Below, in pieces: positions 1 to 64,000 of a DNA stretch of 64,000 bases (position 1 is the first letter of the stretch; the number at the start of each line of letters is the position of its first letter). Source of the stretch: Vicinamibacteria bacterium (lineage in GTDB: Bacteria; Acidobacteriota; Vicinamibacteria; Marinacidobacterales; Marinacidobacteraceae); NCBI GenBank assembly GCA_963668695.2, contig CAXXLQ010000004.1, forward strand, positions 64,001-128,000. Direction: 5' to 3'. The position numbers were made by a program, and so were the translations under genes. The notes under the pieces were generated by a model that was not told the DNA's origin, did not search any database, and saw only the letters and a list, made by a program, of their open reading frames with translations.

Positions 1-1
1 C

Positions 2-1309
2 TGGCCGCTCCAGGCCCACGCGAACGGCAAGGCGAATCCGCGCCGGACCGCCCGCTATTGCATCTTCATCGAGATGGGCGGGGCGATCAGCCCCATGGAC
101 ACCTGGGACTTCAAAGAGACCCGCTGGACCCCCACGGACCTCGACATGGTGCAGATCAACGACGAGGTTTCGCTGTCGCGCGCGCTGTTCCCCACCCTCG
201 TGGACCGCGTCGACGAGGTCGCCTTTGTCCGCTCCATGCGGGCGCCCGAGCTGATCCACTTCAACGGTCAGTACCACACCCAGACCGGCAGGGCTCTCAA
301 CGTGGCGCTCGCCCGGGAAATCCCCGCCTTCGGAAGCATCATCGCTGCGGAACTCGATAAGGAACGGCGCGAAACGGACAGCTTTCCGACCTACGTCAGC
401 ACCTACCTGACGCGGGCGCGCGCCGGCTCGATCGGCGCCGGCTTCCTGCCCACGCGGTTCTCCGGCCTCGATCTGGATCCCACGACGGTCTTCGACTCCT
501 TCGGAGGCGACGTGGAAGGCAGCCGCCGGGTTCTGGAGGAGCGCTTCCGCCTGCTGAACCAGATGGCGGAGGTCTCCATCCCGGAGCGGGCCTCGCTGGG
601 CGACAAGGAAGACGACTACCGCGCCTACTACCAGTCGGCCTACGAGCTGCTCACCGACGAACGCTGGCCCAAGCTCTTCGCCGCGAGCGAAGAGGACAAA
701 GCGCGCTATGGCGCCGACGAGTTCGGGCTTGGCTGCATCCTCGCGCGCAACCTGATCGAGGCCGATGCCGGCACCCGATTCATCTATATCTACGACGGCG
801 ACAAATGGGACCACCACTCCGGCATCTTCGACCGGTCGCGCCAATGGAACCACTACACGACCTGTCCGCGGCTGGACAAGGGCTTCACCTCCCTGCTCAC
901 CGACCTCGGCGCCCGGCCGGGCAGCGAGCCGGGCACGACGCTGCTGGACGAGACCCTGATCGTGGTCACCAGCGAGTTCGGCCGCACTCCGGAAATGAAT
1001 CCGGTGGCCGGCCGGGATCACTACCGTTTCGCCTACGCCACGATGTTTGCGGGCGGCGGCGTTCAGGGTGGCCGCGTCGTCGGGCGGACCAACGAGGATG
1101 GTTCCGAAGTCGTTGATCCCGGCTGGAAACACGCCGGGCAGCCGTTCATGGACAACACGGTGGCGACCATCTATTCAGCGCTCGGCATCGACTGGAGGAA
1201 GTCGGTCCGCAACACCCCCTCGGGCCGCGAATACATCTACGTGGATTCCGTCTCCCTCGGCGGGTCGGAGATGATGTTCGACGACGAGATCGCCGAGATC
1301 TTCGCCTGA
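2..1309 (+). CDS. DUF1501 family protein (5' truncated by window edge)
   Basis: Frame is open from base 2 and reads ...RYCIFIEMGGAISPMDTWDFK, matching the DUF1501 N-terminal GGxSxxDTwDxK motif; also SEFGRTP..N...GRDH and FAGGGVQGGRVVG motifs. Confidence 0.8.
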   Translation, partial: WPLQAHANGKANPRRTARYCIFIEMGGAISPMDTWDFKETRWTPTDLDMVQINDEVSLSRALFPTLVDRVDEVAFVRSMRAPELIHFNGQYHTQTGRALNVALAREIPAFGSIIAAELDKERRETDSFPTYVSTYLTRARAGSIGAGFLPTRFSGLDLDPTTVFDSFGGDVEGSRRVLEERFRLLNQMAEVSIPERASLGDKEDDYRAYYQSAYELLTDERWPKLFAASEEDKARYGADEFGLGCILARNLIEADAGTRFIYIYDGDKWDHHSGIFDRSRQWNHYTTCPRLDKGFTSLLTDLGARPGSEPGTTLLDETLIVVTSEFGRTPEMNPVAGRDHYRFAYATMFAGGGVQGGRVVGRTNEDGSEVVDPGWKHAGQPFMDNTVATIYSALGIDWRKSVRNTPSGREYIYVDSVSLGGSEMMFDDEIAEIFA

Positions 1310-1352
1310 TCCCGACCACGCGGGTCCGCTCGGAAGTTCACTGACCGGCGGG

Positions 1353-2231
1353 ATGGGGGAGCGGCGCCGGATTCCCGCCATCCGCAAACTCGTCACGGCG
1401 CTGCTGGCGGCGACCCCTCTCCTCACAGAGACGGCGGCACCGGCGTTCGGGAACGAACCCCCGCCGGCGCATTGCAGCGACGATCGCGCCGAGAACATCT
1501 GCTGGGTCCCGCCCGGGGACTTCTGGATGGGGAGGACCCGGCTCTGGCTGATTGACGAGATCCACTGGCAGACCCGGGACCGGGTGGACGCCCGGCCGGT
1601 GCACCGGGTCACGCTCCCCGGCTTCTGGATGGACCAGAAGGAAGTCACCCAGGAGTCCTATCGGGAATTCACCCTCTCGACCGGGCGGCCCGAGCCCTTC
1701 CACTGGCGACAGCGTTTCCCGGAGGACAAGGCGCACCTCCCGGTGTACAACGTGAACTGGAACGACGCGCACGACTACTGCGCCTTCCGGAGAAAGCGCC
1801 TGCCGACCGAGGCCGAATGGGAAAAGGCGGCGCGCGGCGGCCTTGAGGGAGCGTCGTGGTCCTGGGGGGATCAGTATCGGCCCGACCCCGAAGAAGACTC
1901 GCCGGAGGGGACCCGGCTTCCCCCGCCGGCGCGGATCGGCCACCCGGGGGCGCCTGCCGCAGTCGCTTCCTTCCCGCCGAACGGGTACGGGCTCTATGAC
2001 ATGGTCGGCAACATCGCCGAGTGGGTCGCGGACGGCTACGACCTCGGGTACTACGCCGTGAGCCCGCCCGTGGACCCGCGCGGGCCGCAAGACGCTCCCT
2101 ACCGGATCTTCCGGGGCGGGAGTTGGGCGGACAGCGACGAGCGGATCGCCAGCGTCTTCTATCGAAACTTCACGAGACCCGATACCAGGATCCACAGCAT
2201 CGGCTTCCGGTGCGCACTTAGCAACCCGTGA
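1353..2231 (+). CDS. Formylglycine-generating enzyme (SUMF1/EgtB/PvdO) family protein, likely exported
   Basis: RLPTEAEWEKAARGG, PNGYGLYDMVGNIAEW, RGGSW and GFRC motifs; hydrophobic N-terminus. Confidence 0.88.
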   Translation: MGERRRIPAIRKLVTALLAATPLLTETAAPAFGNEPPPAHCSDDRAENICWVPPGDFWMGRTRLWLIDEIHWQTRDRVDARPVHRVTLPGFWMDQKEVTQESYREFTLSTGRPEPFHWRQRFPEDKAHLPVYNVNWNDAHDYCAFRRKRLPTEAEWEKAARGGLEGASWSWGDQYRPDPEEDSPEGTRLPPPARIGHPGAPAAVASFPPNGYGLYDMVGNIAEWVADGYDLGYYAVSPPVDPRGPQDAPYRIFRGGSWADSDERIASVFYRNFTRPDTRIHSIGFRCALSNP

Positions 2232-2510
2232 ACAGCGTGAGCCGGAAGCCCGAGCCAGAAGGGCTGGGGGTCGGGTGACCCCGTCCCCCGTCCCTTCCGC
2301 TCCGGGGTCTCCGCGGTGCTGGCGCCCCGCTCCGGAAGCGAGCGGCGATGCATCCCGCCTGAACCGCGACGCTTCGCGTCGCTCATCGTTGCGCTTCGGT
2401 CGGAATACACCAGGTATTCCTCCCTCGCGCGCCTTGTCAGCCGGGCGCCTCGCCCCCACCGGGAGGACTGGCCGCTCTCGGTGCTCACCTCACCCTATCC
2501 ACGGACTGCC
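2232..2510. mobile_element. Degenerate MITE copy carrying one 90-bp 'B' unit and one 20-mer insert
   Basis: Shares the core cgttgcgcttcggtcggaatacaccaggtattcctccctcgcgcgccttgtcagccggg with other copies; ~2244-2337 is the reverse complement of the 90-bp unit tandemly repeated at 32221-32580. Confidence 0.7.
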
Positions 2511-2536
2511 AATCATCCAAGAGAGGAAGAAACGGA

Positions 2537-3553
2537 ATGACCAAAGCTCGGAACAACGGAATGGGACGCCGCGAGGCACTCCGTCGCCTTTCGGCCGGAA
2601 CCGGCGGAGCGGCGCTCGGCGCGACCGGAGGGACGGCCTTCGGCGCGGGGGTGGCAGCCTGCGCCCCCATGGGCTCGGAGGCCGCCCCGGACCCGGGACA
2701 GCGGTTCCGGACGATGCTCGGCGCCGGAGACCCGGTGATCTGCCCGGGGGCCTTCGACGTCATCTCGGCTCGCCTGATCGTCGAAATGGGCTTCGAGACG
2801 GTGCTCATCGGCGGAAGCGCCGCGTCCGCGGCGAACTGGGGAGTCCCGGATTACGGACTCGCCTCCATCACCGAGCTGATCGAGATCGCCTCCCGCATCG
2901 CGGGGAGCGTCCCGGTTCCCTGCTTCGCGGACGCCGACGACGGGGGCGGCAGCCCGCTCGCGGTGGCGCGGGCAGTCCGCGGCTACGAGCGGGGCGGCCT
3001 CGCCGCGGTGATGATCGAGGATCACGTCCAGGCGAAACACCTCGGAGAAGGCGGTGTGCTGATCGAGGTGGGCGCGATGCAGGACAAGATCCGCGCGGCG
3101 GTGGACGCCCGGAAGACCGGCATGATGCTGGTTGCCCGCTGCGATTCCGTTTCCATCGGGCAGAGCGAGGCGGAGGCCACGGAGCGAGGCGCCGCCTACG
3201 TCGAGGCCGGAGCCGACCTCCTCTTCTTTGCCGGACTGCCTCCCGAGAGCATGGGCGCGGTAGCAGAGGCGGCCGGCCGGCCGGTGATCGCGAGTGTCCA
3301 CGACACACCCATGACCACTCTCCGGGAAAACCGGGTCCCGCTCGTCCTCTACGCGGGGCAGATGCTCCGCCTCGCCCTCGGGGCGATGCGCCAGGGACTC
3401 CAGGACATCCACGACGGCGCGACCTGGCCCGGCTACGCCGACCGCGCCCTTCCGGGCGACACCTACCAAAACCTCATCCAGTCCGGGAAGTGGCGCGAAG
3501 ACGCCGGCCGCTACAACCTCGTGGATGAGAACGGCCGCCAGGTCCGGGGGTAG
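2537..3553 (+). CDS. Isocitrate lyase/PEP mutase family protein with Tat-like N-terminus
   Basis: GAFDVISARL, GVPDYG, ADADDGGG, MIED, VARCD and AYVEAGAD motifs; GRREALRR followed by a hydrophobic stretch ending in AAC. Confidence 0.85.
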   Translation: MTKARNNGMGRREALRRLSAGTGGAALGATGGTAFGAGVAACAPMGSEAAPDPGQRFRTMLGAGDPVICPGAFDVISARLIVEMGFETVLIGGSAASAANWGVPDYGLASITELIEIASRIAGSVPVPCFADADDGGGSPLAVARAVRGYERGGLAAVMIEDHVQAKHLGEGGVLIEVGAMQDKIRAAVDARKTGMMLVARCDSVSIGQSEAEATERGAAYVEAGADLLFFAGLPPESMGAVAEAAGRPVIASVHDTPMTTLRENRVPLVLYAGQMLRLALGAMRQGLQDIHDGATWPGYADRALPGDTYQNLIQSGKWREDAGRYNLVDENGRQVRG

Positions 3554-3576
3554 AACGAGGCGCGAAACGCCAGCCA

Positions 3577-3680
3577 GGAGCGCCCCCCTTTCAAAGCGGC
3601 ACGCCAGCGCGGAGGAACGCCGCTCTTCAGAGCGGCATCGCCCGCGCATGGGAACGCCGCTCTTCAGAGCGGCATCGCCA
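3577..3680. repeat. REP-like hairpin cluster (GGAACGCCGCT-CTTCAG-AGCGGCATCG x2 plus one degenerate copy)
   Basis: Perfect stem GCCGCTCT/AGAGCGGC at 3614-3640 and 3651-3677. Confidence 0.75.
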
Positions 3681-3751
3681 GCCTGAGGCTGGCGAAACTC
3701 CCGTAGCCATCCCAGACGACGGCGACGGCGCTGCGAAAGAATCCAGGATCC

Positions 3752-4339
3752 GTGAACCCCTTCCCCGGGAAACAGATCACCCCCCGCAACCGGCAGGAAT
3801 GGCGCCGTTGGCTGGCCGCCAACCACGGCACGGTCCCCGAGGTCTGGGTCGTCTTCTACAAGAAAACCGCCCAGCGAGCTGGTCGGCCCACCCTCACCTA
3901 CGACCACGCCGTCGAGGAGGCGGTCTGTTTCGGCTGGATCGACGGCCTCAAACGGCGCGTTGACGACGAACGATACGCCCACCGCTTCACACCGCGGAAA
4001 CCGGACAGCCGGTGGTCGGAGAGCAATCGGGTGCGGCTCGAAAAAATGAGGTCCCGGGGCCTCATGACTCCCACCGGTGAGGAAGCGGTCGAGGCCTCGA
4101 TACGGTCCGGCGCCTGGGAGAAACCCGCGACCTCGGCACCCCCGGACGTCCCGGCGGAGCTACTCGCCGCCCTCGAAAGCGATCCGCAGGCGCGCGCCGG
4201 CTGGTTGAGGCTCCCCCGCTCGGAACGGCGCCGCTACGAAACCTGGATCGGCATCGCCAAGCGGGCCGAAACCCGAGCCCGGCGGCTCACCGAGAGCCTG
4301 GACCTCCTCCGCCGCGGCCAAAAACTCGGAATGCGCTGA
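3752..4339 (+). CDS. YdeI/OmpD-associated family protein
   Basis: WRRWLAANH, AVEEAVCFGWIDG, FTPRKPDSRWS and AKRAETRARR motifs. Confidence 0.88.
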   Translation: MNPFPGKQITPRNRQEWRRWLAANHGTVPEVWVVFYKKTAQRAGRPTLTYDHAVEEAVCFGWIDGLKRRVDDERYAHRFTPRKPDSRWSESNRVRLEKMRSRGLMTPTGEEAVEASIRSGAWEKPATSAPPDVPAELLAALESDPQARAGWLRLPRSERRRYETWIGIAKRAETRARRLTESLDLLRRGQKLGMR

Positions 4340-4368
4340 ACCATCTCCCGCCGGTGTAATTGTAGTTC

Positions 4369-4389
4369 GGATAGAATAGTATTCTATCC
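4369..4389. promoter_or_regulatory. Palindromic operator/-10 region of the vapBC operon
   Basis: Perfect inverted repeat GGATAGAATA-G-TATTCTATCC directly abutting ATG 4390 and containing TAGAAT. Confidence 0.7.
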
Positions 4390-4644
4390 ATGAGCACAAC
4401 CATCCACCTCTCGGGTGACCTGCTGGCGGCCGTAGACCGCCGCGCGCAGGATCTGAGAGTCACCCGGAACCGATACATCGTCCGGGCGCTCGAACGATCC
4501 CTGAGTAGTGACACGGAGTGGAGCCCAGCATTCGTCGAGGAACTCCGTGCTGCCCGCCACGATCCGGAAGACCATAGGGTCCTCGCCGAAATGCGTGCCG
4601 CGATCAAGGCGAATCGGGAGAGCAAGGGGCCTCCGGCACTTTGA
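4390..4644 (+). CDS. Ribbon-helix-helix (CopG-like) antitoxin
   Basis: TTIHLSGDLLAAVDRRAQDLRVTRNRYIVRAL RHH pattern; overlaps the downstream PIN gene by 4 nt. Confidence 0.8.
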   Translation: MSTTIHLSGDLLAAVDRRAQDLRVTRNRYIVRALERSLSSDTEWSPAFVEELRAARHDPEDHRVLAEMRAAIKANRESKGPPAL

Positions 4645-5048
4645 AGTACGTCCTCGACACGAACATCGTCTCCCTAGCCATGGCGGGCACACCATCCGTC
4701 ACAGAGCGCATGTTTTCCCTGGCAAGAACCGATGTGCTGCTTCCACAACCCGTCATCGCCGAGATCGAGTACGGAATTGCCCGGTTGCCGGAGTCTGGGC
4801 GGCGCCAGCGCTTAGCCGGACGCCTTGAGAAGTTCGTGGAGAACACCTCCGGAGTGCCATGGACCGCCGACGTCAGCCGTGCTTTCGGCACAACCAAAGC
4901 CGATCTCGAGGCTCGGGGCCAGCGGATCGAGGACTTCGACGTGGCAATTGCCGCCCACGCCCTCGCGCTCGACGCGGTCCTGGTTACCGACAACACCGCC
5001 CACATGGGCCGGATTCGCGGGCTGCGACTCGAAAACTGGGGCGCATAG
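4641..5048 (+). CDS. vapC: PIN-domain VapC toxin
   Basis: YVLDTNIVS, AEIEYG, DFDVAIAAHA and LVTDN acidic motifs. Confidence 0.92.
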   Translation: MKYVLDTNIVSLAMAGTPSVTERMFSLARTDVLLPQPVIAEIEYGIARLPESGRRQRLAGRLEKFVENTSGVPWTADVSRAFGTTKADLEARGQRIEDFDVAIAAHALALDAVLVTDNTAHMGRIRGLRLENWGA

Positions 5049-5082
5049 CACCTGGCCTCGTGTGTCTCGCCGCCCTATGGGC

Positions 5083-5206
5083 GGCGATGCCGGCCGGAGG
5101 CCGGCGGTCCCTTTCCTAAGCGCGATGTGGCAGAGTGGTCCCGCGTTATCCCGACTGGTGCACCATCTACTCCAGTAGCGATGCCGGCCCGGAGAGCGGC
5201 GGTGCC
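5083..5206. repeat. Two REP-like hairpins (reverse orientation)
   Basis: gcgatgccggccggaggccggcggtccc and gcgatgccggcccggagagcggcggtgcc between convergent genes. Confidence 0.55.
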
Positions 5207-5207
5207 G

Positions 5208-6155
5208 CTACTGGGACGACAGGCTGCGGTGGACCAGGCGGACGAAGCGTTCGGCGTTCACGAAGCCGGCCGCGTCGGGAGACCAGCCGATGTCGGTTCC
5301 GATTCCGGTGACCAGTGCGACGTAGTCGGCCGCGGCGTCGTCCTCGCTCTGGCCCGCCTCGACGCGCTCGCTGATCCGCTCCCGGGCCATGCGGAGCGCT
5401 ACCCCGTACTTGACCAGGGTGGCGCGGTCCGCGACCGGGCCGTGACCCGGAATGATCTTCGTCTGGTCGTCGGTGCTCTCCGCGACCGCCTCGGCGGCCG
5501 CAATCAACCCGTCGATCCCGCCCCCTGAGTCCACGTCAATGAACGGGAAGGCGCCGTTGAAGAACAGGTCCCCCATGTGGACCACGTTCGCGCCTCGGAA
5601 GAAGATCGCCGAATCGCCGTCGGTGTGGGCATGAGGCTGGTGCCGGACTTCGATGGCGAGGCCATTCCAGTGCAGGGTGACCTCCTGCTCGAAGGTCACT
5701 ACCGGCAGGGCTTCGGGGGCCGCCTGGTCGCTGCGGCCGACCAGGTCGGCAAACTCGGCGGGGTTCAGGCGGCGCCGGACGTTCTCGTGGGCCACGATGA
5801 GGCTGCCGGCCTTTCCGAGGTTCTCGTTGCCGCCGGTATGGTCACCGTGCCAGTGGGTGTTCACCAGGAAGCGCACCGGATCGGTGGTGATCGAGCGCAC
5901 CGCGGCGAGAATCTTGTCGGTCAGCGGCGCGTACTGATCATCCACCAGCAGGGCGCCGTCGGAGCCGGTGGACAGGCCGATGTTGCCCCCGCTCCCAAAG
6001 AGGACGTGGATGCCGCCGCCCAGATCCTCGCTGGTGATCGAGACGGCGTCCCAGTCCTGGTCCTGGGCCGCGGCTGGAAACGCAGCGAGCGAAAGGCAGA
6101 TCGCGGCGAGGAAAACCGGCCGAGGGCGGCGATACGATGGATCAGTCAGGAACAT
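5208..6155 (-). CDS. MBL-fold metallo-hydrolase (cyclase-like), exported
   Basis: THWHGDHTGGN, HTDGD, HMGDL and IPGHG motifs; signal peptide ending AAA-Q. Confidence 0.9.
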   Translation of the reverse strand: MFLTDPSYRRPRPVFLAAICLSLAAFPAAAQDQDWDAVSITSEDLGGGIHVLFGSGGNIGLSTGSDGALLVDDQYAPLTDKILAAVRSITTDPVRFLVNTHWHGDHTGGNENLGKAGSLIVAHENVRRRLNPAEFADLVGRSDQAAPEALPVVTFEQEVTLHWNGLAIEVRHQPHAHTDGDSAIFFRGANVVHMGDLFFNGAFPFIDVDSGGGIDGLIAAAEAVAESTDDQTKIIPGHGPVADRATLVKYGVALRMARERISERVEAGQSEDDAAADYVALVTGIGTDIGWSPDAAGFVNAERFVRLVHRSLSSQ

Positions 6156-6233
6156 GGCGTAACAAACTCCAGAAGAAGGGCAAATGCGGCCACACGGATC
6201 CCGGTGGCCTGACGAGGGGCCGGCGGCGGGGTG

Positions 6234-8057
6234 TCAGCAGCCGACGCAGGCGTTGTTGTTCTTGGCGCCGTAGCTGGCGAGGAGCGCGATCGTTTCCGGG
6301 AACGGATTGATGCGCTGCACCGGACCGTTGGCGAGGTCGATGGTCGTCTGTCCGGTGCGGGCGACAGCCAGCGGGTCAGCGCCGTGGTCGATCAGGTACT
6401 GCACCATCTCGATGTCGCCGCGCGACGCCGCGTGGTGGATCGTGGAGTAGCCGTTGTAGTCGCGAACGGTCGCATCCGCCCCGCATTCCTCCACCAGGTA
6501 TTTCACCGCCGGCAGCCACGCGTCGGGCGCGTGCCGGTGAGAGTTCGCGGCGAGTCCGAGGCCGTATCCCACTCCGGCCGCTGCATGGAGCGGGTAGACC
6601 GCCGGATCCCCATACTCGGCGGAAGGCAAGCCCGACGGATCCGGGGCTCCCTCTTCGATGAGCATCGGGAGACGACGACGCTCCGGCACCTTGACCGTGG
6701 GGAGGTGGGGATCCGCCCCGTTCGCCACCAGCAGCTTCATGGCCGGGATGTCGAGCGAATAGGCGGCGCGCCAGAAGGCGGTCGCTCCGCTGCGGTCCAC
6801 CCCGAGTTGATCCACGTCGTACACCGTGTACCAAAGCGAATTGTCGATCCGCGCGTTCACGTCGGCACCGGCGTCGATGAGCACCTGCATGAGTTCGAGA
6901 TGCGAGACCTCCTGCTGCAGGTAGTCGGCCGGCTGCGGGTGACGCGCTTTCGGGATCCACTGTGTGTTGATCGTCCCGTAGAGCGGAGTCGCGTTCTGCG
7001 AATCCGCCATCGTCGGGTCGGCGCCCTGCTCGAGCAACCTCATTGCGAGGTCGAAATGACCGTTGATCGTCGCCATGAGCAATGGGGTGGTGCCGCTTCC
7101 CTCGGCGCGCTGGTTCAAGTCAGCGCCGGCGTCGAGCAGCGCCAGCGCGCTGTCGATCTGGCCTTCGCGGGCCGCAAACAGGAGGGCGGTCAACCCGCCG
7201 TGGGTGCCGACGCGTTCCTCGTAGGTCTTGGGCTTCGGCTCGTTCGGATCACGGCTCTCGTCCAGGTCGGGGTTGAGCGGATCCGGGTTGAGCGGATCCG
7301 GGGGAAGACCGGCAGCACCCGTGCTGGTCCCGCTCTTGCCGACGCGGTCGGTCCCGTTGGCGGGGAGCGGACGCTCGGCCTGGATGATGCCGGTCCCTCC
7401 GCGCACCTCGGCAAGACGGGCCTGCCGCTCGCGGCGCTCTTCCCGGTCGAACCGCGAACGCTCGACGACGTCCAGGACATCCGCGGTGGCGGAGGCGTCC
7501 GCGCCGGCGTCCAGCAGGGCTTTGATCGCTTCGACGCGGCCCCGGACCGCTGCGAACATGAGCGGAGTGAGGTCCCACGCGGTTTCCCGCGCATCCACGG
7601 GAGCTCCGTGGTCGAGAAGTGAAACCACCGTTTCAGGGACGCCGGCGGTTGCCGCCAGGTGAAGCGGTTGGGCGCCGGTAGAGGTCATGGCGTCGGCAGG
7701 GGCGCCGGCGTTGAGCAGAGCTTCGGCGACTCCGGCCTTACCGGCCGCCGCCGCCACGTGCAGCGGCATGTGGCTCCCGAGACGCGTGGTGGCGCGGACG
7801 TCCGCACCCGCCGCGATCAAGACCTCCGCAACCTCGCGGTTCCCCGTCTTCGCCGCCCAGTGCAGCGCCGTGAACCCGTCGCCCTGCGCCGCGTTCACGT
7901 CCGCGCCCGAACGCAGCTCCGCCTTCAGCGTCTCCAGGTCACCGCGTTTCGCGGCGTCCAGCACTGGCGACAGCAGCGCCGCATACCCGGCTCCGACCAG
8001 CACTCCCAGCACTGCGAGCAGTGCCGCCAGGCCGATCCATCGCTTTTTGATCTTCAT
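6234..8057 (-). CDS. Ankyrin repeat protein (cassette copy 2), membrane-anchored/exported, C-terminal CVGC
   Basis: Multiple GxTxLHxAA repeats; N-terminal KKRW plus hydrophobic helix. Confidence 0.92.
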   Translation of the reverse strand: MKIKKRWIGLAALLAVLGVLVGAGYAALLSPVLDAAKRGDLETLKAELRSGADVNAAQGDGFTALHWAAKTGNREVAEVLIAAGADVRATTRLGSHMPLHVAAAAGKAGVAEALLNAGAPADAMTSTGAQPLHLAATAGVPETVVSLLDHGAPVDARETAWDLTPLMFAAVRGRVEAIKALLDAGADASATADVLDVVERSRFDREERRERQARLAEVRGGTGIIQAERPLPANGTDRVGKSGTSTGAAGLPPDPLNPDPLNPDLDESRDPNEPKPKTYEERVGTHGGLTALLFAAREGQIDSALALLDAGADLNQRAEGSGTTPLLMATINGHFDLAMRLLEQGADPTMADSQNATPLYGTINTQWIPKARHPQPADYLQQEVSHLELMQVLIDAGADVNARIDNSLWYTVYDVDQLGVDRSGATAFWRAAYSLDIPAMKLLVANGADPHLPTVKVPERRRLPMLIEEGAPDPSGLPSAEYGDPAVYPLHAAAGVGYGLGLAANSHRHAPDAWLPAVKYLVEECGADATVRDYNGYSTIHHAASRGDIEMVQYLIDHGADPLAVARTGQTTIDLANGPVQRINPFPETIALLASYGAKNNNACVGC

Positions 8058-8107
8058 GCCCCGTCCTTCCCTCCGGTCAGAGTCCTCGTTGCGGATTCCG
8101 GTCCTTG

Positions 8108-9496
8108 CTACACCGCCTGCGAAAGCGAGAACGCGCCCGTGCTGTTCCCGAAGGTTTCCAGATCATCCATCCCCAGCTTGTGCGCCAACGTCAGCATCAC
8201 GTTCGCCAGCGGGGTCCCGGGCTCCGCACGCAGGTGCAGGTTGTGCTCCAGCGCTCCGTTCGCGCCTCCCGCCACAAAGAACGGAACACGCTTGTGGTTG
8301 TGGATGTTCGGATCCCCCATCGGAGACCCATACAGGATCATCGTCTTGTCCAGCAGCGTCCGATCCTCTTCCTGAATGCTCCGCAGCTTCTCCATGAAAT
8401 ACGGAACCAGGCTCACGTGATACCGGTTGATCCGGCCCAGAACCTCAACCCGCTCGGGATCGTTCCCGTGGTGCGAGGCCGGATGGAACGCCATCGATTC
8501 GCCGCTGTCCGGATACACCCGGCTCGACGCGTCCCGGCCCAGCTTCAAGCTGAACACCCGCGTCATGTCCGACTGGAAGGCCAGCGCCTGCAGGTCGAAC
8601 ATGATCTTCACATGCTCGTCGAACGAGTCCGGAACCCCTGACGGAGCGTCCGGAAGCTCACGAAGCTCCCCGCTCGTGTTCCGTTCCACGATCCGCTCGA
8701 TCCGACGCTCCATCTCCCGGACGTCCGTCAGGTACCGGTCCATCCGGCGCACATCCTGCGGATCCAGCGCTCCCTTCAGCCGCTGCACCTCCGAACCGAT
8801 GAAGTCCAGAACGCTCCGGCGCGCGTTCTGCCGCGCCACCCGGCCCTCCGGGGTTCCCCCCGCGCCGAACAACTGGTCGAACACGATCCGGGGATCCCGC
8901 GTCATCGGAAGCGGCTCCGTCGGCGACGCCCAACTGATGGTGTCGGTGTAGACGCAGGCATACCCGTAGGCGCAACCACCCGCCTGGTCCACCGTCTCGA
9001 TGCAGAGCTGCATCGAGGGAATCGGTGTGTCCTGGCCGAAACGGTTCGCATACATCTGATCCAGCGAGGTCCCGGCAAAGACATCCGAACTCTCGGTCTG
9101 CTTGGGATACGACTGGGTCAGGAACGCCGCGCTCGAGCGGAAGTGGTCTCCACCGATCTCACGCGCCGTGCGCGCCTCCGCGGGCTCCACATCGCAATCG
9201 CTCACGATCGTGACGTAGTCCCGGACGGACTCCAGGGAGCTGAGCGCACCCTTCGACAGATCGAAGTCCGCGCCCTCTTTCTCCGGAGTCCACAGATGCT
9301 GCGATCGGCCGTACTTGTTGCTGCCCGCCGACCCGTGAACGATCTCGATCGCCACGAGCCGCGTCGGATCCTCTGCGGTCGGCTTCGCGATCACGCTCGC
9401 CGGAACCATCGCGTCCAGGAACGGCAACGCGACCGTTGCTCCCGCTCCCCGAAGGAACGTCCGCCGTGGGAGGCTCTTGCCGGTCAGATAGTTCAT
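8108..9496 (-). CDS. DUF1552 family protein (cassette copy 2), Tat signal
   Basis: RRTFLRGAGATVALPFLDAM N-terminus; LAFQSDMTRV, HPASHH, TLLDKTMILYGS..GD.N.HNH motifs. Confidence 0.88.
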   Translation of the reverse strand: MNYLTGKSLPRRTFLRGAGATVALPFLDAMVPASVIAKPTAEDPTRLVAIEIVHGSAGSNKYGRSQHLWTPEKEGADFDLSKGALSSLESVRDYVTIVSDCDVEPAEARTAREIGGDHFRSSAAFLTQSYPKQTESSDVFAGTSLDQMYANRFGQDTPIPSMQLCIETVDQAGGCAYGYACVYTDTISWASPTEPLPMTRDPRIVFDQLFGAGGTPEGRVARQNARRSVLDFIGSEVQRLKGALDPQDVRRMDRYLTDVREMERRIERIVERNTSGELRELPDAPSGVPDSFDEHVKIMFDLQALAFQSDMTRVFSLKLGRDASSRVYPDSGESMAFHPASHHGNDPERVEVLGRINRYHVSLVPYFMEKLRSIQEEDRTLLDKTMILYGSPMGDPNIHNHKRVPFFVAGGANGALEHNLHLRAEPGTPLANVMLTLAHKLGMDDLETFGNSTGAFSLSQAV

Positions 9497-9788
9497 GGTG
9501 TTCTCCTGTCAGGGCGCCCCGCCGTCCCGGTGTTCCGGTGGGGCTGGAGTCGCTGTGTAGAGAGCCCGAGATCCTCGGGTGACTTGGATGATCCGGCCCA
9601 GGGTGGAACCGGCTGGGGACCCGCCGTTGCAGGGATACGCCCCCCACAAAGTACGGGATCGATGGGCTCCCATAACCGGACTAGGATAGGAAATCAACCG
9701 TCCCGGCGCAAGGGGCATCCGGCCCGGTCGAGAACTGCTGCGAGAGCCGACTCCGGGAACCGGAGAGCGCCCCCCCAAGAGGAGGAGA

Positions 9789-12341
9789 TCAGGGCTCGCC
9801 CGCGACCGTGGTTTCGATCTCTGCGGGGACCCCGCCCTTCATCTGGAAGGCCGGGCTCGTCGCCACCCCCAGGATGAACGCTGACATCCGGTAGTCCGAA
9901 GCCTCCGCCTGCCGGACGATCTCCCGGATCAGCGGCTGATCGAAATACTCCACCCGCCGGCCCAGCGCGTACGCCATCAGGTTCTCCGTGAAGGTTCGAA
10001 GCAGCGGCGTCGGACGCTTCAGCAGCGCCTCCCGCAGGTCCCCGATGTTCTGGATCGGGGTCCCGTCGTAGAACTCACCCGAAGCGTCAATCGGCTGGCC
10101 CGCGTCCTTCACCCGCACTCTGCCCGTCACGTCGAACTGCTCCAGCGCCAACCCGATCGGGTCCATCATCCGGTGGCACGAACGGCACGCCGGGTTGTCC
10201 CGGTGGATCTCCAGCCGTTCACGCGCGGTCAACTCCCGGCCGTTCTCCGACGCTGCCGTCGCGTCCAGATCCGGAACGTCCGGCGGCGGTGGCGGCGGCG
10301 GACTGCCCAGCAGAACCTCCATCACCCACTTCCCACGAAGCACCGCCGACGTCCGATACGGATGGGACGTCAGCGTCAGCATGCTCCCGTGGGCGAAGAT
10401 CCCACGCCGGTTCGGGTCCTGATACGACACCATCCGGTGCTCCGGACCGGCAATCCCCTCCATCCCGTAGTGCTTCGCGAGGCGCTCGTTCACGAACGTG
10501 TAGTCCGCGGTGAACAGGTCGAAAACGCTCCTGTCCTCCGTCACCAGGTGCTGGAAGAACCGCTCCGTCTCCTCCACCATCGCCGTCTTCAACTGCTGGT
10601 GGAAGTCCGGATACAACCGAACGTTCGGGTTGATCTTCTCCAGATCCTGCAGCCGGAACCACTGATACGCGAACCGCTTCGCCAGCGCTTCCGAGCGCGG
10701 GTCCGCGAGCATCCGACGAACCTGGGTCTCGAACGCCGCAGGATCCGACAACTGCCCCGCCTCGGCCGCATCGAGCAGCTCGTAGTCGGGGATCGTCCCC
10801 CACAGGAAGAACGACAGGCGCGACGCCAGGTCGGTATCCGTCAGCCGGTACCCGAACTCCGCCTCCCGCGGGTCCAGCGGCTCCTCGATCCGGAACACGA
10901 AGTTCGGGCTCGCGAGGATGCCCTCCACTCCCATCCGGATCCCTTCTTCGAAGCCGACCGTCTCGGCCCCCACGTCGTAGAGCAACATCAGCGCCGCCCG
11001 ACTTTCGTCGTCGAGACTCCGGCGATAGGCCAGCCGGCCCAACCGCGAAAGGATCTCCTCGGCGCACGGCCGTGCTTCGTCCGCTGCCAGCGGGCGGCAG
11101 GCGAAGATCGCCTTTCGGCTCGGCGTCTCCGACACCCCCGTGGTGTCGAACGGTCCCCGAACCAGAATGTCCCGCAGATGGGGAAGGCTGTGGATCCCGT
11201 AGGTGAGCGCGATGTTGGTGCTCGCCAGCGACCATTCGTGCGGCGAGATCAGATCCAGCGTCGCGCCGTCAAACTGGCGCAGGAACGCAGCGGCCACCGT
11301 CCTGGGACCGGCCTTGATGAAGAGGGGCTCCGTGATCATCGTCGCCCCGTTGGGATCCGAGGTGTGCATCCACGGGTCGATGGAGAGGAGCGCGACCCGC
11401 TCTCCGTCGATCGAGATCTCGAGCTGTTCCGGGTTCTCCTCGGAGTTCAACGCTCCGGCGGCGGTGCCGACGACAGGGCCGCACACTTCGTGGTGCAGCG
11501 AAACGCGGAAGACGTAGTTCCCGTCCGCGGCAAAGGTGTGATCCACTGCGATCCCGCCGCGGGTGCCGTACGGGGCTCCCTCGACCTGAACCCGCTGCGA
11601 AGCCCAACGGGAAACGAAGTAACTGGTCTCGGCCGGTGCGGCGTCGGGGTCCCCTACGGCCAACCGGCTGATCTCGCCCGCCGCGCGCAGATAGGAGTCC
11701 ATGAGCGTGGCCGACAGCAACTGGACATCCGCGATGTTGTCGAAGTTCGCGCTGATCGTGTCCTGCGGCAGATACTCGGCGGCATCCACGGCGAGCGCCA
11801 GGAGATCCCGGATGGCCGCCGTGTACTCCGCCCGGTTGAGCCGCTGGAAAGAACGGCGTCCCGGATTCGGTTTCGCCTCCGCGCTCGCATCAAGCTGGGT
11901 TTCGAGCGACCCGGCGACCTCGGCGAGCACCTCCTCTCCGGGGCGCCGGGCCCCCGGCGGCGGCATCATGCCGAGCCGCAGCTTCGAGACCATCTTTTCC
12001 GCGAGGGCGGCATCTTCCGGCGCGTTCCCGGCGTCGAAACCGGAGAGCGTCATGTTCCCGGTCTTCATGCGGTCGTTGTGGCAGACCATGCAGTAGGTCC
12101 GCAGCATCCGGTTGTGGGCGGCCGCGTTTTCGGGGGACACCGCCACAACGGCGCGCTCCGTCGCTGACGGCTCCCAGGACCGAACGGTGGCGACCGTCGG
12201 CCCGGAAGCGGTGGGCTCCGATCCTTCCAGCCGGGCCAGCCGGGCTTCAAGCCCGGGCGCCGCCGCCGCGACGGAAGACGCGAGCAGGCCGGCGAAGAGA
12301 ACCGGAATCAGCGAAACCGCTTCCAGCCTGGATGTCCCCAT
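9789..12341 (-). CDS. DUF1592/DUF1588/DUF1587-type c-type cytochrome protein (cassette copy 2)
   Basis: CMVCH and CRSCH heme motifs; RLNRAEY, LASRLSFFLW, LRGKWVMEVLLG-PPPPPP and YALGR motifs. Confidence 0.88.
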   Translation of the reverse strand: MGTSRLEAVSLIPVLFAGLLASSVAAAAPGLEARLARLEGSEPTASGPTVATVRSWEPSATERAVVAVSPENAAAHNRMLRTYCMVCHNDRMKTGNMTLSGFDAGNAPEDAALAEKMVSKLRLGMMPPPGARRPGEEVLAEVAGSLETQLDASAEAKPNPGRRSFQRLNRAEYTAAIRDLLALAVDAAEYLPQDTISANFDNIADVQLLSATLMDSYLRAAGEISRLAVGDPDAAPAETSYFVSRWASQRVQVEGAPYGTRGGIAVDHTFAADGNYVFRVSLHHEVCGPVVGTAAGALNSEENPEQLEISIDGERVALLSIDPWMHTSDPNGATMITEPLFIKAGPRTVAAAFLRQFDGATLDLISPHEWSLASTNIALTYGIHSLPHLRDILVRGPFDTTGVSETPSRKAIFACRPLAADEARPCAEEILSRLGRLAYRRSLDDESRAALMLLYDVGAETVGFEEGIRMGVEGILASPNFVFRIEEPLDPREAEFGYRLTDTDLASRLSFFLWGTIPDYELLDAAEAGQLSDPAAFETQVRRMLADPRSEALAKRFAYQWFRLQDLEKINPNVRLYPDFHQQLKTAMVEETERFFQHLVTEDRSVFDLFTADYTFVNERLAKHYGMEGIAGPEHRMVSYQDPNRRGIFAHGSMLTLTSHPYRTSAVLRGKWVMEVLLGSPPPPPPPDVPDLDATAASENGRELTARERLEIHRDNPACRSCHRMMDPIGLALEQFDVTGRVRVKDAGQPIDASGEFYDGTPIQNIGDLREALLKRPTPLLRTFTENLMAYALGRRVEYFDQPLIREIVRQAEASDYRMSAFILGVATSPAFQMKGGVPAEIETTVAGEP

Positions 12342-12350
12342 CGTGGCGCC

Positions 12351-14360
12351 TCAGCAACCCACGCAGCGGTTGTTGTTTTTCGCCCCGTAGGTCTCGAGGA
12401 GGGCGATGGTCTCCGGGAAGGGGCTGATCCGCTGCACCGGCCCGTTCGCCAGGTCCACCGTGGTCTGCCCGGTCCGGGCGATTGCCAGCGGGTCGGCGCC
12501 CTTCGAGATCAGGTATTCGATCATCTCGTTGTCGCCCCGCGAGGCCGCGTGGTGGATCACGCTGTAGCCGTTGTGGTCACGGGCGTCGGGATCGGCGCCC
12601 AGCTCTTCCACGAGGTACTTCACGGAGGGCATCCAGGCGTCGGGGGCGTGGCGATGCGAGTTCGCGGCCAGCCCGAGCCCGTACCCGACGCCGGCAGCGG
12701 CGTGTACGGGATGGACCCCGGGGCCCCCGTGGAGAACCTCAGGGAGGCCCGAGGGATCTTCCTCAGGCTCTTCCGCCGTCAGGTCGGTCAGCCCCCGGAG
12801 GGTCCGCTCGGGAACCTTGATGGTCGGGATCCCGGGGTCCGCGCCGCGCGCGACCAGCATCTTCATCGCGGGGATGTCGAGCGCGTAGGCCGCGCGCCAG
12901 AAGGCGGTGGCCCCGGCCCGGTTCACCCCGAGCTGGTCGGTGTTGTAGGTGCTGTACCACTGCTTCCGCTCGAGCCGGGAGTTCACGTCCGCCCCGGCAT
13001 CGATGAGCGCCTCCATCAACTCGATGTGCGAGGTCTGCTGGCGGAGGTGATCCGCGGGCTGGGGATGGAAGGGTTGCGAAATCCAGCGGGCGTTGATCGC
13101 GCCATACAGCGGAGCGCCGCCGGAGACGTTCTTCAGGTTCGGGTCCGCACCGCGTTTGAGCAGTTCCATTCCGATGTCGTAGTGGCCGTTGATCGCCGCC
13201 ATCAGGAGAGGTGTGGTGCGGTGGCCCTCGGCCCGCTGGTTGATGTCGGCCCCACCGTCCATGAGGGCGACGGCGGCTTCCAGATGGCCGTCACGAGCGG
13301 CGAGCAGCAGAGCCGTCAGGCCGCCGTGCGTCCCGACCAGTTCGGCGTAGCGGAGCGGCTGGAGGCGGTTCCGGTCCCGCTTCCTGCTCGCTCTCCGCTT
13401 CTTTGCCTCTTCGATGGCCTTGGCCCTGGCGAGTTCGTCCTCGGGATGACCGTGCGCCTCGGCGTGTTCGTCCTTCTCCGCCTTCAGGTCCGGGGCAAGG
13501 TCCTCGGCAAGGTCCGGGGAACCGGATTTCCCGGTGCCGGCGTCGGCTCCCGTGGAAGCGGTCGCGGGGGCCTCCTCGATGCGTCCCTTCTCGTTCGCCG
13601 CCTTGGCGGCCGCGGCCCGCGCCCGTCGCTGGGCCTCCCGGGCCTTCTTGTCGCGTTCCCGCTCGTCGTAGATCACGCCCGCTGCGCCCCGTCCCTGGTC
13701 GATCCGCGCCTGGCGAGCCCGACGCGCGATGAGATCCCGCTCGGCGCGGGCCGCGACGTCCAGTACCGAAGCGGTGATCGAGGGATCGGCGCCCGCTTCC
13801 AGAAGCGTCGCGACGGCCGCGGTGCGGCCCACGGCGGCCGCGAACATGAGCGGGGTCTGTCCCCACTGCGGCTCGACGGCGTCGAGGTTGGCGCCATGCT
13901 TCCCCAGCACCGTGAGGGTCGGTGTGCTGCCGGAAGCCGCGGCGAAGTGGATCGCCCGGGCTCCGGTTCCGGTCGGCTCGGCGATCGGGGCGCCGGCCTC
14001 GAGGAGGACTTCGGCAACTCCCGCCTGGCCGGCCGCCGCCGCCACGTGCAGCGGCATGTGGCTCCCGAGGCGCGTGGTGGCGCTGATGTCCGCACCCGCC
14101 GCGATCAAGACCTCCGCAACCTCGCGGTTCCCCGTCTTCGCCGCCCAGTGCAGCGCCGTGAACCCGTCGCCCTGCGCCGCGTTCACGTCCGCGCCCGAGC
14201 GCAGCTCCGCCTTCAGCGTCTCCAGGTCACCGCGTTTCGCGGCGTCCAGCACCGGCGCGAGCAGCGCCGCATACCCGGCTCCGACCAGCACTCCCAGCAC
14301 TGCGAGCAGTGCCGCCAGGCCGATCCATCGCTTTTTGATCTTCCGCTTTCCAATCTTCAT
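12351..14360 (-). CDS. Ankyrin repeat protein (cassette copy 1), C-terminal CVGC
   Basis: Paralog of 6234..8057 with a longer charged linker. Confidence 0.92.
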   Translation of the reverse strand: MKIGKRKIKKRWIGLAALLAVLGVLVGAGYAALLAPVLDAAKRGDLETLKAELRSGADVNAAQGDGFTALHWAAKTGNREVAEVLIAAGADISATTRLGSHMPLHVAAAAGQAGVAEVLLEAGAPIAEPTGTGARAIHFAAASGSTPTLTVLGKHGANLDAVEPQWGQTPLMFAAAVGRTAAVATLLEAGADPSITASVLDVAARAERDLIARRARQARIDQGRGAAGVIYDERERDKKAREAQRRARAAAAKAANEKGRIEEAPATASTGADAGTGKSGSPDLAEDLAPDLKAEKDEHAEAHGHPEDELARAKAIEEAKKRRASRKRDRNRLQPLRYAELVGTHGGLTALLLAARDGHLEAAVALMDGGADINQRAEGHRTTPLLMAAINGHYDIGMELLKRGADPNLKNVSGGAPLYGAINARWISQPFHPQPADHLRQQTSHIELMEALIDAGADVNSRLERKQWYSTYNTDQLGVNRAGATAFWRAAYALDIPAMKMLVARGADPGIPTIKVPERTLRGLTDLTAEEPEEDPSGLPEVLHGGPGVHPVHAAAGVGYGLGLAANSHRHAPDAWMPSVKYLVEELGADPDARDHNGYSVIHHAASRGDNEMIEYLISKGADPLAIARTGQTTVDLANGPVQRISPFPETIALLETYGAKNNNRCVGC

Positions 14361-14411
14361 GCCGCGTCCCTCTCTTGGGTCAAAGTCCCTGATGTGGATC
14401 CCGCTCCCGGG

Positions 14412-15800
14412 TTACACCGCCTGCGAGAGCGAGAACGCACCCGTGCTGTTCCCGAAGCTCTCCAGATCATCCATCCCCAGCTTGTGCAGCAACGTGAGCA
14501 TCACGTTCGCCAGCGGGGTCCCGGGTTCCGCACGCAGGTGCAGGTTGTTCTCCAGCGCTCCGTTCGCGCCTCCCGCTACAAAGAACGGAACGCGCTTGTG
14601 GTTGTGGATGTTCGGATCTCCCATCGGAGACCCATACAGGATCATCGTCTTGTCCAGCAGCGTCCGATCCTCTTCCTGGATGCTCCGCAGCTTCTCCATG
14701 AAATACGGAATCAGGCTCACGTGATACCGGTTGATCCGGCTCAGGAGTTCCACCCGCTCGTCGTCATTCCCGTGGTGTGAGGCCGGATGGAACGCCGTCG
14801 ATTCGCCGCTGTCCGGAAACACCCGGCTCGACGCGTCCCGGCCCAGCTTGAGGCTGAACACCCGCGTCATGTCCGACTGGAACGCCAGCGCCTGCAGCTC
14901 GAACATGATCTTCACGTGCTCGTCGAACGAGTCCGGAACCCCTGACGGAGCGTTCGGAAGCTCACGAAGCTCCCCGCTCGTGTTCCGTTCCACGATCCGC
15001 TCGATCCGACGCTCCATCTCCCGGACGTCCGTCAGGTACCGGTCCATCCGGCGCAAATCCTGCGGATCCAGCGCTTCTTGCAGGGTCCGCACCTCTTCAC
15101 CGATGAAGTCCAGAACGCTCCGGCGAGCCTTCTGCCGCGCCACCCGGCCCTCCGGGGTTCCCCCCGCGCCGAACAACTGGTCGAACACGATTCGGGGATC
15201 CCGTGTCATCGGAAGCGGCTCCGTCGGCGACCCCCAACTGATGGTGTCGGTGTACGCGCAGGCATACCCGTAAGCGCAACCACCCGCCTGGTCCACCGTC
15301 TCGATGCAGAGCTGCATCGAAGGAATCGGCGTGTCCTGGCCGAAACGGTTCGCATACATCTGATCCAGCGAGGTCCCGGCAAAGACATCGGACCCTTCGG
15401 TCTGCCTTGGATGGGACTGGGTCAGGAACGTCGAGCTCGAGCGGAAGTGGTCCCCGCCGATCTCCCGCGCCGTCTCGGCCTCCGCGGGCTCCACGTCACA
15501 GTCGCTCACGACCGTGACGTAGTCCCGGACCGGCTCCAGGGAGCTGAGCGCACCCTTCGACAGATCGAAGTCCGCGCCCTCTTTCTCCGGAGACCACAGG
15601 TGCTGCTCACGACCGTACTTGTTGCTGCCCGCCGCCCCGTGGACGATCTCCACCGCCACGAGCCGCGTCGGATCCTCCGCCGTCGGCTTCGCGATCACGC
15701 TCGCCGGAACCATCGCGTCCAAAAACGGCAACGCGACCGTGGCCCCCGCTCCCCGCAGGAACGTACGGCGTGGAAGGCTCTTGCCGGTCAGGTAGTTCAT
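14412..15800 (-). CDS. DUF1552 family protein (cassette copy 1)
   Basis: Same length (462 aa) and nearly identical to 8108..9496. Confidence 0.88.
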   Translation of the reverse strand: MNYLTGKSLPRRTFLRGAGATVALPFLDAMVPASVIAKPTAEDPTRLVAVEIVHGAAGSNKYGREQHLWSPEKEGADFDLSKGALSSLEPVRDYVTVVSDCDVEPAEAETAREIGGDHFRSSSTFLTQSHPRQTEGSDVFAGTSLDQMYANRFGQDTPIPSMQLCIETVDQAGGCAYGYACAYTDTISWGSPTEPLPMTRDPRIVFDQLFGAGGTPEGRVARQKARRSVLDFIGEEVRTLQEALDPQDLRRMDRYLTDVREMERRIERIVERNTSGELRELPNAPSGVPDSFDEHVKIMFELQALAFQSDMTRVFSLKLGRDASSRVFPDSGESTAFHPASHHGNDDERVELLSRINRYHVSLIPYFMEKLRSIQEEDRTLLDKTMILYGSPMGDPNIHNHKRVPFFVAGGANGALENNLHLRAEPGTPLANVMLTLLHKLGMDDLESFGNSTGAFSLSQAV

Positions 15801-15883
15801 CGCTGTCTCCTTGTGGTCAGACTGACTTTCTCTCTTGGCTTTCTCGTTTTGACTCTTCTCGGTTTGATTCTCTGTAGGGCTTC

Positions 15884-18553
15884 CTAATGCTCCGCGGCAT
15901 GCTCCGCGGCGAGCGTCGTCTCCGTCTCGGCTTCGACCCCGCCCTTCATCTGGAAGGCCGGACTCGTCGCCACCCCCAGGATGAACGAAGACATCCGGTA
16001 GTCCGAAGCCTCCGCTTCCCGAACGATCTCCCGGATCAGCGGCTGGTCGTAATACTCCACCCGCCGACCCAGCGCATACGCCATCAGGTTCTCCGTGAAT
16101 GTCCGCAGCAGCGGCGTCGGACGCTTCAACAGCGCCTCCCGCAGGTCCCCGATGTCACGGATCGGAGTCCCGTCGTAGAACTCGCCCGACGCGTCGATCG
16201 GCTGGCCCGCGTCCTTCACCCGAATCCGCCCAGTCACGTCGAATTGCTCCAGGGCCAACCCGATCGGATCCATCATCCGGTGGCACGAACGGCACGCCGG
16301 GTTGTCCCGGTGGATCTCGAGGGCTTGGCGGGCGGTGAGTTTGCGGACCGTCTCGCCTGACTCCCCGGCATCCAGGTCCGGAACGTTCGGAGGCGGAGGT
16401 GGCGGCGGACTCCCGAGCAGCACCTCCATCACCCACTTCCCACGAAGCACCGCCGACGTCCGATACGGATGGGACGTCAGCGTCAGCATGCTCCCGTGGG
16501 CGAAGATCCCACGCCGGTTCGGATTCTGATACCGCACCAGACGGTGCTCCGGACCGGCAACCCCCTCCATCCCGTAGTGGTCGGCCAGATTGTCGTTCAC
16601 GAACGTGTAGTCCGCCGTGAACAGGTCGAAGACGCTCTTGTCCTCGGACACCAGGTGATGGAAGAACCGCTCCGTCTCCTCCACCATCGCCAACTTCAAC
16701 TGCTGGTAGAAGTCCGGATACAACCGAACGTTCGGGTTGATCTTCTCCAGATCCTGCAACCGGAACCATTGATGCGCGAACCGCTTCGCCAGCGCTTCCG
16801 AGCGCGGGTCCGCGAGCATCCGACGAACCTGCGTCTCGAACACCGCAGGATCCGACAACTGCCCCGCCTCGGCCGCATCGAGCAGCTCGTGGTCGGGGAT
16901 CGTCCCCCACAGGAAGAACGACAGGCGCGACGCCAGGTCGGTATCCGTCAGTCGGTACCCGAACTCCGCCTCCCGCGGGTCCAGGGGCTCTTCGATCCGG
17001 AACACGAAGTTGGGGCTCGCGAGCATTCCCTCGATCCCCATCCGGATCCCTTCCTCGAAGCCGACGCTCGCGGCCCCCATGTCATAGAGCGACATCAGCG
17101 CCTTGAGGTTGCGCTCGGTCAGATTCCGCCGATACGCGAGACGCCCGAGCCGCGACAGGATCTTCTCGGCACAGGGGCCCGCCTCTTCCGCCGAGAGCGG
17201 CCGGCAGGTGAAGATCGCCTCGCGGCTCGGGGTCTCCGACACCCCGGTCGCGTCGAAGGGCCCCGTAATGATCAGATCCCGCAAGTGGGGTACGTTGTGG
17301 ATGCCGTAGGTCCTCGACGTCGCGGTGCTGGCAAGTGACCAGTCGTGGGGGGAGATCAGGTCGAGGACCGGTCCCTCGTAGTGCTTCAGGAAAACCGCGG
17401 CCACCTTGCGCGGGCCACCCCGCACGAAGACCGGTTCGCTCCGCAGATTGACCCCGTCGGGGTCGGAAACGTGCATCCAGCGACCGACGTCCAGGAGCGC
17501 GAGCCGCTCACCGTCGATCGAGATCTCGACCTGCTCCGGAGTGTCGACCGTGTGAAGCGAACTCGATCCCGAGCCGACAATGGCGCCGGTCGTCTCGTGG
17601 TGGAAGGCCACCCGGAACCGATACGCGCCGTCCGCCGGGAATACGTGGTCCACGACGATTCCGCCCCGCGTTCCGTAGGGAGCTCCCTCGACCAGATCCA
17701 ACTGGGCAGCCCAGCGGGACACGTGGTAGCCGGACTCCGCGGCCACCGCGTCAGGGTCCCCGACCGCGAGATGACTGATATCGCTGGCCGCCCGCAGGTA
17801 GGAGTCCATGAGCGTCGCAGACAGCAACTGGACGTCCGCGATGTTGTCGAAGTTCGCGCTGATCGTGTCCTGCGGGAGGTATTTGGCCCCATCCAGCGGG
17901 AGGTCCAACAGGTCCCCGATCGCCGCGGTGTATTCGGCCCGGTTCAAGCGCTGGAAGGAGCGGCGCCCGGGATTCGGGTTTTCCTCGGCGCTCGCGTCAA
18001 GCTGGGTCTCGAGCGACTCCGCGACCTCGCCAAGCAGGTCCTCCGCCGGCCGCCGGGCCCCCGGCGGCGGCATCATGCCGAGCCGGAGCTTCGAGACCAT
18101 CTTCTCCGCGAGGGCCGGGTTCGCGACTGCCTCGCCGGCATCGAACGCGGCAAGCGACATGTTCCCGGTCTTCATCCGGTCGTTGTGGCAGACCATGCAA
18201 TAGGTCCGCAGCATTCCGTTGTGCGCGGCGGCCGTCTCCGTGCTTATGGACCCAGTGTTTTTGGACCCATCGTTTTTGGACCCACCGGGGGAACTCTCCG
18301 GACTCCAGTTCCGGACAGACGCGATGGTAGGCGCCGCCGGCGCGATGGTGGGCGCCGCCGGCTCGAAGCGCGGCGTCTCCTCGGCATCAGCGGCCGGCGG
18401 CAGCAGGTATGCGCCCACGCCGAGGGACCACGCTGCGACGATGGGAATTAGGCGCATGGGACGTTTTGCCGGACGTGGCGAGGCGGTGTTTCCGCCCCCG
18501 AATACGCTCCGGCCCAATTGAAAGAGGATAGTGGCGAGCGACCCCCGATGCAA
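15884..18553 (-). CDS. DUF1592-type c-type cytochrome protein (cassette copy 1); true start may be the later MRLIPIV
   Basis: Paralog of 9789..12341 with the same two CxxCH motifs. Confidence 0.87.
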   Translation of the reverse strand: MHRGSLATILFQLGRSVFGGGNTASPRPAKRPMRLIPIVAAWSLGVGAYLLPPAADAEETPRFEPAAPTIAPAAPTIASVRNWSPESSPGGSKNDGSKNTGSISTETAAAHNGMLRTYCMVCHNDRMKTGNMSLAAFDAGEAVANPALAEKMVSKLRLGMMPPPGARRPAEDLLGEVAESLETQLDASAEENPNPGRRSFQRLNRAEYTAAIGDLLDLPLDGAKYLPQDTISANFDNIADVQLLSATLMDSYLRAASDISHLAVGDPDAVAAESGYHVSRWAAQLDLVEGAPYGTRGGIVVDHVFPADGAYRFRVAFHHETTGAIVGSGSSSLHTVDTPEQVEISIDGERLALLDVGRWMHVSDPDGVNLRSEPVFVRGGPRKVAAVFLKHYEGPVLDLISPHDWSLASTATSRTYGIHNVPHLRDLIITGPFDATGVSETPSREAIFTCRPLSAEEAGPCAEKILSRLGRLAYRRNLTERNLKALMSLYDMGAASVGFEEGIRMGIEGMLASPNFVFRIEEPLDPREAEFGYRLTDTDLASRLSFFLWGTIPDHELLDAAEAGQLSDPAVFETQVRRMLADPRSEALAKRFAHQWFRLQDLEKINPNVRLYPDFYQQLKLAMVEETERFFHHLVSEDKSVFDLFTADYTFVNDNLADHYGMEGVAGPEHRLVRYQNPNRRGIFAHGSMLTLTSHPYRTSAVLRGKWVMEVLLGSPPPPPPPNVPDLDAGESGETVRKLTARQALEIHRDNPACRSCHRMMDPIGLALEQFDVTGRIRVKDAGQPIDASGEFYDGTPIRDIGDLREALLKRPTPLLRTFTENLMAYALGRRVEYYDQPLIREIVREAEASDYRMSSFILGVATSPAFQMKGGVEAETETTLAAEHAAEH

Positions 18554-18739
18554 GCAGCGGAAACCCGTTCCGGGGCGTTCGGCGGAGGCGCCCAGCGGCC
18601 CCCGCAGCGCGTCGGATCAGCCCGGAATCCGGCGATTCTCTTCGCAGGCCACGGAGCGCGGTCGCGTGATCGCGGCGGAGTCCGGAGCCTGCTTCCGAGA
18701 CCTTGCGGAGCTGGAGCGGGGCGGGGTCGGTCGATCGGA

Positions 18740-18764
18740 GTATGGTATTATGGTATTGGTATGG
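18740..18764 (+). promoter_or_regulatory. AT-rich direct-repeat operator/-10 region of the second vapBC operon
   Basis: Three TGGTAT repeats and TATTAT at 18746-18751, just upstream of ATG 18761. Confidence 0.55.
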
Positions 18765-19036
18765 TCAAGGTTACCTACTCGCTTGACGACGCCACGGTGC
18801 GCCGGATCCGCACCATCGCGGGCCGACTCGGCATTCCCCAGAGCCAGATGGTGCGGGAGGCCGTCGCCGACTATGCGGCACGCAAGGATCGGCTGAGCGA
18901 GGCCGAGCGCCTCCGCATGCTGGAAGTGCTGTATCGCCTGCGCGACACGCCACCCCGCCGGTCCCGAGCGGAGGTGGAGGCGGAGCTGAGGGAAATCCGC
19001 GATGCGCGGCGCCGGGGCTGGCGGCCGGAGCGGTGA
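18761..19036 (+). CDS. Ribbon-helix-helix antitoxin
   Basis: MVKVTYSLDDATVRRIRTIAGRLGIPQSQMVREAV RHH pattern; overlaps the PIN gene (GTGA); start re-called from ORF 18518. Confidence 0.8.
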   Translation: MVKVTYSLDDATVRRIRTIAGRLGIPQSQMVREAVADYAARKDRLSEAERLRMLEVLYRLRDTPPRRSRAEVEAELREIRDARRRGWRPER

Positions 19037-19407
19037 TCGTCCATCTCGACACCTCGGCGCTCGTGGACGCGCTGGCCGGCCAGAGGTCCTCGCTCACACG
19101 GCTCATCGCTCTCGTGGACGCGGGACACCGCCTGAACATTTCCGCCCCCGTCCTCTACGAGTGGCTACGGGGACCCAGAACTCTCGACGAATTAAGGGAT
19201 CAGGAGGCGCTTCTGCCTCGCCGCGTTGCCGTCCCTTTCGATACCGACGCCGCGGCGGCCGCGGCCGATCTCTATTCCGGACTCGGGAGGGCGCGCGGCC
19301 GCGAAACGGACCTGGCGGTCGCGGCGTGTGCGATCACGCAGGACGCCGCGCTCTGGTCCCTGAATGAGGAGGATTTCCAGGACATTCCCGGCCTCAACCT
19401 GGTGTAG
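19033..19407 (+). CDS. vapC: PIN-domain VapC toxin
   Basis: HLDTSALVD, VLYEWLRG, DLAVAACA and LWSLNEEDFQDIPGL motifs. Confidence 0.88.
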   Translation: MIVHLDTSALVDALAGQRSSLTRLIALVDAGHRLNISAPVLYEWLRGPRTLDELRDQEALLPRRVAVPFDTDAAAAAADLYSGLGRARGRETDLAVAACAITQDAALWSLNEEDFQDIPGLNLV

Positions 19408-19455
19408 CCGGCCGGCGCCCGACGACCGAATTCGTCCGGATCGGTCGGTTTCCCG

Positions 19456-20253
19456 CTACGGGAACTCGAGATCGCAGAGGACCGGCGCGTGGTCGGAGGG
19501 AATGTCCTCACCCTTCCGCTGACGCCGCTCGTCCCGGTCTACCCGGACCGATCCGATCCGACCGGCGAGAGGACCGGTCAGATAGATGTGATCGATGCGG
19601 GCGCCGACATTCCTGGCGAAGGCCAGGCGGGTGTAGTCCCACCAGGTGTAGAGGCCCTTTTCCGGTTCCGCCCCCTCCGCGTAGACCGTCCGATAGGCAT
19701 CGGACAGTCCCCACGCGACCACGCCTCGGAGCGCCGTGCGGGCGTCCGGGTGGCAGAGCACCCCTCCCGGGTCCGCCACCGCGGCGTCTTGGTCCTTCGG
19801 GGCCACGTTGAAGTCTCCGCAGAGGATGAGCGGCTCCGCGGGATCCGCGTTGCCGGCAAGATGGTCCCGGAGCGCTCCGAGCCATTCCAGCTTGTACTTC
19901 CAGTCGTCGGTGCGGCTCACCGCCTTCCCGTTCGGTACGTAGGCGGTGATCACCCGGCATCCCGCCGCGCGGACGTCCAGCAGGCGCGCCTCGCCGCGCT
20001 CCCGGCACGGAGGAAGGCCGCGCTCCAGAACCTCCAGAGACTCGCGGGCGAGGATGGCCACCCCGTTCCTCGCGGCCTGGGCGTGCACGACGGCCCGGTA
20101 GCCGGCAGCCTCGATATCCAGCCAGGGGAAGGCCTCCGCGGGAGCGCGAAGCTCCTGGAGACAGAGGATGTCGGGCTCGTGTCTTGCGAGCAGACGGAGC
20201 AGGCGAGGCCGGCGCGTCCGGATCGAATTCAGGTTCCAGGTAATGACGCGCAA
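19456..20253 (-). CDS. xth: Exodeoxyribonuclease III
   Basis: TWNLNSIR, LCLQE, YVPNG, GDFNVA, YTWWDY, RIDHI and SDHAP motifs. Confidence 0.93.
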   Translation of the reverse strand: MRVITWNLNSIRTRRPRLLRLLARHEPDILCLQELRAPAEAFPWLDIEAAGYRAVVHAQAARNGVAILARESLEVLERGLPPCRERGEARLLDVRAAGCRVITAYVPNGKAVSRTDDWKYKLEWLGALRDHLAGNADPAEPLILCGDFNVAPKDQDAAVADPGGVLCHPDARTALRGVVAWGLSDAYRTVYAEGAEPEKGLYTWWDYTRLAFARNVGARIDHIYLTGPLAGRIGSVRVDRDERRQRKGEDIPSDHAPVLCDLEFP

Positions 20254-20317
20254 CGAGACAACCGGGCCGGATCATAGACGGCCCTCAGCCCCTACACTTG
20301 GCGCCCGCCGACCCCGC

Positions 20318-20566
20318 ATGAAAGCCTTCTTTCCGATGCCGCCGCGCGAGCGCGTCGCGCTCTTCGCCCTCGTCGCCTTCTCGACGATCGCCTTCCTGCC
20401 GGTGTTCGGAGAAACGTCGGTGCTCGGCGTCGCGGTCTTCGGTTGGCTGATGGCGGTGCTGCTGCTCGGATCGCCGGCGATGCTTCTCCTGTTGCTCCTT
20501 GCCGAGCCGGACAGGGGAAGCGGCCAGGAGAATCACGAATCGGCGGAACTCCGCCCGGATCCATGA
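20318..20566 (+). CDS. Small two-helix membrane protein, probable SSS accessory subunit
   Basis: Two hydrophobic segments; stop overlaps the symporter ATG (ATGA at 20563), as in small-gene + ActP-type pairs. Confidence 0.6.
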   Translation: MKAFFPMPPRERVALFALVAFSTIAFLPVFGETSVLGVAVFGWLMAVLLLGSPAMLLLLLLAEPDRGSGQENHESAELRPDP

Positions 20567-21993
20567 TCGAACGCTGGCTCGTCCTCGCCTACCTGCTGGT
20601 ATGCGTGGTGGTCGGCGCGCTGGCCACCCGCCGCGTGCTCGGCTCGGAGGACGAGTACTGGGTGGCCGGGCGCCGCGTCGGGACGGGGGTCAACGCGCTC
20701 GCAATCATGGCGAGCCTGGCAAGCGGCGGCTCGCTGATCGGAGTGTTGGGCCTTGCCTACCGGGACGGCATTCCCGCAACGCTCGCGCTGTTCGCAGGGG
20801 CGGTGGTCGGGTTTCCGCTCGCCACCATCCTGGTCGCCGCGCCGCTTCGCCGACTGGCGAAATTCACGATCACCGACTTCATGGTTTTCCGCTACCCCCA
20901 CGGACTGGTGCGGGCGCTGGTCCCGGCGATCATCGTGGTGTCGCTGACCGTCTACATGGTGGCCCAGATGAAGGCCGCCGGGATCACCGCCGAGGCCCTG
21001 CTGGGCGTGGACTACGGGACCGCGATCACCGTCGCCACCCTCGTGTTCGTCCTCTACGTGTCCTTCGGCGGAATGGTTGCCGTAACGGTCACCGACGTGA
21101 TGCAGGGGGCTTTGTTGTTCCTCCTGATGGGGGCTACCGCCGTCATCCTGGCGCTTTCCGCGGGCTCGCCGTTCGCGTCGCTCCAGGCGGCGACCGCGGC
21201 CTCCCCGGCCTTCGGACAGCTCCCCCCGGGGGGATCCGGCTACCTGAGCTACTTCGTGATCTGGGCTTCGGCGATTCCGGTGATCCCCCACATCGTGATG
21301 CGGGTGGCCACCGCCCGGAATCCGCAAAGCGCCCGGGTCTCGCTGAACCTGGCGACGGCCATGTACGGCGTGATGATCCTGGCGGCGATCCTGCTCATCG
21401 CCCCGGTGGGGATCCTCGAATTCCCCGGGCTGACCGACCCGGATCAGGTATTCCTGCGCATCGTGGGCGATCACTTTCCCCCGGTGCTGCGCGGGCTCGC
21501 GGTGGCGGCGGTGCTGGCCGCGGTGATGTCCACCACCGATGCCTTCCTGCTGGCGGTGAGTTCCGCGGTCGCCCACGACTTGCTGGGCGGCTACCTGTCC
21601 CGGAAGAGCAAACGAGCGCAGGCCGCCGCCCGCCTCGGAACCACCTGGCTCGTCGGGGCCGCGGCGCTCTACTGGGCCTGGTCGCCGCCCGAGTTGCTCA
21701 CTCAGTTCTATACCGCCGGCGTCGGTCTGCTCTCGGCGGGGCTCTTCGTGCCGGTGGTCTTCGGCATCTGGTGGCGGCGGGCGAATCTGGTGGGCGGCGT
21801 TTCGGCGCTCGTGTCCGGAGTGACCACCTATTCCGTGCTGCTGCTCGCGGGCCCACAGCTCGGAATCGGGATCGGTCCCATTCTGCTGGCGCTTCCCGTG
21901 AGTCTGTTGGCGATGCTGATCGGCGGGCTGTGGGGCGGACGCGATCCCGCCGAGCGGTTAAGGGCCGTCGAACGACTCCACGGGGCGCAGTAA
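20563..21993 (+). CDS. Sodium:solute symporter family protein
   Basis: YWVAGR, LYVSFGGMVAVTVTDVMQG and AAVMSTTD motifs; many TM helices; start re-called to ATG 20563. Confidence 0.9.
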   Translation: MIERWLVLAYLLVCVVVGALATRRVLGSEDEYWVAGRRVGTGVNALAIMASLASGGSLIGVLGLAYRDGIPATLALFAGAVVGFPLATILVAAPLRRLAKFTITDFMVFRYPHGLVRALVPAIIVVSLTVYMVAQMKAAGITAEALLGVDYGTAITVATLVFVLYVSFGGMVAVTVTDVMQGALLFLLMGATAVILALSAGSPFASLQAATAASPAFGQLPPGGSGYLSYFVIWASAIPVIPHIVMRVATARNPQSARVSLNLATAMYGVMILAAILLIAPVGILEFPGLTDPDQVFLRIVGDHFPPVLRGLAVAAVLAAVMSTTDAFLLAVSSAVAHDLLGGYLSRKSKRAQAAARLGTTWLVGAAALYWAWSPPELLTQFYTAGVGLLSAGLFVPVVFGIWWRRANLVGGVSALVSGVTTYSVLLLAGPQLGIGIGPILLALPVSLLAMLIGGLWGGRDPAERLRAVERLHGAQ

Positions 21994-21996
21994 GGG

Positions 21997-22237
21997 TTAA
22001 CAGCCTGTGGTGAAACCCGCGCGGCCCAGTTCTCCCGGTGGGGGCTCGGCCGGCGATCCATCCCGGCTGAACCACTCCGCTTCGCTGCGTTCTGCGTTGC
22101 GTTTCGGTCGAAATACACCGGGTATTCCTCCCTCACGCGCCTTGTCAGCCGGGCCCCCACCGGGAGGACTGGCCCCACCGGGAGAACTGGGCCTCACCGG
22201 CCTCGGCGCTCACCCGGGTTCCACCACAGGCTGTTAG
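21997..22237. mobile_element. MITE copy with three 20-mer inserts
   Basis: TTAA-CAGCCTGTGGTGAAACCCG ... CGGGTTCCACCACAGGCTG-TTAG terminal inverted repeats (1 mismatch). Confidence 0.85.
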
Positions 22238-22240
22238 ACG

Positions 22241-23689
22241 TTGCCGGCCGCTATCTCGGGGGCCGTACTGCTGCTCTACACCGCCCTTCTGTTCGGGATC
22301 GCGTGGATCTCCAGCCGCCGCGTCCACAACTTCTCGGACTACCTGGTCGCCGGCCGGCGTCTCGGGACACCGCTCGCCTCGCTGAGCCTGCTCGCCACCT
22401 GGTTCGGGGCCGGCACGCTCCTCGCTTCCGCCGAAGAAGTCCGGTCCGTAGGGTTGTCGGCAGCCGCCCTGGAGCCCATCGGTCCTGGGATCTGCTTGTT
22501 GCTGGTCGGTCTGTTCTACGCGGCCCCGCTCCGGCGGCAGGGGCTCCTGACGCTCGGGGATTTCTTCGCCGGCCGTTTCGGCCGAAGCGCGGAGATCGTC
22601 TCGGCCGCCATCATGGTTCCGAGCTTTTTCGGCTGGATCGCCGCCCAGTTCTCGGTGTTGGCCGCGCTCCTCGGCGAACTCTTCCAAATCCCGCTCGCTG
22701 CGGGTCTCCTGTTGGTCGCCGCCGTTGCCGTCGGCTACACGCTGATCGGGGGGATGTGGTCGGTGACCCTCACCGACGCGGTACAAGGGGTCATCGTGGG
22801 CTTCGCGCTCATCGCCCTCGGAGTTTCCGCCCTGGCCGAACTGGGCGCCGGATCGGCCTTGGGAGGGCTGGCCCGGCTCGGACGCGAGACGCCGCCGGAT
22901 CTGCTCGCCGTCGTACCCAGCGAAATGACCGCGCTGTTCGCCTGGTCCGGACTCCTGATCGCAGGCGCCCTCGGGAACATCCCCGGACAGGACGTGCTGC
23001 AGCGGGTGTTCTCCTCACGCTCGGAACAGGTGGCCCGGCGCGCCTGCCTGATCGCCGGCAGCCTCTACCTCGGCCTCGGCGCCATCCCGGTGATGCTGGG
23101 ACTGGCCAGCCGCCTCCTGCTACCCGGGCATGAAGGCGACATGCTGGCCGCGCTCGGCCGCATTCTCTTCAGTCCCCTCGCAGCACTGGGGCTCATCTTG
23201 CTGGTGGTTTCGGCGCTCCTGTCGACCGTGGACAGCGCGCTAATATCGGCCGCGTCCGTACTGGCGCAGAACCTGCTCCGCCACCCCCTGCCCCGGGTGG
23301 GGCTCTTGCGTTTGAGCCGGCTCTCAGTCCTGATGGTCGGTGCGGCGAGTCTCTTCTATGCGTTTCGTGGTCTCAATGCGTACTCCCTGCTGGAGGACGC
23401 GTACGAGCTCACGCTCGTGGGGCTGTTCGTACCGTTGACCGCAGGACTCTTCTCGGAACGCGGCGGACGCTTCGCCGCGCTCACCTCGATGGCCGGCGGC
23501 ACCGTTTTGTGGATCATTCATCTGGCGTTCGGGTGGGACTGGTTCCTCGAGCCCGCGCTGTATTCCGCCGGCATAACGATTCCGAAGGCCATCGGCCTGA
23601 CGGCCGCGAGCGGCGCCGGGTACCTGCTCGGGGCGGCCTTCGACACCGCGAGCCGGCGGCGGCCCCCGCGCCCGGGAGCCGCCGCCTGA
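22241..23689 (+). CDS. Sodium:solute symporter family protein (choline-transporter-like subgroup)
   Basis: YLVAGRRL, ATWFGAG, YTLIGGMWSVTLTDAVQ, GNIPGQDVLQRVFS and LSTVDS motifs. Confidence 0.88.
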   Translation: MPAAISGAVLLLYTALLFGIAWISSRRVHNFSDYLVAGRRLGTPLASLSLLATWFGAGTLLASAEEVRSVGLSAAALEPIGPGICLLLVGLFYAAPLRRQGLLTLGDFFAGRFGRSAEIVSAAIMVPSFFGWIAAQFSVLAALLGELFQIPLAAGLLLVAAVAVGYTLIGGMWSVTLTDAVQGVIVGFALIALGVSALAELGAGSALGGLARLGRETPPDLLAVVPSEMTALFAWSGLLIAGALGNIPGQDVLQRVFSSRSEQVARRACLIAGSLYLGLGAIPVMLGLASRLLLPGHEGDMLAALGRILFSPLAALGLILLVVSALLSTVDSALISAASVLAQNLLRHPLPRVGLLRLSRLSVLMVGAASLFYAFRGLNAYSLLEDAYELTLVGLFVPLTAGLFSERGGRFAALTSMAGGTVLWIIHLAFGWDWFLEPALYSAGITIPKAIGLTAASGAGYLLGAAFDTASRRRPPRPGAAA

Positions 23690-23696
23690 GCGCCCG

Positions 23697-25136
23697 ATGA
23701 GCGAGTTCCGCAACCGCGCCGAATCGCTGCGGCGCCGCTCCCGTGCGCTCGAGCCGGATGCGGAAGAGCGGCGCACGCTCACCGAGGCAACCATCCGCCA
23801 CACCGAGGAGTTTCTGGAGGGCCTGATCAGCGGCCCGTCCTGGGTTCCGCCGAGGGAATCCCGGGAAATCACCGAACTTCCCATCGGCGCGGAAGGCCGC
23901 CCCTTTCCCGAACTCCTGGATCTGGTTCGGCGAGAGGTCGAGCAGCAGGGTCTGAACCCTGCATCCCCGCGCGATCTGGGCTACGTCCCCGGCGGCGGGA
24001 TTTTCGTATCGGCGCTCGGCGACTACCTGGCGGCCGTCGGGAATGCATTCGCCGGGTATTTCCCCGCCTCGCCGGGAGCGGCCCGCGTGGAAAACCGGCT
24101 CGTGGAATGGATCGCCGAGATCGTGGGCTACCCGAAAGAAGCCGGAGGGACGCTGACTTCAGGGGGAAGCGTCGCCACCCTGACCGGGGTCATCGCCGCC
24201 CGCGAGGCCAAGGGACTCCGCTCAACCGACTTCTCCCGGGCATCGATCTACGTGACCAGCCAGGAGCACTATTCGGTCCGCAAGGCGGTCCACCTCGCGG
24301 GTGTGGGTGAGGCGCCCTGCCGGATCGTCGCCGTGGACGGCGCTTTCCGCATGGCTCCGGAATCCCTGGCCGCCCAGATCCGGAAGGATCGCGCCGACGG
24401 CCTGCTGCCCTGGCTCGTAGTCAGCACCGCCGGCACCACGAACACCGGCGCGGTGGATCCGCTGGACGCGATATCCGAGATCGCGCGGGCCGCCGGCGTC
24501 TGGCACCATGTGGACGCGGCCTACGGCGGGTTCTACCTGCTCGTTCCGGCGCGGCGGGATCTGTTCCGGGGCATCGAGAAGTCGGACTCCGTCGTACTGG
24601 ATCCCCACAAGAGCCTGTTTCTTCCCTATGGAAGCGGCGCGCTCGTGGTCCGGAATGCGGCGCACTTCGACACGTTCCGCTTCCAGGCCCCCTATCTCCT
24701 TGATAAGCCGCAGAAGGAAGTCTCCCCTTCCGAGCGGTCGATCGAACTCACCCGGCACTTCCGCGGGATGCGCCTCTTCCTGCCGCTGCTACTCCACGGC
24801 ACCGAGGCATTCGCGGCCGCGCTCGAAGAGAAGTGGTGGCTTGCCCGCTACCTCCAGGACGAACTCGGTCGCTGGGAGGACATCGAGGTGGGGCCGGAGC
24901 CCGAACTTTCGACCATGTGCTTCCGCTACCGGCCGGAAGGTCGGACCGAAGAGGAAACGGATGAACTCAACCGCCGGATCGTCGCGGCGCTCCACGCCGA
25001 CGGCCGGATCTTCGTCACCGCCACCTACCTGAACGAACGCTTCTGGCTCCGGCCCTCGATCGGCATCTTCCGCACCCACATCGAGCACCTCGACGAGTTT
25101 CTGGAGATCCTGAAAGGCTTCATCGCGGAGCTCTGA
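23697..25136 (+). CDS. Group II PLP-dependent amino acid decarboxylase
   Basis: TSGGSVAT, HYSVRKA, TAGTTNTGAVDPL, HVDAAYGG and DPHKSL (PLP lysine) motifs. Confidence 0.92.
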   Translation: MSEFRNRAESLRRRSRALEPDAEERRTLTEATIRHTEEFLEGLISGPSWVPPRESREITELPIGAEGRPFPELLDLVRREVEQQGLNPASPRDLGYVPGGGIFVSALGDYLAAVGNAFAGYFPASPGAARVENRLVEWIAEIVGYPKEAGGTLTSGGSVATLTGVIAAREAKGLRSTDFSRASIYVTSQEHYSVRKAVHLAGVGEAPCRIVAVDGAFRMAPESLAAQIRKDRADGLLPWLVVSTAGTTNTGAVDPLDAISEIARAAGVWHHVDAAYGGFYLLVPARRDLFRGIEKSDSVVLDPHKSLFLPYGSGALVVRNAAHFDTFRFQAPYLLDKPQKEVSPSERSIELTRHFRGMRLFLPLLLHGTEAFAAALEEKWWLARYLQDELGRWEDIEVGPEPELSTMCFRYRPEGRTEEETDELNRRIVAALHADGRIFVTATYLNERFWLRPSIGIFRTHIEHLDEFLEILKGFIAEL

Positions 25137-25141
25137 GGCAA

Positions 25142-25250
25142 GAGACCGCCAACAGGCCGGGCGGCACCGCCAGCGAGGGGCCCCCACCGGGAGAACTGGC
25201 CGCCGACCTCCAGGTCGGCCCTGCGAGAGACCGCCGACCTCCAGGTCGGC
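25142..25250. repeat. REP-like hairpins GCCGAC-CTCCAG-GTCGGC x2, the first preceded by a 20-mer insert
   Basis: Two perfect stems at ~25202-25219 and ~25233-25250; 20-mer at 25180-25199. Confidence 0.7.
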
Positions 25251-25419
25251 AACTGCCGCGCGCAAGCGCGGCGAAACGCGGTCTACAACCCTTATTCCGT
25301 GCAAATCGTCCCGTGGACGGTACGTTTTGCACGGAACACCGTCCCTTTGTCCCTGTCAGGCCGCGCGTCGGTATCACGAGCGTTAATGCCGGCAGACCTG
25401 CGGTAGGCTCCATCCAGCC

Positions 25420-25797
25420 ATGGGTCGAGCGGCGGTGCAAGGGAACCCCGATCCTCCTGGGGCCGCTGCGGTGACCGACGCCGTGATCGCCGAGATGGTC
25501 GAGACGCTCGTAATGGAGGCCGATCCCGAACAGGTCATCCTCTTCGGGTCTCGCGGCCGCGGCGACGCGCGGGCCGACTCGGACGTGGACCTGATCGTGG
25601 TGGAGGCGGAACCCTTCGGTCCCGGCCGGGACCGCGTGAAGGAGATGGCGCGGCTCTACAAGGCGCTCGCTGGATTTCTGGTTCCGGCCGACATCCTCGT
25701 GTACTCGCGAGAGGATGTGGAGTACTGGCGGGATTCGCTGAACCATGTCCTGGCGCGAGCGCTCCGCGAAGGCAGGGTCGTCTATGAGCGACCCTAG
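25420..25797 (+). CDS. Minimal nucleotidyltransferase (MNT) antitoxin
   Basis: ILFGSRGRGDARADSDVDLIV (GS..DxD) motif. Confidence 0.88.
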   Translation: MGRAAVQGNPDPPGAAAVTDAVIAEMVETLVMEADPEQVILFGSRGRGDARADSDVDLIVVEAEPFGPGRDRVKEMARLYKALAGFLVPADILVYSREDVEYWRDSLNHVLARALREGRVVYERP

Positions 25798-26206
25798 GTG
25801 CGCCGACGCGATGCTTCGAGCGGCGGAGCGCGATCTGCTGACCCTCCGGAGCATGAATCACGAAGCGCCGGAAGAGTCCTTCGGGTTCCACCTCCAGCAG
25901 GCCGCCGAGAAGGCTTTGAAAGCATGGATCGCGGCACTGGGGGACCAGTATCCGCTGACGCACAGCATTGAGACACTGGCGAGGCGCCTCGAAGCCCTGT
26001 CCGTGGTGACGGAGCCCTTCGCACCGCTCGCCGAATTCACGCCCTACGCCGTGACCTTTCGGTATGAGGGGGTCGGTCCGGAAGCCGAACCGATCGACCG
26101 CGAGGCGATGATCGCACTGGTGGATACGCTGCTTGAGCGAGTGCGCGCCGAGGTCCGCAGTGGGCCTGAGGCACCGAGGTCACCTACCGACCGTCCGCCT
26201 GAGTAA
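25784..26206 (+). CDS. HEPN domain protein
   Basis: FHLQQAAEKALKA, THSI and YAVTFRY motifs; overlaps the MNT gene; start re-called to ATG 25784. Confidence 0.85.
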   Translation: MSDPRCADAMLRAAERDLLTLRSMNHEAPEESFGFHLQQAAEKALKAWIAALGDQYPLTHSIETLARRLEALSVVTEPFAPLAEFTPYAVTFRYEGVGPEAEPIDREAMIALVDTLLERVRAEVRSGPEAPRSPTDRPPE

Positions 26207-26274
26207 CCCGCGGCACGTTACTCCCGCGACCTGGGATCACGATCCCGACCGAGACACTGCGGCGGTCTGGACCA

Positions 26275-26634
26275 TGATCGCTCACCACCAGTTGGCCGGA
26301 CACGAAGGTGGGGGCGTCTTTCGAGGGGTTCGCGATCAAGCAGGTGCTGTCCTGCCTGGGGCTCGGAAACGCGTCCTTCCGGGGCACCCCGGGCCGAGCC
26401 GAGCTCGACCTGTTGATCACCCACGGCGGGAAGCGACACGGCTTCGAGGTCAAGTACGCGGACGCACCGGGCACGACACGGTCAATGCACACCGCCATCG
26501 CGGATCTGGGACTCGAACACCGGTGGGTGATCTATCCGGGGAGCGAGCGCTACCGGTTGCGCGAGAAGATCACCGCGCTGCCGATCGGTCACGTTCCCTT
26601 CGTATTTGGCGACGGGAGTCCGGTTATCCCCTGA
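26275..26634 (+). pseudogene. C-terminal remnant of an AAA_14/DUF4143 ATP-binding protein, frameshifted
   Basis: LAGH|KVGASFEGF...AELDLL...FEVK: frame breaks at 26304 where the usual GHPK proline codon is reduced to one G; no Walker A domain upstream. Confidence 0.72.
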
Positions 26635-26658
26635 GAACTGCCGGTCGCGGCTTGGCCT

Positions 26659-27046
26659 TTAACAGCCTGTGGTGAAACCCACGTGAGCGCCGAGGCCGGC
26701 CAGTTCTCCCGGTGGGGGCGAGGCGCCCGGCTGACAAGGCGCGTGAGGGAGGAATACCGCGTGTATTCCGACCGAAACGCAACGCAGAACGCAGCGAAGC
26801 GGAGTGGTGAACAGCCGGTGGTGGAACCCACGGGAGCGCCGAGGCCGGCGAGGCGCCCGGTTGACAAGGCGCGTGAGGGAGGAATACCGCGTGTATTTCG
26901 ACCGAAACGCAACGATGAGCGGCGCGCAGCGACGCGGTTCAGCCGGGATGGATCGCCGGGCGAACGCCGCGTGGGTTTCATCACCGGTTGTTTGGCCGGG
27001 ATGGATCGCCGGTCGAACGCCGCGTGGGTTTTGCCACAGGCTGTTA
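26659..27046. mobile_element. Nested MITE: complete inner copy (~26810-26992) inside an outer copy
   Basis: Two sets of CAGCC(T/G)GTGG termini; outer sequence gcggagtggt...gccgggatgg is split by the inner copy. Confidence 0.8.
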
Positions 27047-28348
27047 CGGGCTCTTGACCACCTCGCCGCCCTTCATGACGAACTTCACGTCCTCGAGGAG
27101 CCGGATGTCGTCGAGCGGGTTGCCCGCCACCGCGATGATGTCGGCCAGCTTGCCGTCCTCGATGGAGCCGAGGTCCGCCTCCCAGCGGAGCAGTTCCGCG
27201 GCGTTGATGGTGGCCGTCTGGATCGCCGCCATCGGCGAGATGTCCATCGCATCCACCATGATGGCGAAGTCCCGGGCGTTCCTGCCGTGCGGGAACACCG
27301 CGGCGTCCGTCCCGTAGGCGAACTTCACGCCGGCGTGGAAAGCGGCGGCGAGCCGCTCGCGCTGCTGGGCCGCCATCTCTTTCGCCTTCTGGATGGCGTA
27401 TTCGGGGATGTCGTTGTCGGCCCCTTCGTCAATGATGTAGTCGAGCGTGTAGAGGGTGGGAACGACGAAAGTGCCGTGCTCCTTTGCGAGGCGGATCCCC
27501 TCATCGTCGATCAGGGTTCCGTGCTCGATGCTGGCCACCCCGGCGCGGATCGCATCGTTCATGGCCGCCGGCGAGTGGGCGTGCGCCGCCACCGGGGTGT
27601 CGAGCATGTCCGCGGTCTCGACGATCGCCTTCAGTTCATCGAAGGAGTACGCCTGGTCGTACACCGAGTCGCCGTGCGAAAGCACCCCGCCGGAGGCGGT
27701 CACCTTGATGACGTCGGCGCCGTACTTGACCTGGTAGCGCACGGCGCGGCGCAGTTCGTCGGCGCCATCCGCGATCATCGCGTAGCCGGGGGTCGGCACG
27801 TCGGGGTTCCAGCCGTTGATGTCGGCGTGTCCGCCCGTCGAACCCACGCCCCAGGTCGCCGCCTGGATCCGGGGTCCCGGAACGACGCCCCGCTCGATCA
27901 TGTCGCGGAGCGCCGCGTCGTGATAGTTCCCCGCGCCGATGTTGCGAACGCTGGTGAAGCCCTTTTCCAGGGTGATCTTCGCGTGCGCCACCGCGTAGAT
28001 CGCCTCGTGGGCGACCGTCTCCCGCATCTTCTGGGTGTCCCCGCCGTCGCCCGGAATGCCGCCGAGGTGGACGTGGCAGTCGAAGAGTCCGGGAAGGATG
28101 GTGTGGCCGCTCAGATCCAGCACGGTCGCACCCGGCGGGATCGGAATCGCCCCCATGGGGCCGACAGCGGTGATCCGCTCTCCCTCGATGACCACCTCGG
28201 GGTTCAGGATGGGAGGGACGTCGGTGCCGACAATGAGCCGGTCGGCCCGGATCACCACCGCAGTTTCGGACTGCCATCCGGCCGCTGGAAGCGCGGCGAG
28301 AACGGCGACGCCGAGGGCGAGAGTCAAGCGGCAGAACGAATTGCGCAT
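27044..28348 (-). CDS. Metal-dependent amidohydrolase (Xaa-Pro dipeptidase-like), exported
   Basis: PGLFDCHVH, GADVIK, AHAH, SIEHG, GTDA, GKLADIIAV and VMKGG motifs; signal peptide. Confidence 0.92.
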   Translation of the reverse strand: MRNSFCRLTLALGVAVLAALPAAGWQSETAVVIRADRLIVGTDVPPILNPEVVIEGERITAVGPMGAIPIPPGATVLDLSGHTILPGLFDCHVHLGGIPGDGGDTQKMRETVAHEAIYAVAHAKITLEKGFTSVRNIGAGNYHDAALRDMIERGVVPGPRIQAATWGVGSTGGHADINGWNPDVPTPGYAMIADGADELRRAVRYQVKYGADVIKVTASGGVLSHGDSVYDQAYSFDELKAIVETADMLDTPVAAHAHSPAAMNDAIRAGVASIEHGTLIDDEGIRLAKEHGTFVVPTLYTLDYIIDEGADNDIPEYAIQKAKEMAAQQRERLAAAFHAGVKFAYGTDAAVFPHGRNARDFAIMVDAMDISPMAAIQTATINAAELLRWEADLGSIEDGKLADIIAVAGNPLDDIRLLEDVKFVMKGGEVVKSP

Positions 28349-28525
28349 CGGAAATCCCTCCGGGAGAAGCGGGCGATCGTACCCGGATTTCGGTGGGGCC
28401 AGGCACCTTCAGCGCTGTCCGGGGAGGCGAAATTGCGCATCTCGCCCCGCTCCGGGGGGCGGTTCCCGCCCCCACCAGGAGAACTGGCCGGCGTTCCCGC
28501 ATTCCCGGCGGATAATCGGCGGGTC

Positions 28526-30796
28526 ATGAGAACCCGGATCGCCCTCTTCGTAACCGCCGGCCTGCTCTTCGCCGCCGGAGCCCCAGCCCAGACCGAACCC
28601 GCCCAGACCGAATCGGCCCAGACCGAACCCGCCCAGACCGAACCCGCCCAGACCGAACCCATCGAGCTGAGCCAGCTCTACGGTCCGGAGGCGCTCTCGT
28701 TCTCCCCCGAGCTCCCGCGGGTCCGCTGGATGCCCGGTGGAACGCACTACCTGACCGGGGCCGGAGAGGAAGCCGAACGCTCCTGGAACGTGGTGGAGGC
28801 CGCTACCGGCGCCTCCCGGGCTCTTTACGACGCGGACGCCCTGGCCGCGGCGCTCACTGAGACGCTCTCGCTTACGGAAGAAGAGGCTGCCCGGGCGGCG
28901 CGGCCGGCGTCGCTCACCATGTCCACCGGCGGAGAAAGGCTGCTCCTGAACCTGGCTTCCGACCTTTTCTCCTGGGAGCCGGCCGAGGGCGCCCTCCGCC
29001 GGCTGACCCGGGGCCCGGAGACCGAGGAACTGGCCCGCTTCTCGCCGGACGGGAACCGCATCGCCTTCATCCGCGACAACGACCTCCACGTCGTGGATCT
29101 CGCGGGCGGCGATCTCCGGCTCACCACCGGGGGCGGACCCGACCTCCTGAACGGGAAGCTCGATTGGGTCTATCAGGAGGAGATCTACGGGCGCGGCAAC
29201 TTCTTCGCCCACTGGTGGAGCCCCGACGGCAGCCGGATCGCGTTCCTGCAGAGCGACGAGCGGGACGTCCCCCGTTTCACCGTCGTGGACCACATCCCCT
29301 ACCACCTGGGACTCGAGGTCTATCCCTATCCGAAGGCCGGAGACCCGAATCCCCGCGTCCGTCTCGGCGTCGTCCCATCGTCCGGGGGCGACGTCGTCTG
29401 GTTGAACCCCGGCGGCTACGGCAACGCGGAGACGCTGATCGTGAACGTGGCGTTTTCTCCGGACGGCGACGTCTGGTACCAGGTTCAGGACCGGACCCAG
29501 ACTTTCCTCGATCTCCACCGGGCGGACTCGCGGACCGGCGAGTCGTCGCGGGTGCTGCGGGAAGATGCCGGGCCCTGGGTCAACGGACACGGCGCCCCCC
29601 ACTTCCTCTCGGAAGCGAGTGGCGGCGGTTTCCTCTGGTTCAGCGAACGAACCGGCTTCAAGCACCTCTACCGTTACGACGCGGCCGGCGAGCTGGCCGG
29701 CGCGCTCACCGAAGGCCGTTTCGAGGTCCGGCGACTCCACGCGGTGGACGAAGAGGCCGGGGCGGCGTATGCCTCGGGTACCTACCGCTCGTCGCTGGGC
29801 GCCGACACTCTGAAAGTGGCCCTCGACGGGTCCGGCGCGACCCTGCTGGGCGAGGCGCCGGGCACGCATCAGGCCAACTTCCCGGAGGGGCCGAACGTCG
29901 AGCACTACGTGGCCGTATCCCACGATCTGGACAGCCCCCCGCGGATGAGCCTGCGCCGCGCCGCCGACGGCGCCGCCCTCCGCGATCTTGGAGGCGGCGA
30001 AGTTCCAGACCTCGCCCGCTTCGAGATCTCTCCGCCGGAGCTACTGAAGATCCCCACCGCGGACGGCACACAACTCGAAGCGATGATGGTGCGGCCGCAC
30101 GGCTTCGATGCTTCGCGCGTCTACCCGGCCTGGGTCCACGTATACGGAGGCCCCCACGCACCCCAGGTCCGCGACGCCTGGCCCGGGACGCGCGGCATGT
30201 GGTTCCAGTACCTCGCCCAGCAGGGGATCGTGGTCCTCGTGGTGGACAACCGGATCGCCTCCGGCAAGGGGGTGGAGTCCACCTGGCCGGTGTACGGCAA
30301 CTTCGGCGAGCAGGAACTCAGCGATCTGGTCGAGGCGGTGGACTGGCTCGGCTCCCGCGATTTCGTGGACGCCTCCCGGATCGGAGTGGACGGCTGGAGC
30401 TTCGGCGGCTACATGACGCTCACCGCGCTCACCAAGTCCGACCGTTTCCGCGCCGGCATCGCGGGCGGCAGCGTCGTGGACTGGCGCGACTACGACTCGG
30501 TGTACACCGAGCGTTACATGAGCACGCCGGACGAAAACCCGTCGGGCTACCAGCAGAGTTCCGTGCGCGAGGCGGCCGGGAACCTCACCGGCGACCTGCT
30601 GCTGATCCACGGGACGATGGACGACAACGTGCACCTCCAGAACACCGTGCAGTTCGTCCACGACCTGCAAGAGGCCGGGAAACCCTTCGAACTGATGGTC
30701 TATCCGCAGTCGCGCCACGGGGTTCGGGACGACAACCTGGTGCTCCACCTGCGGGAGACCATGGCGCGGTTCATCCTGAAGACGGTGTCGCCCTAG
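28526..30796 (+). CDS. S9B dipeptidyl-peptidase IV family peptidase
   Basis: DWVYQEE, YPKAGD.NP, GWSFGGY, YDSVYTERYM, HGTMDDNVH and C-terminal His; start re-called to ATG 28526. Confidence 0.93.
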   Translation: MRTRIALFVTAGLLFAAGAPAQTEPAQTESAQTEPAQTEPAQTEPIELSQLYGPEALSFSPELPRVRWMPGGTHYLTGAGEEAERSWNVVEAATGASRALYDADALAAALTETLSLTEEEAARAARPASLTMSTGGERLLLNLASDLFSWEPAEGALRRLTRGPETEELARFSPDGNRIAFIRDNDLHVVDLAGGDLRLTTGGGPDLLNGKLDWVYQEEIYGRGNFFAHWWSPDGSRIAFLQSDERDVPRFTVVDHIPYHLGLEVYPYPKAGDPNPRVRLGVVPSSGGDVVWLNPGGYGNAETLIVNVAFSPDGDVWYQVQDRTQTFLDLHRADSRTGESSRVLREDAGPWVNGHGAPHFLSEASGGGFLWFSERTGFKHLYRYDAAGELAGALTEGRFEVRRLHAVDEEAGAAYASGTYRSSLGADTLKVALDGSGATLLGEAPGTHQANFPEGPNVEHYVAVSHDLDSPPRMSLRRAADGAALRDLGGGEVPDLARFEISPPELLKIPTADGTQLEAMMVRPHGFDASRVYPAWVHVYGGPHAPQVRDAWPGTRGMWFQYLAQQGIVVLVVDNRIASGKGVESTWPVYGNFGEQELSDLVEAVDWLGSRDFVDASRIGVDGWSFGGYMTLTALTKSDRFRAGIAGGSVVDWRDYDSVYTERYMSTPDENPSGYQQSSVREAAGNLTGDLLLIHGTMDDNVHLQNTVQFVHDLQEAGKPFELMVYPQSRHGVRDDNLVLHLRETMARFILKTVSP
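28586..28660 (+). repeat. In-frame 15-bp tandem repeat x5 (AQTEP)
   Basis: gcccagaccgaaccc repeated five times, one variant. Confidence 0.9.
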
Positions 30797-32004
30797 TCCC
30801 CGGCCAGGGCCGCCACCTGCTCGGCGATGGCGAGCGACGCCGTGGCCGCGGGCGAAGGGGCGTTCAGCACGTGGATGCGGTTCTCGCGGCGCACGATGCG
30901 GAAGTCGTCCGCGATGCGGCCGTCCGGGAGCACGGCAATCGCCCGCACCCCGGAGGGCGAGGCGGTGAGATCTTCCGCGCGGATTTCCGGCACCAAACGC
31001 TGCAACCGCCGGGTGAAGGCCCGTTTCGAGAGGGACCGGTGGATCTCGTCCACCCCGACGCGCCACTCGCGCAGCGCCAGACGGCGGAACCCGGAATAGC
31101 CCGCCATCTGCCGGAGATCGCCGAGGTCCAGATCGCGGCGGCGGTACCCCTCGCGGGCGAGGGCGAGCACCGCATTCGGGCCCGCGTCCACCTGCTTGTC
31201 GAGGTTTCGGTGGAGGTGCACCCCGAGGAACGGGAACCGCGGATCGGGCGTCGGGTAGATCAGCCCGCGCACCAGCCCGGCCCGTTCCGGCCGGACCCGG
31301 AAGTACTCGCCCCGAAAAGGCACCACCTGCAGTTCCGGATCGTCCCCCGCCAGTCGCGCGACGCGGTCGGCGTGGAGGCCGGCACAGGTGACGAGCCGCC
31401 GGCAGGCGAAATCCCCTCTCGTGGTGAGAATCCGGGTCCCGCCGTCAGAACGGGAAAACCCGAGCACCCGCGCGCCGGTCTCCACCCGGCCCCCCGCAGT
31501 CTCGAAGAGACGGCGGAGCGTCGCCGCCACCTCACGGAAACGGACCACCCCGGAGGTCGGGGAGTGGAGCGCCGCGACCCCCTCGGCGTGGGGTTCGATC
31601 TCGCGGAGCGCCGCCCGATCCAGCAGGCGGAGGCCGGGAACGCCGTTCGCTTCACCGCGCCGATGCAACTCGTCGAGCCGGCCCCGTTCGGCCTCGTTCG
31701 CGGCGACGATCACCTTGCCCGAAAGGGCGAAGGGAACTGCGTGTTCCCGGCAGAAACGGAGCAGCAGCTCCACCCCGCGGCGGCAGTTCCGGGCCCGGAG
31801 CGAACCGGGCGCGTAGTAGATCCCGGAATGAATGACCCCGCTGTTCCTTCCGGTCTGGTGCCGGGCGATGTCCGCCTCCTTCTCGAGAACCAGAATCGAC
31901 CGCGAGGGCGCCGTTTCCTGAAGGCGGCGCGCCACCGCCAGGCCGACGATCCCTCCCCCGACCACCGCGACGTCCAGAGGTTTCGTCCCGCCCGCTCCGC
32001 TCAT
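30793..32004 (-). CDS. lhgO: L-2-hydroxyglutarate oxidase
   Basis: GGGIVG, HQTGRNSGVIHSGIYY.PGSL, PFRGEY, PFLGVH and NAPSPAATASL motifs; start re-called to ATG 32004. Confidence 0.9.
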   Translation of the reverse strand: MSGAGGTKPLDVAVVGGGIVGLAVARRLQETAPSRSILVLEKEADIARHQTGRNSGVIHSGIYYAPGSLRARNCRRGVELLLRFCREHAVPFALSGKVIVAANEAERGRLDELHRRGEANGVPGLRLLDRAALREIEPHAEGVAALHSPTSGVVRFREVAATLRRLFETAGGRVETGARVLGFSRSDGGTRILTTRGDFACRRLVTCAGLHADRVARLAGDDPELQVVPFRGEYFRVRPERAGLVRGLIYPTPDPRFPFLGVHLHRNLDKQVDAGPNAVLALAREGYRRRDLDLGDLRQMAGYSGFRRLALREWRVGVDEIHRSLSKRAFTRRLQRLVPEIRAEDLTASPSGVRAIAVLPDGRIADDFRIVRRENRIHVLNAPSPAATASLAIAEQVAALAGD

Positions 32005-32008
32005 CGGC

Positions 32009-32718
32009 TTAGTAGCCTGTGGATAGAGTGGCGTGAGCACCGAGACCGGCGAGGCCCAGTTCTCCCGGTGGGGCCAGTTCTCCCGGTGGGGGCCCGGCTG
32101 ACAAGGCGCGCGAGGGAGGAGCCCCCACCGGGAGAACTGGCCCGAGGGTATTCCGACCGAAGCGTAACGATGAGCAAAGCGAAGCGGAGTGGTTCAGCCG
32201 GGATGCATCGCCGGTCGCTTCCGGAGCGGGGCGCAAGCACCGCGGAGACCCCGGAGCGAGAGGGACGGGGGACGGGGACACCCGGCCCCCATCTCTCTTG
32301 GCTCGGGCTTCCGGAGCGGGGCGCGAGCACCGCGGAGACCCCGGAGCGGAAGGGACGGGGGGCGGGGTCACCCGACCACCATCCCTCTTGGCTCGGGCTT
32401 CCGGAGCGGGGCGCGAGCACCGCGGAGACCCCGGAGCGGAAGGGACGGGGGGCGGGGTCACCCGACCACCATCCCTTCTGGCTCGGGCTTCCGGAGCGGG
32501 GCGCGAGCACCGCGGAGACCCCGGAGCGGAAGGGATGGGGGACGGGGACACCCGGCCCCCATCTCTCTTGGCTCGGGCTTCCGGAGCGGGGCTCGGGCTT
32601 CCGGAGCGGGGCGCGAGCACCGCGGAGACCCCGGAGCGAGAGGGACGGGGGACGGGTCCACCCGGCCCCCATCCCTCTTGACTCGGGAATGCCGCGTGAC
32701 TTTGTCCACAGGCGGCTC
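32009..32718. mobile_element. Expanded MITE with three 20-mer inserts and an internal 90-bp tandem array
   Basis: Ends TAGCCTGTGGATA / TTGTCCACAGGC; core shared with the 54427 copy. Confidence 0.78.
32221..32685. repeat. 90-bp tandem repeat (four full units, a 20-bp stub and a fifth unit)
   Basis: ccggagcggggcgcgagcaccgcggagaccccggagcg... starts at 32221, 32311, 32401, 32491 and 32601. Confidence 0.92.
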
Positions 32719-32853
32719 ACGCCCTCATGGTGTCAGAAGGCGGCAGTATCGCCAGCGCCGCAACCTCTTGAACGCGAATTCAGAAGATCCCCGCAATTCC
32801 TTGAATTCGAGGTCAATTCCGAACCGGAGCGCCGGCGCCTCGTTGCCGGGGAT

Positions 32854-33552
32854 ATGCGCGTTCGTCTCCGACCCCTTCTCCTCTCCGGCGCTCTCCTCAC
32901 CGCGTCGAACTCCGCCGCCTCGAACTCCGCCGCGGTTTCTCCCGGCCTCCTCCTTCCGCAGATCGAGTTGCCGGCGGTCGCTCGGACGGAGCCGCTCCAG
33001 GTGCGGTTCTATGACCCCTATCACCTGCTTTCCCGCGAGACCCGCGAACGGCTCCAGGAGGAGGTGGTCCTCGCTTTCGAGGCGAGCGAAATCGGACTCC
33101 GTTTCGTCGGCCGCGGAGGCCCGGGGGTGATTCCCGCAACCCTCTATCCCGAGCTCCCGGACCGCTGGGACGTTGCCCCCGAGGCGATCGGAGTAGCGAT
33201 CGGGGTGCAGGGGGAACGCCGGTCGATATTCCTGTCGCTCGGGGCCGCCGAGCGGGCGCTCGGTTTGCCCCTTGCCCGGCGCACCGAGTGGAACGGAAAG
33301 GGGAAGCGGGCAAAACGCCACCTGGCGGGCTCGCAGCCCCGCCGCCTCGGAATCGCCCTCGGCCGCGTCCTTGCCCACGAACTCACCCACACGATCGCCC
33401 CCGAATGCCCCCACACGAAGAGCGGTCTGATGGCAAAGCGGCTGAGCCGCAGAATGCTTACCGCTCCCGGAGTCCGGTTCGACGCCCAGGCGACCCGTCA
33501 CCTGCAGCAAAGGGTGGCGAATCTCCGCGCGAACGCTCCGGAGTCAGGCTGA
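32854..33552 (+). CDS. Exported hypothetical protein with metzincin-like zinc motif
   Basis: LGRVLAHELTHTIAPECPH...GLM (HExxH, third His, Met-turn-like); hydrophobic N-terminus; real start embedded in spurious ORF 29164. Confidence 0.7.
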   Translation: MRVRLRPLLLSGALLTASNSAASNSAAVSPGLLLPQIELPAVARTEPLQVRFYDPYHLLSRETRERLQEEVVLAFEASEIGLRFVGRGGPGVIPATLYPELPDRWDVAPEAIGVAIGVQGERRSIFLSLGAAERALGLPLARRTEWNGKGKRAKRHLAGSQPRRLGIALGRVLAHELTHTIAPECPHTKSGLMAKRLSRRMLTAPGVRFDAQATRHLQQRVANLRANAPESG

Positions 33553-33656
33553 TCCGGCTCCCGGAGAGGCCCGGGCCCGGCCCCCGGAGAAACCCGGACC
33601 CGGCCCCCCGTCGAATACGGAGAGGAGCGCCCGCCGGACCCGGTTAGAGTTTGCCT

Positions 33657-34862
33657 ATGCGGCGTCAGAGTCCGCACCGGCAGCGGATCCTCGTGCTCGC
33701 CGGCCTGGTGGCCGGCGCCCTCGGGGTCGCCCTGTTCCAGGGCGCGCTCACCATGCCGGAACGGGTGGAAGCGCTCTACACCACCGGTATCTATCCGCTG
33801 GTCGTCCGCGGGTTCTCCTTCCTCAGCGGCCTCGTTCCCTTCTCGCTGGCCGAACTGCTGATCGCGGCCGCCGCCTTGTTCGTGATCGCGCGCCTCACCT
33901 GGCGCCTCACCTCGCGCCTCACCTGGCGGTTGACCGGCCGCTTCCGACAAAACGCCGCGACCGGGGAATCGCCGCCGGCGCAAACCACGACTCTCCGCCG
34001 GCTGGCGCACACCGCGATCTTCGCGCTCGCCGGAGCCGGCGCCCTCTACGCCGTCTTCGTCGCGGTGTGGGGGCTGAACTACGCGCGGCCCCGCCTCGAA
34101 CACCGTCTGGGTCTCCCGATCGGCCAGATCGAGGAGCCGGAGCTCGTCCGCCTGGCCACCCGCGTCGCGGCCGACACCACCCGCCTCCACCGGCTCGCCG
34201 GCCTCCCGCTCCACGCGGTGTCGACGAATCCCCTCGACTTCGGCACCCTCAGCACCGCCATTGACGAGGCGTACGACGCCCTGCAGCTCCCGGGCGACCC
34301 CGGTCCGCGGAGGCTCAGCCCGGTCAAGCCGGCCGTCTTTTCGGGACTCCTGTCCCGCCTCGGCATCAGCGGCATCTTCGTCCCCTTCACCGGCGAGCCC
34401 ACCGTGAACACCGGCCCCCCGGACGTCGCCGTTGCGTTCACGGCCGCGCACGAGAAGGCGCACCAGCGGGCCATCACTCATGAGGGCGAAGCGAGTTTCG
34501 CCGCGTATCTGGCGCTGTCCCGACAGCGGCGGCAGCCTTACCTTTCCTACGCCGCTTCCTTCTTCGCCGCCAGGCATCTGCTCGCAGCCGTCAGACATGC
34601 CGGCACGGAGGACCGGGACCGCGCCTGGGCCGCCTTCGGACCCGGGCCACGGCGCGATCTGGACGCTCTCAACGCTTTCTGGGCCCAGCACCCGGGCATG
34701 GTTCGCGGCGCCGCCCAGCGGGTGAACGATTCCTACCTGCGCACCATGCGGATCCCCGACGGCGCCCGCAGTTACGGCACGGTGGTGCGCCTGCTGATCG
34801 CCGACCTGCGGCGGCGGCCGGCGCCTCCGGTCGGGATCACGACCGACGACAGCGAGGGCTGA
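33657..34862 (+). CDS. DUF3810 family putative zinc-dependent membrane protein
   Basis: PFSLAE, WGLNYAR, GIFVPFTGE.TVN and HEKAHQ....EGEA motifs. Confidence 0.82.
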   Translation: MRRQSPHRQRILVLAGLVAGALGVALFQGALTMPERVEALYTTGIYPLVVRGFSFLSGLVPFSLAELLIAAAALFVIARLTWRLTSRLTWRLTGRFRQNAATGESPPAQTTTLRRLAHTAIFALAGAGALYAVFVAVWGLNYARPRLEHRLGLPIGQIEEPELVRLATRVAADTTRLHRLAGLPLHAVSTNPLDFGTLSTAIDEAYDALQLPGDPGPRRLSPVKPAVFSGLLSRLGISGIFVPFTGEPTVNTGPPDVAVAFTAAHEKAHQRAITHEGEASFAAYLALSRQRRQPYLSYAASFFAARHLLAAVRHAGTEDRDRAWAAFGPGPRRDLDALNAFWAQHPGMVRGAAQRVNDSYLRTMRIPDGARSYGTVVRLLIADLRRRPAPPVGITTDDSEG

Positions 34863-34878
34863 GGGCCGAAACCCCCAT

Positions 34879-34929
34879 CCGCGGGGGATTGGCCCGCGGG
34901 GGATTGGTCCGCGGGGGATTGGCCCGCGG
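34879..34929. repeat. 15-bp tandem repeat x3 between convergent genes
   Basis: ccgcgggggattgg(c/t) three times. Confidence 0.8.
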
Positions 34930-34939
34930 ACCCCTGCCC

Positions 34940-36457
34940 TCAGTCGGCTGCGCCCACGGCTTCGTCCACCTCGGACTCGCCGGGGAACCGCAACGCGGTT
35001 TCGAAAAGCGTCCGCACGCCGAAACCGGTGGCGCCCTTCGGGTAGTACTTCCACGGCTTTTCCAGGATGAAGGGCCCGGCGATGTCGAGGTGGGCCCACT
35101 TGGCGCCTTCCGGAACGAACTCCTGGAGGAAGAGGGCGGCGGTGATCGCGCCCGCGTTGATGCCGCCGATGTTCTTGAGGTCCGCTGAGTCGCAGCGGAG
35201 TTCCTCGGCGTATTCCTTGACCAGCGGCAGCTCCCAGAACAACTCGCCGTGCGGCTCGCCCGCCTCGATCACGGCGCGCACCCACTCGGCGTCGTTCCCC
35301 ATGACTCCGGCGACCCCGGTGCCGAGCGCGCGCACGGCGGCTCCGGTCAGGGTCGCGACGTCCACGATGTGCGTTGCGCCCTCCTCTCCGGCGCGGGCCA
35401 GCGCATCGGTGAGCACGAGGCGGCCCTCGGCGTCGGTGTTGTCCACCATCACGGACTTGCCGTTGCGGGCGCGGAAGATGTCTCCCGGCCGCGTAGCCGA
35501 CGGTCCCGGATAGTTCTCGGCGGCCGCCACGATTCCGGTGATCGTCACCGGCACGCCCTCCCGGGCCACGGCCGACATGGCGGCGAGCACCGCGGCAGCC
35601 CCGGACATGTCGCCCTTCATGGTCCACATCCCGGAGGGCGGTTTGAGCGATATGCCGCCGGTGTCGAAGGTGATGCCCTTGCCCACGAGAGCGAGGTGGT
35701 CCCCGTTCTTCGGGGCGTCCGGCGGGCGGTGCCGGAGCACGATGAGGCACGGAGGCCGGTGGCTCCCCTGCCCGACGGAGATCAGCCCGGGATACCCCTC
35801 CTCCCGGAGCGCCTTCTCGTTCCAGACCTGGACCTCGAGTCCGGTTTCGGCCGCGATCCGATGGGCCTCGCGGGCCAGGGTTTCCGGAGTGACGGCTTCC
35901 GCCGGCTCGTTGATGAGATCCCGGGCGCGGTTCACTTCGGAAGCGAGCCGCACGGAGCGGGCGACCCCCTCCCGGGCCTCTTCGAGGGCTTCCTCGGCGA
36001 CCACGATCCGCACCCTCGGAGATGCCGGGTCGCCGGGATCCTTGAGGTACCGCGCGAAGCGGTACGCGCCGAGGGTGGCGCCTTCCGCCACCGCTCCCGC
36101 GAAGGCGAGACCATCACGGCCCTGGAGCGAGAAGACCACTTCCCCGTGATGGAAGTCGCGGGCGTGCCGGAGGGCGCGCGCCGCCAGAATGCGAACTCCG
36201 TCGGACACCGGATAGTTGCTGGTGGCCCGGGTGTGGAGCGCCAGAGTCGAGGCGCTCCGCGGCCCGCCATGCCCCGCCACCGCTCTTTTGACCTTCGGGT
36301 CCCCGAAGATCCTCGCGGCGTTCGTCAGGAAATCGTTTTCCCATCCCGCCTTCGGGGCGGCGAAGTCGTGGACGTCATCAAGGAGATACGCGACCAGCGA
36401 ACCTCCCCGGGCGGAGGCGTCCGCCGAAACCTGAACCTGCGGTGTCTCAGTCCTCAT
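34940..36457 (-). CDS. pepA: Leucyl aminopeptidase (M17)
   Basis: [35 protein letters not shown] and WAHLDIAG motifs. Confidence 0.93.
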
Positions 36458-38411
36458 CGCCGTACTCCTCCCTGAGCTTCTGCACCACCGCCGGATCGGC
36501 CAGCGTGGTGGTATCGCCGATCGCCTTGCCCGCCGCGATGTCCCGGAGCAGGCGCCGCATGATCTTTCCGGACCGCGTCTTGGGCACGTCCGCCGCCAAC
36601 ACGATGTCGTCGGGGCGGGCGATGGGTCCGATCGCCTGGACGACGTGCGCCTTCAGTTCGGCGATGAGGCCGTCATGCACCGTGGCGCTCTCCCGGAGGA
36701 CGACGAAGGCGGCGATCCCCTCTCCCTTGATCTCGTGTGGACGACCGACCACCGCCGCTTCCGCGACGGCCTCGTGTTCCACCAGGGCGCTCTCGATTTC
36801 CGCGGCCCCCAGACGGTGGCCGGAGACGTTCAGCACGTCGTCCACCCGGCCCATGAACCAGTAGTAGCCGTCCTCGTCGCGCCGGGCGCCATCCGCCGGG
36901 AAGTAGATGTCCTTCCACTGGCTCCAGTAGGTCTCCCGGAAACGCTTCTCGTCGCCCCAGATGCCGCGCAGCATGGAGGGCCAGGGCCGGGTGATGGCGA
37001 GCAGCCCGCCGCCGACCTCGACCCGCTCTCCCCGGCGGTCCAGGATGTCGAGGGAGATCCCCGGAAAGGCGCGGGTCGCGGATCCAGGCTTCAGAGTGGT
37101 CACCCCGGGGAGCGGGGTCGCCATGATGGCTCCCGTTTCGGTCTGCCACCAGGTGTCCACCACCGGGCAGCGCCCGCCCCCGATCTCCCGGTGGTACCAG
37201 ACCCAGGCCTCGGGGTTGATGGGCTCTCCCACCGTTCCCAGGAGGCGCAGCGAGCTCAGGTCGTGGGAGGCCGGATGTTCGGCTCCCCACTTCATGAAGG
37301 CGCGGATGGCCGTCGGCGCGGTGTAGAGGCAGGTCACCCCATGGCGCTCCACGATGGACCAGATCCGGGCGCGGTTCGGAAAGTCGGGCGCACCCTCGTA
37401 CATGACCTGGGTGACCCCGAGCGCGAGCGGGCCATAGACGATGTAGGAGTGGCCGGTCACCCAGCCGATGTCCGCCGCCGCCCACCAGACGTCGGAGTCC
37501 TTCAGGTCGAAGACGGCGCGCGCGGTGGCGGTGACCGAAGTGAGGTAGCCGCCGGTGGTGTGCACGATCCCCTTGGGCTTCCCGGTGGTGCCCGAGGTAT
37601 AGAGGATGTAGAGGATGTCCTCGGCGTCCATTTCCTCGGGCTCGGCCGTGTCGGGAACGCCCTCCACGAGATCCGCCCAGTCGTGGTCCCGGCCGGCCCG
37701 CATCCCGACCTGCTGGCCGGTGCGGCGCACCATCACCACTCCGGTGATGGACGGCGTATCCTCAAGAGCTTCGTCGGCAATGTCCTTCAGCGGCACGATC
37801 CCGCCGCGCCGGTAGCCGCCGTCGGCGGTGATCAGCACCTTGGCCTCGGCGTCGTTGATCCGGTCGCGGAGCGACTGCGCGGAAAAGCCGGCGAAGACCA
37901 CGCTGTGGGGCGCCCCGATCCGGGCGCAGGCGAGCATCGCGACCGGAAGCTCCGGGATCATCGGCAGGTAGATCGCCACCCGGTCGCCCTTTTGGACCCC
38001 GAGGCCGCGCAGAACGTTGGTGAAGCGGCAGACCTCCCGGTGGAGGTCGGCGTAGGTCAGGGTCTTCCGGTCCCCCGGCTCGCCTTCCCAGAGGATCGCC
38101 GGACGATCCCCGCGCCCCTGCGCCAGGTGCCGGTCCAGGCAGTTGACGCTCGCGTTCAGCTTTCCGCCGACGAACCAGCGGGCGAAGGGCGGCTTCCAGT
38201 CGAGGACCTGGTCCCACCGGCGGGTCCAGTCGAGCCGCTCCGCCTGGGCAGCCCAAAACGCTTCCGGATCGGCCTCCGCCTCCCGGTAGATGGACTCGTC
38301 CCGGACCCACGCCTGGTTCCGGAAGTCCTCCGGGGGCGGATAGACGCGCTGCTCATCGAGCAGCACCTCTATTTCCTGTTCTGGAACTTCCTGTTTGGGT
38401 TGCTCGGCCAT
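36447..38411 (-). CDS. acs: Acetyl-CoA synthetase
   Basis: [30 protein letters not shown] and [11 protein letters not shown] motifs; start re-called to ATG 38411. Confidence 0.96.
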
Positions 38412-38494
38412 CGGGCGATTGTAGGAGGGTTGCGGCGGGAGCGGAACGCCGGGGTTTTCCGGGGTCGCAGCGGAATTTGGCCCCTCGGGACCGC

Positions 38495-40036
38495 TTAGAA
38501 GAGCGCGCGGCGGACGCGGCGACGGGCGGAGTGGATGGGACCGAGGAGAAGGACGGCCACCGTAACGATTTCGAGACGGCCGGCGATCATGAGGGCGGCC
38601 AACAGGAGCTTGGCCGGCTCGGGAAGGAACGCGTAGCTGGCGGCAGGTCCTACGGCGCCGAACCCCGGACCGACGTTCGTCACGGCGGCGGCGGCGGCGC
38701 TGAAGGCAGTCAGCAGATCCACCCCCATCGCCGCGATCGCCAGCGCGCCGGCGACGGTGAGGCCGATGAACAGCAGCACGACCTCGCCGATCGTCGAACT
38801 GAGCAGCAGGGAGACCGGACTCCGGCCAACGTAGACCCGCAGTTCGGTGTGAGGCTGAATGGCCACCCGCAAAGCGAGCGGCACTTTCCGGAACAGGATC
38901 ACCCAGCGGAGGATCTTGATGGAACCGGCGGTCGAGCCGGCGCAGCCGCCCGCGAACATGAGGACAAGCAGCAGCATTCGCGAAAAGTCCGGCCACTGGT
39001 TGTAATCCACGACGGAGTAACCGGTCGTGGTGATGATCGCGACCGCCGTGAACGCCGCCTGGCGCAGGCCGTCCATGGAACCCTGCCCTATCAGATAGAG
39101 ACTGAGGAACAAGAGCCCGGTGCTGACCGCCACCACCCCGATGTAGAGACGCAGTTCCGGATCCGAGAAGTAGCTGGCGGCCGGGGCCGCGGTCGCCTGC
39201 CGCCCGCGGCGGCCCCGGACCCGCCGCCAGAGCCGGGTCAAGCCGGCGACGACGCGCTTCACTTCGTAGATATGGATGGCGAAGCGCATGCCGCCGATCA
39301 CCATGAAGGCGATGATGACCCACTGCACAACCGGCTCGAACGCCCCGACGCTTGCGTTCCGGGTGGAAAACCCGCCGGTCGCCAGGGTGGTGAGCGCATG
39401 GCAGATCGCGTCGAAGGCGGGCACCTCGAGGAACAGGAGCACCGCGATGAGGATCGCAGTGAGCACGGTCCCGACGATCACCGCGTCCCGCGCCGTTTCG
39501 TTGAGGTGGGGCTCGGTCTTTTCCGGGGTCGGTCCGGGCACCTCCGCGGACAGCACGTCCAACCCCCACTGGCGGCGGCCCAGCAGCCAGACGAAGATGA
39601 TGATGATCCCGAGCCCGCCGAGCCACTGGGTCAGGGCTCTCCAGAGCAGTAGCGAGCGCGGAAGCGACTCCACTTCCGTGAAGATGCTGGCTCCGGTGGT
39701 CGAGAAGCCGGACGCCGATTCGAAGATGCCGTTCACCACGAAGCCGGGGCCGAACTCCGCGATGTACGGCAGGGCCCCGAACACCGTGGCCAGGCACCAC
39801 GCCAGCACTACGAAGAGATAGGAGCGACCGCCGCCCTTGGAGGGCCCGGATCGTCCGACGAGGGGGGCGAAGCGGCGGCTGAAGGCCCCGATCGCTAGCC
39901 CCAGCGCGGCGGGAGCGGCGAAGGCCAGCCAGGCCGGCTCTCCGAGGACGAGCGCGACGGCCAGGGGAATGAGCAGCGCCAACCCCAGCGCCTCGGCCAT
40001 CCGCCCGAGCAGCGCGATCGTCTCCGTGCGGTTCAC
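38495..40036 (-). CDS. trkH: TrkH potassium uptake membrane subunit (paralog 2)
   Basis: [47 protein letters not shown] and GRLE motifs. Confidence 0.93.
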
Positions 40037-40171
40037 GGGAGCTCCGAAAGGACCGGCATCATTCGCTGCGGCCGTTGTGGCGGCCGGCCGCGGAACGATT
40101 CTAGTACGCGAATAACACTGGCCCGCTCTCCTTTTCGTGACGGGCCGCGGCGGGAGGTCGGCCCGCAGCGC

Positions 40172-41713
40172 TCAGCAGAGCAGGTCGCGAACGCGGCGGC
40201 GGGCGGAGCCAATCGGGCCCAGGAGAAGGACCGCCACCGTGACGATTTCGAGGCGGCCGGCGATCATCAGGGCGGCCAGCAGCAGTTTCGCGGTAGCGGG
40301 AAGGAAGGCGTAGTTGGCCGCGGGTCCCACTCCTCCCAGGCCGGGACCCACGTTCGTCGCGCTGGCCGCGGCGGCGCTGAAGGCGGTGAGCGGTTCGACT
40401 CCCATGGCGACGATCGCCAGCCCTACGGCCATGGTGACCCCGACGAACAGCAGCACGAACTCTCCGATGGTCGAACTCACCGACCAGGAGACCGGCCGGC
40501 CGCCGAGGTGGACGCGCAGCTCCGTATGCGGCTGGGTCGCCATCCGGAGCGTCAGCGGCATCTTGCGGAGCAGGATCACCCAGCGGAGCACCTTGATGGA
40601 TCCGGCCGTGGAGCCCACACACCCCCCCACGAACATGCAGAGCAGCAGCAGCGTTCGCGAAAAATCCGGCCAGCCGTCGAAGTCCGCGGTTGCGAAACCG
40701 GTCGTGGTGATGATCGAGACCGCCTGGAACGCCGCGTGCCGGAGGCCGTCCATGGACCCCTGCCCCACCTGCTGGAGGCTGAGGAACAAGAGTCCGGTGG
40801 CGACCACCACCACCCCGATATAGAGGCGCAGTTCCGGATCTCCGAAGTAGCTGGCGAGCGGCGAGGTGGGGACGTGACGCCAGCGACGCTCCCTCAGAGC
40901 CCGCCAGAGCCGGGTCAGGCGCGCCGAGAGGCGCTTCACTTCATAGATGTGGATGGCGAAGCGAACCCCGGCGAGCAGCATGAAGGCCGTGATGACCCAC
41001 TGCACCGCCGGGGCAAAATCGGCGAGTCCGGCGTTTCGCGTGGAAAACCCGCCGGTCGCGAGGGTGGCCAGCGCGTGGCAAACCGCATCGAAGAGGGGCA
41101 CCTCAAGGAAGAGGAGCAAACCCACGAGCGCCGCGGTCAGCACCGTTCCCACGATCACGGTGTCCCGGGCGGTCTCGCTGATCTTGGGCTCGGTTTTCTC
41201 CGGGGAGGGGCCAGGCGCCTCCGCCGACAGCACGTCCACCCCCCACTGGCGGCGGCCGAGCAGCCAGACGAACAGGATGACGATCCCGAGTCCCCCGAGC
41301 CACTGGGTGAGGGCCCGCCAGAGCAGCAGCGAGCGGGGAAGCGATTCCACGTCCGTGAAGATGCTGGCTCCCGTCGTGGAAAAACCGGAGGCCGATTCGA
41401 ACAGGCCGTCCACCGCGAAACCCGGGCCGAACAGCGCGATATACGGCAGGGCCCCGAACACCGCGGCCAGACACCAGGCGAGCACCACGAAGAGATAGGC
41501 GCGCGTGCCTCCCGCGGAGGGACTGGGACTTCCGACGACGGGCGCGAAACGCCGGCTGAGGCCAGAGATCGCGAGTCCCAGCGCCGCGGGAGCGGCGAAG
41601 GCCAGCCAGGCCGATTCGCCGAGGGCGAGCGCGACCCCCAGGGGAATGAGCAGCGCCACTCCCAGCGTCCCCGCCAGCCGGCCCAGGAGCGCGAGGGTTT
41701 CGCCGCGGGTCAC
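40172..41713 (-). CDS. trkH: TrkH potassium uptake membrane subunit (paralog 1)
   Basis: Same motifs and same length (513 aa) as 38495..40036. Confidence 0.93.
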   Translation of the reverse strand: MTRGETLALLGRLAGTLGVALLIPLGVALALGESAWLAFAAPAALGLAISGLSRRFAPVVGSPSPSAGGTRAYLFVVLAWCLAAVFGALPYIALFGPGFAVDGLFESASGFSTTGASIFTDVESLPRSLLLWRALTQWLGGLGIVILFVWLLGRRQWGVDVLSAEAPGPSPEKTEPKISETARDTVIVGTVLTAALVGLLLFLEVPLFDAVCHALATLATGGFSTRNAGLADFAPAVQWVITAFMLLAGVRFAIHIYEVKRLSARLTRLWRALRERRWRHVPTSPLASYFGDPELRLYIGVVVVATGLLFLSLQQVGQGSMDGLRHAAFQAVSIITTTGFATADFDGWPDFSRTLLLLCMFVGGCVGSTAGSIKVLRWVILLRKMPLTLRMATQPHTELRVHLGGRPVSWSVSSTIGEFVLLFVGVTMAVGLAIVAMGVEPLTAFSAAAASATNVGPGLGGVGPAANYAFLPATAKLLLAALMIAGRLEIVTVAVLLLGPIGSARRRVRDLLC

Positions 41714-41746
41714 GGGCGTTTCACGGGCGTTGCGGGAGGACCGTCT

Positions 41747-43123
41747 TCATTCGTTCCGGCGCCCGAACAGCTCTTCGAGTTCCGAAAGCAGGGATTCCGG
41801 CTCGCCGGATCTGCCGGCGGCGTCGCGGCTCATGAAGAGGGCCACGCGATCTCCGGGAACGAACTCGGTGTCGCCGTTCGGCACGAAGGGCGCCGACCGG
41901 GCGCGAACCACCTCGCCGACGATGCAGGTGTGGGGAACCCCGAGCTTCCGGAGCGGCGCCCGGGTGGCGGGGCTCCCCTCGGCGACCTCGAATTCCACGA
42001 GCTCGCCGCCGCCCTCCACGAAATCGAGCCGGACCATCGCGCGGGTGTGCAGGAGCTTCAGGAGAGCTCCCGCGGAGATCACTCCCGGGGAAATCGGATG
42101 GTCCACCCCGAGATGCCGCATCGCCTCGTGGAGGTCGTCCCGGTTGTAGAGGGCGACGGTCCGCCGCGCGCCCGCCTTCTTCGCGAGGTGTGCCGCCATC
42201 AGGTTCACTTCGTCGGCGTCGGTGGCGGCCACGAAGAAATCCGCATCCCCGACTCCCGCTTCCTGCAGAATGTCCTCATCCGTCGCGTCCCCGACGATCG
42301 TGTGAGCCGCCAAGGGGAACCCGGAAGTCGGATGCCGGCGGATGGCGGTGAGGTCCACATCGTCATCAAGCAGGAGTTCTCCCAGGCGCTGGCCGACCTG
42401 TCCGAGCCCTGCAATCACCACCCGCCGGGCCGGCCGCTGGCTCACCCCGATGGTCTTCAGAAAGTTCCGCGCTTCGCTGGCGGGCCCGACGGCGAAGATC
42501 TCGTCGCCCTGCTGGACCCGGGTCCGGCCGCGCGGGATCTCGAGAGGCCCGCCGCCCTTGCGGAGGATCCCGGTCAGGATCCAGCCGCGAGGCGCGGTAT
42601 CGATCTCCTCGAGCGGCCGGTCGAACGCCGCCGGCGGCTGCGGCGCCGCGCGCAGCAGCACGAGCACCCCTTCCCCGAAGGAACGGACGGAGCGCGCCCC
42701 CGGATAGCGGAGGATTCCGTGGATCTCCTCCGCAACCAGTTCCTCCGGAAAGATCGTCTCGATCGCGTCGCGCCGGCCCTCCTCGGCGAGCAACGGATTC
42801 TGCCGGTGTCTTTGATCGCTCAGGCGGACAACGGCGCGGTGCACGCCGATTGCCGGATCGGTTGCGGTCAGCGCCGCGAGCATGTTCGTGGCGTCATCGT
42901 TCGTGAGCGCAAACAAGGCGTCGGCGCCCGCGCAGTGCTGGGTGAGGACCGCCGGAACGCGGGCGTCACCCTCCGCGATCCCGATGTCGTATTTCCGTTG
43001 CAGATGAATGCGGGTCTCGGGATTCCGCTCGACCAGCGTGATGTCGTGCTGCTCGGGAAGCCGGCTCAACTGCCGGATGAGGTGCTCGCCCATGCGGCCC
43101 GCACCCAAGACGACGAGACGCAT
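41747..43123 (-). CDS. trkA: TrkA NAD-binding regulatory subunit
   Basis: Two RCK-N Rossmann motifs (GAGRMG, GLGQVG) with DxxN; adjacent to trkH; start re-called to ATG 43123. Confidence 0.88.
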   Translation of the reverse strand: MRLVVLGAGRMGEHLIRQLSRLPEQHDITLVERNPETRIHLQRKYDIGIAEGDARVPAVLTQHCAGADALFALTNDDATNMLAALTATDPAIGVHRAVVRLSDQRHRQNPLLAEEGRRDAIETIFPEELVAEEIHGILRYPGARSVRSFGEGVLVLLRAAPQPPAAFDRPLEEIDTAPRGWILTGILRKGGGPLEIPRGRTRVQQGDEIFAVGPASEARNFLKTIGVSQRPARRVVIAGLGQVGQRLGELLLDDDVDLTAIRRHPTSGFPLAAHTIVGDATDEDILQEAGVGDADFFVAATDADEVNLMAAHLAKKAGARRTVALYNRDDLHEAMRHLGVDHPISPGVISAGALLKLLHTRAMVRLDFVEGGGELVEFEVAEGSPATRAPLRKLGVPHTCIVGEVVRARSAPFVPNGDTEFVPGDRVALFMSRDAAGRSGEPESLLSELEELFGRRNE

Positions 43124-43125
43124 TC

Positions 43126-43390
43126 TTAACAGCCCGTGGAAAAAGCACCCCGCACGATTTCCGGAACGGTACGTGCGGCGATTCCGGCGATTTGTGCGCG
43201 TGCGGGGCGCTTTCCCCACGGGGTGATGGCGCGAATCGCTGCGCGATTCGCACCATCGTCTTTCGTGGGGAGGGGAATCCCCTCCCCACACCCCTCGCCC
43301 GCGGCGCTGCGCGCCGCAACCCCACACCCCTCCCCCGCGGCGCTGCGCGCCGCAAATGGATCGGACCAGAGTTTCGCCACAGCCTGTTAA
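43126..43390. mobile_element. MITE-like element with related termini but a different interior
   Basis: TTAA-CAGCCCGTGG ... CCACAGCCTG-TTAA; interior hairpin gggaggggaatcccctcccc and a duplicated cgcggcgctgcgcgccgcaa. Confidence 0.55.
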
Positions 43391-43627
43391 CAGCCTGTGG
43401 TGAAACCCGGGTGAGCGCCGAGGCCGGTGAGGCCCAGTTCTCCCGGTGGGGCCAGTTCTCCCGGTGGGGGCCCGGCTGACAAGGCGCGTGAGGGAGGAGC
43501 CCCCACCGGGAGAACTGGCCCGGGTGTATTTCGACCGAAACGCAACGCAGAACGCAGCGAAGCGGAGTGGTTCAGCCGGGATGGATCGCCGGGCGAACGC
43601 CGTCTGGGTTTCATCACAGGCTGTTAA
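43387..43627. mobile_element. MITE copy with TTAA duplication and three 20-mer inserts
   Basis: TTAA-CAGCCTGTGGTGAAACCC ... GGGTTTCATCACAGGCTG-TTAA. Confidence 0.85.
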
Positions 43628-43681
43628 AACCGCATCCCTTTCCCGAGGGGGAAGGGCGCGCGGGGAAACTACCCTAACGGG

Positions 43682-44692
43682 GTGTCAGAGGAAAGGCTCC
43701 CCGAAGGAAAAATCCCGCCCCGCGTGCTCCGGGAGATGCTTGCGCGTCTCGGAGACGGCGCCGGACTCGATCCCGGACCCGCAGCCGGGGAGGACGCGGC
43801 GGTGGCGCTGGCGGGGAACGAGCCGCGGCTGGTGCTGGCGGCCGATCCGATCACCTTCCCGAGCGCCGACCCCGGCTGGCACGCGGTGATCGTGAACGCC
43901 AACGACGTGGCCGCCACCGGAGGCGAATCGCGTTGGTTCCTTTCCCAGGTGCTCGCCCCTCCCGGAACCACTGAAGACCGGATCATCGCGATCGCCGACG
44001 GGATTCGCCGCGGATGCGACGAAGTAGGGGCGGTGCCCGCCGGCGGCCACACCGAGATCACGTCTGCGGTCGAGCGAGTCGTGGTCGCGGGAACGATGGT
44101 CGGCGTGGCCACCGCCGAGCGCGTCAAACCGACCGCGGGCGCCCGGGAGGGCGACATGCTGGTGGTCACGAAGGGCGTCGCAATCGAAGCCACCGCCATC
44201 GTCGCGACCGAACGGGAGGAAGAAGTGCGGCGAACCTTCGGAGCGGACTTCCAGCGGCGCGCCGCCGGTTTTCTCGCGGATCCCGGGATCAGCGTCGTGG
44301 CGGAGGCCCGGATCGCCGCCGGAATGCTCGAAGTGCACGCGATGCACGACGTCACCGAAGGGGGCATCGCGACCGCGGTGCGCGAAGTGGCGGAGGCGGC
44401 GGAACTCGGAGTCATCATGGCGGAAGCGGAGATTCCGCGCTTTTTGGAATCCAAGCGTCTGATGACCCACTTCGGCCTCGACATCCTGGGCGCCATCGGC
44501 TCGGGCGCCCTGCTCATCGCCTGCGCCGAGTCGGGAACCGGGGAACTGCTGGAGCGTCTCGAGGAAGCCCGGATCGGCGCCTTCGTCATCGGGCGTTTCG
44601 TCCGGCGCTCCGCCGGGATCCGCCTCGCCCGGGGATCCGTCCGGCGCGATTTGCCGGTCTTCGAGTCCGACGAACTCACCCGCCTCGGCTGA
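43682..44692 (+). CDS. AIR synthase-related (HypE-like) family protein
   Basis: GKIP, GEDAAV, DPITF, NANDVA, GGHTE, MHDVTEGG and C-terminal DEL motifs. Confidence 0.88.
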   Translation: MSEERLPEGKIPPRVLREMLARLGDGAGLDPGPAAGEDAAVALAGNEPRLVLAADPITFPSADPGWHAVIVNANDVAATGGESRWFLSQVLAPPGTTEDRIIAIADGIRRGCDEVGAVPAGGHTEITSAVERVVVAGTMVGVATAERVKPTAGAREGDMLVVTKGVAIEATAIVATEREEEVRRTFGADFQRRAAGFLADPGISVVAEARIAAGMLEVHAMHDVTEGGIATAVREVAEAAELGVIMAEAEIPRFLESKRLMTHFGLDILGAIGSGALLIACAESGTGELLERLEEARIGAFVIGRFVRRSAGIRLARGSVRRDLPVFESDELTRLG

Positions 44693-44766
44693 GCGTCCGT
44701 GGTGGCGCCGGATGGGACCCGGGACCCGGGTACAGTGTTCGCGGGCGGCCTCCTAGAATCCACCCG

Positions 44767-45219
44767 ATGAGACGCCTCCCTACCCGGAGTTCCGGCGCGC
44801 CCGGCGTGCTGCTGCTCGCCGGACTCTTGATTTCAGGATGCAGCCCCGGCACCACACCCGGGTTTCCCGCTCCCGATTTCCAGGCTCCGCTTCAGACACC
44901 CTTCGCGCTGCGGGCCGGCGACCTCGGCTACATACAGGGCACGGCCGACTTCCTCTACCTCAGTATTCAGTCGGTGGGCATCGACAGCCGGTGTCCCCCG
45001 GAGTCGAGCTGTGACGAGCCGGGGTTCGTGGAAGTGATCCTGGAACTCGAAACCGCGGAAGCCCAGGGCTCGGCAGGGATGCGGATTCCACCCAGCGGGG
45101 ACGCCGTCATCACCTACCGGGGCTTCGAAATCCGGGCCCACGAGGTGCAACCTCCGGGCAGGGCGAGCCGGATCCCGCCCTCGGACTACTTCTTCCTGAT
45201 GTCGGTCTCGCTGCGTTAG
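44767..45219 (+). CDS. Hypothetical lipoprotein
   Basis: LLLAGLLISGC lipobox; DSRCP...C motif; TAGAAT 7 nt upstream of the ATG. Confidence 0.68.
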   Translation: MRRLPTRSSGAPGVLLLAGLLISGCSPGTTPGFPAPDFQAPLQTPFALRAGDLGYIQGTADFLYLSIQSVGIDSRCPPESSCDEPGFVEVILELETAEAQGSAGMRIPPSGDAVITYRGFEIRAHEVQPPGRASRIPPSDYFFLMSVSLR

Positions 45220-45301
45220 CAGTCCGAACCGGGAATCCCGAACCTAGAATCCCGGCTCGCCCCGAACGGGACGGAGGAAACGCATGCATCACTACCACGA
45301 C

Positions 45302-45488
45302 TCAACAGCCCGTGGCAAAACCCACGCGGCGTTCGACGGGCGATCCATCCCGGCTGAACCGCCCCGCTTCGCGGGGCTCTGCGTTGCGCTTCGGTCGAAA
45401 TACGTTCGGTATTCCTCCCTCGCGCGCCTTGTCAGCCGGGCGTCTCTCCCGTCTCGGCGCTCACGCGGGTTTCACCACGGGCTGTTCA
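45302..45488. mobile_element. MITE copy with no 20-mer insert (empty reference allele)
   Basis: CAGCCCGTGGCAAAACCC ... GGGTTTCACCACGGGCTG termini; right end abuts ATG 45488. Confidence 0.82.
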
Positions 45489-46564
45489 TGAGAGTTGCCG
45501 GAACCGGCATTGCCTGCGCCGCATTCCTGCTGGGATCGGCAGCCTGCGGAGGAAGCGAAATGGAAGAGCCGGCGGAGACCCAGGAAGCGGTTTCGGAGAA
45601 CGACGACTTCCCGAACCCGTTCACCGCCGAGGCCATGTGGGGCGAGCTGCCCGGCGAGCGCGGCTGGGGCGCCATCAGCGCGATCTATCCGGCGGTGGAC
45701 GGCAACATCTGGGCCGCCGAGCGGTGTGGCGCGAACTTCTGCGGCGACCGGCCCGACGTGGACACGATCGTCCTCTTCAGCCCCGGCGGCGAAGCGCTGA
45801 AGAGCTTCGGGGCCGGGCTCATCGCCTGGCCGCACGGGATGTTCGTGGATCACGAGGGGAACGTTTGGGTCACCGACGCGAAGGGTTTCGTGCCCGACGA
45901 GCGGGTGCCGGAGGGTCTCGGCCACTTCGTGATCAAGTTCAGCCCCGAAGGCGAAGTGTTGATGCGGCTCGGCGAGCCCGGGACGGCGGGGACCGCTGAC
46001 GGGCAGTTCAACATGCCCTCGGCCGTGCTGGTCGCGCCGAACGGCGAGATCTACGTGGCCGACGGTCATAACGCCGGCGGGAACAACCGCATCGTCAAGT
46101 TCTCGGCGGACGGCGAGTTCCTCATGAGCTTCGGGGAGACCGGCACCGGACCGGGGCAGTTCCGCGATCCGCACGCGCTGGCGATGGATTCCATGGGCCG
46201 CCTCTTCGTGGGCGACCGGGCGAACAACCGGATCCAGCTCTTCGACCAGGCAGGCAGCTTCATCGAGGAGTGGCTGCAGTTCGGCCGGCCGAGCGGGATC
46301 TTCATCACCGCCGACGACACGATCTACGTCGCGGATTCCGAGTCCACCTCGGAGGCGAATCCGGGCTTCGGGCGGGGCATCCGCATCGGGAGCGCGGTGG
46401 ACGGCACGGTGCACACCTACCTGCCGGACGACGTATCCGACCTCGAACCCGGCGCGGAGCCCGTGACCAGCGGGCCGGAAGGCATCGCGGTGGACGCCCA
46501 GGGGAGCGTCTACGGGGGCGAAGTCCGCCAGCAGATGGTCCGGAAGTTCACACGAAGCGAGTAG
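45488..46564 (+). CDS. NHL-repeat beta-propeller lipoprotein (peptidyl-alpha-hydroxyglycine lyase-like)
   Basis: PHGMFVD..GNVWVTD, FNMPS.V, YVADG, PH.LA.D and VGDRANNRIQ repeats; SAAC lipobox. Confidence 0.87.
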   Translation: MRVAGTGIACAAFLLGSAACGGSEMEEPAETQEAVSENDDFPNPFTAEAMWGELPGERGWGAISAIYPAVDGNIWAAERCGANFCGDRPDVDTIVLFSPGGEALKSFGAGLIAWPHGMFVDHEGNVWVTDAKGFVPDERVPEGLGHFVIKFSPEGEVLMRLGEPGTAGTADGQFNMPSAVLVAPNGEIYVADGHNAGGNNRIVKFSADGEFLMSFGETGTGPGQFRDPHALAMDSMGRLFVGDRANNRIQLFDQAGSFIEEWLQFGRPSGIFITADDTIYVADSESTSEANPGFGRGIRIGSAVDGTVHTYLPDDVSDLEPGAEPVTSGPEGIAVDAQGSVYGGEVRQQMVRKFTRSE

Positions 46565-46579
46565 CAGCCCGTCGCGCGG

Positions 46580-47262
46580 GTGTCGCCGCAGTCTCCTTCG
46601 ACGTGGACGGCACCGACAACGCCGCCAGTTCTCCCGGTGGGGGCCTTCAGACCGGCATCGCCTCGCACCGCGGGGCGAACTTCGCAGCCGTTTCCTTCGA
46701 CGTGGACGGCACCCTCTACGCGGACGGCTTTCTGCGGGCTCGGATCGCTCTCGAAGCCATCCGCCGCCTGAATCCGAGTTCCCTCCGGGATCTCTACCGT
46801 TTCGATAAACGCGCCGCCGCCGCGCGGGCCGCCGGGGGAGCACTCGACCCTTCCTGGGCTTCCACGATTCCCATCCGGCTCGAGGCGGAGGCTCGACTGC
46901 TGCTCCCGGTCATCCGGCGCCTGGGGCCCCGGGCCGGTGCGGCCGATCTCCTGACCCGCCTCCGGCCCCGCACCCTGATCGCCGTCTCGGACTTCGACGC
47001 GGAGGCCAAGCTGGAGGCGCTCGGCCTCCGCCATCACTTCGACCACACCTACGCCGCCGAGCGGTACGGCGCCCTCAAGCCCGATCCCTCCGTCTTCCGG
47101 GCCGCGCTCGCGGATCTCGGAATTGCTCCCTCCACCCTGCTGCATGTCGGAGACCGCCCGGACACCGACGGCCTCGCCGCCCGTGCGGCCGGCTGCCGCG
47201 CCCTCATCCTGGGCACCGACTTCGCCTCCTTTCGCGGACTCGGGGACCTGCTCGCCCCCTGA
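46580..47262 (+). CDS. HAD-family hydrolase; 5' end duplicated/interrupted, start uncertain (possibly GTG 46603)
   Basis: FDVDGTLY, KPDPSVF and HVGDRPDTD motifs; motif I encoded twice. Confidence 0.7.
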
Positions 47263-47489
47263 ATCCGCAGCGGAGGTCGTCCGCTTGGTCCTTCCGGGCG
47301 GTGGTCCGCGACGAAACGTATGATCCGCTGATCGAGACGACGGTAGATGCGCTGGGAAGCGAACCGGAAAGGTTCCTTCAGACCGGCATCGGGTAGCTCC
47401 TCAGCGACCTGTCAAGAATGCACGCCGAGCAAGCAGCCGCGCTCGTGGAACGAGCACTACGAAAAACAGCCTCCGGGGAGGGGACGTCC

Positions 47490-48632
47490 ATGAAGATCGA
47501 GCGCCTGGGGTCAACAGTTCTGGTGGCCTTCGGACTTGCGCTGCTGTCCGCCTGCGCGGACGAGAGTCCGGGTGGCAGGATGGAGTCGGCGCCGGCGGGG
47601 CCGGTGGCCAAGGGCGGCGACGACCGGACCGGCGAGTACGACGCCGTACCCGGCTGGTGGAAGCCCGCGCCGGACCATGTGGAGCCCTGGGTCTGGGGGC
47701 AGGTCTCGGGCGTGGCGGTCGACACCCCGGACCGGGTCATCGTCGGTATCTGGGGCGACCGGGACGCCGAGGGGCGCGAGCGCGAGGGAAGCACCAACTA
47801 CGTTGTCGCCGTGGACCGGGACGGCAACATCACCGAGAACTGGTCCCAGTGGGACTCGATCTTCAACAAGCCTCATCAGCTCTACATCAGCCCCTACGAC
47901 CCCGAGCGCCACGTGTGGATCGTGGAGCGCGGCGGCGGCAAGAACGTCAACATGCAGATCCTCAAGTTCTCGAACGACGGGAGCGAACTGGTGATGCGGC
48001 TCGTCGATCCGGATCACCCCACCACCCGGGCGGAGGCGCGCGCCAACCCGCACCCGGGCCCGTACGAGTACGGCGACCCCGCGGTGATGGCGTTCCTGCC
48101 GAGCGGCGACTTTCTGGTGGGCGATGGCTACTGGCACTCGCGCATCATCAAGTACGACGCCGAGGGCGAGTATCTGATGGAGTGGGGCGAACTCGGGAGC
48201 GGTCCGGGCCAGTTCGACCTGGTGCACGGGCTCGCGGTGGACCGGAACCGCCGCGTCTACGTGGGCGACCGCGCCAACAACCGCATCCAGATCTTCACCG
48301 AGGACGGCGAGTACATCGACGAGTGGCCCGACGTCTCCGACCCCGTCGGCGTCTTCATCGACGAGAGCGATGCCGTCTGGGTGGTCTCGGCAATCCTGAA
48401 CCGCATCCTCAAGTTCAACTTGGACGGCGAACTCCAGTACCACCTGGGCGCCTACGGGGGCACGCGGGGCGGCTTCCCGGGCGGTCTGTCGCGGCCGCAT
48501 CAGATCGATGTGGACGAGGAGGGCAACCTCTACATCGCGAGCTGGGACGGGGGCTGGATGGACAAGTTCATTCCCAAGCCGGACGCGGATCCGAGCAAGC
48601 TGGTGGGGAGGAAGCTGGTTCTGGAAAACTAG
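47490..48632 (+). CDS. NHL-repeat beta-propeller lipoprotein (PAL-like)
   Basis: LLSAC lipobox; GDGYWHSRIIK, FDLVHGLAVD and GDRANNRIQ motifs; GGAGGGG RBS. Confidence 0.87.
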   Translation: MKIERLGSTVLVAFGLALLSACADESPGGRMESAPAGPVAKGGDDRTGEYDAVPGWWKPAPDHVEPWVWGQVSGVAVDTPDRVIVGIWGDRDAEGREREGSTNYVVAVDRDGNITENWSQWDSIFNKPHQLYISPYDPERHVWIVERGGGKNVNMQILKFSNDGSELVMRLVDPDHPTTRAEARANPHPGPYEYGDPAVMAFLPSGDFLVGDGYWHSRIIKYDAEGEYLMEWGELGSGPGQFDLVHGLAVDRNRRVYVGDRANNRIQIFTEDGEYIDEWPDVSDPVGVFIDESDAVWVVSAILNRILKFNLDGELQYHLGAYGGTRGGFPGGLSRPHQIDVDEEGNLYIASWDGGWMDKFIPKPDADPSKLVGRKLVLEN

Positions 48633-48698
48633 GGGCGACCCGGTGCCGGTTGAACTCGCTGGCTGTTCCTGGGGAGCCCAACACCCTGGAGTACCGTT

Positions 48699-49736
48699 AT
48701 GAGTCGCCGAACATCGATCGCAGTGCTGGCCCTCGGGCTCACGTTGCTTTGGCCCGGATCACGCCTCGCCGCCCAGATCCCAGGCCTCCTGCTGAACGAG
48801 GCCGGTGAGGAGATCGTCGCCACCTTCTCGATCGTCGCGCGCGATCCAGGCACGGGAGAGCTGGGAGTCGCCGTGCAGTCGCGGGCGTTTCGCGCCGGAG
48901 CCATCGTTTCGTACGCCAAGGCGGGGGTCGGGGCGATCGCGACCCAGGCGGCGGCCAACCAGACCTACGGGCCGCGCGGGCTGGAACTCCTGGAGCTGGG
49001 GCTCTCGCCGGACGAGGTGGTCGAGCACCTGACCGGCTCGGATCCGGGGCGTGACCGCCGCCAGCTCGCCGTCATCGACGACCAGGGCCGGGTCCGGGCC
49101 TACACGGGATCGGCAACCAGCGCCTGGGCGGGACACCTCGAGGGCGAGAACTTCTCGGCTCAGGGCAACATCCTGGCTGGGGAAGCGGTGGTGCAGGCGA
49201 TGGCGGAGGCGTTCGAGGCGTCCGAGGGTCCGCTCGCACTTCGTCTGATGGACGCCCTCGATGCCGGCCAGGCCGCCGGGGGCGACGCGCGCGGCAAGCA
49301 GGCTGGCGGGGTTTTGGTGGTGAAGCCGATCGGCAACTCCGGCCGGACCACCCGGACCAGCGACCGCTGGGTGGACGTGCGCGTGGACGACCATGCCGAG
49401 CCGTTCAAGGAGCTGCGCCGCCTGGTCAACATGTCGGTTTCGCGAATTCACGCGAGCGAAGCCCGGACGCTGGCCGCGGAGGGCCGCTTCGACGAAGCCG
49501 TGGCGGCGCAGCAGGAAGCGATCGCGATCGTTCCCGGGGAGGATCAGCTCATCTACGGGCTGGCCCGGCTGTACGCCCGCGCGGGCGACGCCGCGGGCGC
49601 GGTGGCGACGCTCAAGCAAGCCATCGAAATCGACGCGCGCTGGCGAGGGCTGGCGGCGTCACAGGCCGACTTCGACAACATCCGCGATAACGCGGAGTTC
49701 CAGAGACTGCTTAACTCCAAAGGACCCCTGTCATGA
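48699..49736 (+). CDS. DUF1028 (Ntn-hydrolase-like) protein with C-terminal TPR
   Basis: TFSIVARD..TGELGVAVQS, QGNILAG, GGDARGKQ and VRVDDH motifs; TPR-like tail. Confidence 0.88.
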   Translation: MSRRTSIAVLALGLTLLWPGSRLAAQIPGLLLNEAGEEIVATFSIVARDPGTGELGVAVQSRAFRAGAIVSYAKAGVGAIATQAAANQTYGPRGLELLELGLSPDEVVEHLTGSDPGRDRRQLAVIDDQGRVRAYTGSATSAWAGHLEGENFSAQGNILAGEAVVQAMAEAFEASEGPLALRLMDALDAGQAAGGDARGKQAGGVLVVKPIGNSGRTTRTSDRWVDVRVDDHAEPFKELRRLVNMSVSRIHASEARTLAAEGRFDEAVAAQQEAIAIVPGEDQLIYGLARLYARAGDAAGAVATLKQAIEIDARWRGLAASQADFDNIRDNAEFQRLLNSKGPLS

Positions 49737-50254
49737 ACTATCGCCGAATCCCGCTGCTGTTCGCCCTGGCGCTGCTCCCGGGTTGCGCTGCCGACCCGGC
49801 CCCACCGGAGGCGACTGCCCCGGATGCCCCAAGTGCCCAGAATGCCCCGGATGCCCAGAATGCCCCGGATGCCCGAGAGCGGCACTACCTCAACCCCCGC
49901 TCGGCGGGAGACCCCGACGTGCCGCCCTTCAGCGGCGGCGTGATGGTGGGCGACACCTTCTACGTTGCGGGAACGATCGGGCTGGGCCCCGACCAGACGG
50001 TACCCGAAACCGCCCAGGAGGAGGCTCGCATCGTCCTCACCAACGTGCAAAACACCCTGGAGGCGGCCGGGCTGACTATGGACGACCTGGTGTCGGTTCA
50101 GGTCTACGCCTCGGATGTCGGGGACTATGACGCCTTCAACGAGGTCTATCGCACGTTCTTCACCCAGGAATATCCGGCGCGGGCATTCCTGGGTTCGGGC
50201 ACGTTGCTCTTCGGGGCGCGGTTCGAGGTGCTGGGGTTCGCGGTCAAGCGCTAG
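49733..50254 (+). CDS. RidA/YjgF family protein with lipoprotein signal
   Basis: PFS, FNEVYRTFF...PARA and FEV motifs; LLPGC lipobox. Confidence 0.87.
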   Translation: MNYRRIPLLFALALLPGCAADPAPPEATAPDAPSAQNAPDAQNAPDARERHYLNPRSAGDPDVPPFSGGVMVGDTFYVAGTIGLGPDQTVPETAQEEARIVLTNVQNTLEAAGLTMDDLVSVQVYASDVGDYDAFNEVYRTFFTQEYPARAFLGSGTLLFGARFEVLGFAVKR

Positions 50255-50299
50255 GGCCGCTCGGAACACAGTCTCAGATTCGCGGTGCGCGTTCGTCCG

Positions 50300-50416
50300 C
50301 CTCCGGCGGACGATGCCGGCCGGACTCCCCCGCGCGCCTTGTCAGCCGGGCGCCTCGCCCCCACCGGGAGAACTGGCCGCGCTCGGCGCTCACCCGGGTT
50401 CCACCACCGGCGGTTC
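50300..50416. mobile_element. Partial MITE copy overlapping the GH3 gene 3' end
   Basis: cgcgcgccttgtcagccgggcgcctc-[20-mer]-...gctcacccgggttccaccaccgg. Confidence 0.7.
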
Positions 50417-52003
50417 CCCCTCTTCCCAGAGGCGCGGGTAGAAGGGCTGGAACTTGAACTGGGAGTCAACGTGGGCTGAGCCTCCACCGGAGGCGCGCGG
50501 AAGGAAGTCCGAGAGCTCAAGGGTTGAGCAGCGGACTCCACCGAGCCGGCGGCTCGCACGCTTGGCGCGGTATTCGAGGTTCTGATTCCCGAGAAGTTCA
50601 TCGAGCCGCTCGGGGAGGCCCTCGGGGAGGCCCTCGGGCAGGCCGCCGGGCTCGCGCGACGCCGGGCGGACCGCCGCGAGGTGGTAGCAGGGAAGCGCAT
50701 CTCCTGCGGGGTTCGAAGGAAAGAGCGCGAGCCAGAAACGCTTCCGGAGTCCCGGGAACTCGCAGTCCAGCGCCGAGAACGCGCGCTCAACGTGCCCGGC
50801 GGTGAGCTTTTCCCCGGTGAAGGACCAACCCAGGCCTCGCCGGCGGACAAAACGGAGATCCGGATGTCCGCCGACGAAGCGCGCGACCCGAAAAAGATCC
50901 CCGGTCGCGTAGCGCCGGAGGCCGAAACCGTGGCTCACCACCATTTCGTACGTCTCCCCCGGCCGCAGGTCGCTGGCGCCCAAGAGGCTTGCCTCGGATC
51001 CCAGGCTTGCCTCGGATCCCGGCTCGAGGAACTCGTAGAAGACGCCGGGTGCGGCCGGTAGGAACGCCGTCTCTCGCTCCCGGTAGTCGGGAACGGTCTC
51101 GATCGTCTCGGTGGACATCGAATACATCGGCTCCCGGGTGAAACGCGATGCGGGGAGGCGGCGGTCGAGCCGCTGCAGAAACGGACCCACCGCGCCTCCG
51201 GTCCAGCAGACGTAGGTCGTGACGCCGGGCGCCCAGGCCGTGATCGGCAGTGGCTCGGGACTTTCCGCCACCCGGAGGAGCCGCTTCCGCGATCCCATCG
51301 AAGCGAGCTTCCGGAGGAGCCGCCAGACGGACGGGTGCAGGCGCTCAGGTTCCCGGACGACCCGCCGAACGAGCGCGGAAGCGTTCTCCCAATCGGCGTC
51401 GAGCTCTTCGAAGAACCCGCTCAGCGTGGAGGGGTTCGTTGCGTAGAGGACTCCCGGATTCGACAAGGTGAGGACCAGGAGACGAAGCGCGGCCGCGCCG
51501 TACTGCTCTTTCAGATCCTTAAGCGCCGGATCCGACTGCGCCCGGTAGGGCGCCTGCAGCAGGATGAACCACGGAGGCGCGCGGCGCTCGCTGACGAGCA
51601 ACCAGCTCAGCGAGCGATCCGGATCGAGAGCGCCGAAGACGTAGAGGCTGGGACGCCGGATCCGCCGGCGCGCGACGAGGCGAAGCATCCCGTCCACGAA
51701 AACGCCGCGGGTCGCCGAGAGCCGCTGTCGCGGGTACGCGACGCGCTTGGGCTCGCCCGAGGTGCCGGAGGTGAGCGCCACGGGGGTCCCCGCCCCGTCA
51801 CCCGAATCCGCGGAAGGCAGTTCCCGGGTGAGCGGCGTCGCGGGGGTGATTCCAAAGCGCCGCCGCAGCCGCCTTTCCCGGAGCGGATGGATCGTCAGAC
51901 GTACGCGGTGGCGAAGGACGGCCGCCCGCCCCGCCAGCCGCAGCACGAGTGCGATCGCTGCGCGTCCGAGGTCATTCGCGAGGCCCCGGGCCTCGCGGCT
52001 CAT
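50390..52003 (-). CDS. GH3-family acyl-adenylate-forming ligase
   Basis: LTSGTSGEPK, YSMSTE, FYEF, GLRRYATGD, GEKL and NLEYRAKR motifs; start re-called to ATG 52003. Confidence 0.82.
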   Translation of the reverse strand: MSREARGLANDLGRAAIALVLRLAGRAAVLRHRVRLTIHPLRERRLRRRFGITPATPLTRELPSADSGDGAGTPVALTSGTSGEPKRVAYPRQRLSATRGVFVDGMLRLVARRRIRRPSLYVFGALDPDRSLSWLLVSERRAPPWFILLQAPYRAQSDPALKDLKEQYGAAALRLLVLTLSNPGVLYATNPSTLSGFFEELDADWENASALVRRVVREPERLHPSVWRLLRKLASMGSRKRLLRVAESPEPLPITAWAPGVTTYVCWTGGAVGPFLQRLDRRLPASRFTREPMYSMSTETIETVPDYRERETAFLPAAPGVFYEFLEPGSEASLGSEASLLGASDLRPGETYEMVVSHGFGLRRYATGDLFRVARFVGGHPDLRFVRRRGLGWSFTGEKLTAGHVERAFSALDCEFPGLRKRFWLALFPSNPAGDALPCYHLAAVRPASREPGGLPEGLPEGLPERLDELLGNQNLEYRAKRASRRLGGVRCSTLELSDFLPRASGGGSAHVDSQFKFQPFYPRLWEEGEPPVVEPG

Positions 52004-52029
52004 CGGGGTCGAACTTGGGGCCGAACTTG

Positions 52030-52272
52030 GCCGCCGGTGGACAGAGCCAGGCGGCCCAGTTCTCCCGGTGGGGGCTCGGCCGGCGATCCATCCCGGCTGA
52101 GCGCTGCGCCCCACTTCGCTCGTCGTTGCGCATCGGTCGAAATAACCCGGGCCAGTTCTCCCGGTGGGGGCTCCTCCCTCGCGCGCCTCGTCAGCCGGGC
52201 GCCTCGCCCCCACCGGGAGAACTGGCCGGCCTCGGCGCTCACCTTGCTCTGACCACAGGCACCCAGGGCTGT
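52030..52272. mobile_element. MITE copy with three 20-mer inserts inside the desaturase-GH3 operon
   Basis: Shared core with degenerate termini; 20-mers at 52056, 52152 and 52206. Confidence 0.75.
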
Positions 52273-53687
52273 CCGGACCGGACGAACGGCGGATCAACCA
52301 GGGGGGCCACAAAGGCGGCAGCGATGAAGTCAATGTCTTCCTCGCGGAGGAGGGCCGGGTCCCAGGTGATCGTGACCACGGTCTGGTCGGCCTGGGACAT
52401 GGCGGCGAAGTAGAGCGGATGCTGCCGGTGGAGGCAGGCGATCACCTCCATGCCCGAAACGTCCTGGAGCACCGGCTCGTCGTCACCGGGCCAGTGCTCG
52501 AGGTGCGTGAACCCGGCGGTGCCGAAGTCCGCCCACGACCGGTAGATCCATCGGCGGAGCAGGGGGGCCGCGAAAGGAAACAGCGAAGCGGGAACTGGCA
52601 GAGAGGGAACTGCCCACTCTCCCGCCCGTTTCTTCCGGTACACCATCCGGCGAACCGAGCGGCAGCGCTCCAGAAAGGCCCGGCTCTTCACGGCAGAAAC
52701 CGGCTCGCGGTGAACCCGGATCCGCGACGCACCGTTCCCGAAGCCTCGGAGGCGATCCTCCCGCACGTTCACCGGCACCCAAAGCCCGATTCGATTCCCG
52801 GACAGCCCCTGATGCTCGTTCCAGGCCGCCAGCGCGTCGAGCGCCGCCGCCAGCAGGCAGTCGTTCCAGCGGAATCCACCGACCGTTTTGGACAGGGAGG
52901 CGAGAGGCTCGCGGGGCACGGACACCGTACGCCAGCAGCGGCTCGCCGAAGCAGGCCCGGGACGCGTCGCGAGCGCGGCCGAGGTTCCGGAATCCGGGTT
53001 GCGACGGGCGCCCTTCGGCGCCTCCAGCAGTTTGAGCGATCCGGTCTGGGGGCGCGGGGTCATGGTGTCCAGGCCGCGCGCCATCCGTAGCTGCCGCTGC
53101 ACGAACAGCAGCGTGCCGATCAGGTCCGCGGCGGCATGGTGCACCTGGGTGACGAGACTCCAGGAGGGAGGGTCTCCGGTGCCGAGCAGCATTTGCCTGA
53201 GCGGTGGCCCCTCCTCGAGGGGAAAGGGAATCTCGAGAAACTCCTGGATCCGGGCGACGCGCTCCCCCTCCGGAAAAACCCGGATCGCCAGGGATGGCGA
53301 AGCGCCGGGCCGCGGCTCCCACATCGGTACATCGAACGGCGGCCGGCAGAGCCGGCTCGTGGACACCGGGAACAACTCCCCAGCGCCCTGAGTCCCGGCG
53401 TACAGCGGCCCGAAGTCCGTCACCGCATGCGACGACCGGCCCAGATCGAGCACCAGGGCGTAGTCCAGGGGCCGCTCCGGCGAGTCCGCGAGCAGACACG
53501 CCAGGTCGGGCGTGGCGAGCGGGATGCGTCCGGTCAGACGGCTTCCGGCGGCGCTTCGCGCCAGATGTCGCGGCGCGGAATCCGGCGCCGCTCGGGGTCG
53601 CGCTCGACAAGCTGGTGAAGCTCGACCCAGGCGAGATGCGGCCTCAGGTGGTGTTCTCGGTGCATGGACAGTCCGGAGGAAAACCAA
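52239..53687 (-). CDS. Stand-alone condensation/CoA-dependent acyltransferase-fold protein (start uncertain, probably near 53540)
   Basis: PFPLEEGPPLR, VHHAAAD (HHxxxD), WNDCLLAA, VPVNVR and GFGN motifs. Confidence 0.75.
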   Translation of the reverse strand: MVFLRTVHAPRTPPEAASRLGRASPACRARPRAAPDSAPRHLARSAAGSRLTGRIPLATPDLACLLADSPERPLDYALVLDLGRSSHAVTDFGPLYAGTQGAGELFPVSTSRLCRPPFDVPMWEPRPGASPSLAIRVFPEGERVARIQEFLEIPFPLEEGPPLRQMLLGTGDPPSWSLVTQVHHAAADLIGTLLFVQRQLRMARGLDTMTPRPQTGSLKLLEAPKGARRNPDSGTSAALATRPGPASASRCWRTVSVPREPLASLSKTVGGFRWNDCLLAAALDALAAWNEHQGLSGNRIGLWVPVNVREDRLRGFGNGASRIRVHREPVSAVKSRAFLERCRSVRRMVYRKKRAGEWAVPSLPVPASLFPFAAPLLRRWIYRSWADFGTAGFTHLEHWPGDDEPVLQDVSGMEVIACLHRQHPLYFAAMSQADQTVVTITWDPALLREEDIDFIAAAFVAPLVDPPFVRSGQPWVPVVRAR

Positions 53688-54400
53688 TACGCCAATCGGC
53701 CGAAGTAGTTGTGGGAGCGCGCCGCGGGATCACCGGTGGAATAGCCCTCATGGGTGAGATGGGCGAAAGGAATCCAGAGCACGAGCGACACGAGTACGCA
53801 GACCGGCAGGGTCCCCGACACCACCCGCCAAGGACCCACCAGCATGGCCACCAGAAGATAACAGGCCGCGATGGCCAGATAGTTCACCGCCAGATCGCGT
53901 CCATGGCCCGGAGGCAGTCCGCCGCGGCGGCGAATCCAGAAGAACCATTGGTGCGGCATCGCCACCGCCCGGAAGGGAAGCTGCCACTTATGGGGAGTGT
54001 CCAGGAACAGGTCCGGATCCTTCCCCGGCTCGTTGGTGTGGCGGTGGTGCTGGAGATGGGTGCCCCGGAAGTTCGTGAACGGAACGAGACAGGGCAAAAG
54101 AGCCAGCCGGCCCCAGAAGGCATTGGTTTTCCGCGACCGGCCGAGGAGGCCGTGGACGCCTTCGTGGGCCATTACGGTGCCGATGAAGGCCAGCCAGCTC
54201 CGGAACAGGATGTCCGCCGTCCAACCCCACCAGGTGGTGGGAACCACCAGCAACCCGGCGAAGCTCAACGCCAGGAGCGACACGATCACCGTGCGGCTGA
54301 GCAGGTGGACCCGGCGGACCGGCCAGCGACGAAGTCCGGCCGGAACGGAGGGAGAATGGACACCGGAAACCTCTTCGGACCGGTTTCGATTCATGGCCAC
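53534..54400 (-). CDS. Membrane fatty acid desaturase/hydroxylase family protein
   Basis: Three His boxes HEGVH, HLQHH and HREHH with TM segments. Confidence 0.88.
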   Translation of the reverse strand: MAMNRNRSEEVSGVHSPSVPAGLRRWPVRRVHLLSRTVIVSLLALSFAGLLVVPTTWWGWTADILFRSWLAFIGTVMAHEGVHGLLGRSRKTNAFWGRLALLPCLVPFTNFRGTHLQHHRHTNEPGKDPDLFLDTPHKWQLPFRAVAMPHQWFFWIRRRGGLPPGHGRDLAVNYLAIAACYLLVAMLVGPWRVVSGTLPVCVLVSLVLWIPFAHLTHEGYSTGDPAARSHNYFGRLAYWFSSGLSMHREHHLRPHLAWVELHQLVERDPERRRIPRRDIWREAPPEAV

Positions 54401-54426
54401 CTGCTACACCCCTTCCGATCTTGACT

Positions 54427-54632
54427 CTAGCAGCCTGTGGACAAGGTCACGCGGCGTTCGGCTGGCGATGCATCCCGGCTGAACCGCGCCTCTGTGAGGC
54501 GCTCATCGTTGCGCTTCGGTCGAAATACACCAGGTATTCCTCCCGCGCGCGCCTTGTCAGCCGGGCGCCTCGCCCCCACTGGGAGAACTGGCCAGCCTCG
54601 GCGCTCACGCCACTTTGTCCACAGGCTACTAG
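54427..54632. mobile_element. MITE copy with CTAG duplication and one 20-mer insert
   Basis: CTAG-CAGCCTGTGGACAA ... TTGTCCACAGGCTA-CTAG. Confidence 0.85.
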
Positions 54633-54712
54633 CATTCGCCATACCTCGAGACGGACCGCCGGCAGCCTGCGCGCCAGCGGCCGAATTCCTGGAAGAAGGA
54701 GGGAAGCGCTCC

Positions 54713-57700
54713 ATGCCCCCAGCACACTTTGACATCGGCTCCGCACCCGTGACCGGCGGGCGCCGGAAACGCGCGGCGTTGCTCGCCGCCGCCCTCCTGC
54801 TGGCCGCCGGTTTCGCCGCCGGCCAAACCGCGGATCCGGATACCGGGCCGGTTGCCACCGCGATCGAGGGACTGAAGCTCCGCGGGATCGGCCCCGCCCT
54901 GATGGGAGGCCGGATCGCCGACATCGCCGTGCACCCGCAGCGGCGCTCCACCTGGTACGTGGTGGTGGGTTCCGGCGGGCTCTGGAAGACCGAAAACAGC
55001 GGCACCACCTGGAAGCCGGTCTTCGACGAATACCCCTCCTACTCCATCGGCACCGTAGCCCTCGATCCTTCGAACCCGGAAGTCGTGTGGATCGGCACCG
55101 GAGAGAACGTGAGCGGACGCCACGTCGGCTGGGGCGACGGGGTGTATCGCAGCCGTAACGGCGGCGCCTCCTGGGAGCAGGTGGGCCTCGCCGGCTCGCA
55201 GCACATCGGCAAGATCCTGGTGGATCCGCGGGATGGGGACACCGTCCTGGTGGCCGCCGAGGGGCCGCTGTGGAACGGAGGGGGCGAACGCGGCGTGTAC
55301 CGGACCGAGGACGGCGGCGCCACCTGGACCCGCACGCTCGATCTCGGCCCCGACACCGGCGCGACCGATCTGGAGTTCGCTCCGGGCGACCCGGACACCG
55401 TCTATGCCGCGGCCTACCAGCGCCGGCGCCACGTGTGGTCGTTCCTGGCCGGAGGACCCGGCTCCGGGATCCACAAGTCCGACGACGGCGGCCGGACGTT
55501 CCGAAAGATCACGAAGGGCCTGCCGAAGGGCGACGTCGGGAAGATCGGCCTCGCGGTGACCCCGGCGGATCCCGGGCTCGTCTACGCGACCATCGAGGCC
55601 GACGAGGAGGAACGCGGCTTCTACCGCTCCGGGGACCGGGGCGAGAGCTGGGAGCGGCGCAGTCCCTACGTGTCGGGAGGCACCGGGCCGCACTACTACC
55701 AGGAGATCGAAGCGTCTCCGGCCGACCCGGACCTCGTGTACCAGATGGACGTCTTCTTCCACGTGACCCGGGACGGCGGCAAGACCTTCGACTACCTCGG
55801 CACCGGACGCGAAAAGCACAGCGACAACCACGCGATCTGGATCGATCCCGACGACCCCGGCCACCTGCTCGGCGGCACCGACTCGGGGCTTTACGAAACG
55901 TTCGACGAGGGAGTGACCTGGCGGCACTTCCCGAACATGCCCGTCTCCCAGTTCTACAAGGTGGCGCTCAGTAACGCCGAACCCTTCTACGACCTCCTCG
56001 GGGGGGCGCAGGACCTCGGGTCGGTGCACGGTCCTTCGCGCACCCAGAACAGGGAAGGGGTCCGGAACCGCGACTGGTACGTGCCGCTCGGGGCGGACGG
56101 CTACGGCGTGCAGATCGATCCGCGCGACCCGAACATCCTCTATCTGATGACCCAGCAGGGGAATCTCTATCGCGCCGACCGGCGGAGCGAGGAGACGCTG
56201 CACATCCAGCCGCTGGCCGCCCCCGGCGAACCACCGGAACGCTGGAACTGGGACTCCCCGATCCTGATCAGCCCGCACGACGCGGACCGGCTGTACTTCG
56301 GGTCGCAGCGAGTGTGGCGGAGTGAGAACCGGGGCCAGTCGTGGACCGCGGTCAGCGGGGACCTGACCACCGGCCGGAACCGCTACGAGCTCCCCTTCTA
56401 CGACCGGATCTGGAGCGTGGACGCCCTGCACGACACGGCGGCCATGTCCCGCTACGCGACGCTGACCGCGATCTCCGAGTCGCCGGTGGCGGAGGGCGTG
56501 CTCTTTACCGGAAGCGACGACGGACTGGTCCACGTCAGCACCGACGGCGGGGCGAACTGGAGCCGGGCGGCGGCGCTTCCGGAACTCCCGGCCCTCGCCT
56601 TCGTCAACGACGTCGAGGCGTCCCAGCACGACCCGGACACCGTGTTCGTGGTGGCCGACAACCACAAGATGGGCGACTTCCGGACGTATCTGTTCCGCAG
56701 CCGGGACCGCGGGGCGTCTTGGGAGTCCATCGCCGGGGACCTGCCCGACGGGACCATCGTCTGGGCCATCCAGCAGGATCACCGGGACCCGGACCTGCTG
56801 TTCCTGGCAGCCGAGTACGGGCTCCACGTCTCGTGGAACGGCGGGACGAACTGGGTGAAGCTGAAGGGCGCCCCGACGATTTCGTTCCGCGACGTGAAGG
56901 TGCAGCGGCGGGATGACGACCTGGTCGGCGCCACCTTCGGTCGGGGGTTTTACGTCCTGGACGACTACGCGCCGCTCCGGGAAATGGCCGCCGCGGTCCG
57001 CGCCGGCGAATCCACGCTCTTCCCGCTGCGCGACGCCTGGTGGTACGTGCCGTCGGTTCCGGCCCAGGCCCCGGGCCGTCCCACCCAGGGAAGCACCGCC
57101 TTCGTGGCGGACAACCCGCCGTTCGGCGCGGTGCTGACCTACTACCTCGCCGAGGACCTGAAGACGGCGAAGGAGGAGCGGCAGGCCGGCGAGAAGGAAG
57201 CGCGGGAGAGCGGCGCCGACATCCCCTTCCCCGGATTCGACACGCTCCGGATCGAGGAACTGGAAGAGGATCCCGCGGTGTTCGTGGTGATCCGGGACGC
57301 GAACGGAGCGCCGGTCCGGCGGGTCGCCGGATCCCCGAAGAAGGGCGTCCACCGGGTGGCCTGGGACCTCCGGGGCCCGGCGCCCAACCCGATCACCTTC
57401 CAGGAGCCGGGGTTCACCCCTCCCTGGGTGCGCCCGCCCCAGGGACCGCTCAGGGCGCCGGGCGAGTACTCCGCGCAGCTCGTCGCGGTGACCCGTGACG
57501 GCGCCCGCAACCTCGGGGAACCGCAGCGCTTCCGGGTCAAGCCCGTGCCGAACCTCCCCGAGGGCACCGATCCGGCGGCGGTGGCCGCCTTCCAGCAGGA
57601 GACGGCCAGCCTGCTCCGAGCGATCCACGGGGCCGCGGCCGAGGCCGGCCGGGTCCGGGAGCGGATCCGCCACCTGCGGGCGGCCCTCAAGGAAACCCCC

Positions 57701-58036
57701 CAGGCGGACGAAGCGCTCTTCGGGCGGATGGACGCCGTCCTCAGGACGCTCTCGGACCTGGAAGTCCGGCTGAACGGCGACCCCGCTCGCGGTTCGCGGA
57801 ACCACCCGGCGGCGCCCTCCATCCGGGAGCGGGTCGGGGGCATCGCGGGCGGCCACTGGGACACCCGCCAGACGCCCACCGAGACCCAGCGCGAAAGCCT
57901 CCGCATCGCGGCCGGGGAGTTCGAAGGACTGCGGGGCGAGTTGCGGTCGCTCGTCGACGAGGACCTGGCCGGGCTCGAAGCGGACCTCGAAGCCGCCGGG
58001 GCTCCGTGGACCCCGGGGAGGAAGATCCCGAGATAG
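54713..58036 (+). CDS. Exported VPS10/BNR (Asp-box) beta-propeller, glycosyl-hydrolase-like
   Basis: RGIGPALMGGRIAD start; many S/TxDGGxTW Asp boxes; RWNWDSP and ATFGRGFYVLDD motifs; GAAGGAGG RBS before ATG 54713. Confidence 0.88.
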   Translation: MPPAHFDIGSAPVTGGRRKRAALLAAALLLAAGFAAGQTADPDTGPVATAIEGLKLRGIGPALMGGRIADIAVHPQRRSTWYVVVGSGGLWKTENSGTTWKPVFDEYPSYSIGTVALDPSNPEVVWIGTGENVSGRHVGWGDGVYRSRNGGASWEQVGLAGSQHIGKILVDPRDGDTVLVAAEGPLWNGGGERGVYRTEDGGATWTRTLDLGPDTGATDLEFAPGDPDTVYAAAYQRRRHVWSFLAGGPGSGIHKSDDGGRTFRKITKGLPKGDVGKIGLAVTPADPGLVYATIEADEEERGFYRSGDRGESWERRSPYVSGGTGPHYYQEIEASPADPDLVYQMDVFFHVTRDGGKTFDYLGTGREKHSDNHAIWIDPDDPGHLLGGTDSGLYETFDEGVTWRHFPNMPVSQFYKVALSNAEPFYDLLGGAQDLGSVHGPSRTQNREGVRNRDWYVPLGADGYGVQIDPRDPNILYLMTQQGNLYRADRRSEETLHIQPLAAPGEPPERWNWDSPILISPHDADRLYFGSQRVWRSENRGQSWTAVSGDLTTGRNRYELPFYDRIWSVDALHDTAAMSRYATLTAISESPVAEGVLFTGSDDGLVHVSTDGGANWSRAAALPELPALAFVNDVEASQHDPDTVFVVADNHKMGDFRTYLFRSRDRGASWESIAGDLPDGTIVWAIQQDHRDPDLLFLAAEYGLHVSWNGGTNWVKLKGAPTISFRDVKVQRRDDDLVGATFGRGFYVLDDYAPLREMAAAVRAGESTLFPLRDAWWYVPSVPAQAPGRPTQGSTAFVADNPPFGAVLTYYLAEDLKTAKEERQAGEKEARESGADIPFPGFDTLRIEELEEDPAVFVVIRDANGAPVRRVAGSPKKGVHRVAWDLRGPAPNPITFQEPGFTPPWVRPPQGPLRAPGEYSAQLVAVTRDGARNLGEPQRFRVKPVPNLPEGTDPAAVAAFQQETASLLRAIHGAAAEAGRVRERIRHLRAALKETPQADEALFGRMDAVLRTLSDLEVRLNGDPARGSRNHPAAPSIRERVGGIAGGHWDTRQTPTETQRESLRIAAGEFEGLRGELRSLVDEDLAGLEADLEAAGAPWTPGRKIPR

Positions 58037-59462
58037 GAACTCCACGCTCTGGCGGGGTCTGTTGCGGGGACTCCACGCTGGAGCGGGGCCGGCGGACGGG
58101 AACTCCACGCCGGAGCCGCGAAGCTCCACGCTGGAGCGGGGCCGGCGGGCGGGAACTCCACGCTGGAGCCGCCGAACTCCACGCTGTAGTGGGATCTGCC
58201 GGCGGGAACTCCACGCTGGAGCCGCCGAACTCCACGCTGGAGTGGGATCTGCTGGCGGGAACTCCACGCTGGAGCCGCCGAACTCCACGCTGGAGCAGGA
58301 TCTGTTGGCGGGAACTCCACGCTGGAGCCGCCGAACTCCACGCTGGAGCGGGATCTGCCGGCGGGAACTCCACGCTGGAGCCGCCGAACTCCACGCTGGA
58401 GCAGGATCTGCCAGCGGGAACTCCACGCTGGAGCCGCCGAACTCCACGCTGGAGCAGGATCTGTTGGCGAGAACTCCACGCTGGAGCCGCCGAACTCCAC
58501 GCTGGAGCAGGGATCTGTTGGCGGGAACTCCACGCTGGAGCCGCCGAACTCCACGCTGTGAGCGGGATCTGCTGGTGGGAACTCCACGCTGGAGCCGACG
58601 AACTCCACGCTGTAGCAGGATCTGCTGGCGGGAACTCCACGCTGGAGCCGCCGAACTCCACGCTGGAGCAGGATCTGTTGGCGGGAACTCCACGCTGGAG
58701 CCGCCGAACTCCACGCTGTAGCGGCATCTGTCGGCGGGAACTCCACGCTGGAGCCGCCGAACTCCACGCTGGAGCGGGATCTGCTCGGCGGGAACTCCAC
58801 GCTGGAGCCGCCGAACTCCACGCTGGAGCAGGATCTGTTGGCGGGAACTCCACGCTGGAGCCGCCGAACTCCACGCTGGAGCGGGTCTGCTGGCGGGAAC
58901 TCCACGCTGGAGCCGCCGAACTCCACGCTGGAGCGGGATCTGTTGGCGGGAACTCCACGCTGGAGCCGCCGAACTCCACGCTGGAGCGGGGTCTGTCGGC
59001 GGGAACTCCACGCTGTAGCCGCGGAACTCCACGCTGTAGCGGGATCTGTTGGCGGGAACTCCACGCTGGAGCCGCCGAACTCCACGCTGGAGCGGGATCT
59101 GTTGGGGAACTCCACGCTGGAGCCGCCGAACTCCACGCTGGAGCGGGGTCTGCTGGTGGGAACTCCACGCTGGAGCCGCGGAACTCCACGCTGGAGCGGG
59201 ATCTGTTGGCGGGAACTCCACGCTGGAGCCGCCGAACTCCACGCTGGAGCAGGATCTGTTGGCGGGAACTCCACGCTGGAGCCGCCGAACTCCACGCTGG
59301 AGCGGGGCCGGCGGACGGAACTCCACGCTGGAGGGGGTTCGGCGGATGGGGACTCCACGCTGGAGGAGGTGGAACTCCACGCTGGAGCCGCGAAGCTCCA
59401 CGCTGAAGCGGGTTCGGCGGGCGGGAACTCCACGCTGGAGCCGCGAAGCTCCACGCTGGAGG
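58036..59462. repeat. Tandem array of ~23 x 53-bp units (about 54 copies of the CTCCACGCTGGAG core)
   Basis: Consensus GGGAACTCCACGCTGGAG-CCGCC-GAACTCCACGCTGGAG-CRGGATCTGYYGGC; units start at 58098, 58151, 58204 ... 59264, with degenerate edges. Confidence 0.95.
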
Positions 59463-59646
59463 AGGTTCCGCGGGCGGCGACAGGACTGTCAGAAATTCCG
59501 TGTGTAGGCCGGTGACTCTGGAAACTGCGTTCGGTTTGCTTCCCGGAATTGTATGACCGGGCCGATGGGGATTTGGCCGGCGCGCCCGAGGGGGCCGGCG
59601 CGGAGCGGGTAGGGACGCCCGATGCGCGTGAAGCGCGTGGTTGCGC

Positions 59647-60372
59647 CTAACGGACCGCCCGCGAGTACCACCCGCCCCACGCCGCCTTCCACCGCCGGAA
59701 TACCGCGATGAAGAGCGGGTTGGTCCAGATCAGGATCTTCCACAGCGGCCACTGGTCGAAGCGGCGGCACGAGGGCCGGACGGGCGGTTCTCGGATCCGC
59801 CGGATTCGCCGTCCGGTCTTCCGCCCGAGCCGCCCGAGACGCCAGACGAAGTCCACGTCTTCGCCGATCCACGTCCGCTCGTCGTATCCACCCACCTGTT
59901 CGAAGGCGTCCCGGCGAGCGAACTGCGCGGCCCCCAGCACCATCCCCGTGAGCCGGACGAGAAGCCACCAGGCGCCCAGGTAGAGCCTCACCGAGAGGCG
60001 CCGCGCCCGCCAGGTTGTCTCCACGCCTCCCCCGATGCACGCCGGATCGCTCATCGCCTCGTGGATCCGGATCAGGAACTCCGGCGGGACGATCACGTCC
60101 GCATCCACAAAGACCAGCACGTCCCCGCTCGCCCGGCGCGCCCCGGCGTTCCGGGCCCGGGCGATGACCTGCACCGGCTCGTGGACCACCGTGGCGCCCC
60201 GCTCGCGGGCAATCGACGCGGTCCGGTCGCGGCTGTTGTTGTCCACGACGATCGTTTCAACTTCTGCGCCGGCCTGGGCCCACAGCGCCTCCGCGGCAAT
60301 CCGGAGCGAGTCGAGCGTCGGCCCCAGGTACGCCTCCTCGTTGAAGGCGGGGACGACAACGGAGAACTTCAC
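59647..60372 (-). CDS. GT2-family glycosyltransferase
   Basis: SVVVPAFNEE, VVDNNSRDRT, ARNAG, FVDAD and GGYDE...ED motifs; start re-called to GTG 60372. Confidence 0.9.
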   Translation of the reverse strand: MKFSVVVPAFNEEAYLGPTLDSLRIAAEALWAQAGAEVETIVVDNNSRDRTASIARERGATVVHEPVQVIARARNAGARRASGDVLVFVDADVIVPPEFLIRIHEAMSDPACIGGGVETTWRARRLSVRLYLGAWWLLVRLTGMVLGAAQFARRDAFEQVGGYDERTWIGEDVDFVWRLGRLGRKTGRRIRRIREPPVRPSCRRFDQWPLWKILIWTNPLFIAVFRRWKAAWGGWYSRAVR

Positions 60373-60472
60373 TAAGCTCGGATCAGCGCCCTCCGGTGTA
60401 CGAATCAATCACCACGTCAGCGATTTCATTCACGTGGTGAATAGCTGGGAACTCCAGGTCGCACCGGGCAAT

Positions 60473-60532
60473 CCTGCTCCACCCTGGCCTGCTCCACCCT
60501 GGCCTGCTCCACCCTGGCCTGCTCCACCCTGG
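60473..60532. repeat. 15-bp perfect tandem repeat x4
   Basis: cctgctccaccctgg four times. Confidence 0.9.
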
Positions 60533-60543
60533 AATCGGTCCCG

Positions 60544-60834
60544 TCAGACATGGCGCTGGGCATCCATTTTGGCGTGCAGAACCCGAACGATGACCAGACC
60601 CTCGGACCCCGGCAGATAGAACACGACATGCGAACGAAACTCGTACCGCCGCAACCCCGGTGCAAGGGATTCGGCACTTCGGCCTAGTCCGAGGTTGCCG
60701 ACCAAACGCTCACAGCACGCATGGAGCCCGTCGAAGTAGCTGCGCGCCTGTTCGAGTCCGAAGCGTCCCGCGGTGTATTCGAAAATCCCATCCAGGTCTG
60801 CCGCCGCGCGACGCGTCAGCCTATAGGCGGCCAT
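60544..60834 (-). CDS. parE: ParE/RelE family toxin
   Basis: YRLTRRAAADLDGIFEYT...FGLEQARSY, HVVFY and IVRVLH..MD motifs. Confidence 0.9.
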   Translation of the reverse strand: MAAYRLTRRAAADLDGIFEYTAGRFGLEQARSYFDGLHACCERLVGNLGLGRSAESLAPGLRRYEFRSHVVFYLPGSEGLVIVRVLHAKMDAQRHV

Positions 60835-61078
60835 CACGCCGAAGCCGCGCTTCGCCTTCCTCAGCAATCTGCGAGATCGTCCGATCGCTCATCCCGCTTT
60901 CCAGCCCTTCCTGGATCGCCGCCTGGAGGACATGGAATGAGGCATCACTCTCGCGGTCGCGCCGGATCAGGTCGCGGATGTATTCGCTGTCGTTGGTGAA
61001 GCGACCGGCCGCGATCTGGGTCTTCACCCACTGATCCTGTTGACTGGTCAGTGTGATGGTCTTCCGGACTGTGGGCAT
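60821..61078 (-). CDS. parD: ParD (CC2985-like) antitoxin
   Basis: KTITLT...WVKTQIAAGRFTNDSEYIRDLIR and IQEGLESG motifs. Confidence 0.9.
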   Translation of the reverse strand: MPTVRKTITLTSQQDQWVKTQIAAGRFTNDSEYIRDLIRRDRESDASFHVLQAAIQEGLESGMSDRTISQIAEEGEARLRRDGRL

Positions 61079-61122
61079 GTACGAGGTCTCCCGAGATTCG
61101 CAGTGGCTATTCCAAGAAGCGC

Positions 61123-61139
61123 ATTATCGCACCGATAAT
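61123..61139. promoter_or_regulatory. Palindromic operator upstream of parDE
   Basis: ATTATCG-CAC-CGATAAT inverted repeat in an AT-rich patch. Confidence 0.6.
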
Positions 61140-61512
61140 CATCATTTTCATGTCGAAATCGGATCGGGCCGGGGATGAAGTACGCAACGACACTATAGGC
61201 CTCGCCCGCCTCCGGCGGGCGAGGCCGGCCTCCACCGGGAGAAACGCCCATGATCGGGTCCTCCCGTACACCCCGCCTGGTACGAAAAAGGTGGAGCGGC
61301 ACTCACATTGGCAGAGCCCGGCATCATCGGCGCTGGTTTCGCGCTCCCGCGCGATGCCGGCCCCCACCGGGAGAACTGGCCGGAGGTCGGCGTTCCCGTG
61401 CCTGCGCGCCATCCGCTCTTTCGGGGGCCCGGCGCGACTGGATTTTCACAGCAACTGGCCGGCGGTCCCGTGCCCACGCGCCTCCCCGACAGGCGCCGCG
61501 CCCTCCAGGCCG

Positions 61513-62700
61513 TCACCCGAGGTCGAGCGCTGCCGGCGAACACAGCGTCCAGCGTTCCCGGATGCGAACCGGTTGCTCTGGCGCGGTGAGGGAAACGACC
61601 TGTCCGGGCTGCCAGTTCGGGTCGGAGATCCGGTCGAGCGGGGCCAGGCGGTCGTGGCGGGGCGAGCCCAGCTTGACCTCGACCGGCCAGACTCTGCCGG
61701 CGTGCTCGATCAGGAAGTCAATTTCCTGGCCGTCGCGGGTGCGCCAGAAATAGATGTCCACCTCGTGCGCCCGATGGCGAAACTGCCGGAGGATTTCCGA
61801 AAACACCTGGGTCTCGAACAGGGCGCCGGCCATCGGCCCGAGACGCGCCTGCTCTGTGCTCCTCCAACCGCCGAGCCAGGCGGCGAGACCGGCATCCAGG
61901 AAGTAGAGCTTCGGATTCTTGGTCATCCGGCGCGTCCGGTTCGTGAAGTACGGAAAGAGCAATCGGATGAGAAAACTGTCTTCCAGCAGGCTGAGCCATT
62001 CCCGAACCGTTGTCGGGGACACGCCAGCGTCCCGCCCCAAATCGTGGTAGTTCACGACCTGGCCGGTGCGGAGCGCGGCGAGCCGCACGAACGTTTCAAA
62101 CTCCCGGCGTTTGCCGATTCTCAGCAGTTCGCGAACATCCCGCTCGATATAGGTCTGCACGTAGGAGGCAAGATAGAGATCGCGGGTGGCCCCATCCCCG
62201 GTTCCGGACAACCGCGGGAAGCCGGTCTCGAGCATTCTGCCGAAGTAGTCGCCGGGTGACAGCAGGTGGGGCAACCTCTTTTCCTCATCCGAGAGCCCGA
62301 GCAGGTTCAGGATCGCGACCCGGCCGGCCAGGGTCTCGGTCACGCCTTCCATCACCCGGAAGTTCTGTGAGCCGCTTAACCGGATGGCGCCGGGTTCGAG
62401 GCCACCCTCGTCCACCATCCGCTTGATGGGGCTGAGCAGCTTCGGCGCATACTGGATTTCATCAATTACGAACGGCGGTCTGAGGTCGCGCATGAACAGA
62501 ACCGGATCCCGATTGGCGCGCTCGCGGACGTCAAGGTCGTCCAGGTTGGCATAGGTGTGGCTTCCGGAGCACCGATGGAGCAGCGAACTCTTGCCGACCT
62601 GTCGCGGCCCGAGCAGCAACCACACCGGGAAGAGCCGCAGCTGCTCGGCCGGAGCGTCGAGTACCGGTTGAAGGGTCCGGTGGATCCAGTCGAGCGGCAT
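61513..62700 (-). CDS. ATP-binding protein, AAA_14 + DUF4143
   Basis: GPRQVGKS, IDEIQ, LSGS, ETLAGR, TYIERD, KLYFLDAGL, EIDF and EVK motifs. Confidence 0.92.
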   Translation of the reverse strand: MPLDWIHRTLQPVLDAPAEQLRLFPVWLLLGPRQVGKSSLLHRCSGSHTYANLDDLDVRERANRDPVLFMRDLRPPFVIDEIQYAPKLLSPIKRMVDEGGLEPGAIRLSGSQNFRVMEGVTETLAGRVAILNLLGLSDEEKRLPHLLSPGDYFGRMLETGFPRLSGTGDGATRDLYLASYVQTYIERDVRELLRIGKRREFETFVRLAALRTGQVVNYHDLGRDAGVSPTTVREWLSLLEDSFLIRLLFPYFTNRTRRMTKNPKLYFLDAGLAAWLGGWRSTEQARLGPMAGALFETQVFSEILRQFRHRAHEVDIYFWRTRDGQEIDFLIEHAGRVWPVEVKLGSPRHDRLAPLDRISDPNWQPGQVVSLTAPEQPVRIRERWTLCSPAALDLG

Positions 62701-62827
62701 ATGTGCAGTTTACTTTGGATCTGCCGCTCACGAGGATCAAGAAGATCTCGCGCTTCCCGCCAGCGGCGAATGGCGGCCTGGAGGCCGGCGGTCCCTTGCC
62801 GGCGCGCCGTACCGGGGCCGGCGGTCC

Positions 62828-62970
62828 CTAGCAGCCGGTGGTGAAACCCAGGCGGCCCAGTTCTCCCGGTGGGGGCTCCTCCCTCACGCGCCTTGTCAGC
62901 CGGGCCCCCACCGGGAGAACTGGGCCTCGCCGCCCTCGGCGCTCACCCGGGTTCCGCCACCGGCTGCTAG
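62828..62970. mobile_element. Internally deleted MITE copy with CTAG duplication and two 20-mer inserts
   Basis: CTAG-CAGCCGGTGGTGAAACCC ... GGGTTCCGCCACCGGCTG-CTAG. Confidence 0.85.
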
Positions 62971-64000
62971 CGCTCGGTCTCGATCCAGCGGCGGATGACG
63001 GTGTCCAGCACCGGGAGGGTGACCGGGCCGTTCAGCAGCACCGCGTCGTGGAAGGCGCGGATGTCGAAGGCGTCGCCAAGCTCGGCCTCGGCGAGGGCGC
63101 GCATCTCGCGGAGCTTGAGTTCCCCCATCTTGTAGCCGAGGGCCTGCCCCGGCCACGCGATGTAGCGGTCGGTCTCGGTGGTGATCTCGTGGATGGAGAG
63201 GGCGGTGTTGGCGGCCAGGTAGTCGAGGGTCGCTTGCCTCGTCCAGCCGAGGGCGTGCATCCCGGTGTCCACCACCAACCGGCAGGCCCTCCACATCTCG
63301 TAGGTGAGCCTGCCGAAGTTGTTGTAAGGGTCCTCGTAGAAGCCGACCTCGAGTCCGAGCCGCTCCGAATAGAGCCCCCAACCTTCGCTGTAGGCGCCGA
63401 TCCCGAAGTAGCGGCGGAACTCGGGCAGGTCGAGTTCCTTGGCCAGGGAGATCTGGAGGTGGTGGCCGGGGACCGCCTCGTGGAGCGAGAGCGACTCCAG
63501 GGTGTAGAGCGGCCGGCTGTCGAGCTGGTAGGTGTTGACCCAGTAACGTCCGGGCTGGGTTGAAGTGAGCGCCGCCCCGACGTAGCGGCCGCCGGTGTAC
63601 TTCGGGGCGATGGCGTCCGGGACCGGCTCGACGGTGTAGGGCTGGCGCGGGAGGCGCCGGAAGAGCCGCGGCAGCGCTCCGTCCATGCGCTTCACGATCC
63701 ACATCGCCTCCCGCAGCAACTCTTCGGGGGTGTCCACGTAGAAGCGGGGATCGGTGCGCAGGAACTCGAGGAACTCGGCGAAGGTCCCCTCGAACCCGGT
63801 GGCGCGCATCGCCTCTTCCATTTCGGCCCGGATGCGCTCCACCTCGGCGAGGCCGATTTGGTGGACCTCCTCGGCGGTCTGGTCGAGGGTGGTGAAGCGG
63901 CCGATCAGGAACGCGTAGTACTCGCGCCCGTTCGGCAGCTCGGAGGCGCCGATGCTCGTTCGGGCGGCGGGCCGGTATTCGTCCTCGAAGAAGTCGAGAA
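62967..64000 (-). CDS. DUF885 family protein (5' part beyond window edge)
   Basis: HEAVPGHHLQ, AYSEGWGLYSE, WRACRLVVDTGMH, PGQALGYKMG and FDIRAFHD motifs. Confidence 0.92.
   Translation of the reverse strand, partial: LDFFEDEYRPAARTSIGASELPNGREYYAFLIGRFTTLDQTAEEVHQIGLAEVERIRAEMEEAMRATGFEGTFAEFLEFLRTDPRFYVDTPEELLREAMWIVKRMDGALPRLFRRLPRQPYTVEPVPDAIAPKYTGGRYVGAALTSTQPGRYWVNTYQLDSRPLYTLESLSLHEAVPGHHLQISLAKELDLPEFRRYFGIGAYSEGWGLYSERLGLEVGFYEDPYNNFGRLTYEMWRACRLVVDTGMHALGWTRQATLDYLAANTALSIHEITTETDRYIAWPGQALGYKMGELKLREMRALAEAELGDAFDIRAFHDAVLLNGPVTLPVLDTVIRRWIETER

Follow-up and report, generated by a model that had tools for sequence, protein, structure and literature searches.

The window, by which we mean the whole 64,000-nt stretch analysed here, contains 22 copies of a 20-nt sequence (the 20-mer) lying in both orientations. 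With up to two mismatches allowed, the search of the window gave 22 matches compared with none in 100 dinucleotide-preserving shuffles, and all 22 copies listed by a sequence-only reading of this DNA were recovered at the same coordinates. Fifteen copies are exact and seven carry one mismatch. Three of these seven (22171, 32056 and 43434) are GG-starting second units of dimers with an 18-nt period, while the remaining four are true substitutions (A15G at 2452 and 22153, G10A at 28468, and C9T at 54572), the same breakdown of mostly exact copies, four single substitutions and 18-nt dimer units that had been described before. The copies and their hosts are as follows, with slots A to D referring to positions in the host MITE.

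2452..2471, + strand: 20-mer, A15G variant, in slot A of a MITE (~2344-2507, - strand)
22026..22045, - strand: 20-mer in slot D of a MITE (~22017-22238, - strand)
22153..22190, + strand: dimer of an A15G 20-nt unit and an 18-nt unit, in MITE slot B
25180..25199, + strand: 20-mer directly 5' of a REP-like hairpin (GCCGACCTCCAGGTCGGC, two units)
26700..26719, - strand: 20-mer in slot A of a partial MITE (26661-26806) adjoining an empty MITE
26807..26992, + strand: empty 186-nt palindromic MITE, the reference allele without the 20-mer
28468..28487, + strand: 20-mer (G10A) in a REP-like remnant (..GGTTCCC^CCGGCGTTCCC..)
32056..32093, - strand: dimer (20 + 18 nt) in slot B of a MITE (~32044-32247, + strand)
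32121..32140, + strand: 20-mer in MITE slot C, a 20-bp inverted pair with 32074-32093
43434..43471, - strand: dimer (20 + 18 nt) in slot B of a MITE (43386-43625, + strand)
43499..43518, + strand: 20-mer in MITE slot C
45304..45488, - strand: second empty MITE allele, 85% identity to 26807-26992 over 185 nt
46625..46644, - strand: 20-mer in a REP-like hairpin, at the border of loop and 3' arm (GCCGGTCTGAAG^CGGC)
50357..50376, + strand: 20-mer in slot A of a truncated MITE (~50325-50417)
52056..52075, - strand: 20-mer in slot D of a MITE (~52033-52266, - strand)
52152..52171, - strand: 20-mer in slot C of the MITE at ~52033-52266
52206..52225, + strand: 20-mer in slot A of the MITE at ~52033-52266
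54572..54591, + strand: 20-mer (C9T) in slot A of a MITE (~54448-54632, - strand)
61228..61459, + strand: long form, a 232-nt non-coding element
61360..61379, + strand: 20-mer nested in a REP-like unit inside the long form
62857..62876, - strand: 20-mer flanked by slot C sequence on the left and slot D sequence on the right
62904..62923, + strand: 20-mer, single unit in slot B of a short MITE (~62834-62970) that also holds 62857

All 22 copies lie outside Pfam-supported parts of ORFs; those at 28468, 52056-52225 and 54572 overlap unsupported 5' extensions of over-long ORF calls. An automatic rule assigned 18 of the 22 to a MITE and four to REP-like hairpins. Copy 28468 was scored as MITE on three k-mers only, yet reads as REP-like. 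The 20-mer has no terminal inverted repeats, is not a palindrome and forms no hairpin of its own (fold -1.4 kcal/mol). A decay scan of the window with the 18-nt core, allowing up to five mismatches, gave 18 exact copies, four with one mismatch and none with two or three; seven had four mismatches and 23 had five, compared with 9 and 84 summed over five block-shuffles, so that the window shows no tail of decayed copies.

A genome scan matched at least 91 stretches, around which 8-kb blocks were taken as loci. The exact sequence occurs in at least 15 independent assemblies, all Vicinamibacteria / 'Ca. Marinacidobacterium' MAGs, and is not an artefact. Together, the window and the at least 91 listed loci hold 259 copies in 783 kb. 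The automatic rule gives 242 of 257 copies (window plus 91 listed loci) a known host, the MITE for 205 and a REP-like hairpin for 37. One lineage-specific 'dialect' with two linked changes is restricted to two assemblies among those listed. The 20-mer is a real, lineage-wide, very short dispersed repeat with fixed ends in 'Ca. Marinacidobacterium' and related Vicinamibacteria.

Comparison of filled and empty sites supports insertion. The empty MITE alleles noted earlier were found at 26807-26992 and 45304-45488, and the junctions proposed for slots A, B and C were correct against them. Across these comparisons a constant oligonucleotide with fixed ends replaces 1-3 target bases without duplication, as the sequence-only reading had it; its assignment of a lost 'ac' at 61360 did not hold, since the related loci L082 and L091 show a single nucleotide there (A or G). 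Because 20 fixed bases replace usually two (range 1-3), a filled site gains 18 nt net. The MITE comes in discrete lengths of 196, 214, 232 and 250 nt (97 copies, 10 nt of padding included), and in an alignment of 81 of the 97 copies the insert blocks are exactly 18 columns wide. Flank-to-flank pairings, which are not independent, numbered 1927 with a gap of 20 nt, 1495 with 2 nt and 198 with 1 nt. At slot C, 39 copies are filled and 32 empty ones have 2 nt; one further copy has 3 nt there and another 17 nt.

The insertion points are diverse. Flanks of the 20-mer in the window and listed loci form 64 clusters on the left and 55 on the right. Filled as well as empty alleles occur at 11 or more unrelated slots, distributed over the MITE, the REP-like hairpins and the 20-mer itself, which is nested in another copy in L008 and L009. 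The dinucleotide replaced varies by slot (AT, AC, GC, GG, TT or CA). The empty MITE at 26807-26992 folds into one long hairpin (-57.3 kcal/mol as DNA, z -5.1), in which 10 of 17 replaced bases are unpaired; insertion points tend to be unpaired or irregular positions of this fold, or stem/loop borders in REP-like hairpins. In deduplicated flanks, the first base on the right is C (0.67) or G (0.30) and never A, and the second is C at 0.72; no conserved tetra- or pentanucleotide was found in the left flanks. Inverted pairs of the 20-mer form perfect 20-bp stems.

The long form at 61228-61459 begins with a 16-mer differing at one position from the first 16 nt of the 20-mer; ACGCCCATGATCGGG comes next, and the element ends with ...TTTTCACAGCAA and then CTGG. 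The first 16 and last 4 nt of the 20-mer flank a 0.2-0.4 kb non-coding element, with AA shared by the joints. This relation had been overlooked before, and as such a split flank the 20-mer behaves as an attachment site for a second mobile element. We found six full long forms in the window and listed loci, with non-coding copies of 211-435 nt and no terminal inverted repeats. The REP-like interior of the copy at 61228-61459 is host to the 20-mer at 61360. A flank-independent model search over the same sequences recovered 10 intact inner left ends and one truncated copy, and the 16-mer, with two mismatches or fewer, stands before eight of the 10. In L084 the inner end is near-consensus (50.8 bits) although the flank has 8 of 16 mismatches to the 16-mer, and the inner element is therefore a unit of its own. 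The long form in L082 points the same way. It lies at a junction of slot C on the left and slot D on the right, which arises only after recombination of two 20-mers; the same flanks at 62857 indicate that this MITE lost ~98 nt between two direct copies. The 60-nt 5' module of the long form is conserved in sequence, with no RNA structure or coding signal detected in it, and neither guide-like complementarity to the target nor clear subterminal hairpins were found in the long forms.

The long forms can also be read in the opposite direction, with the 20-mer as a collapsed two-end derivative (16 nt of left tip and 4 nt of right tip) mobilised in trans by an unseen transposase of the long element, just as MITEs are by their parent IS. 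We regard this as doubtful, if the most serious of the alternatives. It accounts for the fact that all six full long forms have outermost bases identical to the 20-mer, and for the excess of solo copies over long forms (259 versus ~13 in the window and listed loci), much as MITEs outnumber their parents. Long forms also use the slots and borders of solo copies (C/D in L082, REP slot R1 in L027, H + E in L052), and a conserved 60-nt module lacking RNA structure or coding signal resembles a transposase-binding end. However, L084 combines a near-consensus inner end with 8 of 16 mismatches in the supposed tip, long-form tips have diverged further (12 or more mismatches in 160 nt) than solo copies in the window (4 in 396 nt), and the C-left/D-right position in L082 is no primary insertion site. 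The collapse would moreover require a recurrent, identical AA-to-AA deletion, or a 4-nt right end sufficient for recognition.

The insert is less diverse than its host. At slot C, diversity per column is 0.007 for the insert compared with 0.025-0.148 for its flanks, and in an ascertainment-free subset inserts carry three mismatches in 680 nt. The claim that the 20-mer is better conserved than its hosts stands in this sense, but the difference is less dramatic than claimed, and MITE variation at slot C is concentrated in few hypervariable columns. Selection on a binding site could explain the low divergence of the insert equally well. Slots A to D and the A15G variant are common to four genomes among the listed loci. 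On a MITE tree of only 155 columns, occupancy changes 6 times for slot D (23.4 in shuffles), 20 times for slots A/B (23.7) and 6 times for slot E (6.8), and occupancy follows MITE subfamilies at slot D and, in part, at slot C. Repeated insertion or gene conversion would explain the scattered occupancy of A/B and E as readily as hitch-hiking would. All 32 filled copies, but none of 49 empty ones, carry an A-to-C change beside slot C; this slot may therefore owe its filling to a single event. The idea that each copy was stamped separately is not upheld: with slots and variant common to four genomes and slot D occupancy tracking subfamilies, most copies are inherited with the host repeat and true insertions are few. 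Most copies were probably not written singly but carried by amplifying and recombining host repeats.

Alternatively, the 20-mer may be without mobility of its own, a selected protein-binding or regulatory tag (or uptake-signal-like motif) spread within repeats only through host transposition, recombination and gene conversion. Its near-invariance (0.007; 3 in 680 nt), its presence in at least 15 species-level assemblies with one dialect in two of them, the perfect 20-bp stems, occupancy that partly tracks MITE subfamilies, and the inter-copy recombination at 62857 are all consistent with such a tag. We consider it improbable as a full account. Homologous exchange cannot place the same sharp-ended 20 bases between at least 11 unrelated flank pairs, and some insertion step is still needed; the 20-mer was never observed arising through point mutation, and we know of no protein that binds it.

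No transposase, RT, RAYT or integrase is present among the 36 ORFs of the window, in agreement with the earlier statement that it holds no candidate enzyme, and none of the 19 ORFs adjoining long forms is a candidate. Among the 495 ORFs of the loci, the only multi-copy protein is one unrelated IS630-family transposase. Substrates of known HUH transposases have hairpins, unlike the 20-mer. An RT or other templated polymerase might copy a short RNA or DNA template into hairpin nicks or breaks, in a telomerase-like or target-primed manner, each event writing one unit and occasionally more. Tandem units with an 18-nt period (up to three in L069), partial units anchored at the 3' end (CCGGGAGAACTGG), loss rather than duplication of target bases, and one extra C at slot C are in keeping with this, as is the C/G then C after the unit, as if synthesis had entered the next unit before joining. 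However, no RT lies in the window or beside long forms, all tandems observed are in slot B and may be a single event, and partial units are accounted for by nesting of copy in copy, with CA or A replaced. The first two bases (GC) misfit an 18-nt rolling template and there is no graded series of 5' truncations. This explanation is slightly less probable than that of a tag. An artefact of sequencing or assembly (from adapters, primers or chimeric joins) has next to no likelihood, as the at least 15 assemblies differ in accession series and contig-naming style and include chromosome-level ones, the 20-mer is always at defined slots with matching empty alleles, and it matches no adapter known to us.

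The reading we prefer, at a probability of roughly 0.5 for the whole with its writing enzyme included, is that of an inserted module that travels with its hosts and serves as a landing site. The 20-mer has entered at least 11 unrelated positions, exchanging 1-3 (usually 2) target bases without duplication, in GC-rich hairpin-forming repeats, namely the 186-nt palindromic MITE, the REP-like hairpin family and other 20-mer copies. True insertions would be rare, most of the 22 window copies deriving from amplification of a module-carrying MITE or REP and from recombination between copies. The 20-mer would in turn be the preferred integration site of the second, 0.2-0.4 kb element without terminal inverted repeats, which appears to enter between GGGAGAA and CTGG with AA common to both joints; the solo 20-mer and the long form would therefore be the empty and occupied states of one site. 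The description itself, of a real inserted module that hitch-hikes on its hosts and serves as a landing site, we hold to be likely. Much more tentatively, the 20-mer may be written by a DNA strand-transfer enzyme that acts in trans on folded single strands and whose gene would lie at another place in the genome; an HUH/RAYT-type enzyme from the REP system and a small site-specific recombinase would be the likeliest candidates. The 20-mer, found here in a marine group of Acidobacteria, is among the smallest insertion units seen in bacteria.

Its closest precedent is the 'small dispersed repeats' of cyanobacteria, SDR1-8 of Nostocaceae (Elhai et al.), which PMC5861425 and PMC2884548 describe briefly. 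SDRs resemble the 20-mer in their length of ~20 nt, fixed ends and many dispersed copies, in their nesting within other repeats (mini-transposons included) and within their own copies, and in filled and empty sites that suggest mobility; no enzyme is assigned to either. PMC5861425 reports that in HIP1-rich cyanobacteria other than Nostocaceae no SDR-like repeat was found, and notes that HIP1 can be an insertion site for SDR5, a short repeat acting as landing site as the 20-mer does for the long form. The 20-mer belongs to another phylum and has no sequence relation to SDRs, and it goes beyond them in that a 1-3 nt target loss was quantified and a longer partner element identified. It also lacks a conserved hairpin, whereas SDR4-6 reportedly have one in common.

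REP sequences and REPINs (mobilised by RAYT transposases of the HUH type) and E. coli BIME mosaics (PMC3116915) are similarly short, intergenic, high-copy and set in GC-rich hairpin contexts, with frequent inverted pairs and mosaics of variably present short modules. A trans-acting enzyme encoded elsewhere is listed for REP/REPIN and the 20-mer alike, for the latter as a guess. In contrast to REPs, the 20-mer is not palindromic, its inverted pairs are dictated by MITE slots, and no RAYT gene lies in the window or beside long forms; to our knowledge, REPs do not replace target bases. IS1397 reportedly inserts into BIME palindromic units, and REP sequences are said to be DNA targets for IS elements (attributed to Tobes and Pareja, 2006). 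The long form shares with such elements a fixed position in an abundant short repeat, although only its non-coding 211-435 nt copies were found, without a transposase. IS110-family elements insert at a core dinucleotide, and the long form resembles them in having no terminal inverted repeats and no duplication beyond the shared AA. With MITEs, the 20-mer has in common that it is non-autonomous, high-copy, intergenic and nested, but it has no terminal inverted repeats or target duplication and is far below MITE size; the MITE of this system is the 186-nt host element.

The 22 copies of the fixed 20-nt insert (the 20-mer) counted by the sequence-only reading were all recovered, at the same coordinates, in a search of the window that returned none in 100 shuffles. 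Fifteen of them are exact, four carry one substitution (starts at 2452, 22153, 28468 and 54572) and three are the 18-nt second units of dimers (22171, 32056 and 43434). When the window was scanned with the 18-nt core, allowing up to five mismatches, 18 sites were exact, four had one mismatch and none had two or three; there were 7 and 23 sites at four and five mismatches, set against a background of 9 and 84 (sum of five block-shuffles). The gap at two to three mismatches, with counts near background at four to five, makes this a sharply bimodal family without a decayed tail. Density in the window is 1 per 2.9 kb, and each of the 22 copies is intergenic or falls in an unsupported 5' extension of an ORF call. 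The window is ordinary chromosome. Its G+C content is 66-71%, and its 36 ORFs (GC3 rule) include transporters, peptidases, ankyrin-repeat proteins and members of the DUF1501/DUF1552 families. No tRNA or tmRNA was found in the window, Rfam at gathering score gave no family there, and Pfam found no transposase, RT, RAYT or integrase among the 36 ORFs, in agreement with the earlier statement that no candidate enzyme is present. The window also contains a tandem array at 58070-59461 (53-nt unit, 26 copies, 89% matches), downstream of a 1199-aa Sortilin/BNR-repeat ORF call, and a tandem duplicate of a three-gene cassette (6234-12341 and 12351-18553, 72-95% identical in 300-nt blocks) with genes for an ankyrin-repeat protein, a DUF1552 protein and a PSD-domain protein.

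The relatives were scanned for the exact 20-mer with one genome per species, giving at least 91 eight-kb stretches (the loci, L001-L091), none of which overlaps the window (threshold at least 400 nt). The exact sequence occurs in at least 15 assemblies, not in one genome alone, and is real rather than an artefact.

Assemblies with the exact 20-mer among the matches listed
'Candidatus Marinacidobacterium': four assemblies
'Vicinamibacteria bacterium': three assemblies
'Acidobacteria/Acidobacteriota bacterium' MAGs: seven assemblies
Binned as Gammaproteobacteria: one contig, JAKZVH010000183.1, 6141 nt (locus L035)

The genus Marinacidobacterium belongs to the Acidobacteriota, class Vicinamibacteria. 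Among the complete chromosomes with the motif are OZ252286.1, OZ244986.1, OZ246946.1 and contig CBDHFO010000017.1. The contig binned as Gammaproteobacteria is probably mis-binned, and its 20-mer occupies the same REP-like contexts as in the acidobacterial genomes. Window and loci together (783 kb) hold 259 copies at up to two mismatches, of which 170 are exact, 63 have one mismatch and 26 have two, proportions that are biased because the loci were picked by exact match. The 20-mer begins with G, C or A, is 95-100% constant over positions 3-20, and loses conservation abruptly at both borders. A linked C6T + T18C variant, found in only two assemblies among the matches listed (9 + 2 copies), looks like a subfamily from a changed source.

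The main host of the 20-mer is a 186-nt element with terminal inverted repeats of ~23 nt, which when empty forms a single long imperfect hairpin (DNA fold -57.3 kcal/mol, z = -5.1). This element is present at L058 856-1051 and missing from the orthologous intergenic site at L083 ~6465-6472 (species 93% identical), indicating that it is a mobile MITE active since the species split; the plasmid collection held no match to it. A family of REP-like hairpins, GGGAAC-GCCGACC..GGTCGGC-ACAGC, is the second host; its slots, three or more, lie at the stem foot or at stem/loop borders. An automatic rule assigned 205 of 257 copies to the MITE and 37 to REP-like hairpins, placed 3 beside other copies only and left 12 elsewhere, several of which also adjoin hairpins or diverged repeats. 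Four MITE slots (A-D) are in use in the window and at least five further slots in other genomes, and one MITE in L009 carries six 20-mers in 280 nt. Other repeats occur near these hosts. A 90-nt unit present ~4-5 times (32217-32687) directly adjoins the MITE of copies 32056-32140, REP-like units with a 37-nt period form a small cluster at 3568-3682, and six REP-like units stand at a regular 118-nt tandem spacing in L006 ~170-830 (202, 320, 438, 556, 674, 792). An IS of 1147 nt, which has inverted ends and encodes a DDE_3 (IS630-family) transposase, is found 100% identical at two places in one genome (L001 5476-6622 and L021 4185-5331); the L021 copy is inserted at TA, at the extreme end of a MITE, and is missing from the syntenic L041.

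We examined the junctions in two ways. First, BLAST matches to the empty MITE allele were chained into 119 pieces, 97 of them covering at least 100 nt, and the lengths of these 97 copies are quantised at 196, 214, 232 and 250 nt (10 nt padding included). An alignment of 81 copies (185-260 nt) contains five insert blocks of exactly 18 columns and one region of 54 columns. A gain of 18 nt from an insert of 20 conserved bases means that two target bases were replaced. Second, the 40-nt flanks of 257 fully flanked copies were compared with every other sequence, and the flank-to-flank distance was 20 nt in 1927 pairings, 2 nt in 1495, 1 nt in 198 and 3 nt in 31, the pairings not being independent. 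The contrast between filled (20 nt) and empty (1-3 nt) states was seen at no fewer than 11 slots. At slot C, counted with insert-independent flank patterns, there are 39 filled copies, 32 empty copies with 2 nt, and two further copies, one holding 3 nt and the other 17 nt. Flank-pattern rows for slots D and E were excluded, those patterns being too permissive. The replaced bases are AT at slot C, AC/AT/CT at slot D, GC/AC at slot B and GC/GT/CC at slot E; further slots lost GG/TC/TG, TT or CA, and a single base was replaced at slot A and at one REP-like slot. The 20-mer also inserts into itself, CA or A between CCCCC and CCGGG being replaced in nested copies in L008 and L009, and such nesting accounts for the 13-nt 'partial units'.

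Target choice is biased. In deduplicated flanks the position immediately after the insert is occupied by C (0.67) or G (0.30), A never occurring there; the next position is C in 72%, and T is almost missing immediately before the insert. Of 17 replaced bases, 10 are predicted to be unpaired in the fold of the empty MITE, which is no more than suggestive. Syntenic partner loci probed with the flanks of the copies gave mostly paralogous MITE matches and no orthologous filled/empty pair for the 20-mer; several MITEs vary in presence or position between species at these loci.

True insertions are far fewer than copies. Slots A-D are filled alike in the window and in three 'Marinacidobacterium' genomes, and the one-substitution variant A15G recurs in six sources. 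We built a quick ML tree from 78 MITE backbones over 155 columns, after taking out the insert columns and excluding three gappy rows. Slot D occupancy requires 6 changes on this tree compared with a shuffled mean of 23.4 (minimum 18), and slot C occupancy requires 13 compared with 24.1 (minimum 16), so the fills at these slots are largely inherited within MITE subfamilies. Occupancy looks scattered at slots A/B (20 changes versus 23.7 shuffled) and at slot E (6 versus 6.8), where repeated insertion, gene conversion between copies or a weak tree could each be responsible. All 32 filled copies, but none of 49 empty ones, have C directly after slot C (misaligned slot D rows were left out of this tally); it is as if slot C had been filled once, with 21 nt replacing 3. 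Direct 20-mers recombine with each other: in window copy 62857 a slot C left flank is joined to a slot D right flank, a hybrid found in other genomes too.

The 20-mer had been described as better conserved than its hosts. Slot C inserts, taken from an ascertainment-free subset (the window, or loci with another exact copy), have 3 mismatches in 680 nt and a per-column diversity of 0.007, compared with 0.025 (left, nearest 10 nt), 0.089, 0.098 and 0.148 in the flanks of the same copies. The insert is thus the more uniform, as claimed, although the contrast is smaller than was claimed: a few hypervariable columns hold the flank diversity, and near-invariance extends to most MITE columns as well.

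A second element was traced from two copies with a seemingly diverged 3' end. This long form is a family of non-coding elements of 211-435 nt, flanked by the first 16 nt and the last 4 nt of the 20-mer. Six copies are complete.

Complete long forms
Window 61228-61459: ends in CTGG
L019: ends in CTGA
L027: ends in CTGT
L079: ends in CTGG
L082: ends in CTGG
L091: ends in CTGG

At the start of each, the first 16 nt of the 20-mer lead into ACSCCCATGATCGGG...CACCCCGCC, a sequence-conserved 5' module of ~60 nt, and each closes with ...TTTTCACAGCAA before the terminal four bases. The dinucleotide AA is common to both joints in the six full copies (GGGAG-AA-ACSCC ... CAGC-AA-CTGG), and taking out the inner part at AA yields exactly the 20-mer. 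The interiors are REP-like units that themselves host nested 20-mers, window copy 61360 being one of these. As a structured RNA the 5' module was rejected (-5.1 kcal/mol, one covarying pair), as it was, by inspection, for coding, since indels shift the frame and stops fall at differing places when the alignment is read from the conserved ATG. With Rfam, the surroundings of the L027 long form gave no match at E up to 1, and window 61100-61550 gave only sub-threshold chance matches.

A covariance model built from sequence alone on the inner 47 nt, without the 16-mer, was run over the 783 kb and returned its 10 training copies and one 5'-truncated copy, and nothing more. The 16-mer preceding the ten intact inner ends has no mismatch in four, one in three, two in one, five in L088 and eight in L084; at up to two mismatches it precedes 8 of 10 inner left ends. 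We consider it probable that the inner element is a separate unit integrating into pre-existing 20-mers, and less probable that the 20-mer is a collapsed long element. The separate-unit reading is favoured because the C-left/D-right junction at which L082 sits can arise only through recombination between two solo copies, and because L084 has the second-best inner end (50.8 bits) beside an unrelated flank.

The long form lacks inverted repeats, has a fixed target and carries the same dinucleotide at both joints, as looked for in IS110-like or serine-recombinase-like site-specific integration. Guide-like complementarity between the interiors and the 20-mer was absent, with no match of 7 nt or more except one 7-mer in L019. 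Assessed against IS200/IS605-type PATE criteria, the ends have predicted stems of 3-4 bp that are weak and almost without covariation, with the left flank ending in GAGAA and the right end in GCAA; the specificity of the long form spans ~16 nt, beyond what the IS200/IS605 family needs. Pfam found no transposase adjoining any long form among 19 nearby ORFs, and there was no cognate recombinase gene in these ORFs; an autonomous copy may exist outside the sampled 783 kb. At window 61238-61253, and at the equivalent places in other long forms, a conserved ATG at the beginning of the inner element (GGGAGAAACSCCCATGATC) is preceded, 8 nt upstream, by the 20-mer's GGGAG, so that integration creates an arrangement like a ribosome-binding site. 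An autonomous copy, if it exists, might start a gene at that ATG.

Collectively, the 20-mer is a fixed sequence inserted with loss of 1-3 target bases and no duplication. Its targets are diverse yet lie in hairpin-forming repeats with a right-side C/G-C bias, and the copies nest, recombine, are carried by amplifying hosts and serve a second element as a site. Insertions would be rare, with a conserved source keeping new 20-mers identical. As a guess, we favour a trans-acting HUH/RAYT-like strand transferase that would insert the 20-mer while acting on folded single strands, because the hosts are REP-like and palindromic and because cutting occurs at stem borders and irregular positions. Hallmarks of the known enzymes are a hairpin within the unit and a fixed flanking motif, and the 20-mer has neither. 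An all-against-all comparison of 495 locus ORFs found no multi-copy protein family except one IS630-type IS, and Pfam, run on the window's 36 ORFs and on the 19 locus ORFs near long forms, found nothing relevant. A templated, RT-like writer would account for the 18-nt tandems and the extra C, these two features being all that speaks for it. If the 20-mer were a purely passive 'binding tag', its identical borders between unrelated flanks would go unexplained.

The fullest reading is that a dedicated enzyme writes 20-nt attachment sites into irregular positions of hairpin DNA, replacing 1-3 bases, and that the 0.2-0.4 kb element lands there; we hold this two-tier system to be unlikely, at a probability of roughly 0.2. 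If true, the targets of the long element would be seeded by that element or its enzyme, no smaller unit of DNA mobility than the 20-mer would be known in bacteria, and the reaction, with no inverted repeats or duplication and a small target loss, would resemble no characterised transposition chemistry. The 20-mers drive recombination that reshapes the host MITEs and make perfect 20-bp stems between genes, so transcript ends may be affected in these symbiont-type genomes. The search for the enzyme is now concrete given a second, unrelated lineage for SDR-like insertion, junctions with an exact rule (a gain of 20 nt for a loss of usually 2, at a target that starts with C/G followed by C), several chromosomes that are complete and allow a full census, and a longer partner element that has precisely the 20-mer sequence divided between its two ends.

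As far as our searches show, repeats of ~20 nt behaving as insertions have been described only once before, as the small dispersed repeats (SDR) of cyanobacteria. In Elhai's account of 2008 the SDRs of Nostocaceae are said to be ~21-27 nt, and SDR4-6 reportedly share a hairpin with compensatory changes. To our knowledge, the mechanism of the cyanobacterial SDRs has never been found. Like them, the 20-mer is dispersed with fixed ends in many copies (20 nt, net gain 18; 22 in 64 kb, 259 in 783 kb), lies inside other repeats (242 of 257 in MITE or REP-like hairpins) and inside itself (L008, L009), and has filled and empty sites that indicate insertion. Unlike SDR4-6 it has no hairpin: it folds at -1.4 kcal/mol alone, and its sole linked double change, C6T + T18C, cannot pair. 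Its hosts are Acidobacteriota of class Vicinamibacteria rather than Nostocaceae, a separation made by lineage and description. A 2018 paper (PMC5861425) states that SDR5 may use HIP1 as insertion site and reports no SDR-like repeat outside Nostocaceae among HIP1-rich cyanobacteria. Our literature searches found nothing on 'Marinacidobacterium', on such repeats in Acidobacteria or on a second SDR-like system.

Other classes of short repeat fit less well. The 20-mer differs from REP/REPIN with RAYT in being no imperfect palindrome and having no stem-loop of its own. A RAYT (Y1 HUH) gene is typically flanked by a REP repeat, and no RAYT gene was present among the 36 window ORFs or the 19 ORFs near long forms. 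It differs from MITEs in that it has no terminal inverted repeats, GCCCCC at one end bearing no relation to CCAGTT, the reverse complement of its last six bases, and in that target bases are lost with no target-site duplication. DUS/USS are short motifs that arise by point mutation anywhere, genes included, at ~1 per kb; the 20-mer instead arises by insertion, in intergenic repeats only, at 1 per 2.9 kb in the window. We rate it as the same phenomenon as the SDRs, new in its occurrence in another phylum, its lack of a hairpin, its quantified junction rule and its linked partner element.
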